A stretch of 64,000 nt of DNA. Origin: Chiloscyllium plagiosum (lineage: Eukaryota). Position 1 is the first letter of the stretch, and the number at the start of each line of letters is the position of its first letter. The position numbers were made by a program, and so were the translations under genes. This document shows positions 1 through 64,000 of this stretch, piece by piece. Location: the NCBI RefSeq assembly GCF_004010195.1, contig NC_057749.1, positions 19,027,538 to 19,091,537 of the forward strand, written 5' to 3'. Below the pieces are notes generated by a model that searched no databases, was not told where the DNA came from, and worked only from the letters and a program-made list of their open reading frames with translations.

Positions 1-3000
1 TGATAACAATTACTGATAGTTTTTTATTTCAGATTTGGTTCACTGAATTTAAATTCCCAGCTATCAATTCTTAATAATTCTCCCTGTGGGATGTAGGTGT
101 CGCTGAAAATGCTTGAAATGTTTGCCCATTCCTAATTGCCCTTGAACTAAGTGACTTTCTTAGCCATTTCGGAGAGCAGTTAAGACTCGACCACACTTGC
201 TGTAGGTCTGGATTCACCAGGTAAGGATGGTATATTACCTTCCCTAAAGGACATTGTTTTTGCGACAATCAATGATTGGTTGCCAACATTTTATATTGTC
301 GTTGAATTAAAATTCTGGTAGTTACTATGGTGGGATTCAAACATGTGTCCCCAGGACATTAGCCTGGGCCTCTGAATTCCTAGTCCAAAGATATCACCAC
401 TACACAGTCATCTGCCCAAAGTAGTGGGATTTGAACTCATGTCTCCAGACTGTTACTCAAAACTTGTGGATTACCCCTATGTTCAAGTGACAGTACCACC
501 AAGCCCTTATTTTAACATAATAAAATGTGCCAGTGTACTTCATAGAAGTGTTTTGAACAAAATTTGCTGCTGAGCTGTATAAGATGTATTAGACAGGCAA
601 TTAATAGCTTGGATACAAAGATGTATTTTAAGCAGCATTTCAAAGAAAGTAGAAATACACAGGTTGAAGAAAGGGATAGAACCTACATTGCTGATAGTCA
701 CTAATCAAAGTTAACAAAAATAAGTGAGGGCTGCATAAGAGATTACAATTGAAGGAACTCTGAGATATTCAAAGGTTATAAGGCTGGAGAATATGGAAGT
801 GTTTGGGAGGGGCAAAGCTATGGATGCATTTGAACTGAGGATAGGTATCTTAAAACCAAGGCTTCGCCAGCCTGTGTCAATGCAGACCAGTGATTCCAGA
901 GATTGAGAGATTGAAACTTGGAGCAAGTTAAGAAACATGTACCAAGTTTGACATTACATTTCATTGTTGTGCGAAGATTGGGGAACTAGTCCCCACAGAT
1001 TCAACTTGCTTAACAGAGTCTAATTGAGAATGAGCATTGCACCAGTATCTTGTGTTTAGAGTGGAAAACCAGCTGCCTTGGCCCTATTACAGCCTTACGG
1101 ACTGATTTTTCAGGTCAGTTTATGATTGAAATCTGGCTTTGTTCAAATTGTTGGTGTAGCCAAGGGAGGTGATCCAGAAGTGTGCCATCAGCTGCATTTC
1201 TAAAGTATGAAAAGATTTTGTGATGTCCACAAAATATCTTCACACAATGGTGCCCGTTAATGTTGTAATGTGCTGATATTTTTATTCTTTGTTCAGAGAT
1301 GTTATGACACAAGTCTGGGGCAGATGAGACTTGAACCAGGGCCTCCTTGGCCAGTGGCAGGGACACTGCCACTACACCACAAGTCCCGCTGTGCAACCGT
1401 CAAAAATTGCTAAGTGATGAAAATTGGCTTTTGTATTAGATGATGACATTGCCTTTCGAGGCCAGAGGGTCTGTCCTTGACATATGTTTTAACATTGTCT
1501 GAACAGGTTGATTGAAGTTATCAACAATGACATTGCTTAATTGAAATCAATTTTAGAAGCATTTGTGTTAACCATGAAGAAAAAGTAGTTTGGGTTAGTA
1601 ATACGGAAAATAATTATACATCAGTCTTCTGTCATTCAGAGGCCTGACTATTTTTTTCATTTTTTTCACCCATTCAGGAGAGATTTCCATTATCATTGAA
1701 TGCTTAATGCATGATACTGAGATATATTGTGGAGATGTTATTAAATGAAAGCTTTGTAGCTATAAAACAAGTTTCAGCTGTTTGCTTCTCAGCCAGGTGA
1801 GGAGCATCATATGAAGATCAGAATTATAATGGTTAAGGCACAGTAACTGTATGGAACAATAGGCCTTTTCCTGGCTGCCATTTCTTTTGTATGTTCATTA
1901 ACTCTAAGAATAAGCATTAACTGTTCAATAACTGCTCAATTTGCGTGCAGAAAGATTGGGGATGGAGGAGGAGGAATTTGTTACACTTGTAGCAATATGT
2001 ATTCAGTAACCCATGAGAAGGAACTTACCTGTTAAAAGCTCACTATAGTAATTTTGGCAGGAATGAATGTCTAAAATTATATAAAGTTTAAAGATGCTTT
2101 GTATAAGTGAGTCCTACAGTTCCTGTCAAACGATATTGATTTATTGTAGTTACTACCAGTGGCAGTGAAATCCCAGTATAAACTGTACACAGAATCAGAC
2201 GTCTTGGATTTGAAGCAGCGTAAGAGTGCTGTTTACTTTTAGCCTGACTTTATCACTGAGAAGTAGTGGCTCCAGAGAGAAATCTTGGCATTAAAGGAAG
2301 TTGCTTTACGTCACTGTTTCCAAGTTATAAACAAACACTTCAACGTGTTTACACAGCGCTGACAGAACCAGTTAACCCAAATTATTTTTACTTTCTTTTT
2401 TACAAGCGACCTTCTCATTTTATATTCTTCACATTTAGAACCCTATAGTGCCAAAATTTGGAAGGCAGGTATCAAGCTTACACGTAAGCATCGGACTCTG
2501 CTTTGACTATGATGTGATTAACAATGGCCCATGTTTTAAAATTAAAATACAGCTGTTTGAATTTTACTAGGATGGATGCAGTTCTAAAGTTGTATGATGG
2601 AATGTTTCTTTTACTGTTTTCAGTGTATGGTTTGTTTAGTTTTGGCCCAGATTTTGCCCAAATAGAACCATGGAATGTCAAAGCTCAGAAGATAGTCATG
2701 TCAACTCTTTGTTCGAGCTATCCAATTGGTCCCCTTGTCAGGAGTTCTCCTTATAGCTTTTTAAAAAATATCCTTTGCAGTCAATTTCCTTCTGAAAGTT
2801 ACTGTTGAATCTGTTTGCATCATCCTTTCAGGCAGCAAATTTCTGAAACTTTCTAAACTTAAGTAATGAACAGTTGAGCCAGATATTCGCCTGTCTTGTT
2901 TGGTAAAGGTTTTTTTTCCAATGCAGGTCATTGATTTGTATGTAATCCATGGCTGCAGTTTGTAAGTTCTGTGGAGTTCTATATTTAACATTTACTTATT

Positions 3001-3892
3001 GTGTGGTTACACTGTGGTCAGTCCATGTTCAATAATCTTGGAAAGTGAACAATTAGGTTGCACTGTGTGGTTTAAGTTCAGGATAGTTTCTAATAGTAGT
3101 TGTGGTTACATGTAGAAGAAGATAGGAGCTGTTTGGCTTTATACATGATGTTCCAAGTTATTATGATGCATCCCACTTTTCTAATGAAATTAGTTGCTGC
3201 TAGATCCTAGAGGTATATGTCATCTTTTTAACCACACTTGAAAGAATTGATCTTGTTCTTTTGAATGGGCTGTGTGTAAGAAGGAGTTTGTCATGTTAAT
3301 CCATTTTGAACTACATTGAGAGGCCAGCAATCATCTTCAAATGCACTTATGATGATGTGGGAGAAATAATTCACTGGCACTAAAGGACTTTGTTGGCATT
3401 GATATTATGCCTTATCTCTCCTCAGATCTGAGTGCTCTATTTCCAAGTAATTACCTTTTGAGTTGTAGTCAATGTTCTTTGCAATTAAAGCTAGCTCCCA
3501 GTTTGAGAAATCAAGGTACTTGATCCTCTTTGTACAGTTCCACAGAAGCTTTGGTTTCACATTTCATCAAAAAGGCACCCCATCAGCCAATACACCTCTG
3601 TACTTACTGAAGTGTTGGCCCAGATTATGTGGCCTATGTTTCAAAGGTGCTTGAGGATATTGACACTTAATTCAAGAACAGTCATGATATTGCTTAGCCA
3701 AACCGATGCTGAAGTGAAGAAGTGACTGGAAAAGGAGAATTGGTTTTAGATACAACAGTCTACATGCTAGTACTGTCATGGCTTTATTTGTTTTTCAGGT
3801 TCTGGTTGCTTCTGGGCAAGTTATATGCCTCAGTATTGAAGGCCACCCTGTCAGAAGCTGCAGTCTAATCAAAGGCCTGAAACTTCTGAGTC

Positions 3893-4200
3893 AGGTTGTA
3901 GATTCATTTGCTGAGCGGATGTATTTTACTGCAGATGTTTCATCACCTCATTAGGTGACATTGTCAGTGCGCTTCTAGTGAAGCATTGGTGGTCTGACCC
4001 GTCTGGTACTTGTGTTTCCGTTTTCTGGGGTACTTTACATACCAGACACACACACATCAGGCTGCACAAACCAGCAACGCTGCACTGACAACGGGACCCA
4101 TCAAGGTAACGAAATGTCTGCAGAAAAACGCGTCAGGTTGGCGAACGAATCTACAACTTCACCCACAACCTAAGCGACAAGCCTTTTCAGAAAAACTCTT
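3893..4200. mobile_element. Fold-back Penelope-like element tail, family P3 (decayed)
   Basis: Imperfect inverted arms 3895-3970 / 4082-4157, each with a decayed hammerhead-like motif; 12-bp TSD AACTT(C/T)TGAGTC at 3881-3892 and 4201-4212. Confidence 0.75.
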
Positions 4201-4769
4201 AACTTTTGAGTCCTAGAGATTGTCACTAGAGCGTCGGGACTTAAATGATGCTTTGCTTTCAGGTCTCGTGAATGGGAGAAGGGAGTCTGAGACAAGACCA
4301 GTGAAGTATCCTTTAACAGCCAACCCCTTGCCCATCACTGCCTCGGAATAGAGGACAGCCTGAGCCCAGGAGGCTGTCCTACTTCTGCCTGCCTGCCATA
4401 AAAGCAGGCCAGTGATGAATTGTGGAATTCCCCACCACAGAAAGTGGCAGAGGCCAAACTGTTGTGTTTTCAAGGAGGAGGCTGAAGGGACCAAGGGAAA
4501 TGGGGTAGAGGTATTGAGCTCAATGATCAGCCGTGATCATATTGATTGGTGGAGCAGGCTTTAGGTGCCTACTGCTGCTCCTACTTCAGTTTATATGAAT
4601 TGAGACCCAGACGTGCCAGTAATTGATCATTTAAGGACCTTAAATGGTAGTAGATCAAGGAGGTCACCCGTGGACCTTGTTACCCAGCATTTCATTGCAG
4701 AGTGACAAATCTATCCAGGGCCAATTACCACAACAAGGAGGAGAAAATCATGCCCTTGATGTTGACTCA

Positions 4770-5112
4770 CTGTTGTAATGTAGGAATGTCATAGCCAATC
4801 ATGCAAAGCAAGCTCCTGCAGAAGTAATTTATCATGTGTTTTGTGATGTTGATTGAGAAATAATTATTGGCCAGGACACAAGAGATACTCCCACGGTCGA
4901 CTTCAAAATAATGTCATAGCATCAGTTAAATTTGCCTGAGGGAGAAAACAGGGCCTTGAGTTCACATCTCATCTGAAAAATGGCACTTCCAATGGTGCAG
5001 CACTTTCTCTGTACTGCAGGTCTAGATTATGTGCTCCAGACTGTAGGATGGATCACAAACACTCAACTATCTGACTCAGAGCTTAGAGTGCTACCCACTG
5101 AGCCACAGCTGC
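4770..5112 (-). mobile_element. Ancient DeuSINE (SacSINE1/AmnSINE1-like)
   Basis: Minus strand reads cagctgtggctcagtgggtagcact (tRNA-like head), then gcagtacagagaaagtgctgcaccattggaagtgccatttttcagatgagatgtgaac, resembling the Deu-domain. Confidence 0.65.
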
Positions 5113-5300
5113 CATCTGAACACCAACTGGCATCTGGTTTTAAGCTTATCGTGTAGATACCTGCAGCTTGGAGAATATAATTATCTGGTTGACAGAAAAA
5201 TACTTTTACCACCTCATAAGGAACAGTAATTGTGGTGTAAGCCAAGATGAGCTGAGTCCCATTGTCCTTCATTGATTTTATCCTGTGACTGTTTGAACCA

Positions 5301-5944
5301 GAGCTTAAAAATGTGTTGCTGGAAAAGCGCAGCAGGTCAGGCAGCATCAAAGGAGAAGGAGAATCGACGTTTCAGGCATACACTGGGGAGACAGGCTGCC
5401 TACTTGCGCAATGTTTCAGAGAATACCTCTGGGACACCCGCACCAACCAACCCAACCGCCCCCATGGCGGAACACTTTAACTTCCCCTCTCACTCCTCCA
5501 AGGACATGCAGGTCTTTGGCCTCCTCCATCGCCAGACCATGGCAACACGACGCCTGGAGGAAGAGCGCCTCATCTTCCGCCTAGGAACCCTCCAATCACA
5601 AGGGATGAATGCAGATTTCTCCAGCTTCCTCATTTCCCCTCCCCCCACCTTTTCTCAGTCCCAACCCTCGGACTCAGCACCTCCTTCTTGACCTGCAATC
5701 CTCTTCCCGACCTCTCCGCACCCCCACACCCCCCACTCCGGCCTAACACCCTCAACTTAACCTCCTTCCACTGATCGCATTCCCAACGCCCCTCCCCAAG
5801 TCCCTCCTCCCTACCTTTTATCTTAGCCTGCTTGGCACACCTTTCTCATTCCTGAAGAAGGGCTTATGCCTGAAATGTCGATTCTCCTGTTCCTTGGATG
5901 CTGCCTGACCTGCTGCGCTTTTCCAGCAACACATTTTTCAGCTC
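5301..5944 (+). mobile_element. 5'-truncated Penelope-like retroelement, family P1: C-terminal GIY-YIG endonuclease fragment plus inverted tail
   Basis: YTGETG...FRE then, after a frameshift, MAEHFN...RRLEEERLIFRLGTLQSQGMN; 80-bp inverted terminal arms 5301-5380 / 5865-5944. Confidence 0.88.
5849..5881 (+). ncRNA. Minimal hammerhead ribozyme-like motif (PLE type; palindrome decayed ACGT>ATGT)
   Basis: TTC-CTGAAGA-A-GGGC ttat GCCT-GAA-ATGT-C-GA. Confidence 0.55.
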
Positions 5945-6126
5945 ATTTCGTAAGATTAGTCTAGATCTTCAATGCTTCTTGACTTTTGGTGATTTACTTC
6001 TTTTTGGTCAGTTGAATTGCTGCTGTGCACAAAATCTGTCAAAATCGAAGACAACTTGTGTTTTTGTAGCACCTGATAGGTAATAAAACATCCCAAGATG
6101 CTTTGTTGGAGCATGTCAAACAAACA

Positions 6127-6604
6127 TTGAAAGGGTTCAGAAAGGATTTACAAGGATGTTGCCAGGGTTGGAGGATTGGAGCTATAGGGAGAGGCTGAAT
6201 AGGCTGGAGCTGTTTTCCCTGGAAAGTCAGAGACTGAGGGGTGACCTTAGAGGCTATAAGGCATGAATAGGGTAAATAGATAAGGTCTTTTCCCTGGGTT
6301 GTGGGATTCTAGAACTAGAGGCCATAGGTTTAGGGTGAGAGGGGTAAGATTTAAAAGGAACCTAAAGAGGCAACCTTTTCATGCACAGGGTGGTGCGTGT
6401 ATAGAATAAGCTGCCAGAGGAATTGGTAGAGGCTGGTCCAATTACAACATTTTAAAAGGCATCTGGATGGGTATATGAATAGGTAGGGTTTAGAGGGATA
6501 GGGGCCAAATGCTGACAAATGGGACTAGATTAGGTTAGGATATCTGGTTGGCATGGATGAGTTGGACCGAAGGGTCTACTTCCATGCTGTACATCTCCAT
6601 GACT
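6127..6604 (+). mobile_element. CR1/HER1-type LINE 3' fragment
   Basis: ERVQKGFTRMLPGLE-like RT C-terminus; 3' tail ...catgctgtacatctccatgact. Confidence 0.9.
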
Positions 6605-7935
6605 GTGTTCAAGAGTCTGTAAATCAGAGTGTATGAAATCTATACTTATAGGCTTCTATTTGTCTGATATGGGCTGTTGCCCATCCCACCTGCCCTGATC
6701 AGGATAGCTTACACATGAGTTGGAAGAGCAAATGTTTATGAACTTTGAAGTATACTCTGCAATGCTGCTGGAATTTGACCAACATAAGTGCTGCTTGCCC
6801 TTTTTGAACACTCTACTCAGTCTCAGTAGGCAATACCCTTTTAACTGTTTAGCAAGGCAAGCTGACTGTTCTACCTGGTTTAGGTATAACAGTTATCTGG
6901 TTCTGAGCACCATATCACTTTGTGCATTCTTGGCTTCAAAGAGATGGATCAGAAACCATGAGGTACAAGATCAAAACAACTGATTTACTGTAGCTGAATT
7001 GGTGAAAATCTGATTTTATTGTTCAAAATGTAAGAATTACTGCGGTGTTTTTAGATTTCTTATTGCACCTTCAACTGGAACTCTGAAACTTAATAACACC
7101 CAATTTGAGTGAGGGACTTACAATATATAGAACTGTATGGATTACAAATAAATGTACAAAACAGTGGAAGTAACCAAATTGAAACTGCAACATCTCACAA
7201 TTTGAGATAAAATCAGAAGTGTGCGGGAAAGGGGAAATAAGACCCTTGGAGGACTGTAGTCAATGAAAGAATTTTTAAAACTATTTTAATTGTCACAAGC
7301 CAGCATCAGCCCCATAGCTATCATTATCATCGAACTCGTTGTTGGATTGGTTTAACATTGTAATTATTCTAAAGCACTGCCGACCGTCACAGGGTCAGCT
7401 AAGAACAGATATGTTTGAAATACTGTCCAAATATTATAACACCTAGTAAAACTTTAATGAAGTGGAGATGTAACCCTCCAGCTTTAAGGATCTAAATTCA
7501 TAGGTTGCTATTCATTTGGAGCTATTCATTGTCCTTTGACAGGACCTGGCAGAAACTTTTACAGAATTACACCAAAAAATAAGCCGCTACATGTGCAGCT
7601 GATTTATCCATACACAATAGAAACCACAAGAACCCAATTTTTAAGTAATCTCTCAATCTTTTTGACCTCTTTGTGTAAGACTTGCAGATTCTAATCACAT
7701 TCTAAAATGATCGGGCCTTTCTATAGAATAGGGGAAAATTGTTTGTTTTCAGCTACTGTGGCCTGTTCCCTGGTAGCTGGTTCAGAATGCTATTGGCAGA
7801 GACCTCCAGCAAAGAACAAGCCTATAATTCTCAGAATTAGGGTTTATGATAGAGAATGGAAAATGGAAGGGAGTGGGTTTAATCCTCTTAGTCAAAGATG
7901 GTTGTTCTCTAACAGTGTCTTTCCTTTCCATATAG

Positions 7936-8026
7936 ACAGCCCTATAACCAGCAGAAGAATCGATATGGGGATGTGTTGTGCTTGGACCAAACTAGAGTGA
8001 AGTTGAAATCCCTCAATCATGATGAG
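7936..8026 (+). CDS. ptpn9: ptpn9 coding exon (equivalent to human exon 8): QPYNQQKNRYGDVLCLDQTRVKLKSLNHDE, with the PTP KNRY motif
   Basis: Acceptor tttccatatag|A, donor GAG|gtaaga; 91 nt, phase 2 to phase 0. Translation matches PTP-MEG2 KNRYGDVPCLDQTRVKL. An alternative CAG acceptor 4 nt downstream (7937-7939) cannot be excluded from sequence alone. Confidence 0.92.
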
Positions 8027-9039
8027 GTAAGAGAAGATTCAAGTGGGTATGACTTTTAAAATTTCAGTCATCCCACACAGATATTTATTCCCCTCCAAAC
8101 TACTGCTCTAACTTTGTCTTTTAGATATCCAGGGTATATCGGCCTTAATCGTTATGTGGACTAGCTGCCAAGGTTTGATCTGCTGTTCAGTGATCTGTGG
8201 TAATGCTAGTATTTCCTGGCCTAGTGTTGTCACTGTAGACAAGAGAAACCCTCTACTGAGTTCAGATGAGACCCAGCTTCAAACCTGACATCTCTGTTTG
8301 GATACTTAGCATTCTTGGCAATTTTGAGTATTTGTAAATGTTGCTGCCTGTGATGCCCATGGTAAAGTACCGACAAAAACCAAATCAGTGAGATATTAAA
8401 TTTATATTAATATCACAGAATGGTTTTAATTAATGATCATAGATCACAAGGAAACATTGTTTCAGTGTTTTTTACTCTCTTTACTGCAAAGGATAGACTG
8501 CATTTTTCTAGATAACAATTGCATGCCCTTCTGTCTCTGTCTATCTGTCTCTGTAGCTTGTTTCTAGTTCCATCCTGATTAGTTAGCTGAGAACCAATCA
8601 GCCTCACTTTTAAACAGTTCCTCACCACTTGATCATCTATGCATTGCAGAAGAAGACACCCATAGCCACAAAAATAATAGAATTTACAACAGGTATTGAA
8701 CTCCTCACTCTGAAATTATGCAGCCATCCTCATAAATCTCTGTTTTCAAAAACAACTTTTTTTTTTCTTTCCAATCCACAGATTTTAAAGGCAAAAATAA
8801 AAAGCCTCAGATCTTCCAATTAGATTGCTGAGAGGCCCTGGGAGTTTAATCAAAGCTTAGAGCTATCCATGACCCACTTCTTTTTCCCTGTAATTGGGAC
8901 TTGGAGGAGCAGTGAGAATGCTTGGGAATTCTCAGTATTTTGAAACTGATTAAACAGGAACAGGTGTTCATTTATTTCATGTTAGAATTACCTTTTAAGT
9001 ATTCCTGAAGACTAATGTGAAGGTGGGAACTAATAAAAA

Positions 9040-9680
9040 CAGGAAGCACTGGAGAAACTCAGCAGATCTGACATCTGTGGAGACAGAAAGAGTTAATATT
9101 TTGAGTCTCTTCAAGAGCTTGAAAAGTTAACTCTATTTCTCTCTCCACAGATGCTGCCAGCTCTGCTGAGTTGCTCCAGTATTTTCAGTTTTTATGTCAG
9201 ATTTCCAGCTCATTGGGAGGTTATTGTCTTGCAATAATGAGATTTTTCTGAGTGTAAGCTCGCATTTGAAAGAAAAGCCTCTGATGTAGTCAAAGGACAG
9301 AGCTTACGAATAATTCATAAAGTCAGCAGACATCCCAGAGTACCCCCAGACCGACCATAAGCTGTTTTTAAAATTACAGTCGCTGTTGCTACAGAGGTAC
9401 ATGCAGCAGCTTTTTAAAGCCCCACATGCAGCCAAAATGGTGAATGAAAAGAATATAAAAAGCTGCAGGTATTGGAAAACTAAAATAAAAACAGAAAATG
9501 CTGAAAGCATTCAGCAGGTCTGGCAGCATCTGTGGAGAGAAGAAACCATGTTAATGTTTCAAATCAAAGGCCTTTCATCTGAACTGTCAGAGGAGGAGGT
9601 CTGCAAGCTGATGTATCAACTCTGTTCCTCAATGCAGATATTGCCTCACTTGACTGTTTCCAGCATTTTCAGCTTTTAAT
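9040..9680. mobile_element. Two old, degraded P1-related fold-back tails (about 9040-9210 and 9460-9680)
   Basis: Inverted arms such as ctggagaaactcagcaga...tctgctgagttgctccag and cagaaaatgctg...cagcattttcag. Similar relics at about 15490-15710, 23105-23240, 37975-38050 and 53940-54070. Confidence 0.6.
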
Positions 9681-9734
9681 TCATTGAGTTGAATGGCTAA
9701 TGTACCAATTTAAAGCCTGGACAAGTGATACAGA

Positions 9735-10046
9735 GATTAGATTAGATTCCCGAACGTGGAAACAGGCCCTTCGGCCCAACCAGTCCACACTGACCCTCTG
9801 AAGAGCAACCCACCCAGACCCATTCCCCTGACTAATCCACCTAACACTATGGGCAATTTAGAATGGCCAGTTCCCCTGACCCGCACATCTTTGGACTGTG
9901 GGAGGAAACCGGAGCACCCGGAGGAAACCCACACAGACACGGGGAGAATGTGCAAACTCCACACAGAGTTGTCCAAGACGGGAATTGAACCCAGGTCCCT
10001 GGCGCTGTGAGACAGCAGTGCTAACCACTGAGCCACCGTGCCACCC
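9735..10046 (-). mobile_element. HE1-type V-SINE
   Basis: Minus strand has a tRNA-like head ggcacggtggctcagtggttagcactg, V-domain tgtggagtttgcacattctccccgtgtctg, and a CR1-like tail gggccgaagggcctgtttccac. Confidence 0.92.
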
Positions 10047-10446
10047 TGAAATGCAAGTTCAAAACCCATCAAGGCAGCTGGGAAAACTTAATCTAGGTAA
10101 ATGCTAAATGACTCTTAACTACCTATTGAAGTGGCCTAGCAAGCCACTCAGTTGTATAGTGTTGGGCTGTAAATCCTGGCATCAGGACAATGGATCACCT
10201 CAAGAAATGGCTTCCTGTGCCTCTGGTGTCAGCTGGAGACAGATTGGTGATTATTTGCTGCCTTTCCACTTGGCACCAAGCATACAGAGAAATACTTGCG
10301 GATCGTGAGAGTGCAGTCACTGTTTTCAGATGGGTGGCAGGCAGTTACGCAGCTTGATCTGAAGTACATTTGGAGGCAAGTAATGGTGAAATATACAATG
10401 CCCACACAGAAATCCAGAATAACCAAGCTTTATTTTGTGTTTCAAT

Positions 10447-10798
10447 AACTATAGGAAAGATGTTGTGAAACTTGAAAGGGTCCAGAAAAGATTTACAAGG
10501 ATGTTGCCAGGCTTGGAGAGTTTGAGCTGCAGGGAGAAGATGTATAGGCTGGGGCTGTTTTCCCTGGAGTATTGGAGGCTGTGGAGTGACCTTCGTGTAT
10601 GGAATGAGCTGCCAGAGGAAGTGGTGAAGGCTGGTACAATTACAACATTTAAAAGCATCTGAATGGGTATGTGAATAGGAAGGGTTTAGAGGGCTATGGG
10701 CCAAGTGCTGGCAAATGGGACTAGGCTAATTTAGGATATCTGGTCGATATGGACAAGTTGGACTGAAGGGTGTTTCCATGCTGCACATCTCTATGACT
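10447..10798 (+). mobile_element. CR1/HER1-type LINE 3' fragment with internal deletion
   Basis: YRKDVVKLERVQKRFTRMLPGLE; tail ...catctctatgact. Confidence 0.9.
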
Positions 10799-11279
10799 GC
10801 AAATCTTCTTTATATAATACTCTCAGTTTAAAAAGTCCCTATTTCACATCTGGTAGTCTGTCATGGAACCTATCTTCCTGACTGACAACAATTTGTATGT
10901 TATCTTTAATGTAGCAAAACATCCCCAGGTGTTTCGCAATAGTGTTCTTAGATAAAATCTGACACCCATAACAAGATATTCGGAGAGTTTGGTCAAAAAA
11001 ATATGTTTAATCAGCAACTTGAAGGAGAAATGTGTGCCTGAGAAACAGAGATTTTAAGCGAATTCCAGAGCTTAGGTTTCAGGCAGCTGAAGGTGCAGCT
11101 TCATAGTCTGAGATATAAACAGGAGGCTAGAATTGGAAGAATGCAAGGATCCTGAAGGGCTCAGGAGATTACCAATAGGGAGAGAGCATGGATGGATTTG
11201 ACAACGGGCTTGCAAGTGGATATTACTTTGCTCTGTAAATTTGAAGGGCGTTTCCTACAACAAGACCTCCCATAAATAC

Positions 11280-11505
11280 GATAGTAGTCATGATTTGGAG
11301 ATGCCGGTGTTGGACTGGGGTGTACAAAGTTAAAAGTCACACAACACCAGGTTATAGTCCAACAGGTTTAATTGGAAGCATACTAGCTTTCGGAGCGACG
11401 CTCCTTCATGGACAACTACCTGATGAAGGAGCTTCGCTCCGAAAGCTAGTGTGCTTCCAATTAAACATGTTGGACTATAACCTGGTGTTGTGTGACTTTT
11501 AACTT
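11280..11505. mobile_element. Fold-back Penelope-like tail element, family P2
   Basis: 84-bp arms 11326-11409 / 11423-11506 with 3 mismatches; 12-bp TSD TCCCATAAATAC at 11268-11279 and 11506-11517. Confidence 0.88.
11417..11451 (+). ncRNA. Minimal type I hammerhead ribozyme motif, intact core
   Basis: TAC-CTGATGA-A-GGAGC ttc GCTCC-GAA-AGCT-A-GTG: 3-bp helix I (UAC/GUG), 5-bp helix II, palindromic AGCU in place of helix III, CUA triplet. Confidence 0.7.
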
Positions 11506-12244
11506 TCCCATAAATACAGTACAGACAACCTAAATATTGCACTTTTCCATAAGGTACTCCACAGATTGCAATAAGTACAAGATGGCACCACGATTTCATG
11601 ATTACAGGAACTAAACTGGCATCATCATACTGTATTTTGAAATGGAGAGTGGTGAAGAAACAGGGAAGTTAAAGGAACACCAGAGCTGGTCTTGTCCAGT
11701 GTACTCTGAGACTGCGATCTGTCAAGCCACCTCATTGTGTGATGCACAGAGCAAACTGATTGTTTGCTTATTTTAACGCATCAGCTGCTACCTTTTGTAA
11801 ATATTCACTTAGTTGCTTTTTATGTTTTATAAAATTATTCCTTAGATCTTTACTTGCCTTTTGTTTTGCTTAACATCAGTTCATAATCAACTCAGTACAA
11901 TTAATCTTGAATCTATTTTCCTATTTCTGCAGTTACTAATTATTTAAATTGCAGAAATAAGTGAGACCAACATCTTTCTGTCTTGCGTGTCTGCATTTCC
12001 TCTCCAGAAGCCAAAACATGTTCCCAGTTTCTTGTTGCTGCCTTTGAGTTTCAAGTTTTCACACTTGTTGCTGCTGACAGTTGGGATTTCCCTCTGACCA
12101 GCGAAGGCATTGTGCTATACTGCTTGTCTGTTTTTACCAGAAGTGATCCAGGAGAGTGAGGTTAGCGGGTTCTCAGTCAAGTTTGTGACCTTTTTAAATC
12201 TGTCTTTCCTGTCTTTGTTTCTTTTGGTCGTTTACCTGGGATTG

Positions 12245-12530
12245 TGTCGGTCCTGGGCCTCCTTCACTGCCGCTCCCTCACCACCGCTCCCTCACCACCA
12301 GATGCCTGGAGGAAGAACGCCTCATCTTCCGCCTCGGAACACTTCAACCCCAGGGCATCAATGTGGACTTCAACAGNNNNNNCAGGCTCTCTGCCTTTAT
12401 TCCTGATGAAGGGCTTTTGCCCGAAAGGTCGATTTTGCTGCTCCTTGGATGCTGCCTGAACTGCTGTGCTCTTCCAGCACCACTAATCCAGAATCTGGTT
12501 TCCAGCATCTGCAGTCATTGTTTTTACCTC
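12245..12530 (+). mobile_element. Penelope-like element 3' end (P1): GIY-YIG C-terminus plus tail, spanning a small gap
   Basis: LEEERLIFRLGTLQPQGINVDF; tail contains TTC-CTGATGA-A-GGGC tttt GCCC-GAA-AGGT-C-GA at 12400-12432. Confidence 0.85.
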
Positions 12531-15500
12531 TTAACTAGGACAGCCAGCCAATCCAGTATTTTGCTTTCCATCAAACCTGCCTCGAGCACTTTGTTACTGC
12601 ATGATTGCTGGTATTTCTTTCTAAAATATTGGTGTCACAAGGCACTACTTGATTTAACTTTTCAGCTTTGTCCAACTAATTTATTGATCGTGTTCAACAT
12701 TTCAGCATCAAATGGTGAGCGTAAAGCAGCTTAATCCAACCACTTTGGTGTAAATGTGCTGCTGTTGCAGAGTTGTGATGCCATCTAGCAGCACCTGTGG
12801 TAATTACACCTATGGTTGGATTAAGATTAGCATTTCATAAACTGATCCTGAGACTGAAACCAAGCACAGCAAGTTTGTCAAGGAGATCTGTGGGTTTGTT
12901 CCCAATGACCAGGTTAGAATGAAATTACTGAAGGTCTCTTAAATCAAGGGTGCACTCAAATTCATCAAAATGCAGTGTTCATATCTCCACAAAAAGGAAG
13001 AAAGCAGAACTCCACAATGTGCTGGTAATGAGAAAGGCAGTTGTGAAGAAACCTGAATCTTTACCACATTGTTTTAGGCATTCATTGGATTTGGGTGTCG
13101 CTGGCCAGGCTAGCATTCATTTCCCACCCTTAATTAGGAAGGTAATGGTGAGTTGTTGCCTTGACCCTGAGCAGTCTGTGTGATATGTGGGCACCCTCTC
13201 AATACTGTTAGGAATAGAGTTCTAGGATTTTAACCCATTGACAGCAACGGAAAGATGGTATAATTTAAGATGGTGTAGGCTTGAAGGGGTAGGGGTGCTG
13301 GGGTTCTCATGCATCTGCAGCTCTTAGTCTTCTCAAGGCTGCAGGTTTGAAACATGCTGTTGGAGGAGAATTGGTAAGTCACTGTACTGTACCTTGTAGA
13401 TGGTACATACTGCTGCCACTGTGCATCGGTGGTGATGGATCTGAATTTGAAGGTGGTGGATAGGATGCCAATAAAGCAGGCTGTTTTATTTTGGATGATA
13501 CGCAGCTTTGAGGGTAACTGGAGCTGCACCCATCCAGGCAAATGGACAATATTGCATCACACGGTTAAGTAACTTTAACATTTAAAAAAAACACAAGGAG
13601 AGCAGGCAGGAGTGTCTCATTACACTATAGGGTCTCCAGCATTATTTTAAAGCTAAAAGCTTGGACAACTCCAACAAAGTGGGGAGAATGGCAGGTGCCT
13701 TTGCTTCATGTTGCCAAACAAAGATGGAATGGACTAGTGTCACTCAGCCAGTGTTCCTAACTGCACTGCTCTAACTGAAAAGTATACCTTTATGCTATAC
13801 TTGCTGAGGAAAAGTATTCCTTTATGCTATACTAGCCTCTGTATCCACTTTTAATATCCCCCTTTAACCAATTCTTTCCAACTAATTTTGTATTTACCTT
13901 CTTTCCCCACCCTAGCACCACTCCATCTTCCACTTTGTCCAGCTTAATTTTGAATCCATCCACATAAACCACTTACTATGCTACTTAAGTAGAAACTTTA
14001 AATGCACAGTTCTCTTTGCATGAGAGCTGAAATGTTCTGAGGGAGTAATTATCAATGCATGCTTACTCTGGCTATTTTGTTTAATAGATGTGGTCAGAAT
14101 CTGAAGACATAATTTTGATTGCACATTTCAAAGGAATGGGTAGTTGAAGGCTGCTTTCCTTTCTCCTCTTCTGTTGCCACCACTAGTGGGATGTCCACTA
14201 GACTCTCCTACATACACCAACCCATTCAATCCCATTACTCAGGCATGCAATTTTAAGTCCAATTCCAAAATTCTCAGGGTTTTTCCACAAATACCACACT
14301 TGAAGTTCACATATTGGTGCATCTTTTGTAAGGCCTGAAGTTCCTCTTTAAGCTTTTTATTAACTGAATTCCAATCATCGATTTTGAGAACCTCTCCCAC
14401 ATCCTGTCACATAAAATCTCAGTTGTTTTTTTTAAAATTATTTTAACTATTTTTCTAATCAATCTGTTCAGATGTTATTACACATCTCAGCAGCAAGTGG
14501 GACTTGAACCCAGGCCTCCTGGTCCAGGCCAGGACTCTACCTCTGTGCCACAAGAGGGCCCCTCAGTGATTTTATTAGCATTACTGGTGCTCATGAGAAA
14601 CTGGATGAAAGTTTTTATTGATTTTAAGAGTTCAGAGTGCTCAAGATCATGTTTCAGTTCCCAGAGATATCCCCAGATCAATTGTGGTTAGATTTTGCCT
14701 ATGGGTTTCTCACATGGATGCTTGGCCACTTACATTGAACAGCATGATCTTGCACAAAATCAACCAGTCCATTGATGGAAAGTGCATCACCACCAGTATT
14801 ACCCCCAAGGGGTTTGAATATTTTAAACCATAAATATGAAATGCACAGTAACTCCATTGAATCTGTCTAATATCTAAAATAAATAAAGACAATCCACGTG
14901 AAACTCCTTTCAAAGATCAGAAAATCTTGGGTTTAGATGGCTGAATACTAGTGAAACACGTTACCTGGTGGAAAACATTGATTTGTATAGTGCTTTTCAT
15001 CTTCACAGACCTTCACAAAGTGCATCAAACAAATTAATTACATTCGAAGTCTGTTTTACAGACAGGAAAATTGTGGACAGCAGACTCCCAAAAACACCAA
15101 TGAGATAAACCAGATACTTTGTCTTGTGAAGCCAAAGTACCTTCATATAATGCCAGGGTATCCTTAAAGACTGCTTGAAAAAAAGAAAACATCTCCATCA
15201 GTATGATATTCCTCGATACAGTGCCGAATTATCTACTTCACTATGTACTTGGATCCTGGGCTGTTAACATTGCACCTGGTTATCTAGTCAGCTTTGTGAC
15301 CTGGAGTAATTAGCATAGCAACTGAAACTATTTAATATGGCTGATCAATAAAAGAAGTACCAATTCAGATAAATGACAACAGTATTAAAAGATGTATTTA
15401 ATTTTTAAAGAAAATTACTGAACATAAATATCATGATTAGACAGGGCAGCTTATTTATCAGAGCAGCAATTTCATAGCTATTTCAAAAGCAAAATACTGC

Positions 15501-15858
15501 AGATGTTGGAAGTCTGAAATGAAACACGAAACAGCAGGAGGAGCATCAGCAGGTCAGGCAGCACCTGTAGTTAGCAACCGATGTAACATTTGAGCTCAGT
15601 GACTGTTTGTCAGAACTTGCCTTCAAGAATGATGAATGTTCATCGACATGATTACTGTTACTACTTTTTGCAGACGCTGACCTGCTGAGTTTTAGCATTT
15701 TTTTATTTTATGTCAGTAATATCATGACATTATCAAATTTTCAGAGTGAACAGGGCCTAATGATCAGAAAGGTTTCCAATTAGATTACCTCCCAAAGTGA
15801 AATCATTCAGTTAAAATATTGGCATTTTGATTAACCTACATTTTTGTTCTTCCTGCAG

Positions 15859-15928
15859 AGGACAGATTACATCAATGCCAGTTTCATGGATGGTTATAAG
15901 CAAAAGAATGCCTACATTGGCACACAGG
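15859..15928 (+). CDS. ptpn9: ptpn9 coding exon: RTDYINASFMDGYKQKNAYIGTQ(G)
   Basis: Pyrimidine tract ttttgttcttcctgcag|AGG, donor G|gtaagc; 70 nt, phase 0 to 1. DYINASF...YIGTQG motifs as in PTPN9. Confidence 0.96.
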
Positions 15929-16004
15929 GTAAGCACTGGGATAATTAGAAAACTTATGGGTTTTCTTTACATTTCTGAATTTTAAAGAGTTGCAATGGAG
16001 TCTT

Positions 16005-16250
16005 AGTTGAAACTTTATTGCTGGAACAGCACAGCAGGTCAGGCAGCATCCAGGGAACAGGATCTCCTGTTCCCTGGATGCTGCCTGACCTGCTGTGCTG
16101 TTCCAGCAATAAAGTTTCAACTTTGATCTCCAGCATCTGCAGACCTCACTTTCGAATCTCCTGTTCCCTGGATGCTGCCTGACCTGCTGTGCTGTTCCAG
16201 CAATAAAGTTTCAACTTTGATCTCCAGCATCTGCAGACCTCACTTTCTCC
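16005..16250. mobile_element. P1 tail fold-back with tandem duplication
   Basis: Perfect 58-bp arms 16005-16062 / 16065-16122; identical 92-bp direct repeat 16062-16153 / 16156-16247; 14-bp TSD TGCAATGGAGTCTT at 15991-16004 and 16251-16264. Confidence 0.88.
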
Positions 16251-17704
16251 TGCAATGGAGTCTTCCATTAGCAAATTGCAGAATCAAAATGTGAGACAAA
16301 TTGTTGACCCAAATTATCCAGAATGATAGTGGTGATGGTCCGAAGTTAATAGAGTTTTCAAATTCTTATTCCACTGTGGCAAGTTCTGAGATTGAATTGA
16401 ATTCTGTTCTCAAGCTGGAAAAATTATTCAGTCTAGCCCTACCATAGTTGTACTCTCAGAATCCTATCCATTGACCAAAAAAAATCACATTCTTTCATTT
16501 TCGGCCTTGGGCACATTGTTAAACAGAATGTGACTTGAGCACAGTGTAGGAAAGAGTCAGGAGTGTTTAGTCCTGAAAATCCTCAGCATTGGCTTCAGAC
16601 CTCCTGAGGTCTCATAGCTTCAAACCAAACCGAAAACCACCTGCTGTTTATCACCATGAACTCTTTTATGTCAAATATCACTAATTCTGAATTAATTGAT
16701 GTGGCTTTCTAACTTTTTTCATAACACAAGAAACAGAAGTTGGAATAAGCCATTCCAGCTGTTAGCTTGACTCCCCTTTCAATAAGATTATGGCTGACCT
16801 GATTGTGACCTTAATTCCATTTCCTTCCTTGTCCCCTCCATAATCCTTGACTGACTTGTCAATCAAAATCTATTTAATTCATCCTTGAATATCAGAGTTT
16901 TGGCAATGTGCTTTGGTTGATCAAAAGCTTTCAAGTCATGTTATCAAGCATAAGGAATATTGTTGGCCTTTCAAGCTGCAGGCTGTCAAAAATTGGATCT
17001 CTACTGCCCCTGTCAGTTTGATTTCACTCTCATCCAAATAAGAGTTATCTCATCAGCACATTTGTAGTATTGAATGCATGCATTATGATATATAAGGAAA
17101 ATAGCAGCATGCTGAGTTCTAAACTGATTGAATTTTGGCTTTGGGGGCTGATTTTCCCATTTCTCAGAAATTGCAAGGGAGAACAGCTTCAATGTTTCTG
17201 ATCTCTGCACAATGTCTGGCCCTAACCCTAGCCCTAATCCTCAGCTATGAAAATGCTCTGGTATCTTTTCACTACCTCATGTCCTTTCTTAAGTACAGTG
17301 CTCAATATTCGACCTAATGCTTGAGCTGCTCACCCTGGTTATTGTGGCCATCAGGCCCACTATCTGATGGCTGAATGTATGGGTGCTACATGAAGTGCAC
17401 TTTCAAACATGTCTTAAGTGGTCATTTAGATGAACAGTGTTTGCTTTAGTGCATAAAATTTAATCTACTGTGACTGTATAGATAACGTTGAGTCTCTTAA
17501 ATTGGTTTTGATTATCTGAGGGAATAGGAGAGGAACTTCTTTGATTTTTTTTGTGCCTCTCCCTGGAGAGTACAAGTTTGAAGATGGGAATGGGAAAGAG
17601 TATTTATGTACTGCTGAGGTTTGAAACAGGACTCTGTTCTTCAGTTGTTAAACCAATCATAGCATTTCCTTTTCAAACTCTCAGCCTTATATTTTCTACC
17701 ATAG

Positions 17705-17783
17705 GACCTTTAGAAAAGACTTACAATGATTTCTGGAGAATGGTATGGGAACAACATGTCCTTGTTATTGTCATGACCACAAG
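17705..17783 (+). CDS. ptpn9: ptpn9 coding exon: (G)PLEKTYNDFWRMVWEQHVLVIVMTT(R)
   Basis: Acceptor ccatag|GA, donor AG|gtaagt; 79 nt, phase 1 to 2. DFWRMVWEQ and IVMT motifs. Confidence 0.97.
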
Positions 17784-18541
17784 GTAAGTGGGATCACTTC
17801 ATTGAGAAACTATACTTAACACAATGCGTAATGGACTTGGCATGTGTGGTTCTTAAGTGTCAACTTATTAACTACAAAGAAGTGTTGATGCTTTGGCTGT
17901 ATGTTCTAAAAACCTTCAGATTTTACTTATTGGTGACAGTTAAACTGTTTGAAAGTGATCTGATAAATTAAGCATTACAACTTATTTGAAAGTAACTGGT
18001 TTATCATTTGTGCCAGTTCTTTGCCATGAATACTGTGAATGGAATTTAGTTTCCACATTTGTTTTATTCTTAATACATGTGAATAGTAGAGCAAAGAAAG
18101 ATGTATTTAAGTGGAGATTGCACTTATTAAAAAGTGAACACTCCATAGAACAGTGTTTTTTCAAACATTATGTACATTTTTACAATTGCTGTTGGCTTAT
18201 ATGTAGACATATATGTATGTGTAAACAATTCGGAGAGTATAAATGTTCCACCTTGCAGGGTGCTTTTTTTCTTGGATCTTTCTCGTTTCTTGGAGGAGTT
18301 CATGATGATCCTGTCCCCCTGGGGTTGCAGTGACTCTAATGGTGCCTGCTGTATAATAATTGGGTACCAGACACACCTTAAGCCTTGGGATCTTAATCTT
18401 GACTATGCAAGTAATTATGAACTGCACTCTTGCTGTTCCCAGTTTATTGGAGGGTGGGGTCATTTTGAAGTGCGGATTTCAGAGTTGATATGAATGTTTC
18501 CTGCTGCACTGCCCCATCTTTTGAATTGAAGATTAATAATG

Positions 18542-18607
18542 TGGCTCTGTGCATCCCACGTCCTGGCTCTGTGCATCCCACGTCCTGGCTCTGTGCATCC
18601 CACGTCC
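18542..18607. repeat. Minisatellite, 22 bp x 3 perfect copies
   Basis: (TGGCTCTGTGCATCCCACGTCC)3. Confidence 0.95.
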
Positions 18608-19535
18608 ATCCAAGGGTTTGCAGGTTTCTCTTTGTTCCTTGAATGGAGGCCTTTTGGTTGGCTTCCTAGTTATAGAGCTGCATTTTCCAGTGATGACTTA
18701 TATTTGCCTCCATGCCTCAAAAATATACTTCCGTGATGACGATTGTGCTGTCTCCCACACGTACACTGAGCCTTCTGTTCTAACTTGTGACAAAACTTCT
18801 TCACAGTCTAATTAATCAAGTGACCTCACCAGACTTGAGCTTAATGTAGTTGCTGGATTCTTGTGTCTTTCCCTTTCTTTGGTGCCCCAGACAACAGTAG
18901 TTTTATTTCATTCAGATAACCTGCTTTGTCATGTAGAATACAGCAGTCTTGCAGTTCATGCAAATCTTGTCCATTTAAACTACTGCACTTCAACCTCGTC
19001 CTCACAGGAGCCTGTGCCTTCGTCTGTCCTCCTTGGATGAGGTACTGCCTTCAACCTCATTGGCAAAGTTGTATCAGTGAAAAATTCTACAGTTACCTCA
19101 ACAAAGCCATCTTCTAACTTGTTCTTTTATGTTGTGCCCAGGTTTGTACCTGTGGCCTTGATGACTATTAGGTAATTTATCAAACTCCACTAACAACAGT
19201 GGCTCCCAAGTTTCTCATTAAACTGTGTGCATGCACAACCTCAAAGCAGCCAGAAAGATACTGGCAATGCTTTGTTTCATGTTACAGTATAAAGGAAACA
19301 TTGGTGAATAAGCTTCAAAAATATTTACAAGTGTGAAAGTCATTATAATATTTCTTGCATCAGCAACAGAACCAGCAACTCCTTTGGAAAGCAGCATTGT
19401 TGCTTTTCTCTCATTCTGCGTGTTTACTAAATATGATACCAAAGTCATTAACCCTCAAGCAAAAAATTGCCTTCAGTAAGAATTTTCCAATGAGTTTGTC
19501 TTAGAGCAGGACTTCCCAAATATCAGAATTCCAAG

Positions 19536-20640
19536 TAGAACATAGAACAGTACAAGCCCTTCGGCCCAGAATGTTGTGCCGAGCATTTATCTTAATCTAA
19601 GACCAGCCTAACCTACACATCACTCAGTTTACAGCCGTCCATGTGCTTGTCCATCAGTCGCTTAAATGTCCCTCATGTCTCTGTCTCTACTACCACCACT
19701 GGCAGTGCATTCCAAACACCCACCACTCGCTGTGTAAAGAACCTACCTCTGACATCTCCCCTGTACCTTCCTCCAATCACCTTAAAATTATGAACCCTCA
19801 TGACAGCCATTTCTGCCCTGGGGAAAAGTCTCTAGCTATCTAGTCTATCTATGCCTCACACTACCTTGTACATCTCTATCAAGTCACCTCTCTTCCTCCC
19901 CCTCTCCAGTGTGAAAAGCCCTAGCTCACTCAATCTCTCTTCATAAGACAAGCCCTCCAATCCAGGCAGCACCCTGGTAAATCTCCTCTGCACCCCCTCT
20001 AAAGCATCTACATCCTTCCTATAATGAGACAACCAGAACTGGACACAATATTCCAAGTGTGGTCTAACCAGGGTTTTATACAGCTGCAGCAAAACCTCGT
20101 GGCTCTTAAACTCAATCCTCCTGTTAATGAAAGCCAAAATACCAAACGTCTTCTTAACAATCCTATCAACGTGGGTGGCAACTTTGAGGGATCTATGTAC
20201 AAGATCCCGCTGTTCCTCCACACTGCCAAGAATCCTGTCTTTAACCCTTTCAGCATTCTGATTCGACCTTCCAAAATGAAACACCTTGCACTTATCCAGG
20301 TTAAACTCCATTTGGCATTTCTCAGCCCAGCTCTGCATCATGTCAATGTCTAGTTATAGCCTGCAACAGCCCTCGACACTATCTACAACACCACCGATCT
20401 TTGTGTCATCAGCAAACTTACTAACCCACCCTTCCACTTCTTCATTCAAGTCATTTATAAGAACTACAGAGAGTAAAGGCCCAAGAACAAATCCCTGAGG
20501 CACACCACTGGTCACTGACCTTTTGGCGGAATACTTTACATCCCCGACTCGATGTCTTATCTTTCAGCCAGCCAATTCAGTATTCAGACAGTCAAATTTC
20601 CCTGTGTCCCATAGCTCGTAACTTTCTGAATAGGGTTAAA
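19536..20640 (-). mobile_element. CR1-type LINE 3' fragment (subfamily with ...tgttctatgttcta tail)
   Basis: Minus-strand ORF WAEKCQMEFNLDKCKV...LYKTLVRPHLEYCVQFW...; KFADDTKIGG upstream. Confidence 0.93.
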
Positions 20641-21529
20641 ACTTCAGTTTTAAGGTTGCAACCTCCAAGTCACCCATGGCTACCATGAATCTTTAACCAA
20701 GTCAAAACATCTGTGCTCCTGGTTGAATAGGCACCTGCTCTCACAACAGCTCACTCCACCAGCTCCCACAGGTCAAACCTCCACCCTCATGGATGTAATT
20801 CCCTCCCTATTGGCATTGTGGGTCAGGTCACAGCAGGTGGACTGCAGTCGTTCAAGAAGGCAGCTCACTACCACCTTCTCAAGGGCAACTAGAGATGGGC
20901 AATAAATGGGGGCCCCTCCTGTGTCCCCACTACCCTCCAACCCCACCCCTGCTAAATACCGTTCTCGTTCTCTCAAGTCTCATTGAGGGGTTCACAACAA
21001 TTTACAAACCTCAAAACAAGATAATGGAGTGAAATAGTTTGGGAAGTACTGTCTTAGTGGATCTTGAAGATGTGATCAGAGATTTGGCTGTTTCCTCAGA
21101 CTTTATTATCAGTCCCTTTGGACAGACCCACAATTAACTGTTCATGTGTGAAATAAAGTTGCTGCACCTGCTGCTACGAACTAGTCTAAAACCAGCACTA
21201 GCAGTTGAAATGCAAATAAGCATTCCATAGGTATTAAACTGAGGCACCCAAGATCAACATCATCAAGTCTAGACTTCACCTTGGCCAGAAGACAGAAAAG
21301 CAATTCAATAGGATGTTTTCTGTTCTGGCAAATTAATGACACCAGTTTTTCAGATTTTCTGAATTATATTGTTAGTCCATTGAACTGTCATAAATAGATA
21401 ATGTGAGCAGAATAATTTATCTTAATCATTGATCCACTAAGAGTGATAGGAACGGACTCAATGGATTGACAATGGGAGCCACTATACTTCAGAACTCTTG
21501 GTTCATGGAAGCAATGGGGTACAAGTCCC

Positions 21530-21865
21530 ATTACAATGAAAACAAGCCCTTCGGCCCAACAAGTCCACACCAACCCTCCAAAGAGTAACCCACCCAGATC
21601 CATTACCCCCACACCAGCACCTGACACCCACCCCAACCAATGCACCTAGCCTACACATCTCTGAACACTATGGGCAATTTAGTTTGGCCAGTTCACCTAA
21701 CCTGCATACCTTTGGACTGCAGGAGGAAACCGGAATACCCAGAGGGAATCCACATTGACACAGGGAGAATGAGCAAACTCCACACAGTTGGCTGAGGCTG
21801 CAATCGAACCGGGTCCTTAGTGCTGTGAGGCCGCAGTGCTAACCACTGAGCCACCGTTCCTCCCC
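21530..21865 (-). mobile_element. HE1-type V-SINE
   Basis: Same head, V-domain and tail as 9735-10046. Confidence 0.9.
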
Positions 21866-22629
21866 TCCCCCCAAAATGATCATTTGTCATTATTGTAAGA
21901 ACATCTGGTGAGGAAAGGGAGGCTCTGTACTGATGCCATGCTCATCAATGCAAAATAACAGGGCTGGAGTGTGAACAGCACCTATTAAATCATCTTGCTG
22001 TGTATCAGTCAGTACAGGGCACCAGAGAGGAGTTAAAAAGCATCTTCAACTATAATCTCCTTTCAGTTGAATTAAAATCTGTAGATGCCAAAAGAACTCT
22101 ATGTAGCAGTGTCTGCCACTTTATTACTTCACCTTGTCCTGAAAGGTAATAATGTGGAAACGTCCACTCTTTCATTGCCTGCTCCTGTGCTGGGGGTGAC
22201 CAACATTGAGGTATCAGTTCCTTCTTCCCTGGCAATCTACCCACTTTGCTGGAGTTGATATGGGAGAGTGCTTTCATTGCCTACGCCTTTCCGATACCAG
22301 ATTGGGTTGGTGTAGCCAGTTACTGAAAGTGTAGGTCCCTCTTGGTTGACTTGTGTTTTGCTTTTCTTTGTCCACAGGACCAGCTGAGAATTGGTTCAAT
22401 GTCAGAATTTACAGTAGTGAGCTATATCCCTGCCCATGGCCCAGTCAGCATATTCAGATCCTTCTTATGGCAATTGCCTCTATTCAATAAATGTATGAAG
22501 TAATTTAATGGCTGCAAACTGTATCAAACAAAAATGGAAAACTGATGGTGCAATATTTCTTTCTATTCTTTTCCTTTTCTATAATTTTGTCTGCATGTAA
22601 TTTTTTTTATTGCTCTATTACTGCTTTAG

Positions 22630-22780
22630 AATTGACGAGAGTGGCAGGAAAAAATGTGGTCAATACTGGCCTCTGGACCAGAACACTCGGGGAAACTATG
22701 GACTGATTTCTGTCAAAAGCCTGGCAGTAGAAAGCTTTAAACATTATAACAAAACAACACTAGAGATTCAGAATGTAGAG
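22630..22780 (+). CDS. ptpn9: ptpn9 coding exon: (R)IDESGRKKCGQYWPLDQNTRGNYGLISVKSLAVESFKHYNKTTLEIQNVE
   Basis: Acceptor ctttag|A, donor GAG|gtaagg; 151 nt, phase 2 to 0. KCGQYWP motif. Confidence 0.97.
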
Positions 22781-23554
22781 GTAAGGGATCATTACTTTCT
22801 GCTTTATCCCTGTTTAAAAATGCTAACTGAACAGTTGAACTGAATTGGCAATTGAACGATTCTTGAATACTCAAGTCTCAGAGCTGCCTTTCAATCCAAT
22901 GTGCTTACTGTTGGTTGACCTGTCTTAATACTTGCTCCCCTTCGCTTTGACAGAAGGGACTAAGAACTGACTCAACCAGTTTGATTTCATTCAGTGTACA
23001 GTGTTTCTTTGTGGGTATGATAGGATTGATGATGGGTGTTGAGTCTTGAATAAGAAAATCTTGCCGTTTGAGCCAGAACGTTAACAGGACACTTGTGCCA
23101 CTTTCATGTCAGTAATAAAACAGAAGCTGCTGGAAATATCCAGCATGTCTTTATGGAGAGAGAAACAGTGATAGTATTTAAAGCTGATGACCAGCTACTT
23201 GGAGCATTTTCTGTGTTTATTTGACTTACCAGCATCTTTGCTATTTTGTGCACTCATATTTGGTTTTTGAAATTAACCATTTCTCAGGTTCAGTACTAAC
23301 CTTTACTACAGTGAATCATCATTGTAACCTTTCCTTCACTTGTTTTGGGCTAATTGCCTCCAGAGTCCTTGATGTATATTGGGTATTTAAAAAGTATATA
23401 ATCATCATTAGGATTTGAGCATCTCCAGCAAAGCCAGCATTATTGCCCAGCCTAATTGGTTCTTGTGACATAGGAATATAGTCAGCCCCTCAAGTGCTCC
23501 ACCATTCTAGATCACCTCTGATTATCTACCTCAATGCCATTTTTCTACAGCGGG

Positions 23555-23660
23555 CGTGAAGAGTAAGTCGATAAAGTGTGGTGCTGGAAAAAGCACAGTA
23601 GGTCAGGCAGCACATGAGGAACAAGAGAGTTGACGTTTTGGCTTAACCTTTCATCAGGGC
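23555..23660 (-). mobile_element. P1 Penelope-like tail fragment
   Basis: Minus strand reads CTGATGAAAGGTTAAGCCAAAACGTCAAC, a degenerate hammerhead-like motif, followed by tgctgcctgacc. Confidence 0.7.
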
Positions 23661-23789
23661 ATGAAGATCCTCCATGTCAAACCACTATAGTCCGTACAGT
23701 GCAAGCATTCTACCCTGCTGTTAGGATGGGAGTCGCAGACGTTTGACCCATTGCTGGTATATGTCCCAAGTCAAGGTGGCATGTGATGG

Positions 23790-24098
23790 GATTCCCTACA
23801 GTGTGGAAACAGGCCCTTCAGCCCAACAAGTCCGCACCGACCCTCCGAAGAGTAACCCACCCAGACCCATTTCCCTCTGACTAATGCACCTAACACTACG
23901 GGCAATTTAGTGTGGCCAATTCACCTGACCTGCACATCTTTGGACTGTGGGAGGAAACCGGAGCACCCGGAGGAAACCCATGCAGACACGGGGAGAATGT
24001 GCAAACTCCACACAGTCAGTCGCCTGAGGCTGGAATTGAACCTGGGTCCCTGGTGCTGTGAGGCAGCAGTGCTAACCACTGCACCACCGTGCCACCCC
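23790..24098 (-). mobile_element. HE1-type V-SINE
   Basis: Near-consensus full-length copy. Confidence 0.93.
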
Positions 24099-25444
24099 AT
24101 TTCTTTTAAATGGAGTGGTTTGGGAGAATCTGTTTACCTTTATGAAATTCCTCCTGAACACTGGAAGATTAGGATGAATCGCTGTGTATGTGAGCATTGT
24201 GGTCCTGCTGATGTAATAGGTTCACATTAGAGGATCAGTAATGATAGTTTGTCATTGTTTTGAAAGCTGAGTGTTTTCCTTTGTAAAATGGAGTGCAAGC
24301 TGGACATTTAGATGTACTTCTGACCCTGAGATTATTATAAGACTGACTTTGCTCCTGTGGTGCCTCACTATGTCAGTGTGCTGCTGCTAGTGAAACTGAG
24401 CCAGAAATCTCCAAACTCACTGACTTACTAAGTTTATCTGATCTCTTGCTGAGAGGCAGTCAGGATCCCAGAGGTGGAAAATGTGAAAACTGACTCTGGT
24501 TCCCACATCTGATCGCCACCCATTGATTCCTGCGGGAAGTGCCCTGTTTTGTTGTGAATAGATTGTTAACAGTCACTGTCCTGTTAAGCACATAGGCATT
24601 TCACCAGGCATGGTGAAATTAGCTAAAAGAGAGAAGAGCTAGTACTTGTAATGCCACCATAAAATAAATTCTAATTGAAAAGAGGGAATAGATCAAATCT
24701 GCCACAGTCTCTTTGGTATATTCCTGTATGGTTTAAAGCAATTTCATAGCTCGAGAATATTACTTTCTTTCCATATGTCCAATTTAGCATATCAGTCATA
24801 TTTTATTGAATGAGAGAACGCGCTTGTCATATGGCCTACTCCTGGCATTATTTCATATGATTGCAGAGTTTTAAAGAAGTGGATATGTACGCTTACGCAG
24901 AATATCTGAAATGCAACCTAAACTGACTGAAGTGTATCCACAAACAAAGTTGTTTGTGTCCTGGTTATTTGACTGATGGTTTAGTTGTGTGTTGAGTGCA
25001 GCAATCCTGATATGAACTTTATCAGATTATGTTGGTTAGTGCAATTTGTTCAGTTAATTCAAAAACTATAAAGCATTGTGAACTTTTAACAGGAGTATTA
25101 TTAAAAAGATCCACTGGCTTCAATCAAGAGTAGGAATTGTCAGCATGCTAGGGTGTTTGTTTCCACAACTTGTTCTCCCACTGCACTCCAGTCTTTCCAT
25201 TTCTTCTGGGCATTGTTCCCTGGCTCCCAGCTATCCTCTGCTGTCCTCTGAAGTGTCTGCTCATCGCCTGAGTGTTTTGTGCAGTGAGTGCTCACAGGCT
25301 GTGCCACTATGTAAATTATTGCATTTAAGCCTGATCCTGTTGAGTTATTCTGATATCTTGACCCATAAACAAACATTTCAGTACTCACTGCTGCCTTGGC
25401 TAATACTGACTGACTGTGGGTGGAACTTTCAGCCTTGTGTGCCT

Positions 25445-25964
25445 CACTATTGGGCAGTACCAAAGGGAAGGTGAACTGTGAGGAGGATGCAAAGATGGTC
25501 CAGTGTAGTTTGGAGAAGTTGATTGAGTGGGCGAATGCGTGGCAGGTGATTATAATGTGGATAAATGTGACATTATTCACTTTGGTCACAAAACCAGGAA
25601 GACAAATCATTATCTGAATGGCGATAGACTGGGAAAGGGGGAAAGTACGGACTGCAGAAGTTGGAGATTAGAGTCGATAGTGTGAGGCTGGAAAAGCAGC
25701 ATGTCAGACAGCATCTGAGGAGCAGGAGAATCGACGTTTCTAGCAAAAGCCCTTCTTCTTGTTGTACACCAGTCACTGAAAGTAAACATGCAGCTGCACA
25801 GATGAAGGAGGTAGCAAATGATACATTGGCCTTCATAGTGAGAGGATTTGAGAACATGGGTGGGGATGTCTTGTTTCAATTGTATTAGTCCTTAGTGAGG
25901 TCACACCTGGGGATTGTGTGCAGTTTTGGCTCCTTACCTGCGGAAGGATGTTCTGACTATAGAG
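25445..25964 (+). mobile_element. CR1-type LINE fragment, interrupted by a minus-strand P1 tail at about 25636-25760; probable 3' end resumes at 27360-27470
   Basis: WANAWQ.../LAFIVRGFE.../HLGDCVQFW-like RT segments. Confidence 0.8.
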
Positions 25965-26300
25965 GTCATGATTTGGAGATGCTGGTGTTGGACTGGGGTG
26001 TACAAAGTTAAAAATCACATAACACCAGGTTATGGTCCAACAGGTTTAATTGGAAGCACACTAGCTTTCGGAGCGACGCTCAAAAACTGAGCTCAAAAAC
26101 TGCATGAATTTATGTAAAACTCTGTTATCTCACTTTTTAGATTAGAATCCATCTAAACATCAGGTCATAGACAGAGAACACAGGGGGCTAACACCTTCAA
26201 CATATTGTCTAGCTATCACCATTGTTAACAGCTAACCCGAGAATGCAACTTTAAAAAAAAGGTTTTGTGATTTACACATGAAAGAAGTGAAACTATCACT
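25965..26300 (-). mobile_element. P2 Penelope-like tail plus adjoining probable element sequence
   Basis: tcatgatttggagatgc...ctagctttcggagcgacgct is nearly identical to 11288-11402; the extent beyond 26080 is uncertain. Confidence 0.75.
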
Positions 26301-26301
26301 A

Positions 26302-26549
26302 TTTTTTTTATTATAGATATTTTTATTAGAAATTTAACACTTTTACAAGTTTACAAAAATAAACAAAACTCTCAGATATAAACATTGATATACAATTAAC
26401 TCAAATATACAATAGCCAAAATTTAACAAAAGACAAAAAAAACCGAAAAAGAAAAAAAAACAAAACTCAACTATCTACTAATCTAACCTACAACTAACCA
26501 GAGTGTATATTTAAGTCTCTTACATGCTCGGAATGTGTTAACATCAGAT
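26302..26549 (-). mobile_element. 3' end of a poly(A)-tailed retroelement (L1/Tx1-like), cut by an assembly gap
   Basis: Minus strand is T-rich UTR-like sequence, then AATAAA (26322-26327) and a short poly(A). Confidence 0.55.
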
Positions 26550-26621
26550 NNNNNNNNNNNNNNNNNNNNNNNNNNNNNNNNNNNNNNNNNNNNNNNNNNN
26601 NNNNNNNNNNNNNNNNNNNNN

Positions 26622-27359
26622 GGAAGGAGAGACTCACACTGGCAGCTATGGTTAGACGCAGACAGCAGTTTATTTCCAGAATCTTAACTGATACAACGAA
26701 TCTACAGGCATGCATTCGTTGGAGAAGGCGTTCTCCCTTCTCGTTCAAACTTGACACAATTATACTTCGCGCTGCCTGGAGTCCCCGGTCAGTTCGCCTT
26801 CCCCATTGGTCCATTCATCTGCGTGCGCTGGGGATCTGTCCTCCTATTGGCCGCATCGAAGTGTCTGTCCAGCTCCTGCTGTGCTTGACAATGGCTCAGC
26901 CATCCCCGGGAGCGGTTCCGATCCCGTATTCAATAGTTCATTGTTTCAAGGAATTACTATGTGTCTGACAGGCTAGCCATTTTCAATAGTTTCCGTTTAA
27001 CTAAATTGTCAATTACACTTATCAACTTTAGACTTAAATAGAGCCATTCACACTTAACAGTTACAGGTTCCGATAGAGCAATTCACACTTGTCTAACAGT
27101 TACAGATTCCGATCGGTTTCTTTATTAATCCCGAGTTTCGATGGGGCAATTGATACTGGCTGGTATTTACAGGCTCCAAGATTTAATTAACATTATGCAT
27201 ATCCCTTACAAGCTCCAGCCAGGTAGTCATGCAGTCGCCAGCAGCAGCTCGCTTGGCTGTTGTTAACCATTTCAGGGCTGGAACTAGAAGTGTCTGTTGC
27301 AGAACTAGTATCACCCTCCCTAGCCCTACATTAAACACCCCAGTGAAATCTCCCCAACA
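26622..27359 (-). mobile_element. Probable LTR (ERV or LTR retrotransposon), 3' end lost in a gap
   Basis: Minus strand starts TGTTGGGG, then internal direct repeats (27038-27113), CCAAT x2 (26846-26850, 26805-26809), TATAA (26760-26764) and AATAAA (26669-26674) in U3-R order; CpG-rich. Confidence 0.7.
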
Positions 27360-27767
27360 TTGGTAAAGGATCTAAGATGTGGGACTGAGCAGTATGATGG
27401 CCATTATCATATTGAATGGCAGAGCAAGCTGAAAGGGGTGAATAGCCTATTCCTGTTCCTTTTGCCTATGAAATGGTGGAAGGAGCACTGACTGAAGGGT
27501 TTTAAGCTGAAATCTCTAACTCTCAACTTCTCTTGTATCAACTTAGCTCTGTGTAAGTATTGTCATTTTGGGTTCAATAATGATCAGTTCGACAAGGTAC
27601 ATAGTAAGAGTAAGTAGACTCTTTGGCCCCTGGAGTCTGTTCCACCTTGCTCTAATTTTAAGGATTTTTTTTTTGTTTTAAACAATTGGATTATATCAGC
27701 CCTCAAACATTTCAAGACAGGGAAAAGAACAATGTTAATAATCTTATCCTCCCAATTCCACCCAACT

Positions 27768-28890
27768 GAGTCATAAAGTCATACAGCATGGAAACAGACC
27801 CTTTGGCCCAACCTGGTCCATGCTGACCATGGTGCCCACTCAGCTAGTTCCAATTGCCACATTTGGCCCATGAGAAGGGAAACCCTTCTCATCCAAATGT
27901 TTTTTAAATGTTGCTATTGCACCTGCCTCAATTAGTTTCCCTGGCAGCCCATTCCATATACACACCACTCTCCTTGTGAAGAAGTTGCCCCTCAGGTTCT
28001 CAAGTCTTTCCCCTCTCACCTTAAACCTCTAGTTTTCAATTCCCCATTCCTGGGTAAATGACTATATGCATTCATCCTGTCTATGTCCCTCATGATTTTA
28101 TACACCTCAATAAGGTCACCCCTCATTCTCCTACATTCCAAGGAATAAAATCCTATCCTGGCCAATCTCTCCCTATAACTCAGGCCTATGAGTCCTGGCA
28201 ACGTCCTCCTAAACGTTCTTTGCACTCTTTCCAGTTTAATTACGTCTTTCCTACAACACGTTGACCACAACTGTACACAGTACTCCAAGTCCGGCATCAC
28301 CAACAAATTATACAACTGTAACATAACATCCCAACTCCTATACTCAATGCTTCGACTGATGAAGGCCAGCATACTAAATGCCTTGTTCACCGCCCTATCT
28401 ACCTTGTTCATTTTCAAAGAACTGTGTACTTGTATTCCTGGGTCCCTCTGTTCCACAACACTCCTCAGGACCTGATTATTTACTGCATAAGTCCTACTTG
28501 ACTTTCCCAAAGTGCAACACCTCACACTTATCTCTATTGAATTGCATTTGCCTATCCTCAGGCCACTTCCCCATCTGATCAAGACGCCTCTGTAATTTTT
28601 TATAACCTACCTCGCTATCAACGATTCTTCCTAATTTTATATCATTTGCAAAATTACTAATCGTGCCTTGTACATTCACATCCAGATCATTTATGTAAAC
28701 AACATATAACAAAGGTCTCAGCAGCGACCCCTGTGGTACGCCTCTAGTCAAAGGCCTCCAGTCTAAGAAACAACGTTCAACCATCAGCTTCTGCTTTCTC
28801 CATTTTGAATCCAGTAATCTAGCTCTCCCTGGATCCCATGCAACCTAACCTTCATGACTAACCTGCCTTGTGGGACCTTGTCAAAGGCCT
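27768..28890 (-). mobile_element. CR1-type LINE 3' fragment
   Basis: GVPQGSLLRPLLYVVYINDLD...NFANDIK and DLEYCVQLW...RVQRTF RT motifs. Confidence 0.93.
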
Positions 28891-31519
28891 TCTTACTAAG
28901 TCATCATATCATTCTTTGAATCTGTGCTATACTCCCTCCATAACCTTTCCGAAGTAATTTATGTAGGTGGGATGTTCAACGGCTGTCACCTTTTCAGGTA
29001 GATGTCAATATCCAAGAGATTCACTATTTGAAGAGCATTAAGGGAGTTCCCTAGTCTCTAGGTTGATTATTTGTCTCTCAACCAACATAACCAGGCAATC
29101 TGTTTTAGATTATAATCTCTTGTGCATTTGAGAGATCTTGATGTGTACCAAGTTGACTGCCACATTTGCTTACACAAATTCGTTAAAAAGTAAAGAAAGA
29201 TTTATATATAGGATTCAAATATCCAAATGTGCCCCATACCAATTAAATACTTTTGAAATTTGGTCATTGTGGTAATGTAGGACTACTAGCAATTTTCACA
29301 CAGCAAGCTTCCAGAAACAGGCATGTGATAATGACCAAAAGATGCATATTGGTCAGAACAGTGAGCGGAAAAAAAAATCCTCTCTTCTCCTTCACAGTAC
29401 TGTTGTGCTATCTACCTACCTACCTTCAGAGAGAAAAAAATGCAGCCACACTCGCAAGGAAGCTTGCACTGGAAAATGTATGTTTCAATGAGGTCACCTC
29501 ACTCTTTTCTAAACACCAGAGAGCGTAAATACAATTTATTCAGAGTCCCAGCCAATCAAGTAAACCTTTACTGTTCTGCCTCCAGTGCCAAGTATATCCT
29601 TGGTTATGGAGACCAAAACTGCATAGATTATTTCAGAGGTCTCACCAATGCATTGTATAATGAAACAATATTCCCTTACTGCACTCCAAATCCTTTGCAA
29701 TAAAGACTATCATGCATTTTTCTTCCTAATTGCTTGTTATACCTGCATCCTAACTTGTGAAAATACTCAAATCCAAAAGATGAAGGACGGTTGAATAACA
29801 TGGAATTGTTATACTACAGTGGCATCTGTAAGCTCTCTTTAAAGCTTAACCCCCAGTACCCTGTGATCAAATCCATTGATGAACCACTATAAATGGAGAG
29901 ATGCAACAAGCAATCAAATGGATGAAAAAAAGGGAAATTGCTGGGCCAAATTGTAATCTAGCCAAGGTTTGCAAAGTTGGTGGACTTTTGCTCCAACCAT
30001 GCTCTGAATATTGGACGAAAAAGAAACCTATGGCCTTGGACCCAGTTTCAGAGATGCAACAATTTTGACTATCCTCCAGAAGGGAGAAAAATCATGCTGT
30101 AGAAACAAGTTATTTCCCTGTTGTCCAAAATAGGGAAAATCCTGACATGCATTCTCCTGAATCACCTGCTTCCTGCATCTGAGAAAATCCTCCCTGTAGA
30201 CCTTCCAGAAGACCTGTACTGTGATCTTTTGTTGCCAGATAAATACAAAAAAAATGTCAAGAACACATAGCCTTCATTGCATCCATCGACCTGATCAGCC
30301 TCATGAAGATTTGTAGCAGAAATTAGTATGTCTAAATAAACCTCATCCATGAATTGATAACACCCAAATCCATCTTGATATTAACATCCAAAAATATTTG
30401 CCCCTTCTATTCCTATGGTCAAAATGAATAATTTACAAGTCCCCATGTTATGCTCGATCATGTGCCACATTCACACACATTTAACCTGTCTATATCATTG
30501 CACCATCTTTGTAGCCTCCTCAAAATTTACATTCCTACCTAACTTTATATCGTCATCATAACTTAGATACATTACTCTGCGTCTAAGTCATTAATGTAGA
30601 CAGAAAATAGTTGACACCCCAGTACTGCGGCAATCCACTAGTGACAGCCTGATGAATTGAAAATTCTCAATTAATCCCTATTCTCTGCTTGTTGTACTTG
30701 AACGAATTCACTGCAGATGTTAGTATGTTACCCTCAACTCCCTGAGCCCTTATTTTTTCTATTAACATTTTTATGTGGAAGTTCAGTGTGTGCCGAAATC
30801 CAAAAGCACTAAATCTATTGGTACCCTTTCATCAACCTGACCAGTTACATTCTCAAAAAACTAACGTATCAAACACACTTTCCCTTTTCTTAAACCATGT
30901 TGACTTTGATCATACATTGATTTTCAAATTTTATTTCCATTATTTAGACTCAGTTAAGTGCAGCTTTCAGCACTTTCCTTACAAGTGATATCAGAGAAGA
31001 CAGTGGTCCAGAGGCATTATTGCTAGACTATTAATTTGGAGGCCCAGGTAATGTTTTGGAGACTTGGGTTTAAATCCCACCATGACCGATGGTGGAATTT
31101 GAATTAAAACGTTTTTAAAAACATCTGTAATCGAATGATGACCATTGATTGTCGGAAAAGCCGTGCGACTTCACTATGTCTTTGTGGAAGGTAACTATTC
31201 TTAAGTCAGCGAACAAGATTGGAATACAAGAGCATCTCCAACAAATGTTGCCATACCAAGTCCGCTGTGGACAACAGGCCTACACTCCTGCCATGTCCAT
31301 TATTGACAGTTTGACAATGATCAAGGCAAGTCACATCCATGCATTGGTTAACTTTAGGAATGTCAGTAAAGATTGGTGAATTAGTTGCTTGCCCACTCCG
31401 TGGACACTTGGCACAACCTGCTGGGAGTGGAGAAGGAAAAAAATTGTTTAAGAAAATTATATATCACTAAGCTAAAAAAAAAACTCTTGTGCTGGTTCTA
31501 ATTTTCATTTCTCTTGTAG

Positions 31520-31727
31520 TCCCATGAGAGACGCCAGGTGATCCACTTCCAGTACCTGAGCTGGCCAGATTATGGAGTCCCGTCTTCAGCGACAGCTCTC
31601 ATTGACTTTCGGTCAGCTGTCCGACAGCAGCAAGGTCTTTCTATCCAAAGCCTGGGTAACCGGTGGAAGGGACACCCTGGAGGACCACCCATTGTTGTCC
31701 ACTGCAGTGCTGGCATTGGGAGAACTG
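31520..31727 (+). CDS. ptpn9: ptpn9 catalytic exon: [21 protein letters not shown]...[14 protein letters not shown](G)
   Basis: Acceptor ctcttgtag|TCC, donor G|gtattg; 208 nt, phase 0 to 1. WPD loop and [11 protein letters not shown] active-site signature are intact. Confidence 0.98.
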
Positions 31728-31917
31728 GTATTGTATAAAACATCAAAAACCTGCTTTATTGTGGGATTGAAGGGACAAAGGAGAAACCGATAGATCTGAG
31801 GCAGATGTTTTTTTGCACAAAACAGGAAAAAGTATGAAACTTAGTAGACTTCAGTGCCTTTAACAGTTATTGGTGTGATAAGCTAGGATTTATTTTTTAT
31901 CTTGTGATGTTTCACAA

Positions 31918-33078
31918 GCTTTATGGAATTCTTTGAGGATGTGACAAAACACATTGATGAAATAGAGCAGTATATGTGGTGTACATGAATTTTAGCAAGG
32001 TGTTGATAAGGTTCCCCATGGTAAGCTCAATCAGAAAGTAAGGAAATTTGGGATACAGGGAAATTTGGCAGACCCACAGAAGACAGAATGTGATAGTAGG
32101 TGGAAAGTATTCTGCCTGGAGCTCAGTGACCAGTGGTGCTCCTCCGGGATCTGTTCTGGGACCTTTGCTCTTTGTGATTTTTATAAATGACTTGGATGAG
32201 GAAGTGGAAGGGTGGGTTAGTAAGTTTGCTGATGACACGAAGGTCGGCAGGTGGTGTGGAGGGCTGTTGTAGGTTGTAATGGGACATTGACAGGATGCAG
32301 AACTGGGCTGATAAATGGCAGATGGAAAAGTGTGAAGTGATCCATTTTGGAAAGTCGAATTTGAATGCAGAATACGGAGTTAAATGCAGGATTCTTGGCA
32401 GTGTGGAGAAACAGGGATCTTGGGGTCCATATCCATAGATCCCTTAAAGTCACCACCCAAGTTGATAGATATGGTGTGTTGAGTTTCATTAACAGGGGAA
32501 TTGAGTTTAAGAGCCACAAGGTTATGCTGCAGTTCTATAAAGTCCTGGTTAGACCACACTTGGAATATTGTGTTCAGTTCTGGTCACCTCATTATAGGAA
32601 GGATGTGGAAGCTTTAGAGATGGTTGCAGAAGAGATTTACCAGGATGCTGCCTGGACTGGAGGGCAGGTCTTATGAAGAAAGGTTGAGGGAGCTAGAGCT
32701 TTTCTCATTGGAGCAAAGAAGGACGAGAAACGACTTAATAAAAGTGTACAAGATAATGAGGGACATAGATAGAGCGAATAGTCAGAGACTTTTTCCCAGG
32801 GCAGAAATGGCTATCACAAGAAAGCATAATTTTAAGGTGATTGGAAGAAGGTTTAGGAGAGATGTTAGAGGTAGGTTCTTTACACAGAATGTGGTTGGTG
32901 CGTTGAATGCGTCTAATGTCAGAGACATTAGGGACATTTAAGTGACTCTTGGATAGGCACATGGACGATAGTAAAATGAAGGATGTGTCGGTTGGTTTGA
33001 TCTTAGAGTAGAAAAAAAGGTCGGCACAACATCAAGGGCGGAAGGGCCTGTACTGTGCTGCACTGTTCTATGTTCTAT
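31918..33078 (+). mobile_element. CR1-type LINE 3' fragment (same subfamily as 19536-20640)
   Basis: SVLGPLLFVIFINDLDEEVEGWVSKFADDTK; tail ...gttctatgttcta. Confidence 0.93.
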
Positions 33079-35189
33079 AATTATCTGCCTTTAACTGTCC
33101 TGGCCTGTCTGAATCAGTCATTCATCTGATTCCTTTGCTCCCAATATAGCCATTGGGTGAAGTGTGAAAGCTGGCCTGTGGATTTGGGCATTTGGCTGGA
33201 CCATTTATTGTCCATTCATAAGATTCACTGATTGGGAGCCTTCTTAAACCGTTAGAATCCATTTGGAATAGGTACACATGCAATGTCGGTATGAAGGGAA
33301 TTTTGATCCAATAACTTTAAAAGAATAGCTCATTTACAAGTTTACAAATTACCGATAGCTCACCTTTTTGTTATTTAATGTCTTCTTTACACCCTGAATC
33401 CACACCATTCCAGTTACTAATCATTGTACCTAAACACAATGGCTGCAAGAGCAGATCAGAGGCAGGGGAAAAATCCATAACTAGTAACTCTGTGACTGCT
33501 CAAAGTCAGTCCATAACATACAAATCAGAGGTGTGATGGAATGCTCTTTGTCTGGATGGATGCAGCTCCAAAAACATCAAGAGACTCAATAACATCCAGG
33601 ATAATGCACCCTGCTGGATTTGGCACTCAATCCATTGCCTTAAACATTCACTGATCTCAACAGCTGCAGTGCAAAACATCTACAAGGTGTACTGCAGTCA
33701 TTTCAGAAAGCTTCCTTGACAGTATCTTCCAAAACCAAAGCCCCCTCCCAGCTAGAAGGACAAGGGCAGAAGATTTCCTTCCAAGTTGCCCATCATCCTG
33801 ACCTGGACCTATATCACATGTTTCTTCATGTTGGATGGGACAGAATTCTCAAACTCACATGGACTGTAGTGGTTCAAAAAGCTGATCACCAACTTCTCTG
33901 GGATGAGTAATAATTGTGCACTGTGCCAATGAGACCTGCATGCTGTAAATTTTAAGTTACCAGACACCATAGTTTCATTGTCTATAAGTTACTGGAAACA
34001 ACAATGTGGGTTTCAAAAAGTGTTTACAGTTTGAGCATCTGTGGTATCTTAGCTCCAAGATTCTGGCAGTGTATGTCTGTTATCTGAAATCTTGACCACT
34101 TGACATGTGATGGCTTTTGTTCTGTAATCAACATTGACAGACTGCATCATGAACAGCGCACCAACTTCTTTGCTGCTCTGTTATTTGGTGCTCCCTAGTG
34201 GGAAAGCTACAAATTGTCACTGTTGAGATTGGCCAAAGTCGAAACACATCTTTGTACCTTGGCTTATGATGCAATATGTGTACACTCAGTTTATAGTGAT
34301 GCTATTTAGAATTGGTGTGTTTGCAGTGTAGATTTAGGATACTTGGCCTAACTGTTCATGCCAGTAATTATATTTTAAATTAGCAGCCTCCTGACCTACT
34401 TCATCTCACCCTATGAACATACCATTCCCTTACTGCCTTACCCATGTCCAAATCCAACTTGCTATAGAATCATAGCATGGAAGGGGGCCATTAAGCTCAT
34501 TAAATCTGCATCTGGTCTTTCAAAGAGCAATTCTGTTAACCCCATTCCTCTAACTCTTTCCCTATATCTCTGCAATTTCTTCTCCTTCAACTAATGATTC
34601 AATTCTCATTTGAAATATTACTCAAATTGGATGCACATGCTTTTCAGGCTATGCTTTCCAAATCCTAACTACTCTTTTGCATAAGGATGTTTTTCTTCAT
34701 AATGCTTTTGGCAATCGCTTAAATCCTGTGCCGTATGCAATCTTTTCAATTACTCCAGATGGTGGGGAGTTTTCAAATTCTCACTACTTTCTGGATGAAG
34801 ATTCCTGCTGAATCACCTTTTGGATTTACTAGTGATCATCTAATATTTATCCTGCCTTAGCTTTGCCACAAACGGAAACAATCTTCTCCTCACCTATTGA
34901 ATTCGTTCATAATTTTAAAGTCCTATATCAAATCGTTCTGTCAGTCTTCACTTCTCCAGAGGAGGACAGCTCCAGCCTGATTAATCTAGCCTGATAGAAC
35001 ATAGGGCTCCAAGGAGCAGACCTCCAAGCTTCGAGAATTGGGAGAATGATGAGGCTTGTTATGGAAAAATGTGTGTGTGTGTGTGTTAGGAATCTTGTCA
35101 GTGCAGTGGAGTATGGACAACAATCATCTTGGTTATCCCCACCATTGCACAAAGACTTTGATCAGCCAGGACTGTGAGATAGTTGGTGT

Positions 35190-35760
35190 GCAGTGGCTGC
35201 CATATGTTTAAAAAAAACTCCTGTGAGCAAACTTATGTTTGGAAGCTAAAACATCAGGGCCCTCTTGGACCATTCCAGCGGCAATGGTGGCAAAATTTGC
35301 CATCATTGCTTGGTAACTCCAGCACTGGGGTTGTTGACATTGCTGCTCTGAGTGAGATGGTGGGCAGCTCAAAGAATAAAGCGGTGGATATGCCACCTTC
35401 TTGATGGATAAACGTGAAGAAGAGCACCAACTCCATGAAATTGGTTTCACCGTTTCTTAAAAAGAAAACTAGTTGATTATCTCAGTGAGCCTACTCCACA
35501 AAAGTTCCAGGACCCTCCAGTTTACCCTAATCTAGAAGCAGTACAGCATAGGCATCAGTGCCCATGCCCAACTCTAGAAGCAGTCTCTGAGGCCAAAAAC
35601 AAATTCGACTCCAGCCTCAATTGATCATTGTCTGACACAAAATGAGATAAGTTGATTCTCCTTGGTGATTTAAGTATGAGTATTTGGGAGGGGAGATTGG
35701 CAAAGGGAAGATGTTACACTGACTCCACCTTATGAAATACCTTGAACATAGACTGATCAA
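35190..35760 (+). mobile_element. Degraded RTE-clade LINE endonuclease fragment
   Basis: VDIAALSE followed, in shifted frames, by GQLKE...GGY-like and LLGDF-like segments typical of RTE APE endonucleases. Confidence 0.55.
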
Positions 35761-36524
35761 AAGAGTATGGAAGTAATCTTGTAACAAATATTAAAAACTG
35801 TCTTTAGAAGCTTCAGTAAGTATCTGAAGAGAAAATGATCAGTGAAAACAAATGTAGTCCCTTACAGTCAAGAGGAAATTACAGTCAAGGGGAACAAAGA
35901 AATGGCAGAAGAATTAAACTTGTATCTTGTGTCTGTTGAAATATTTCCCAGAAATGTTAGGAAACCAAAGTGAGAGGGAGGAATTGGAAGAAATCAATAT
36001 TAGTACAAAGAGGGTACTGGAGAATTTTAATGGGTTAAAGGCTGACGAAGATGGGGTCCTGGAAAACTGGAGGGTAGCAAATGTGTCATTGTTCAAGAAG
36101 GGCTGCAAAGAAAAGCCTGGAAACTCTGCGGTGGGTAAGTTACTTGAGAAGATTCTGAGGAATATGATGTACATGCATTTGGAAAGACAGGGTTTGATTA
36201 GGAGTAGTGGCTTTGTGAGTGGGAGCTCATGTCTCTCAAATTTATTAGAGTTCTTTGATGAAGTGACCAGGAAGGTTGACGAGACCAGGGTGGTAGACGT
36301 AGTCTAAATGGATTTCAGTAAGGCCTTTCATAAGGTTCCACATGGTAGGCTACTCTGGAAGATTAGATCGCATGGAATCCAGGGGGAGCTGGCAAATTGG
36401 ATACAAAATTGGCTTGATGATAGGAAGCAGAGGATAATAGTGGAAGGATGCTTGTTGAACTATAGGCCTGTGTCTAGTGGAGTGCCTCAGGGGTCGGTGC
36501 TGGGCTCCTTGCTGTTTGTTATAG

Positions 36525-36858
36525 ATGGCACCCCTACAGTGTAGAAACAGGCCATTTGGCCCAACAAGTCCACACCAATCCTCCGAAGGATATTCCACCC
36601 AAATCTATTCCCCTACCCTATTACATTTCCCCTGACTAATGCACCTAACCTACACATCCCCTGAATATTATGTGCAATTTAGAATAGCCATTTCACCCAG
36701 CCTGCACATCTTTGGACTGCGGGAGGAACCGGAGCACCCATAGGAAACCCACGCAGACGCAGGGAGAATGTGCAAAAGCCACACACAGTCACCCGAGGCT
36801 AGAAAGGAATCCAGGTCCCTGGTGCTGTGAGGCAGCAGTGCTAACCACTGAGCCACTG
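36525..36858 (-). mobile_element. HE1-type V-SINE nested in CR1 RT
   Basis: Interrupts the RT between LLFVI and MNDLDE. Confidence 0.9.
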
Positions 36859-37435
36859 CTATTGATATGAATGATTTGGATGAGAATGTACAAGGCGTGA
36901 TTAGTAGGTTTGCTGATGACACTAAAATAGGCGGTGTCGTGGACAGTGAGGAAGGTTATCAGAAATTGCAGCAGGACCTGGATCATCCCGGCAAGTGGGC
37001 TGAGAAAAGGCAAATGGAGTTTAATATAGATAAGTGTGAGGTCTTGCATTTTGGGAGTCAAATCAAGGTAGAAGTTTCATGGTGAATGGTAGGGCCTTCA
37101 GGAGTGTAGTGGAATGGAGGGACTTGGAGTTCAGGTTCACAGTTCCCTGAAAGTGGAGTCACAGTAGATAGGGCAGTGAAGTTTAGAAGTTAGGAAGTTA
37201 TGTTGCAGTTATACAGTATGTTGGTGAGGTCATACTTGAACTATTGTGTTCAGTCACCTTGCTATAGGAAGGATGTTACTAAACTGGAAAGAGTGCAGGA
37301 GAAATTTACAAGGATGTTGCCTGGACTCAATGGTCTGAGTTATAGGGAGAGGTTGGACAAGCTAGAACCTTTTTCTTTAGACCATAGGAGACTGAAGGCG
37401 GGGGGGGGGGGGATCTTATAGAGGCATGTAAGATC

Positions 37436-37516
37436 CAAATAAACCTGTTGGACTACAACCTAGTGTATGATTTTTAACTTTGTACACCCCAGACCAACAC
37501 TGCACCTCCACATCAT
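37436..37516 (+). mobile_element. P2 tail, extreme 3' fragment, inserted in CR1
   Basis: 7-bp TSD TAAGATC at 37429-37435 and 37517-37523; contains AATAAA. Confidence 0.8.
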
Positions 37517-38251
37517 TAAGATCATGAGAGGCATGGATAGGGTGAATGCACTCAGTTTTTTTTTCCAGTGCTGGAGAATCGAGGACTAGAGGACATCAGT
37601 TTAAAGATAGAGGGGAGAATATAAAAGGAAACCTGAGAGGCAACTTTTTTACACAGAGGATGGTACGCATATGAAATGAGCTGCTAATAGAATTGGTTGA
37701 GGTGGTTACATTACCAACATTTAAAAGACATTTAGACAAATACGTGGATAGGAAAGGATTAGAAGGATATGGGCCAGGTGCAGGAAAATGAGGTTAGCAT
37801 GAACAGACATTATGGCCGGCTTGGACCAGTTTGGGCCAAAGGACTTGTCTCTGTGCTGTAGAACTCCATGACTCCAAATCCTCAGGGCTTGTTGATGTGC
37901 ATTCCAGAATGCTGAAGTGACCCTGGAAATATTGGATACTTTGGTGGTCATCTTTCAAAATTCTGTAGACTATGAAATTGAAACAGAAATTTCTGCAGAA
38001 ACAGGTCTGGTAGTATCTGTGGAGAGAAAGCAGAGTTAACCTTTCAGAACTCATTGTGTGCAGGTTTAGTTCCTCTCTTTCCTCAGAGGGAGTGCAGTGA
38101 ACGTTCAGTAGGCTGATGCCAAGAATGGCAGAACTCTATGAAGAGAATTTGGTTCAACTGTGCCTGATTTCACCCGAGATTAGAAGAATGAGAGAGGATC
38201 TGATTAAAGCATATAAAATTCTAACTAGGCTAGACAGACTACATGTAGGAA

Positions 38252-38356
38252 TCTTATACTCCACAACAACCTGATGAAGGAGCAGTGCTCCGAAAGCTCG
38301 TGCTTCCAATTAAACCTGTTGGAATATAACCTGATGTTGTGTGATTTTTGACTTTA
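38252..38356 (+). mobile_element. P2 tail with intact hammerhead core, inserted in an older CR1 fragment (about 38050-38630)
   Basis: AC-CTGATGA-A-GGAGC agt GCTCC-GAA-AGCT-C-GT at 38269-38301; TSD TACATG(T/C)AGGAA at 38240-38251 and 38357-38368. Confidence 0.82.
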
Positions 38357-39953
38357 TACATGCAGGAAGGATGTTTCCTGGTTTTGGAATTGAGAACCAG
38401 GAGTCACATTCTCAGGAAGTGGAATATGTCATTTAGGATTGAGATGAAAACACATTTCTCTGCTCAGAGGGTAGTTAACTTATTTCATACCACAAGAGGC
38501 TATGGAGGCCAGGTCACTGAGAATATTCGGCAAAAAAATTGGAACGCTTTTAGACATTAAAGGCATCAAGAGATATGGAGAGAAAGCAGAAATATGCTAT
38601 TGAGGTAGAAGATCAGCCAGGATATTGAGGAATTGTGAATGTGCAACGTTCACCAATTATTAATGGACATCTCCACGTCTGACCTTATGATGGAGGGAAG
38701 GTCATTGGTGAAGCAGCTGAAGATGGTTGGGTCTAGGACACTACCATGAGGAATTCCTGCAGAGATGTCCTGAAGTGAGATATTTGACCTTCAACCACAG
38801 TCATCTTTCTTTGTGCACAGAATGACTCCACCCAGCAGAGATTTTTTGCCAATTCCCACGGACTTTGTCTCTGGTGACCATGTTTGGACCAAAACTGCCA
38901 TGTGTTCAGGAACTGAGTGGCGCTGGCTCTGAATTTGACATTGAGTTGTTACTGAGCAGGTTTTGACTGTTAGTATTTTTATCGTCTATTGGTAGATTTT
39001 GATCATGCATGAAGAAATTTTTATTTTCAAAACTGCAGTTTCTCAAACCTATTGTGTCAACCTTAACTCTTGTATTGCTCTTGCCTCTGAGTGAAAAAGT
39101 TGTTATCCCCCTCCAAAGCTTTGTGCTTTGCAATCTAGACAGGCACTCCAGTACTGTGGGCTATCAGAGGTACTGCACTGGTAGATATAAATGCAGAAAG
39201 CTGGACATAAGAAATCTTATAAATTTCTCAAAGAAACGCAGATGTACTATCTCTGGTGGCCTGGTCAATATTTATCCCTTCCATTAATATCATGAAAATA
39301 GATAATGTAGTCATTATTGTGTTGTTCAAATGTATAAACTTGCTGCCTGCAAATTTGCTGCTGGGTTTCCTACATTGGTATCATGTGATTACAGGTCAGA
39401 AATATTCAATTGCTTGTATACTACTTGAGGGTGTCCTGAGGTTATGAAGGGTGCTATCGATTGATTAGCTCAGTTGGACAGCTAGGTTGCAATGTCGAGT
39501 GAAGCCAGTAGCCTGGGTTCAGTTCCCACCTGAGGTATTGTGACCCTCAGGTTACACTATCACCAGTTTGTTGAAAAAGTGAAAGGTTAGATAAATATCC
39601 CCTGACTAACCTTGACCAATTTGCAATTAAACTCTGACAATCTCTTCACAGGATTCTGCAGTAAACAGTCTCAAATTCATGCTAGCTATTTACTTTTGCC
39701 ATGTCCTTTTGTGGATCTGCTAGACCCAATCCACAGGTTCCCACCATTGCATTTGAACTGTTTATCTGAAAGGACTGGTAATACCCATTCAATAGGACTG
39801 GGATAGGCTTCTCCTCAGTCTTTCAATTTGGGCTTGCCCTCTTATGTAGGGCTGGTTCTGCTCCAGGGCGTCTGACCGAGGTGGTCTTGCTGGAGATGCC
39901 ATTGAAGAAGGTGCAAGAAGCAGAACGAGTGGGAGCTCCAGGTTGCTTCTGTT

Positions 39954-40285
39954 ATTAGATTAGATTAGATTAGATTAGATTAGATTACTTACAGTGTGGA
40001 AACAGGCCCTTCGGCCCAACAAGTCCACACCGCCCCACCGAAGCGCAACCCACCCATACCCCTACATTTACCCTTACCTAACGCTACGGGCAATTTAGCA
40101 TGGCCAATTCACCTGACCTGCACATCTTTGGACTGTGGGAGGAAACCGGAGCACCCGGAGGAAACCCACGCAGACACGGGGAGATTGTGCAAACTCCACA
40201 CAGTCAGTCGCCTGAGGCGGGAATTGAACCCGGGTCTCTGGCGCTGTGAGGCAGCAGTGCTAACCACTGTGCCACCGTGCCACCC
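39954..40285 (-). mobile_element. Young HE1-type V-SINE with expanded (TTAGA)n tail
   Basis: (TTAGA)6 at about 39955-39986 next to a near-consensus SINE body. Confidence 0.93.
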
Positions 40286-40589
40286 TTCATTCCCTTCTCA
40301 AAGATTCTGTGGCCTGTGCCCAATATTAACAGCAGGTAGGGGTTGGAGGATCCAATGATGAAGCTGCTTTCTATTTTTGGAGGTGCAGAACATGGTTTTG
40401 AATCATTGTTGTGCTATGTATCTGGCCTCCTCATGGGCTGAGTGCCACCAAGCCTGTCTAGCATTCTTCTGATGAAGCAGGTTTACTTTTCAGCCCCTAA
40501 CCTTGAAGACACTGGGCTTTCCAATTACAAAGTGGCCTGCCTTCTCCATTTGCTGGTCTTCTAATTGGAGTTCCTATTTGATTGATTTT

Positions 40590-40887
40590 GTAGATTCCCT
40601 ACCATGTGGAAGCAGGCCATTCAGCCCATCAAGTCCGCACCAACCCTCCAAAGGGCGTGCCACCCAGACCCACCTCCTCTACCCTATTCCTGTAACCATG
40701 CATTTCTCATGGCTAACCCACGTAGTCTGCACAACCCTGGACACTAACCTGCACGTCTTTGGACTGAGGGAGGAAACCGGAGCACCCAGAGGAAACCCAC
40801 GTGGACACTGGGAGAATGTACAAACTCCACAGTCACCTGAGATTGGAATCGAAGCGGGTCCCTGGTGCTGTGAGGCAGCACTTAACC
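40590..40887 (-). mobile_element. HE1-type V-SINE (diverged, 5'-clipped)
   Basis: V-domain and tail recognisable. Confidence 0.85.
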
Positions 40888-43357
40888 TCACAGTGAACTG
40901 GGCCCAAGTACATTCTGTGTGCAGTGTGACCATCACTGTGGGAGGGGCATCAGAGCAATCCATTCCTTCCCACTGATTTGAGGCCAAGGAAGGATTGTGT
41001 AAAGGGAACCACATAACTGAACCGGGCAGCAGCCATAATTATTTGTCCTGTGTTCTAAGGATTGGGAGCCCAACTCTAAGGGCCATTCATCCATGGAGGA
41101 AAATCAGTTCCAACTTGTAGCTTAACCATAGCTGTACATTTTACAACAAGTGTAAATGGTTACCAGTTAGTAACACAAATTTCAATTATATATCACCCTC
41201 AACAGAGCAAAATATCCCAACAAGAATGCTACCAGACAACATTTAACATTATGCTATATCAGGAGATGTTAGGTCAGATGATCAAATATTTGGTCAAATG
41301 GCTAGGTTTCAAGGAGCTCCCTTAAAGAATGGAAGACGTGCAGAAATTTAGTGAACAATTTCAGAGCTCAGGGCAGAGAAAACTGAAGACATAGCTGCCA
41401 ATGAAGTTGTACAGGAGACCATTCCAGGAACATAGGTTTCCCTTTGAGGCTTGTGTAGCTAGAGATGCATTGAAGAGATTCAGAGAGGAGCAACACTGGA
41501 GTGATATGAGAATGCACATGTTAATGATGTAACCATTCAGTTATTAGACCAGTAGCTAATATAAGTCATTAAGCTCCGAGTGATGAGTGAGGTGACTTGG
41601 TTTGAGCTAGGATGCAACATTGGAGTTTGGGTAAGCTCAGCTTTGCAAAAGGGACAAGGTTGAAGACTGCGCAAGAGGGAATTTGAAGAATATACCAGTA
41701 ACAAAGCTTAGATAATGCAGGTCTCAGTTTCAGTTGGACTGAGATAGATGGGCATATCTTGTCATTACCTGGTGAAGAATGGTTAAGCAGCTTCCGACTG
41801 TTCAGTCTCCTCAGTTTAAGTTCTTTTTAGCACAAGGATATACTGTACTTAATTTAAAGTGTAGCTTTGTTTTACCATACAAAGGAATCAATGAGGAGGA
41901 TAGGAACAGACTCACACCTAAGATCAAGTCAATATTTAGTTTTAGCAAAGCTACTTGGCCTTCTAAATCTCTACTCACAAAGCCCTGCTGTTTCCCCTCA
42001 GCTCTTTAAATATTTTCCGCAAAGTACTTATTCAATTCTCCTTTGAAGATTATCAAATCTACTTCCATTATCCTTTCAGACTGTTGATTCTAGATGGCAA
42101 CAACTTGGTGTTTGAAGAAATCTTTCCTCATGTTACCCCGATTTATTTGCCCATTACTGTAGACTCCATTCCCCGGTTCCCACTTCTCTGTTGGAAATAG
42201 CTTGTTTTTATTTACTCTGTCAAAACTAGTCATGATCTTGAACACCTATACCAAATCTCCTCTTAACTGTCTGTTTTAAAGAGAATAACAGCGACATCTT
42301 CAGTCTCTCCATCTTTGTCAATCCCTGTCTCTTACAATATTCTGACAAACCTTCTGCATGCTGCCTACGGACTTGGAGTGATTATTAAAGTGTGGTGCCC
42401 AGACTTGAACACTTGCACCAATATTTTATAAACGTTTAGCATAATATATTTGCTTTTGTATTCTATTAATAAAGGAACCATACGCATCCCAACTTGTCCT
42501 GCCACATTCAAACTTCTGTGAACATGAACCTACATGTTTTTCTTTTCTCTTTCCCCCCTCCCCCTCCCCCGTGACCCCCACTTTAACATTGTACCATGTG
42601 GTTTATGTTGCATGTCTTTATCCCTCCAATTAAAATATAATGTTCAATACTTCTCTGCATTCAATTCATATTTCAAAGGGATCTGTCCATTTCATCAAAC
42701 TGTATACTTCCTGAGTTTGTTCTTGTCCTCATTGTTGCTACATTTGAATTTCACATCAAATACAAACTTTGAAATAATGCTATACATATAAATGCCAGTC
42801 AGGTTATTAACATACATCAAAAAGCACAGTATTTCTAATTTCAAACCTGGGGCTCCAGCACTGTAACCCTGTCCCTAACCTGCAAAACAACCTTTCACCT
42901 CTATTCTCTGCTTCGGTCCTTTGCTCAATTTGGTATTCATGTTGCCATTGTCATTTTGATCCAGTGGATTTGAACTTTGCTAGCAAGTCTATTATTTAGT
43001 ACGTTGTCAAGTTTCTTTCAAAATTCCATGTATACAAATTGCACAATATGGTCCTCTTCAACCCTTTCTGTTACTTCTAAGTATACTGGGCTCGGTGGGA
43101 CAGATCTGGATTTGGGTTTGGAGAGAATGCTGAGGAGTAATTTCTCACAGTAGACCTGTAGATAAAGGGCTGTTATAAATATCAAACATATGTACAGTTG
43201 CAGCTTGAAATGTGCTCTATTGTTCTTGTCAGATTTATTTGATAGAAATTCACTGTATAAATGTAAATTTTTGCTAAATTCAGTGACTGGCTAATTGGGC
43301 TTGTTAAATGTGTTTTGTTCAGACCCATACTTATGCTGCTTATTTTTAACTCTCCAG

Positions 43358-43548
43358 GCACTCTGTGCACTTTGGATATATGCCTTTCTCAGCTGGAAGA
43401 TGTGGGTACTCTCAACATATACCAAACCGTCCGAAGGATGCGAACGCAACGAGCCTTCAGCATCCAGACTCCTGACCAGTACTACTTCTGTTACACAGCA
43501 ATTATCGAGCATGCTCAGAGGAAAAACCTACTGTCAGCCAATCATTAA
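43358..43548 (+). CDS. ptpn9: ptpn9 last coding exon: (G)TLCTLDICLSQLEDVGTLNIYQTVRRMRTQRAFSIQTPDQYYFCYTAIIEHAQRKNLLSANH*
   Basis: Acceptor tctccag|GC completes the Gly codon; Q-loop QTPDQY; TAA stop at 43546-43548. Confidence 0.97.
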
Positions 43549-43826
43549 CGAGAGAATCTCCTCCTCCCCTCTCCCCAACATAGATTATATACCACTTCTG
43601 CACACATGCAGATGAGCTCTACTAATATACTCCTCGTACATCTGTAGACGTCCACCTTTTGTGATTGTACAAGATCCTAGAATTAGTACTAGCCTTAACT
43701 ACTTGGATAGAACTTATTTTACAATGGTTTAATGCCATCGTACCAGTAGCCATCTTCATGGAGCATATAGACATTTCCTGAAGAAAATATGTTACAATTC
43801 ACTTATTCCAATAATGTAGCATTAGA

Positions 43827-43832
43827 AATAAA
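43827..43832 (+). terminator. Candidate proximal polyadenylation signal of ptpn9
   Basis: First AATAAA seen after the stop codon, about 280 nt downstream; usage unverified. Confidence 0.3.
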
Positions 43833-46800
43833 ATCTACGGTACAGGAGACATGAGTGGTCAATGATAAATGAAGGCGATCATTTTTGCAAAGACTGAAAC
43901 CACAACCTTTAGACACCATGTGGCTGGAAATTGAAGTTCTGTAACGTGTCGTCTGTGGACCAGACTTCCTCCTTTTTCTGAAAAAGAAACTTGTTAATGA
44001 CATACAAAAAGAAAATAACAACAAAAAAATTACCTCAAGCATCATCTGAGGGATAGCAGAAAGCACCAAGTTGTACTTCTGTTACCTCGGGCCATGATTA
44101 ACATTGGGAGCGCCAGACGGACTCTTGACCCTGGAGGCAGTTCTCGTGTCAGTCTCATTGACAAAGACAAGCTGGGGAATGAAATGTCATCAGCCGAGCT
44201 GTGTATTTGTCACTGATGTCCGTGCCTGTGAGATGAGTTTACTCTTTGTGCCTTCTTGCCTTTTATTCGTAATTGGGGCTGTAGTGCATGCAGCCAAAGT
44301 GTTATTCAAAACTTAACCTTTCTCTCAGGGGAACTTATTTTTCTTCCCTTTATCTTTCTCCATCTCTCTCTTTTTTCCATTTCTCTCAGTTGGATTTGAT
44401 TTAATTAAGGTTATAAAACCATAATGGTTACCCAAACTGCTTTGAAAATCTGCAACTCCACCTGTCTCCCAAAGGCTTTGTTCAAGCTGAACTTGAGAAC
44501 AGAGGAGTTTACACAGCTCGGCAATCCTCTTGCTTGTCACTGCCTCTGTTGACCCTTAATGTAAGATCTCCATATACATCAACCTGAAACAGCCAGTCTG
44601 ATCTGAACTTTGCTATATGTCAGAAATTTCTGTGGCATTGTAAATTTATTGCAGCATGACTTAACGCCATGAACAAATGACAGAACAAGTCCTGTATTTT
44701 GAATACATTTATGTGCATACTGTTGGGTCATTTTCTGCACCTGCCCAAATTTCTTAGCTTCAGGATTTCCATTATGATGGATGACATTTCTCTGTAATCT
44801 TTGAGTCGTGTCATTGCTTTCAACAATCATGAATTCTTGGCTTGTTTTTGTGTTCCTTTCCAAAGGGCAGAATGTGGAAATAATCCTTGAGAGATGGATA
44901 AACCTGTGAGGCAAGTATAAACCCTTCAGGTTGATGCAACCATAGAGATAATTGTCAGCTGACAGCAAGCAGTTCACTCCTCATGGTGAAGTGATCACAC
45001 CATTAGAGCCCTGTGAGGGGAATCTAGGATGAATTCCATGATAGGAGTGCTCAATATTTTTCACTGTGTATAGTTTTCAGAGAAATAACAAGTGCTTTCA
45101 TTTACCACACAGTACCTTTCAAATGAATTATATTTTGCAACACTGATCAAATCTCTCTGCATCCTTTGAAATTTGAGGGCAATATTTATGTTGTGCTACT
45201 TTACACATGCAGTGCATTTTCTTGTATGTTTGTTATTCAGTTTTCACTGTTTAGTTTGTGTCGGGAAGAACAAAGGCAATGGAGCAAACTCTTGACTTTG
45301 AGGAGATTGGTTTTCAGGTGTGTTGGGGTGTGGGGGGGGGGAGAGATGTTCAGCAAAAACAGCCATCACAGCCTTTAATGGTTTTCCTGTTACATTGTAT
45401 TGATTTTCACACACAGGTTTATAAGGGGTCATTGTAACAGGACTGAAATTGATAGATGGTATGACTTTCGGAATTGTAAGTTTATATGTGAACTAGTGAA
45501 TTGTAAGCCAAAATAGTTAAAATTAATGGTTTAATTCTATTGTGTCATTTATTGCCTTAATACAACAATGTCATGGATATTCTTGGATGATCTTGACTTA
45601 ACTGATATGTGTCATACAAAATGGGTCCTAATTTCCTTTGGAGAATTGTCCTGTACTAATTCACAATTCAGTGAGCGTTTAGGTTCAGCCTTGCATCAGT
45701 ACTCTCCATCACTCCCACCTAAATGGGCTGTTATCATTCTTGATTCCAAGGATATCCCAAAATAGAAGTTGTGCTTCTGACTCGCAAGTGAAGACATTGA
45801 GTTCTAATTGAACTTTTACTTGAGGGATTTTCAGTAGGTTGATTTGTTGTAAACCCATTGGTTGTGAGGAAGAAGCTAGTTCCCTCGCTCAAATTTCTGC
45901 TGCAAAATATTTTAGATTTTTGCATGAAACAGTACAATTTTACTTTTAAGAACCTCAAAGAGCAAAAAGGGAACAAACGGCTATTTTTCTCATTACTCAT
46001 TGTCCTCAACGTTGGAACATTAGGCTGCCATTCAGTAAGATTATGGCTGATCTGTATCCTAACTCCATTCACTTGCCTTGGTTTATGTCCCTTAATGGCA
46101 TTGGTCAGCAAAAATCTAGCGATATTAGATTTAAAATGATTTTTTAAGATGCAGTCAACTGCTTCATGTTGGAAGAGATTTCCAGACTACTACCACCTTT
46201 AGTGCAAAAATCTGTTTTATAACTTCTGAAAAGTTTTAAGAAGAGTCATAGTGAACTCAAAACATTAACTCCCTCTTTCTCCTGAATTGCCTGGCTCTGA
46301 TTTTAAAGTTATGTCCTTTGATCTAGACTCGGCCTATCAGCACAAAATAAGTACACTATCTACCCTTGCAATCTCTTGTAAAATCATCCCTTACCTTTCA
46401 GTATTCCGATTTCATGTAATTTCTTCCCATAATTTAACCCTGAGTGTTTTGGGTGCCTGTACAGTTCCAAGATTAATATATCCTATTTAAGGCAGAATGT
46501 CTGAAACTGCACACATACTAAAGTGTGGGTCTTTGTATACCTCAAGCAAAGTTTCATCCACTTTATATCCTACGTTGCTGAATATAAAGGCAGCATTCCA
46601 TTAGCCTTTCTAATTTTCTTTTGTATCTGTTGTTTATATTGTAGAGGCCTGTGTATGTGGATCTCTTAAATTTCTTTGGACTCACACTGGCTGTAGCTTT
46701 CATTAAATAATATTGAAGTATTTCAACATAACCTATATAGCATTAATCTACATTTTGCACTCTCCTGTAACAGCAGTACCTGAACTGCAACCTCTTAATG

Positions 46801-48059
46801 TTGCCAATATCTAAATGACTTGTACGGAGATTGCGTGTTTTCACTTGTGCATCTCATTTGCTGATCTGTTTTAATTTTTTGGAGTTTGGAATTGAATATT
46901 TGAATGTTCCTCACTGCTGGATAAATCCTTAGTTGCTCACATGTACACAAATGACTGGGAACAGAGATTAAAACCTTATGTGGTGCCCCCAGGAGTCATG
47001 ACCAACAAGGACTGCAAGTTTGAGCATTCCTGTTGTACAAGTATTTGACTCTGCAACTTTACCGCGAAAGCTATTCCACTCGCTGAGTTCAGAGGTTTTC
47101 TTCCTTACCAGCTTGAACATTGTTTAATTGATCATTGCTGCTCAGCTTCTGAGTGAGGAGCATGAACTAATTATGAGTTATTGTTACTATGTGTACAGCA
47201 GCACTCAAAGTGGAAACTCTCTTTATTGTATAGTACTTAGATTTCTTTGATCCAAAAAGAAAATGCTGAACTTAATACTCCATAAGAAGCAAATCTGGAA
47301 TTGAGTGTACATCAGCCACCCAAATGATGAGGGAAAATTTGTGATATCATAACCCATCATGTAAACAATTGAATTGTATGGGCTTTTCAGGAGGAAGGGA
47401 TAAACCTTGTTTTATTTCATGGTAACTAATAGTCCCAATTTGGCCTCACTAACAATACTGGCTAATGTACATTGGTAGGCATAGATCATATTATTAGTTG
47501 ACACTTCATTGCACGCATGGGCCGTTATGTATATCTCAGACAAGTGGTTTTTTGGTTTTGATCCTGTTCCTGCATCAACCCTGATTTCCAGAACAATGAG
47601 TTGCAGCCTAGAATGGCATATGAATGTGGAAAAATGTTACCTGACTACTTAGGAGAATAAAACATTGGTCACAGAATTGAGGAGTAAAACTCCTTCCCAT
47701 TGTGTGCTCTCCTTCTATAAGCTGACAGTAATGTTTTTGCAGTCCTTTGGATCATTTGAGCAATAATGTGACTGAGTCGACATGTATTGTTGGGAAATTG
47801 CATGTGGTCATCTCAGGCTATACTTCCCGATGTTGTAAAGGTGAAAACAAACAAGGGGGAAAACATGAGTTTGATTAGACGAGCTGACATTAAACTAAGA
47901 TGAATGTGTTCAGGCTTAGAATTGAACACTATACTGGTAACAAAAGTGTGTTAGACCTTAGAGTTCCACAGCACAAATAAACTAGTCATTTTGGTTTTAT
48001 CAGCAGGTTTCTCCCCAACATATAGACTCATCACCCTCATACTTCCAACCAAATTACTG

Positions 48060-49100
48060 AAAACCAAGAATTTGATTCAGCAACACTGAAGGAATGGTGA
48101 TATATTTCCAAACGAACTTGTATGTGGTGATGAGCTTTTACATCTCTTGGTCTTGTCCATCAAAGTTATGGTGGTCATTGCTTTGGAAGGTGCAGAAAGT
48201 TTAGCTAGATGTTGCAATGAATCTTGTATTTAGTTATATTGCTGCTACTGTATTGAGGAGAAAGCGAATATTTAAGTTAATGAATGGTATGCTAATCAAT
48301 ATTTTGTCCTGGATAGTATTGCTCTTCTTGAATATTGTTGGAGATGTACTCATTCAGGGAAGTATGGAGTATTCTTTGCACTCCTGCCATATCTATAGAT
48401 AGCACCAGGCTTTGAGGAGTCAGGAGGTGAATTACTGGTCAGAGATTCCCAGCCTCTGACCTGTTCTTGTAACCATATATTTGTATGGCTAGTTCAGTTT
48501 CTGGTCAGTGGTAACCCAGTGTCCAGGCTGGTAAATTCAGCAATTTCTTGAACTTTAGGAGGAGACGATTAGATTCCCTGTTGTTGAAGGTGGTCATTTC
48601 TGGTACTCGGGTACAAGAGCAATTTATCAGCTGAAGCCTTCATGTTGTCCAGGTCTTGCTTCTTGCAGATTCCTTCCTTCTCTGACGAGTTGCTGGTTTT
48701 GCTAAACATTGCATTCAGCAGTGAATATTCCCACTTCTGAACTTACAATAGGTAGAAGTCTGTTGATAAAGCAACTGAAGATGGTTAAGCCTAGGGCACT
48801 ACCCTGAAAAACTCCAGCGGAGATGGCCTGGAGTTGAAATAGTTGACTTCCAGCAACAGCAGCTGTTGTCTTTTGTGCTAGGTATGATTCCAAACAGTGG
48901 ACAATTTTCCCCAAAATTCCCATGGCTTCAATTTTACTGAATTTCTTGATGTCACGTTGTTAAATGTTGTCTGGACACACATCATATTTGGAGTTCAGCT
49001 CTTTTATTCACGTTTTGGCTAAGGTTGGAATGAAATCCAGTGTCAGATGGCACTGGTAAAACAAAAACTGAGTGTCCGTTCACAGGTTATTGCTTGAATA
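48060..49100 (-). mobile_element. Old LINE (CR1/L2-group) RT fragment
   Basis: ORF 48702-48923 AGVFQGSALGLTIFSCFIN...IFTAEC matches a decayed GVPQGS...FADDC. Related relics at about 13080-13560, 33420-33950 and 38640-38960. Confidence 0.7.
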
Positions 49101-52100
49101 TGTGCTGCCTGGGGGAACAGTCAACAATATCTTCTGTGCTGCTTTGCTAATAATCCCCAGTTTCCAGTAATGGATCTATCTCTCCTCATTCCATCAATAT
49201 GTCAGGCTGATGCACTGTAACACTGCACATTTTCCAGACCTAGACATCGGATTGTCAGCAAGGACCAACTTAGCCCTAATCCTTGATCACCTGTACTGTG
49301 TCTTGCAGCCATTCCAACCCCATAAAGACCCTGCTTCTCAACATTTTTATTTCCAAATTCTCATCCCACCTCAACTGAGGATAGTCGCTAGTTGTCAAAT
49401 TAAGGTAACAAAATAAAACAGTTTGATATAAATAATTTGGATATAAAGGGACTGTCTCTACATGCCGCTCAAAATAGGCTGAGAACAAAATACTGGAGAA
49501 TGGCTTTTCCACTTTATAGATGTGTACGTGTGTGTGCCACCATTTATTCCTCAACCAACATTTCTGAAACAGATTGTCTGGTCATTAACACATTGACCTT
49601 TGTGGAGACTTGCTATGCAACCCACAACAAGTGGACTGCAGTGATTCAAGAGGGCAGCTCATCACCACCTTCTCAAGGGCTATCAATGATGGCCAGCCAG
49701 CAACGCCCAAGTCTCACAAATGAATTTGAAAAAAATACAAATAGGCTATTATCTTCCCTATTTTACTACAGTGACTACACGTCCTTCATTGGCTGTAAAG
49801 TGCTTTGAGATTAGGGTGCTAAATAAATACCAGGTTTTTAAAAATGTCTATTCTGTGTGCATGCATCTATTTGTCTACATGGTATTTTCTTCATCATGTT
49901 TCCTTCAGGATTAAAGGTTGATAATACAGCTTTTGATGCCAGTGAGATTTAGAGCTCTGCTTTTGACAAGTGTGCTCATTGTGACCAGCGATTTTCCAAC
50001 TCCAAAACTGGCCACTGCTAGAGGGTGTTAGAGTAAATCTATTATGCTAACATGTAACTCGTGCCCAGAGTTTAAGTATTTGAAGTGTGTTTGCCTTAAC
50101 ACCTGCAATAACTATATGGGTGAGTACTTGACAATCGTTAAGAAACTGCTAAGCCTTTAGTTCTTGTAATTTATTACAAGTTGAGATTGTAGTAGATTCA
50201 TGGAGCAAATATACTGCTTAATCGCAAAGTATGGTATAGATCAGGGAAGCAATTCAAACCATCTAACCGATCATCCCAAAGAACGTCTAAGACCAATTGC
50301 CATAGCGATCAACTGCTTTTTGAACTATTCCTCCATGACATTGTGCTTATTCCAGAAGTTTATCTTCATGAGTGGTTTCTAAACAGAATCTAGATATAGT
50401 AGCCATTTTGAACCTCTTCACCTGTCCATATGCTTGTGCCATTTTGCTCAATAGGGCAGTGTGATCTTTATTTTATTTGCACTTGGAATTAACAGTGACA
50501 AAATGGTACAGAACAAAACTCTTCCAGCAACATGCTTTGAAGATGATGCTGGAATGCAGAAACCTGGATTAATTAAATAAAGTTCAGGCTGGGTCTGTAT
50601 CAAAAACACATTTTCTTGTCTTCACTTCCCACCCAGGCTAAGGGACAAGGGATGTATTGTTTTCTCAACAATGCATGTCATCCGGACCCCAGTCATCGTG
50701 TTTTATTCTAGAAAACACCAGGAGGTGGGAACAAAATATCTAATGTTTGTCTGCCAAAGTCCAGACTTGCCAGTTGTTATTTTAAAGATGTTTCAAACAA
50801 CAGGATGGACTTTTAAATCAGTCTGTGAAATACCCCACTGTTTGCAAGAGGTGCTGCTTGAAGCTAACACTGGTATGTGCCAAGGATTTGAGATAGAACC
50901 AACAAAACAGTGGGATTTCTCCCTATCAGGTCCATTTGGTCTCATTCCTTTGTTCATTTCCAGCTGTCCTTTAAACTCGTGTTTTCCATTTTTTTAATCA
51001 ATTTATTTTGTAAAGGGTGTTACCAGTTCTGTTTCCACTACTGTTTTTGGAAGGACAATCTATTTCGTAAGAGTCTTTGAATTAAAATCACTTTCTAAAC
51101 TTTTCTCATTGTCCTTTTGGTGAGTGCCTAGTTGCCAATTTACCAGCCTAGGGCAAGTGTCTTTTTTTTTCCTTAATGATCTGATCAAGCTTCTCGTTTA
51201 GAGCACAGCTCTCTGCTCCCCCCTCAACCTTGCAGGTGCAATGCTAACTGCCCCTTCTGCTGAGTTTAATATTCTCAAGAATGTGAATTTAAGCAGATTT
51301 CATCTTGCCCCTGTGCACTGATGAGTTGATTCTTTGTTCATTTAGTCCAGGAATATTGATATTGCTCCGATGTTGTTCTGAACATTAATGCAAGTCATTG
51401 TTGATTTGACAGTAGTTTGATTGAAATATTGCGAATATTCAGAACATATCAAAGTATTGTTCTTAGCACATATTCTGAGATGAGCAACATGACAAACCTG
51501 ACCCACAAATTAGTTTAGCTGATGTCTTTCTACAAGCAAAACAATTTGCCGAATACTTCCTGTATTCTCAAAGACCATGCTCCTTTAACTGTGGAATTTG
51601 GAAATTCCTATTCAGATCAGGTTGTTTGTTGATAACTATGTTGTGACATCATCCACAATTGGTGTATTTTTTATATTTTATGTTCAACTGTTCACTTGAT
51701 TCACAAGGAACAAAATTTACTCTTGCACTGTTAGATTTGTACTGAATTGTTGGTGCAATGATTGCCCAAACATGAAATGAGACCAATTGTGGTGTAGAAG
51801 TATAGCAGGGCTCAAAGACTTAGTACTGATGTGGTACTGACACAGCAGTTTTGTTCCAATCTGTAGCATTCCCACAGAGCCCTCTGCAGTTAACCCCCTT
51901 ACTGGGTGTGAACCACCAAACCCCAGTAATCTTGTTCACTGCAGCAGTTGAATGCTCACTTTTTTTCTTTTGATACTGTGGCCAAATTTCAGCAAAAGTT
52001 GTCAAGTTATTGGGACCACCATAGGTATAATGTTTCCAAATCATTGGAAAAGTTGTGTTACAGGACACAGTGGCTGAGACACGGGCCTATTACTAGTCAA

Positions 52101-52273
52101 CTGTAGTTAAAACAACCTGCCCATAATAAGTTAAAGTGCTTTAAAAATATTTATTGTAACTCAACTGACAAAATTATGCTTTGTGAAGATTGTTATTACA
52201 TTACGTATATTGTTAATTCCTGTTCTTTTCCAGTGCTGTTCAAGTAATGTACTATTTATTATTTTTTTAAGTC

Positions 52274-52279
52274 AATAAA
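52274..52279 (+). terminator. Candidate distal polyadenylation signal of ptpn9
   Basis: AATAAA preceded by TGTA, TATTTAT and U-rich elements (52148-52268) and followed by GT-rich sequence, which is typical 3'-end context. Confidence 0.45.
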
Positions 52280-54089
52280 CCATTTTATTTCACTACAACT
52301 GAAATGATTGGTGACTTGCAATTGGATAACTTGGATGTATTTCCTATATTACAGAGGATGAACATTGCCTTCCATAGTACTTCGGTAGTTGCGTCACACT
52401 TTAGGACATTCTGACGTTGTGAAAGGTGCTTTATAAATGCAAGTCTTTCCTCCTGGATTTGACCTTTGGGTTATTTCCATCAACATTTGATGGAACACCT
52501 CCTAGTCCAACCTGCAATTAAAAAGATTTTGCACTTGAGTTATCAGTCACCCAGAAATATCAAGCAAGCTTTGTTTAGAGGAGGCAGCCAGGCCCTGCAG
52601 CTGAGTTTACACCAAGTTATATTGAATCAGAAGAGTTACTGATTATTTTTGGGTTGTGCTGACTCTCCTTGTGATGGGAAGCCAGGCGTTTGACCTTGAA
52701 GGCACTTAATCTGTGAGCTCACACCCAGCTTTTTGGACCATGTATATCCAGGTGGAACAGTTTCCAGCAGATATTCTCTATCCCCTTGGTGTCAGTGCAA
52801 CACACACTACCTCATAAATGTATACTCAAGGACCACCACTCATTCCTATGGAATGAAAGTCAAAGTTGGAGAGTCAACACTTGGTAAACTATCTCAAGAG
52901 CTGAGTAACTGCACCAAGTAACAAAGACGATAGACTTCAGACTGACTTTATTTTGAACCTTCAGGTGTGTGTTTTTTTTGTCAGCTAACATCTGGATGTG
53001 TAAGACAATTTCCTGATGGATCAGACTTCCTGTGAAAGCATCATCAAGTATGTAAAGGTGCTATATAAATGCAAGCTTGTTCAGTGCATCTTCTGAAATG
53101 ATGCGAGTAAAGCTTCTGTTCTCCCATTGTGAGACGTTGACTTCAGTTGTTTTGAGAGAAATATCCTCGTACAAGTCTCAGCCTTTGGGAAGAAAACTGC
53201 AGATCAAATATATTTTAAATGAATGTATTGGCTTAAAATGTAGCACAGAGCTCTGCAAAGAATATATCTGTTCCTACAAACTCCACATTGCGCAAATGGA
53301 GAAACATTGAAGAGATTATGGTTATAGTTGCACCTTAATAGGGGAAGGTCAGTATGATGTTAGTTGAAGTTATTCTGGACACAAAGACTGCAAAAATGAC
53401 CAGTTGTTCTAGTTAGTGTTGGTTTGGGGAAGGATTTTTGGTGAGCACATTGGGCTCTCTGGTATCCACCCGTAAGAAAACTAGCTTTAATAGAGGGATC
53501 AGGAATATTTAGTGACATTTTTATTATGAAGTTGTACACATTTCCTCAGCTAAATAGGAAGCTTCGGGGAGGCCTGCATCAAAGGAGCCTGGAGGCTGAG
53601 CTCTGAGCTGTTCACAGCTTCAGGATTTAATCTTCCATTGCTGCCCTCTCCCAAAGTGTTGTGGGTGCTTCATATTGATGCGTTGTGGAAGTGTCTCCAT
53701 TTCACTTGAGAATTATTCTTGGATCACACCAGCCAGGCAACAGCACCAAGTCCAAGTCTCTCCCTCGTGTTTTCATAATGCGGGAAGTTTGAATGTTTGG
53801 CCCCGAATGGCCAGGCAGGTGTCTCTAATGTGAGTACGTGCTCGGCTCCGGTAAAGAGCTCTGATTTGTTGCCATGTTCATTCTGTCCTTGAATCCTCGT
53901 GTCCCGTAAATACTGACCTTCTGAAAGCAACTATCTCAAACCAAAATAACAGCAAAATACTGCAGACACTGGCAATCTGAAACAAAGTGCTGGAGAAGCA
54001 GCAGGTCAGGTAGCATCCGGGTAGGTAGATAGACAGACAGTTAATGTTGCAAGTTCAAAATGATTCCTTTTCACTTTCCTTGTAAGACA

Positions 54090-54470
54090 TGGTTCGATGG
54101 TGTAAATGTAATGTCACTGTGCACTAGTAATTAAGAAGCCTACTGTAACTCTTTGGGGACATGGGTTCAAATACCTTCATGGCAGCTGCTGGAATTTAAC
54201 AAATGAATAAATCTAGTAATAAGAGATCCATTAATAATGGTAGCCATAAAACTGTCATCAACTGTATATAGAAAAAAACATGTTCATAAAAGTCCTTTTA
54301 AGAAAGGACATGTTAAACCCTTACTTGGTCTTACATGTGACTCCAGAGCCAGAGTGATTGTGGTTGACTCTTACCTATTTTCTGAAATGGTCTAACAACC
54401 CGCTGCATTCAAGTGCAGTTGGGATGGGCAATAAATATTGGCCTTGCCAGTGACCCCCACAGTACTTGAA
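54090..54470 (+). mobile_element. Old tRNA-derived SINE (unnamed family; other relics at 1-500, 31010-31200 and 57820-58020)
   Basis: Head with ggttcaaatac (B-box-like) and a recurring tail gggatgggcaataaat...ggccttgccagtgac. Confidence 0.6.
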
Positions 54471-54939
54471 AAAATAACAAAAACGTACATCTGCCGCAAT
54501 TCCTCTGCTCATCAGATCTAGGGTTTTTAAAAGCACTTTACTTAGAAAGCAAAGCATCAGAATCAGAGGTATCTCGATTAGAAATTCAAGCATTTCCTGA
54601 ATTCCATAAAACATATCATCATCATGTTCAGTCTGTATTGATTAGAATCTTGTTCCATGTTCTGGCTTTTACTAAAAATGTTAAGATCAAAATGGAATAT
54701 GATCCAGAATGAAGGGAGTGAAAAATATACATCAGTGTGTGTCATAAGAGTAAGTATGAATAGAATGATATAATGAGTGGTGAGTCCCAGCAAAACAATG
54801 AGTGTTGAACACTGATGAATCTGAATCTGAGATGAATGCAAAGGACATGGAACATAGAGATGGGCACTGCAGTAAGTTTTTTTTATTAAGATTCTTCAAT
54901 GAAAGTGGAAGAGAAAGGCTGAATGTAATCCAAAGACTC

Positions 54940-55965
54940 TTGATTGAGTTTTTTGAAGAAGTAACAAAGAGGATTGATAACGGCAGAGCGGTAGATGTGA
55001 TCTATATGGACTTCAGTAAGACGTTCAACAAAGTTCCCCATGGGAGACTGATTAGCAAGGTTAGATCTCATGGAATACAGGGAGAACTAGCCATTTGGAT
55101 ACAGAACTGGCTCAAAGGAAGAAGACAGAGGGTGATGGTGGAGGGTCGTTTTTCAGACTTGAGGCCTGTGACCAGTGGAGTGCCACAAGGATCAGTGCTG
55201 GACCTCTACTTTTTGTCATTTATGTAAATGATTTGGATGCAAGCATAAGAGGTACAGTTAGTAAGTTTGCAGATGGCACCAAAATTGGAGGTGTAGTGGA
55301 CAGCGAAGAGGGTTACCTCAGATTACAACAGGATCTGGACCAGATGGGCCAATGGGCTGAGAAGTGGTTATTGGTCAGAGTATTGAGTACAGGAGTTGCA
55401 GGACATTGGTTAGGCCATTATTGGAATGTTGCGTGCAATTCTGATCTCCTTCGTATTGGAAAGATGTTGTGAAACTTGAAAGGGTTCAGAAAAGATTTAC
55501 AAGAATGTTGCCAGGGTTGGAGGATCTGAGCTACAGGGAGAGGCTGAACAGGCTGGGGCTGTTTTCCCTGGAGCGTCAGATGCTGAGGGGTGACCTTATA
55601 GAGGTTTACAAAATTATAAGGGGCATGGATAGGATAAATAGGCAAAGTCTTTTCCCTGGGGTCGGGAAGTCCAGAACGAGAGGGGAAAGATATAAAAGAG
55701 AACTAAGGGGCAACCTTTTCACGTAGAGGGTGGTGCGTGTATGGAATGAACTGCCAGAGGATGTGGTGGAGGCTGGTACAATTGCAACATTTAAGAGGCA
55801 TTTGGATGGGTATATGAATAGGAAAGGTTTGGAGGGATATGGGCCTGGTGCTGGTGGGTGGGACTAGATTGGGTTGGGATATCTGATCAGCATGGAAGAC
55901 CCTTCTGGGAAAGAAATCTGCTGTTGGACCGAAGAGTCTGTTTCCGTGCTGTACATCTCTATGAC
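54940..55965 (+). mobile_element. CR1/HER1-type LINE 3' fragment with internal deletions
   Basis: LIEFFEEVTK...DFSKTFNKVPH...GVPQGSVL...KFADGTK...RVQKRFTRMLP; tail catctctatgact. Confidence 0.93.
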
Positions 55966-56016
55966 TTCAAACATAAAATATCAATATAGTCACAGGAAGA
56001 CAGAATGCTCATTTTC

Positions 56017-56166
56017 ATAGAATCCATACAGTGTGGAAACAGGCCATTTGGCCCAACAAGTCCACACCGACCCTCCATATTTGGTCTGGGGGAGAGATCT
56101 GGACCCCTTGGAGGAAATCTGGGTCCCTGGTGCTGTGAGGCAGCAGTGCTAACCAATGTGCCACCA
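56017..56166 (-). mobile_element. Internally deleted HE1-type SINE
   Basis: Head and tail present; the V-domain is replaced by about 38 nt of other sequence. Confidence 0.8.
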
Positions 56167-56229
56167 TACTGCAATGCAACAGATAAACTTGACAAAACTT
56201 AATCTAGCAAGCTTAAGTTATATCTCACC

Positions 56230-56636
56230 TTCCACCCCACCAACCTCCGTGTATCACATCATCCTCTGTCATTTCCGCCACCTACAAATGGACCCCACCA
56301 CCAGATATATATTTCCCTCCCCACTCCTATCTGCTTTCCGTAAAGACTTGTTTCCTCATCAGGTCCATGCCCACCCTCCCCTCCCAGCTCTTTCCCCTAC
56401 CACTGTAGGAATTGCAAAACCTGTGCCCACACCTCCCCCCACCCAAGGCACCAAAGGAGCCTTCCATATCCTTCAAAGTTTCACCCGCACTTCCACACGT
56501 CATTTACTGTATCCGTTTCTCCTGATTTGGTCTCCTCTACATTGGGGAGACTGGACGCCTTCACGCAGAGCGCTTTAGGGAACATCTCCAGGACACCCGT
56601 ACCAACCAACCCCACTGTCCCATGGCCGAACATTTC
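56230..56636 (+). mobile_element. Penelope-like element GIY-YIG endonuclease pseudogene fragment (P1)
   Basis: HCRNCKTCAH Cys-rich linker, then VIYCIRFS*FGLLYIGETGRLHAERFREHLQDTRTNQPHCPMAEHF (56499-56636); interrupted at 56637 by a minus-strand CR1 3' end that runs into a gap. Confidence 0.88.
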
Positions 56637-56737
56637 CATAAGACCGTAAGACATAGGAGTGGAAGTAAGGCCATTCGGCCCATCGAGTCCACTCCGCCAT
56701 TCAATCATGGCTGATGGGCATTTCAATTCCACTTACC

Positions 56738-57348
56738 NNNNNNNNNNNNNNNNNNNNNNNNNNNNNNNNNNNNNNNNNNNNNNNNNNNNNNNNNNNNNNN
56801 NNNNNNNNNNNNNNNNNNNNNNNNNNNNNNNNNNNNNNNNNNNNNNNNNNNNNNNNNNNNNNNNNNNNNNNNNNNNNNNNNNNNNNNNNNNNNNNNNNNN
56901 NNNNNNNNNNNNNNNNNNNNNNNNNNNNNNNNNNNNNNNNNNNNNNNNNNNNNNNNNNNNNNNNNNNNNNNNNNNNNNNNNNNNNNNNNNNNNNNNNNNN
57001 NNNNNNNNNNNNNNNNNNNNNNNNNNNNNNNNNNNNNNNNNNNNNNNNNNNNNNNNNNNNNNNNNNNNNNNNNNNNNNNNNNNNNNNNNNNNNNNNNNNN
57101 NNNNNNNNNNNNNNNNNNNNNNNNNNNNNNNNNNNNNNNNNNNNNNNNNNNNNNNNNNNNNNNNNNNNNNNNNNNNNNNNNNNNNNNNNNNNNNNNNNNN
57201 NNNNNNNNNNNNNNNNNNNNNNNNNNNNNNNNNNNNNNNNNNNNNNNNNNNNNNNNNNNNNNNNNNNNNNNNNNNNNNNNNNNNNNNNNNNNNNNNNNNN
57301 NNNNNNNNNNNNNNNNNNNNNNNNNNNNNNNNNNNNNNNNNNNNNNNN
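56738..57348. other. Assembly gap (also 12377-12382 and 26550-26621)
   Basis: Runs of N. Confidence 1.
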
Positions 57349-58114
57349 AAGTGTCTTTTGTCCACTAAGCAGATGCATGAAATGTCCTGAGGAAAGATAC
57401 AACCCATGTGTTCCAATAATATCAGTGATGGTTGGAGCACAGGCTCACATCTTTGTTGAGAGAAGGTGACTGAAAGTTACATATTGAGGGGAAACAAGAT
57501 TGCAGGATCAGAAATGGTGGAGTTGGGGGACATAGTGTTCTTAGAAGAGAAGATAGGTGCACAGTAGGGTAAAATCCCAAAGATATTTGTAGATGGTAAA
57601 CATTTTCAAAGTGATACATTGGGAAGTATACAAAAATTGACGAGGAGGGTTTGTAGAGATTTCAGAGAAAGATGCAGAATACAAGTTAGAGTTTGTACGA
57701 TTAGGGACTTGTGGGAAACGTTAAAGAATTGAAACTTGAATGGGGTGATATTGTGAAGGTGATGAATGTATGGTCCTGTGGAAGAATCAATTTTGGATCA
57801 AATTAATCTAATTCCAGCCAGAAAGTCATTGTTGATCATCATAAAAACCCTTCTGGGAAAGAAATCTGCTGTTCTTGCAGGGTCTGGCCTAAATGTGGCT
57901 CCAGAATCAGGGGAAGGTAGTTAAACAGCTGTCTCAAATGGACAAGCAAGCTCCTAAGCTCAAGGGCAGTCAGGGATGGGTAATTGCTGGATTTGCCAGT
58001 GATGTATACATCTCGTGACAAAATAAAAATAAAACAACACTGTCGAATTTAGCTTTGTGAAGCTGGTAGAATGGGACAGGGGAATAGGGTGCAGTAACTG
58101 TTTGAGAGCCAAAT

Positions 58115-58718
58115 AGAGTCATAGAGATGTACATGGAAACAGACCTTTCGGTCCAACCTGTCCATGTTGACCAGATATCCCAACCCAATCGAGTCCCATC
58201 TGCCAGCACCCATCCCATATCCCTCCAAACCCTTCCAATTCATATAACCATCCTCATGCCTCTTAAATGTTGCAATTGTACCAGCCTCCACCACTTCCTC
58301 TGGCAGCTCATTCCATACACGTACCACCCTCTGTGTGAAAAAGTTGCCCCGTAGGTCTCTTTACTATCTTTCCCCTCTCACCCTAAACCTATGCCCTCTA
58401 GTTCTGGACTCCTCGACTCCAGAGAAAAGACTTTTGCCTATTTATCCTATCCATGCCCCTCATAATTTTGTAAACCTCTATAAAGGTCACCCCTCAGCCT
58501 CCCACGCTCCAGGGAAAACAGCCCCAGCCTGTTCAGCCTCTCCCTATAGCTCAAATCCGCCAACCCTGTAAATCTTTTCCGAACCCTTTCAAGTTTCACA
58601 ACATCTTTCCGATAGGAAGGAGACCAAAATTGCACGCAATATTCGAACAGTGGCCTAATCAATGTCCTGTACAGCCGCAACATGACCTCCCAACTCCTGT
58701 ACTCAACACTCTGACCAA
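58115..58718 (-). mobile_element. CR1/HER1-type LINE 3' fragment
   Basis: LYRTLIRPLFEYCVQFWSPSYRKDVVKLERV on the minus strand. Confidence 0.93.
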
Positions 58719-59387
58719 TAAGAAATGGAAATATATAGTTTATACAGTTGTCATGATATGGAATGCAGTACCTCAATTAAAGTTCAAATCCAGCATGAAC
58801 TGTTTCAGTGGATTTTTCTGGGTTAATTTACTGTTTGAAAACAGATTCACCTGATTTGACATTTCATTGACAGCCTGAAACAGGAGACCAACAGTCACAA
58901 AAAATAGAAACATTAGTTGAGATGGAAGGCAGAGGTATCTCTGGCAGAAGATCGGCTTATTATGACAAGTGAATCAGCTGCGTCTGCTTAATTTGTTCCT
59001 TGAGTGATGTGCAATTGTGATTGAATACATTGTGTCCAACTCCTGATTTAGTTTGTTTCAGATCACAGCCATTGCTATCTCCTGGGTATGCCTATGAGAA
59101 CATTTGTGTCTATCTGTTCATTATTAAATACTGGAAAGGTCAGACCTTAGAGTGAAACCTGACTTGATAGATCATTTATTCTTATTATTTATCATAGAGG
59201 TCAGTCACTGAACATATCCTTAAAGATCTTCAAATGTACCTTTATCAAAAATAAATAAGTTTATTACATGAAAGGACGGACTATTTCACACTGTACAAGA
59301 GCTACTGGACTAATCTCATTAAAGCCATCAGAAAGATTCAACCTTTTTATCACTGCAATACCCTCATAGATACTTCAGCCTCCGTGC

Positions 59388-59890
59388 AGTCATAGAGATG
59401 TACAGCATGGAATCAGACCCTTCGGTCCAACCCGTCCATGCTGACCAGATATCCCAACCCAATCTAGTCCCACCTGCTAGCACCATATCCCTCCAAACCC
59501 TTCTTATTCATATACCCATCCAAATGCCTCTTAAATGTTGCAATTGTACCAGCCTCCACCATATCCTCTGGTAGCTCATTCCATACACGTACCACCCTCT
59601 GCGTGAAAAAGTTGCCCCTTAGGTCTTTATATCTTTCCCCTCTCGCCCTAAACCTTTTGCCCTCTAGTTCTGGACTCCCCGACCCCAGGGAAAAGACTTG
59701 GCCTATTTACCTTATCCATGCCCCTCATAATTTTGTAAACCTCTATAAGGTCACCCCTCAGCCTCCGACGCTCCAGGGAAAACAGCCCCAGCCTGTTCAG
59801 CCTCTCCCCATAGCTCAGATCCTCCAACCCTGGCAACATCTTTGTAAATCTTTTCTGAACCCTTTCAAGTTTCACAACATCTTTCTGATA
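59388..59890 (-). mobile_element. CR1/HER1-type LINE 3' fragment
   Basis: KDVVKLERVQKRFTKMLPGLEDLSY on the minus strand. Confidence 0.93.
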
Positions 59891-60724
59891 GACAATTCTG
59901 GTATCCTTCCTATCTCTACGTGAAAGCTTCTTAGTCTGGTGGCATGAGTACAGTTCTCCTGATAGAAATTGCTGCACATTCATTCAATTATGTTTTCTTC
60001 AGTTCATGCCTCTCACTGAGACCTTTAAAAGTGCTAACTCAGCTGAATTATTCCTTAACATGGGTTTTCTTTACACTTGTGTTCAATAGAATGGTTTTCT
60101 TCCTGATACCTCAAAAGTCTTCTGCTTCTGGAGCTTTCATCTTATTGATCCAAGATCTCAGGACTTCTTCCCAGAGACACCAGAGGTAACGGTGTAGGAG
60201 TGGGGAGAGAGCCGATTCCTGGAGGTCCTCTGGCTATGATTAGCTAGAAGCAGGCAAGGCCAGTGCCAACCACCAAGAGAACATGTTGGAGGAGGTTGAT
60301 AAGTCAGGCTACAAGAGGGAATAGTTCACCCTTAGTTCAGGCACAGAGGATGCCACTTGTAACTTTGGAGGCAAGGAGGCAGGTTCTGAACATGGTAGGA
60401 GCCAAGAGGTTTTTTTTTGAGGGGATAAAGATGACAATTCTAAAGGAGAGAGCGACCAATACCTTTGGTTGAGGTGGAGTGGAGATTGGTTGGCAATTTG
60501 GTGGGAATAGGGTGGAGAGAGCAGGAAGTTAATCCCATGCACAACATGAGCTCAGGGAGAGCATGAAGGAAGATAGAGAAACTAAAGAAAAATACAAGTT
60601 CATGACCTGAGTAGGTGAAAACTTCAGGTGAATTGAACCCATTGAAACTGGAAGCGAGGGATATGGCAGAGGCAACTATTTAGATTGTCTAAATCTTAGC
60701 GACTAAAGTCCAGTGTCTCAGAAA

Positions 60725-62950
60725 TCAGCACAGCGTGTCTGCAGCAGTAAAAAACAACCACCTAACTATTCTAATCCCAATTTCCAGCACTTGGCCTTGT
60801 GTGCTTGGTAGTGTTGGAAAATGGGATGAGAGTCTAAATACTACTTCAATGTCGTGGGTTTCTGCCTCAACCACCCTTGCAAGCAGTGAATTCCAGATTC
60901 CCACCTTGAAAAAGTTTTTGTTATGCACACCAAGGTCCCTCTGATCCTCGGTGCTTCCCAGGGTCCTACTGTTCATCATAGATCCTCGTGTCATCATTGT
61001 CCTGCCCAAGTGCATTACCTCACATTTATCCAGATCGAATTCTATATGTCACTGATCAGCCCCACCTGACCAGCTTGTAATTAAGGCTAGCCTCTTCACA
61101 ACTTACCTTACCATCAATTTTCGCACCATTTGCAAACTTACTGAACAGCCCTCCTACATTCAAGTCAAACTCATTTACCTAAACTACAAACATGAGCTCT
61201 CCCCCCGCCCAAATCATGACCCCTGTAGGACCCCATTGGATATAGACTTGCAACTGGAAAAACATTCCTCAACCATCACCCTCAGTGTCACTGAGCCAAT
61301 TGTGGATCTCATTTGCTAAATTTCCTTGGATCACACCTTGGCTATCAGTCTCTCATGTTAGGCCTTACCAAACACCTTGCTGAAGTCCAAGTAGACTACA
61401 TTGAAACCATTGCCCTCATCTACACACCTGGATACACCTCTTCGAAAAATTCAGTCAAATTGATCGGACGTTACTTCCCCTTAACAAAACTATACTGATT
61501 GTTCTTCATTAATCCCTACTTCTCCAGATGCAGATTAATTCTATGCCTCAGAATTGCTTCCAATAGTGTCCCAACTGGAGGTTAGACTGATTTAGCCTGT
61601 AGTTTCCTAGTTTATCCCTTGCTCCCATGTCGAATAACGATAGTACGTTGCCTGTCCTCCAGTCCTCTAGCTTTTCTCCTGTGGTCAGAGAGAAATTGAA
61701 AAGTTTTGCAAGCACCACTGCTTTTCCTCCCTTGCCTCAATTAACAACCTGGGATACATTCCACCTGGCCCAGGAGTTTTATCTAATTTAATCTGCCAGA
61801 CACTCAGAAGCTCTTCTCTGTGTTAATTTCTTTAATTCTCTCAAAGACCTTCTCCCTAATTTCCATATCCATATCATCCCTCTCACTAATGAAAACTGAC
61901 TCAAAGTATCCATTTAGAATCCTACCTACCTCCTCTGGCTCCACGATCAAATTTCTGCTGTGCTCCTCAGTATCATTTTACACTTAATGTATCTTAAAAA
62001 CAGCTCAGGATTTTCCTTTATTCTGTCACGATCCTTTCACACCCAACTCTCTGAATCTCCCTTTTCAAGTTCCCTCTTGCATATTCTATACTCCTCTGGG
62101 ACTTCTACTGTTTTCAGCCCTCAGTATCCACCATCTGCCTCCCAATTTCTCTTAATCCAACGCTGGACATCCCTCGATATCCAGGATGCCTTTTAAGAAT
62201 TCCACTCCCTTTCACATCTTGACTACTCCAGTTAACGTTGGGAAAGATGAACTCCCCAACTGTAACCATCTAGTTACTTCTATACATCTGCACTGTGCCT
62301 ACATATTTGCTGTTCTATTTCTCTCAGGCTATTAGGGGCACTGTAGTACACTCCCAGCAATGTAATTGGTCTGTTTTTGGTTTTTAAGTTCTATCCATAT
62401 GGCTTCATTTGAGGATCTGCCTAAAATGTCATCCCTCCTTACTGCTGTAATTGATTCTCTGATCAAAACTGCAACATCTCCTCTTCTTTTTCCTGCTTCC
62501 CTGTCTCTCCTGAAGACCTTCTATTCTGGAATATAGAGCTGCCAATCTTGTCCCCTTCACAATCATGTCTCGTTAACAGGAATTACACCACTACCTCATG
62601 TTTTAATTTGTGCCCTCAACTTATCTGTCTTGTTCATGAGGCTCTTGGAATTAAAGTAGATGCTTTGACTCACTTGTTGGGAATCTTCTCATTTTGGTTG
62701 TACATCTCCCACCTGCTGAACATTCTCTGGATCACATTCCCTGCCAATTTAGTTTAAATGTGGAGGAGCCAGTGTTGGACTGGGGTGGACAAAGTTAAGT
62801 CACACAACACCCGGTTATAGTCTAACAGGTTTATTTGGAAGCACTAGTTTTCGGAGCACCGCTCCTTTGTCAGTTACCTGATGAACCAAATAAACCTGTT
62901 GGACTATAATCTGGTGTCGTGTGATTTTTAATTTAGTTTAAACCCTACCC
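60725..62950 (-). mobile_element. Old, degraded longer CR1-type LINE
   Basis: Decayed RT motifs on the minus strand (tttgcaaatggtgc, ctacttggacttcagcaagg, ggactggaggacaggcaacgt). Confidence 0.7.
62759..62929. mobile_element. P2 fold-back tail element with deleted right-arm ribozyme core
   Basis: Inverted arms ttatagtctaacaggtttatttgg / ccaaataaacctgttggactataa; 13-bp TSD AATTTAGTTTAAA at 62746-62758 and 62930-62942. Confidence 0.85.
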
Positions 62951-62954
62951 AACA

Positions 62955-63297
62955 GTCATAGTCATAGAGGTCTACAACATGGAAACAGGCCCTTCAGCCC
63001 AACTTGCCTATGCAGCCCAATTTTCACAATTAAACTCAGCCCATTTGCCTGCATTTGGGCCCTGTCCCTCCAGACCTATCCCATGCATGTACTTGTCTAA
63101 ATGTTTCTTAAATGATGAAATTGGATTGCCTCCACTGCTACCTCTGGCAGCCCATTCCAGACACTCGCTACCTCTGGCAGCCCATTCCAGACACTCACCA
63201 CCTACTATGTGAAAGAATTACCCCTCTGCACCCCTCTCTCTTCTCACCTTAAACCTATGCCCTGGGGAAAAGCTGTTGGCTATCTACCTTATCTATG
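62955..63297 (-). mobile_element. CR1-type LINE 3' end with a 30-bp tandem duplication (63137-63196)
   Basis: Tail catagtcatagaggtctacaacatggaaacagg; (gctacctctggcagcccattccagacactc)2. Confidence 0.85.
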
Positions 63298-63299
63298 TC

Positions 63300-64000
63300 G
63301 ATGCAGATAAATGTGAGGTGATTCACTTTGGGAAGAATAACAGGAAGGCAGAATATTGGTCAATGGAAAAATTCTTGTTAGTGTGGATGTGCAGAGGGAT
63401 CGTGGTGTTCATGTACATAGATCCCTGAAAGTTGCCACCCACATTGATGGTGCTGTTCAGAAGGTATGCAGTGTGTTAGGTTTTATTGGTAGAGGGATTG
63501 AGTTCCGGAGCTGTGATGTCATGCTGCAACTGGACAAAGTGCCAGTGGTCGCCCCATTACAGGAAGGATGTGGAAGAATTGGAAAAGGTGCAGAGGAGAT
63601 TTACCAGGATGTTGCCTGGTCTGGAGGGAAGGTCTTTTGAGGAAAGGCTGACAGTCATGAGTCTGTTCTCATTGGAGAGAAGAAGGCTAAGAGGGGATTT
63701 AATAAAGGGATACAAAATGATCAGAGGATTAGATAGGGTGGACAATGAGAGTCTTTTTCCTAGGATGCTAACGTCAGCGGATACGAGGGGGCAAGTTGAG
63801 GGGTGATAGATTTAAGACAGATGTCAGAGACCAGTTCTTTCCTCAGAGTGGTAAGGGCGTGGAATGCCCTGCCCACCAATATAGTTAACTCAGCCACATT
63901 AGGGGCATTTAAGCAGTCCTTGGATAAGCATATGGATGATGATGGGATAGTGTAGGGAGATGGGCTTAGATTAGTTCACAGGTCGGTGCAGCATGAAGGG
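63300..64000 (+). mobile_element. CR1-type LINE 3' fragment, continuing past the window end
   Basis: DKCEVIHFG...WSPHYRKDVEELEKVQRRFTRMLPGLE. Confidence 0.92.

Follow-up and report, generated by a model that had tools for sequence, protein, structure and literature searches.

The 64,000-nucleotide stretch of the genome of the shark Chiloscyllium plagiosum considered here (hereafter, the window) harbors on its plus strand a host gene (17545..43545) that, judging from its predicted protein, is the orthologue of ptpn9. Its phosphatase-domain exons, matched by Pfam Y_phosphatase, lie within the open frames 17545-17784, 22601-22840, 31520-31735, and 43267-43545; the best solved-structure match of the phosphatase is PTPN9 (E ~3e-27, with the next phosphatase at 6e-18), and the closest named proteins are from sharks and rays. 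The window also contains copies of three repeat families, P1, P2, and P3, which the first-pass annotation had placed in ptpn9 introns. The identity of the host gene was borne out, but the last phosphatase exon was found at ~43.5 kb, and therefore a fold-back at 62.8 kb is probably not intronic.

Copies of the three families in the window

A 5'-truncated P1b copy on the plus strand (5421..5940) comprises a frameshifted GIY-YIG endonuclease remnant (~5381-5640), an untranslated stretch, a hammerhead motif with an intact core (5852-5879), and a short-form tail. It stands head-to-head with an inverted partial P1b copy on the minus strand (5307..5380) that begins within helix II. The P1a copy at 12273..12534 (plus strand), also 5'-truncated, has a remnant of the endonuclease C terminus (12273-12376), a gap of 6 N, a motif (12403-12430), and a long-form tail. 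The helix III tetramer of these two motifs is no longer a palindrome, being ATGT at 5852 and AGGT at 12403. Two other P1 copies, both on the minus strand, are decayed: at 23573..23658 AAA replaces GAA (~23657), and at 25643..25758 the CTGA box is gone (~25757). A further P1b insert (16005..16250) is a triple of tail units with no ribozyme core (minus 15996-16062, plus 16063-16151, plus 16152-16245), flanked by the 14-bp TSD TGCAATGGAGTCTT at 15991-16004 and 16251-16264.

Two P2 copies are head-to-head fold-backs. The one at 11280..11505 has its tails outward (arms: minus 11288-11409, plus 11412-11505), carries in its plus arm a hammerhead that retains all descriptor features (11420-11448, plus strand), and is flanked by the 12-bp TSD TCCCATAAATAC (11268-11279 and 11506-11517). 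The other, at 62759..62929, has a minus arm (62758-62873) with the core CTGACAA and an internally deleted plus arm, and lies between copies of the 13-bp TSD AATTTAGTTTAAA (62746-62758 and 62930-62942). A short plus-strand P2 unit (38246..38360) combines a hammerhead with all descriptor features (38271-38299) and a short-form tail, and a plus-strand, tail-only fragment of the long-tail form (37429..37526) is bordered by the 9-bp TSD AGAGGCATG (37420-37428 and 37527-37535). At 25960..26298, an inverted partial copy that begins in helix II (minus 25960-26081) adjoins part of the P2 untranslated region in plus orientation (26091-26298).

The P3 copies form a head-to-head pair, delineated by blastn to genomic P3 copies, by sequence, and by a 26-copy alignment. 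The minus-strand arm (3884..4018) contains the motif 3931-3972 and has a short-form 3' end; the plus-strand arm (4075..4193), of the long-tail form, contains the motif 4082-4121 with a decayed helix II. Both motifs carry CTGACAA rather than CTGANGA. The missing G8 was lost at a CpG, and it is retained in 12 of the 26 aligned family copies.

The four TSDs given above were verified as exact. Six inserts with TSDs of 7-14 bp had been proposed; at 38.3 kb there is only an imperfect repeat of ~11 bp, judged by eye, and at the P3 fold-back only a 6-bp repeat, a length also reached by 500 of 2000 random position pairs, whereas repeats of at least 9 bp were found between 14 of 2000 such pairs. Nearly all window copies are decayed, and all defining bases are left only in the P2 motifs at 11420 and 38271.

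The hammerhead motif

Our descriptor for the minimal hammerhead (core, 0-1 bulge, a helix II no shorter than 4 bp, and GAA) gave five matches in the window, compared with a mean of 0.44 in 200 first-order Markov simulations (sd 0.70, maximum 3). They are the P1 sites 5852(+) and 12403(+), the P2 sites 11420(+) and 38271(+), and 54812, which looks like a chance match. In the 3.56-Gb genome, the descriptor gave 114,890 + 114,572 = 229,462 matches, against 605 + 625 = 1,230 for the reversed control. With at most 2 mismatches, a P1 30-mer was found 49,432 + 49,148 times and a P2 32-mer 30,898 + 30,704 times; the reversed controls gave 0. Copies of these families are extremely numerous in the shark genome. 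Of the 91 descriptor matches from 267 kb of loci plus the window, 88 have a helix II with three or more consecutive pairs.

At the four P1 and P2 sites the order is helix I, CTGANGA, one unpaired base, helix II, GAA, A-NN-T, H, and helix I'. The layout that the first-pass annotation had described for all three families thus holds there, but not in the window copies of P3 with their altered box, nor in the degenerate P1 copies at 23.6 and 25.7 kb. Helix I is merely 2-3 bp long, helix II reads GGGC/GCCC, GGAGC/GCTCC, and GTCACC/GGTGAC in P1, P2, and P3, respectively, and the tetramer switches, as had been noted, from ACGT in P1 and P3 to AGCT in P2. The features of the hammerheads of Penelope-like elements (PLEs) are present, namely an unpaired base between 9 and 10.1, a G10.1-C11.1 pair, and a palindromic ACGU or AGCU. 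Of the co-variation that had been claimed for the helices, the part between families stood, as they change and still pair, a property already described as typical of PLE hammerheads (Cervera and de la Pena 2014, PMC4209133). Within P3, the sole family old enough for the covariation test, the signal is not above that of shuffles (64 of 500 reach the observed score). The catalytic core words are like those of the Rfam hammerhead families, but the suggested check against the Rfam models gave zero matches at the gathering score, and searching 71-nt pieces with a cut-off as loose as E 10 gave none either. The motifs are genuine and well beyond chance, yet of a known, ordinary kind.

Coding link, proposed route of insertion, and predicted cleavage

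Upstream of the ribozyme, a remnant of a GIY-YIG reading frame is found in all three families, for P2 and P3 in longer genomic copies. The tie between P1 and such remnants, previously pointed out, was confirmed by the match of window positions 5251-5688 to the shark protein P0001 (E 4e-21), in which Pfam detects a weak GIY-YIG (21.7 bits, cut-off 22.6) and a weak RVT_1. The P2 frame (L091:754-1098) matches the GIY-YIG region of P0003 (E 1e-13), and the P3 frame matches that of P2 (E 2e-7); families regarded as unrelated therefore have homologous endonuclease frames. A Pfam search of 11 fragment translations found no direct GIY-YIG domain in any, and a protein search with the P3 frame gave no match. 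In addition, each family has two alternative 3' ends ~30-40 bp apart, which is the "tail" signature of PLEs (Frangieh 2024, PMC11167929; Craig 2021, PMC8557442). Among 72 P1 copies, 32 end at +75..100, 2 at +101..112, and 38 at +113..136; the corresponding numbers for 62 P2 copies are 37, 0, and 25, and P3 copies end near +77 or +107. P1, P2, and P3 are very probably the 3' ends of three lineages of endonuclease-bearing PLEs, with a module that in all likelihood consists of a minimal type I hammerhead motif and ~80-130 nt of tail behind it, in agreement with the first-pass annotation.

Many P1 and P2 copies have sharp 5' ends, with starts at -12..+4 in 39/72 and 27/62, respectively (29/47 and 11/32 among copies not used for locus choice). 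The TSD-defined starts of six short or near-short P1 copies are -1, -2, -4, -5, -5, and -25, and in contigs and reads from other runs the likeness ends at the same two borders. Rather than being truncated at random, about half of the P1 and P2 copies are discrete units of "ribozyme plus tail". Because the copies examined included neither a full-length element nor a partial tandem, we can only infer that these sharp-ended units are pseudo-LTR-only units.

On the basis of published PLE work, insertion would proceed by target-primed reverse transcription. Synthesis would begin within the tail at one of two sites, which would give the two classes of 3' ends, and continue toward the 5' end of the RNA. 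Some copies would be truncated at random points of the coding or untranslated region. The large P1 and P2 class that breaks off abruptly at the ribozyme's 5' border may have arisen by run-off synthesis on an RNA that begins ahead of CUGAUGA, by ~4 nt in P1 and ~8 nt in P2, and head-to-head pairs could result from priming at both sides of the target or from template switching by the enzyme. If it behaves like the PLE hammerheads in the literature, the motif would cleave after H17 only when dimerized or assisted by the protein of the element.

We found no evidence of self-cleavage in vivo; one raw RNA run, a poly(A) single-cell library poorly suited for this, showed no build-up of read termini at the predicted cleavage site, and copies starting at that site (+25..+35; 3/72 P1 and 5/62 P2) are not clearly above background. 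Both observations would fit a motif that does not self-cleave here but is kept as a folded RNA bound by the PLE protein before reverse transcription, a reading that we consider possible though somewhat doubtful. The short helix I also favors it, as does work on PAc, the Poseidon element of Anolis carolinensis, in which catalytic mutants left in vitro insertion unaffected, no cleavage occurred without protein, and no reads began or ended at the cut site (Frangieh et al. 2024, PMC11167929). However, the exact catalytic core, the G10.1-C11.1 pair, and the self-complementary tetramer are retained in three otherwise unalignable lineages, published PLE hammerheads do show weak cleavage when dimeric or protein-assisted (PMC4209133, PMC11167929), and in the P1b triple insert the unit at 16152 has its first base directly after the predicted cleavage site, with a second unit starting at most 3 nt away from it.

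It is unlikely that the short units are non-autonomous elements in their own right, similar to SINEs or retrozymes, which are self-transcribed and mobilised in trans by PLE proteins. Their discrete 5' ends and very high copy number would suit this proposal, and a preprint (10.64898/2026.07.22.740005) argues that animal non-LTR retrozymes stem from PLE pseudo-LTRs. Nevertheless, ribozyme units arranged in tandem were seen neither in the window nor in the loci, and RNA reads are about equal on both strands and extend into unlike flanks, as passive read-through predicts. Moreover, linker sub-family variants are common to long and short copies (a1 in 6 long and 15 short, a2 in 3 and 3), and because of this sharing the short inserts seem to derive from the coding lineages and not to be the separate non-coding PLE derivatives that had been suggested.

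Finally, the inverted arms, the flanking direct repeats, and the predicted folding of the P2 insert 11282-11506 as a near-perfect RNA hairpin recall DNA-transposon MITEs with terminal inverted repeats and incidental hammerhead-like words, but this is hardly credible, as the fold-backs are head-to-head pairs with tails facing out whose arm lengths and junction points vary from copy to copy, whose TSDs are not of fixed length (9 to 14 bp), and whose outer ends show the two tail classes known from single copies, and the alternative, named beforehand, that P2 and P3 are MITEs with no PLE ORF link is refuted by the GIY-YIG-type frames into which longer genomic copies run upstream of the ribozyme.

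Comparison with known systems

Like the metazoan PLE hammerheads (PMC4209133), the motifs described here are of type I without a real helix III, leave one base unpaired after A9, share the G10.1-C11.1 pair, carry a palindromic tetramer through which a dimer could form, belong to several sequence families per genome, occur mostly as solitary copies with some close inverted pairs, and lie downstream of an RT-EN frame. They differ in their shark host and in a helix I of 2-3 bp instead of the reported 4-5, and helix II of P1 and P2 is 4-5 bp long as opposed to 7-8 in Schistosoma. Their number is also far higher, with 229,462 matches against ~4,000 reported for coelacanth and ~9,000 for Xenopus (PMC4209133), a rough comparison because the descriptors differ.

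Animal non-LTR retrozymes are also small non-coding units with type I hammerheads and are described as co-occurring with PLEs and argued to be pseudo-LTR-derived (Cervera and de la Pena 2020, PMC7229834; Li et al. 2026 preprint); they are tandem arrays with canonical hammerheads and give rise to circular RNAs, whereas no ribozyme units in tandem were seen here. The solo and inverted pseudo-LTRs of Adineta vaga Penelope, as portrayed by Arkhipova et al. (2013, PMC3846280), are likewise discrete units, single or head-to-head with palindromic junctions, and have a 31-bp optional tail and TSDs of 8-10 bp. Those units are few and some are without TSDs; of the tens of thousands of copies here, by contrast, about half are repeat-sized units, several of them with clear TSDs.

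With respect to PAc (PMC11167929), whose frame begins in the CUGAUGA box, the same frame in P1 ends after 17 codons, and our comparison is one of sequences only. In both, the hammerhead is located at the junction before the stretch in which reverse transcription starts, and two neighbouring internal start sites yield an optional tail of 30-40 bp. PAc can also cut and extend both target strands, which fits the head-to-head pairs found in this shark.

Hammerhead motifs in the window and their decay

A descriptor of our own, in which CTGANGA is followed by at most one unpaired base, a helix II of 4 bp or more and GAA, was run over the whole window and returned five sites, compared with a mean of 0.44 (sd 0.70) in 200 Markov simulations. 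Four of them, at 5852 and 12403 in the Penelope-like element (PLE) family P1 and at 11420 and 38271 in family P2, are exactly as the first-pass annotation had described them, and all four have the core boxes CUGANGA and GAAA. The fifth, at 54812, is likely a chance match. A simpler pattern, CTGANGA...GAAA, was uninformative, with 11 window matches against 6.5 expected. Rfam hammerhead models gave no match in the whole window, either at the gathering threshold or with E relaxed to 10, and none in two 71-nt pieces.

The majority of the window copies are dead. Two further P1 motifs proposed in the annotation, both on the minus strand, have decayed, the one near 23657 having AAA instead of GAA and the one near 25757 having lost its CTGA box. 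The core assigned to family P3 is likewise broken in both window copies, which read CTGACAA with G8 changed to A, and the palindromic tetramer is lost in the window P1 copies (ATGT, AGGT). At family level, P1 and P2 have A and P3 has T as the single unpaired base that separates A9 from 10.1, all three families have the G10.1-C11.1 closing pair, and among 91 descriptor hits the tetramer at positions 15.2-16.2 is AGCT in 41, ACGT in 40 and decayed in 10.

P3 is an older family, its 40 scored matches being 79-87% identical to the window arm. An alignment of 26 P3 copies has CG at core positions 7-8 in 6, TG in 6, CA in 11 and TA in 3, G8 being retained in 12, and the helix III tetramer occurs as ACGT, ACAT or ATGT; this is the pattern that CpG decay leaves. 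As the window P3 copies fall in the CA class and do not have G8, P3 is a hammerhead at family level that is dead in the window. In the P3 alignment 88% of cells are paired, versus 13-50% when the partners are slid. The families had been described as co-varying, and within P3 this did not hold, the observed score being reached by 64 of 500 shuffles, which is not above chance. Such a null result is to be expected, as dead copies of one master should not covary. Between families, the helix II sequences differ and yet pair in every family, and covariation support comes solely from this between-family comparison.

Endonuclease frames, host gene and abundance

The link of P1 to GIY-YIG coding remnants noted in the first-pass annotation stands, with window 5251-5688 matching P0001, a 486-aa shark protein, at E 4e-21. 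A fragment translated upstream of the P1 motif at another sampled locus (L066) matches the same protein at E 9.9e-47. P0001 itself has weak Pfam matches to GIY-YIG (21.7 bits, under the cut-off of 22.6) and RVT_1 (E 0.0077), and, among named proteins, those nearest to the P1 frame are from Chiloscyllium punctatum, Mobula and Hypanus. The P2 motif is preceded by 530 nt of non-coding sequence, and copies reaching further upstream carry a frame with a GIY...YIG pattern that matches the GIY-YIG region of a second comparison protein, P0003, at E 1e-13. The untranslated region between endonuclease stop and ribozyme is about 600 nt long at five P2 loci (L013, L091-L094) and opens with a CA-rich, microsatellite-like stretch. 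Longer P3 copies have a similar frame about 60-100 nt upstream, with matches to the P2 frame (E 2e-7) and to P0003 (E 0.003). For both P2 and P3 the PLE link covers the endonuclease frames, the reverse-transcriptase parts lying beyond the copies examined. Pfam did not report GIY-YIG in 9 + 2 translations of endonuclease fragments, the P1 fragment had no match among solved structures, and a protein search with the P3 frame gave no match.

The annotation had named as an alternative that P2 and P3 are MITEs of DNA transposons. It is rejected because both families carry endonuclease-type frames upstream in their longer copies (1e-13 and 2e-7), and because the target-site duplications (TSDs) of 9, 12, 13 and 14 bp are not of fixed length and the arm junctions differ among copies.

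The window copies are passive residents in and around ptpn9. Phosphatase exons on the plus strand, at 17.5-43.5 kb, match PTPN9 best (E ~3e-27 versus 6e-18 for the next phosphatase). A Pfam scan covering 300 of the 302 open frames of at least 60 aa also gave five RVT_1 fragments, at 20357-20563(-), 28497-28844(-), 32042-32269(+), 36308-37082(+) and 54802-55224(+), which are other retroelement remnants (LINE or PLE). Runs of N occur at 12377-12382, 26550-26621 and 56738-57348 and in 9 of the first 50 sampled loci, and often adjoin PLE coding remnants.

The copy number in the 3.56-Gb genome is remarkable. With at most 2 mismatches, a P1 30-mer matched 49,432 times forward and 49,148 times in reverse, and a P2 32-mer 30,898 and 30,704 times, both reversed controls giving 0. 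A generic descriptor, CTGANGANGN{6,20}CGAAANNTH, matched 114,890 + 114,572 times (reversed control, 605 + 625), and nearly all of the first 100 matches listed are P1 sub-families, P2 or P3-like forms. The resulting motif density, about one match per 15.5 kb, is very high. Published high marks include about 9,000 minimal motifs in Xenopus (PMC4209133), a rough comparison between differing descriptors, and, for retrozymes, as many as 120,000 copies in the axolotl genome of 32 Gb. P1 words of 31 letters occur in sequencing runs under four organism codes (A-D), so the family is common to related species.

Borders of the copies

The borders reported here come from small locus samples, largely from one chromosome, with offsets counted from the C of the CTGA box. 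P3 copies start at scattered positions, from -20 to -615, as by random truncation. In P1 and P2 about half of the copies start at the edge of the ribozyme, 39 of 72 and 27 of 62, respectively, beginning at -12 to +4; among copies that had no part in locus choice the counts are 29 of 47 and 11 of 32. Read base by base, short P1 copies mostly have just ATTC or TTC ahead of CTGA, and short P2 copies mostly retain (C)ACAAYCAC. Six P1 loci with TSDs of 9-17 bp start at -1, -2, -4, -5, -5 and -25, the first five belonging to the short class, so that the border is an insertion boundary and not a sub-family change. One short P1 unit, at L043:1683-1830, is inserted within the hammerhead of a P3 copy, and its 5' border cannot be fixed because the flanking repeat includes CTGATGA.

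Sequencing runs provide independent data on this border. When a sampled P1 locus (L064:340-960) was compared with runs X1, X3 and X19, contig word depth rose about 50-fold over the 130-bp ribozyme-tail unit. In one of these runs the raw reads, and in the other two the contigs, cease to resemble the locus at 796-797 (-4), 882 and 926-927, and the loose ends beyond these points are diverse. The borders agree with those of the P1 copies.

In each of the three families the 3' ends fall into two classes. In P1, 32 of 72 copies end at +75 to +100, 2 at +101 to +112 and 38 at +113 to +136; the corresponding numbers in P2 are 37, 0 and 25 of 62, and the 19 P3 copies end near +77 or near +107. An optional tail of 30-40 bp has been described as a feature of PLEs alone, and its origin has been attributed to reverse transcription beginning at either of two adjacent internal sites (Frangieh 2024, PMC11167929; Craig 2021, PMC8557442). 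The two 3'-end classes of P1, P2 and P3 are this optional tail.

Linker variants are common to long and short copies, which is why the short units are interpreted here as products of the same lineages that comprise the repeat alone and have the size of a pseudo-LTR. They would most likely have arisen by run-off synthesis from an RNA template with its 5' end at the border. None of the 72 P1 and 62 P2 copies extends past the tail, and among them neither a partial tandem nor a full-length frame flanked by pseudo-LTRs was seen. A cap-derived extra G at P2 starts was considered and rejected, since in fold-backs the opposite arm begins with a C whose complement accounts for most of these G's. Solo and inverted pseudo-LTRs are known in Adineta vaga (PMC3846280).

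The sharp 5' border, together with two clean 3' classes, could show, as a natural data set, at which positions PLE reverse transcription begins and ends. It is conceivable, though we consider it rather unlikely, that about half of the roughly 160,000 P1 and P2 copies, as precise units of ribozyme and tail beginning at the first bases of helix I, each represent the full length of a small RNA with its 5' end set at the hammerhead edge. The hammerhead-tail module would then be the smallest template that suffices by itself for the PLE reverse transcriptase. If so, tens of thousands of start and stop events would be recorded at base resolution in this shark genome, for an enzyme about whose mechanism little is yet known.

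Fold-backs, cleavage and known elements

Inverted pairs occur in the window at 3.9, 5.3, 11.3, 16.0, 26.0 and 62.8 kb, in every case with the tails outward and the 5' ends meeting centrally. Those at 11.3, 62.8 and 16.0 kb, the last of which mixes inverted and tandem units, are each enclosed by one TSD (12, 13 and 14 bp, respectively) and are thus single insertion events. Folded as one RNA, the 11.3-kb insert gives a near-perfect hairpin (-155 kcal/mol, z = -22) that buries the ribozyme, so that fold-backs are by-products rather than working ribozyme units.

The best sub-threshold Rfam matches in the window are microRNA-like hairpins, led by mir-15 at 16011-16116 on both strands (52.3 bits; gathering score 57.3). 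The sequence behind this match is simply two P1b tails joined head to head, so fold-backs of PLE tails are able to pass for microRNA precursors. Pfam also gives a weak zf-CDGSH match (E 5.5e-5) in an open frame that overlies this repeat. A further fold-back repeat is probably represented by a palindrome of about 165 nt at 9032-9196, whose two strands each match MIR2118 weakly (35.9 and 31.3 bits; gathering score 85); not far from it, 9499-9530 weakly matches a P1 tail.

Regarding cleavage, one tail unit of the 16.0-kb insert begins precisely at the predicted cut (16152), as does one arm at another locus (L079), and a second tail unit of the insert begins no more than 3 nt away from the cut (16063). 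Starts at +25 to +35 number 3 of 72 in P1 and 5 of 62 in P2, with no clear excess over neighbouring bins. In X19, a single raw RNA run from a poly(A) single-cell library, reads come from both strands and do not pile up, by their beginnings or ends, at the predicted H17 site. Cofolding of two copies returned generic duplexes and not the double hammerhead. Dimeric hammerhead cleavage was reportedly addressed by Lunse et al. in 2017. Cleavage by PLE hammerheads is described as weak, dimer- or protein-dependent and dispensable in vitro (PMC4209133, PMC11167929).

The observation is real, well read and of a known kind; apart from the borders and the density it is ordinary repeat annotation, and the sharp 5' border at the ribozyme edge is the one feature that deserves specialist attention. 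In the literature on PLE hammerheads, shark transposable elements and Chiloscyllium Penelope, we found no description of these families. A 2026 preprint sampled one cartilaginous fish for retrozymes, and its supplements may bear on this (10.64898/2026.07.22.740005).

The head-to-head pairs fit the Anolis PLE enzyme, which cuts and extends both target strands (Frangieh 2024, PMC11167929), and also the adjacent 'inverted 5'-truncated copy' and frequent 5' truncation of PLEs, as described in Craig 2021 (PMC8557442). Animal non-LTR retrozymes form head-to-tail hammerhead arrays, whereas the window has none, its sole tandem (16063-16245) repeating the tail without the ribozyme core. There is a close likeness to the metazoan PLE hammerheads of Cervera and de la Pena 2014 (PMC4209133). 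These have no real helix III, a base between 9 and 10.1, the G10.1-C11.1 pair and a palindromic 15.2-16.2 tetramer; they form several 'consensus families full of covariations' per genome, and their motifs are mainly solitary, with additional near pairs on opposite strands. Every one of these features recurs at family level in P1, P2 and P3, whose architecture is thus already known, and the shark families add cartilaginous-fish lineages to the established link between PLEs and minimal hammerheads.
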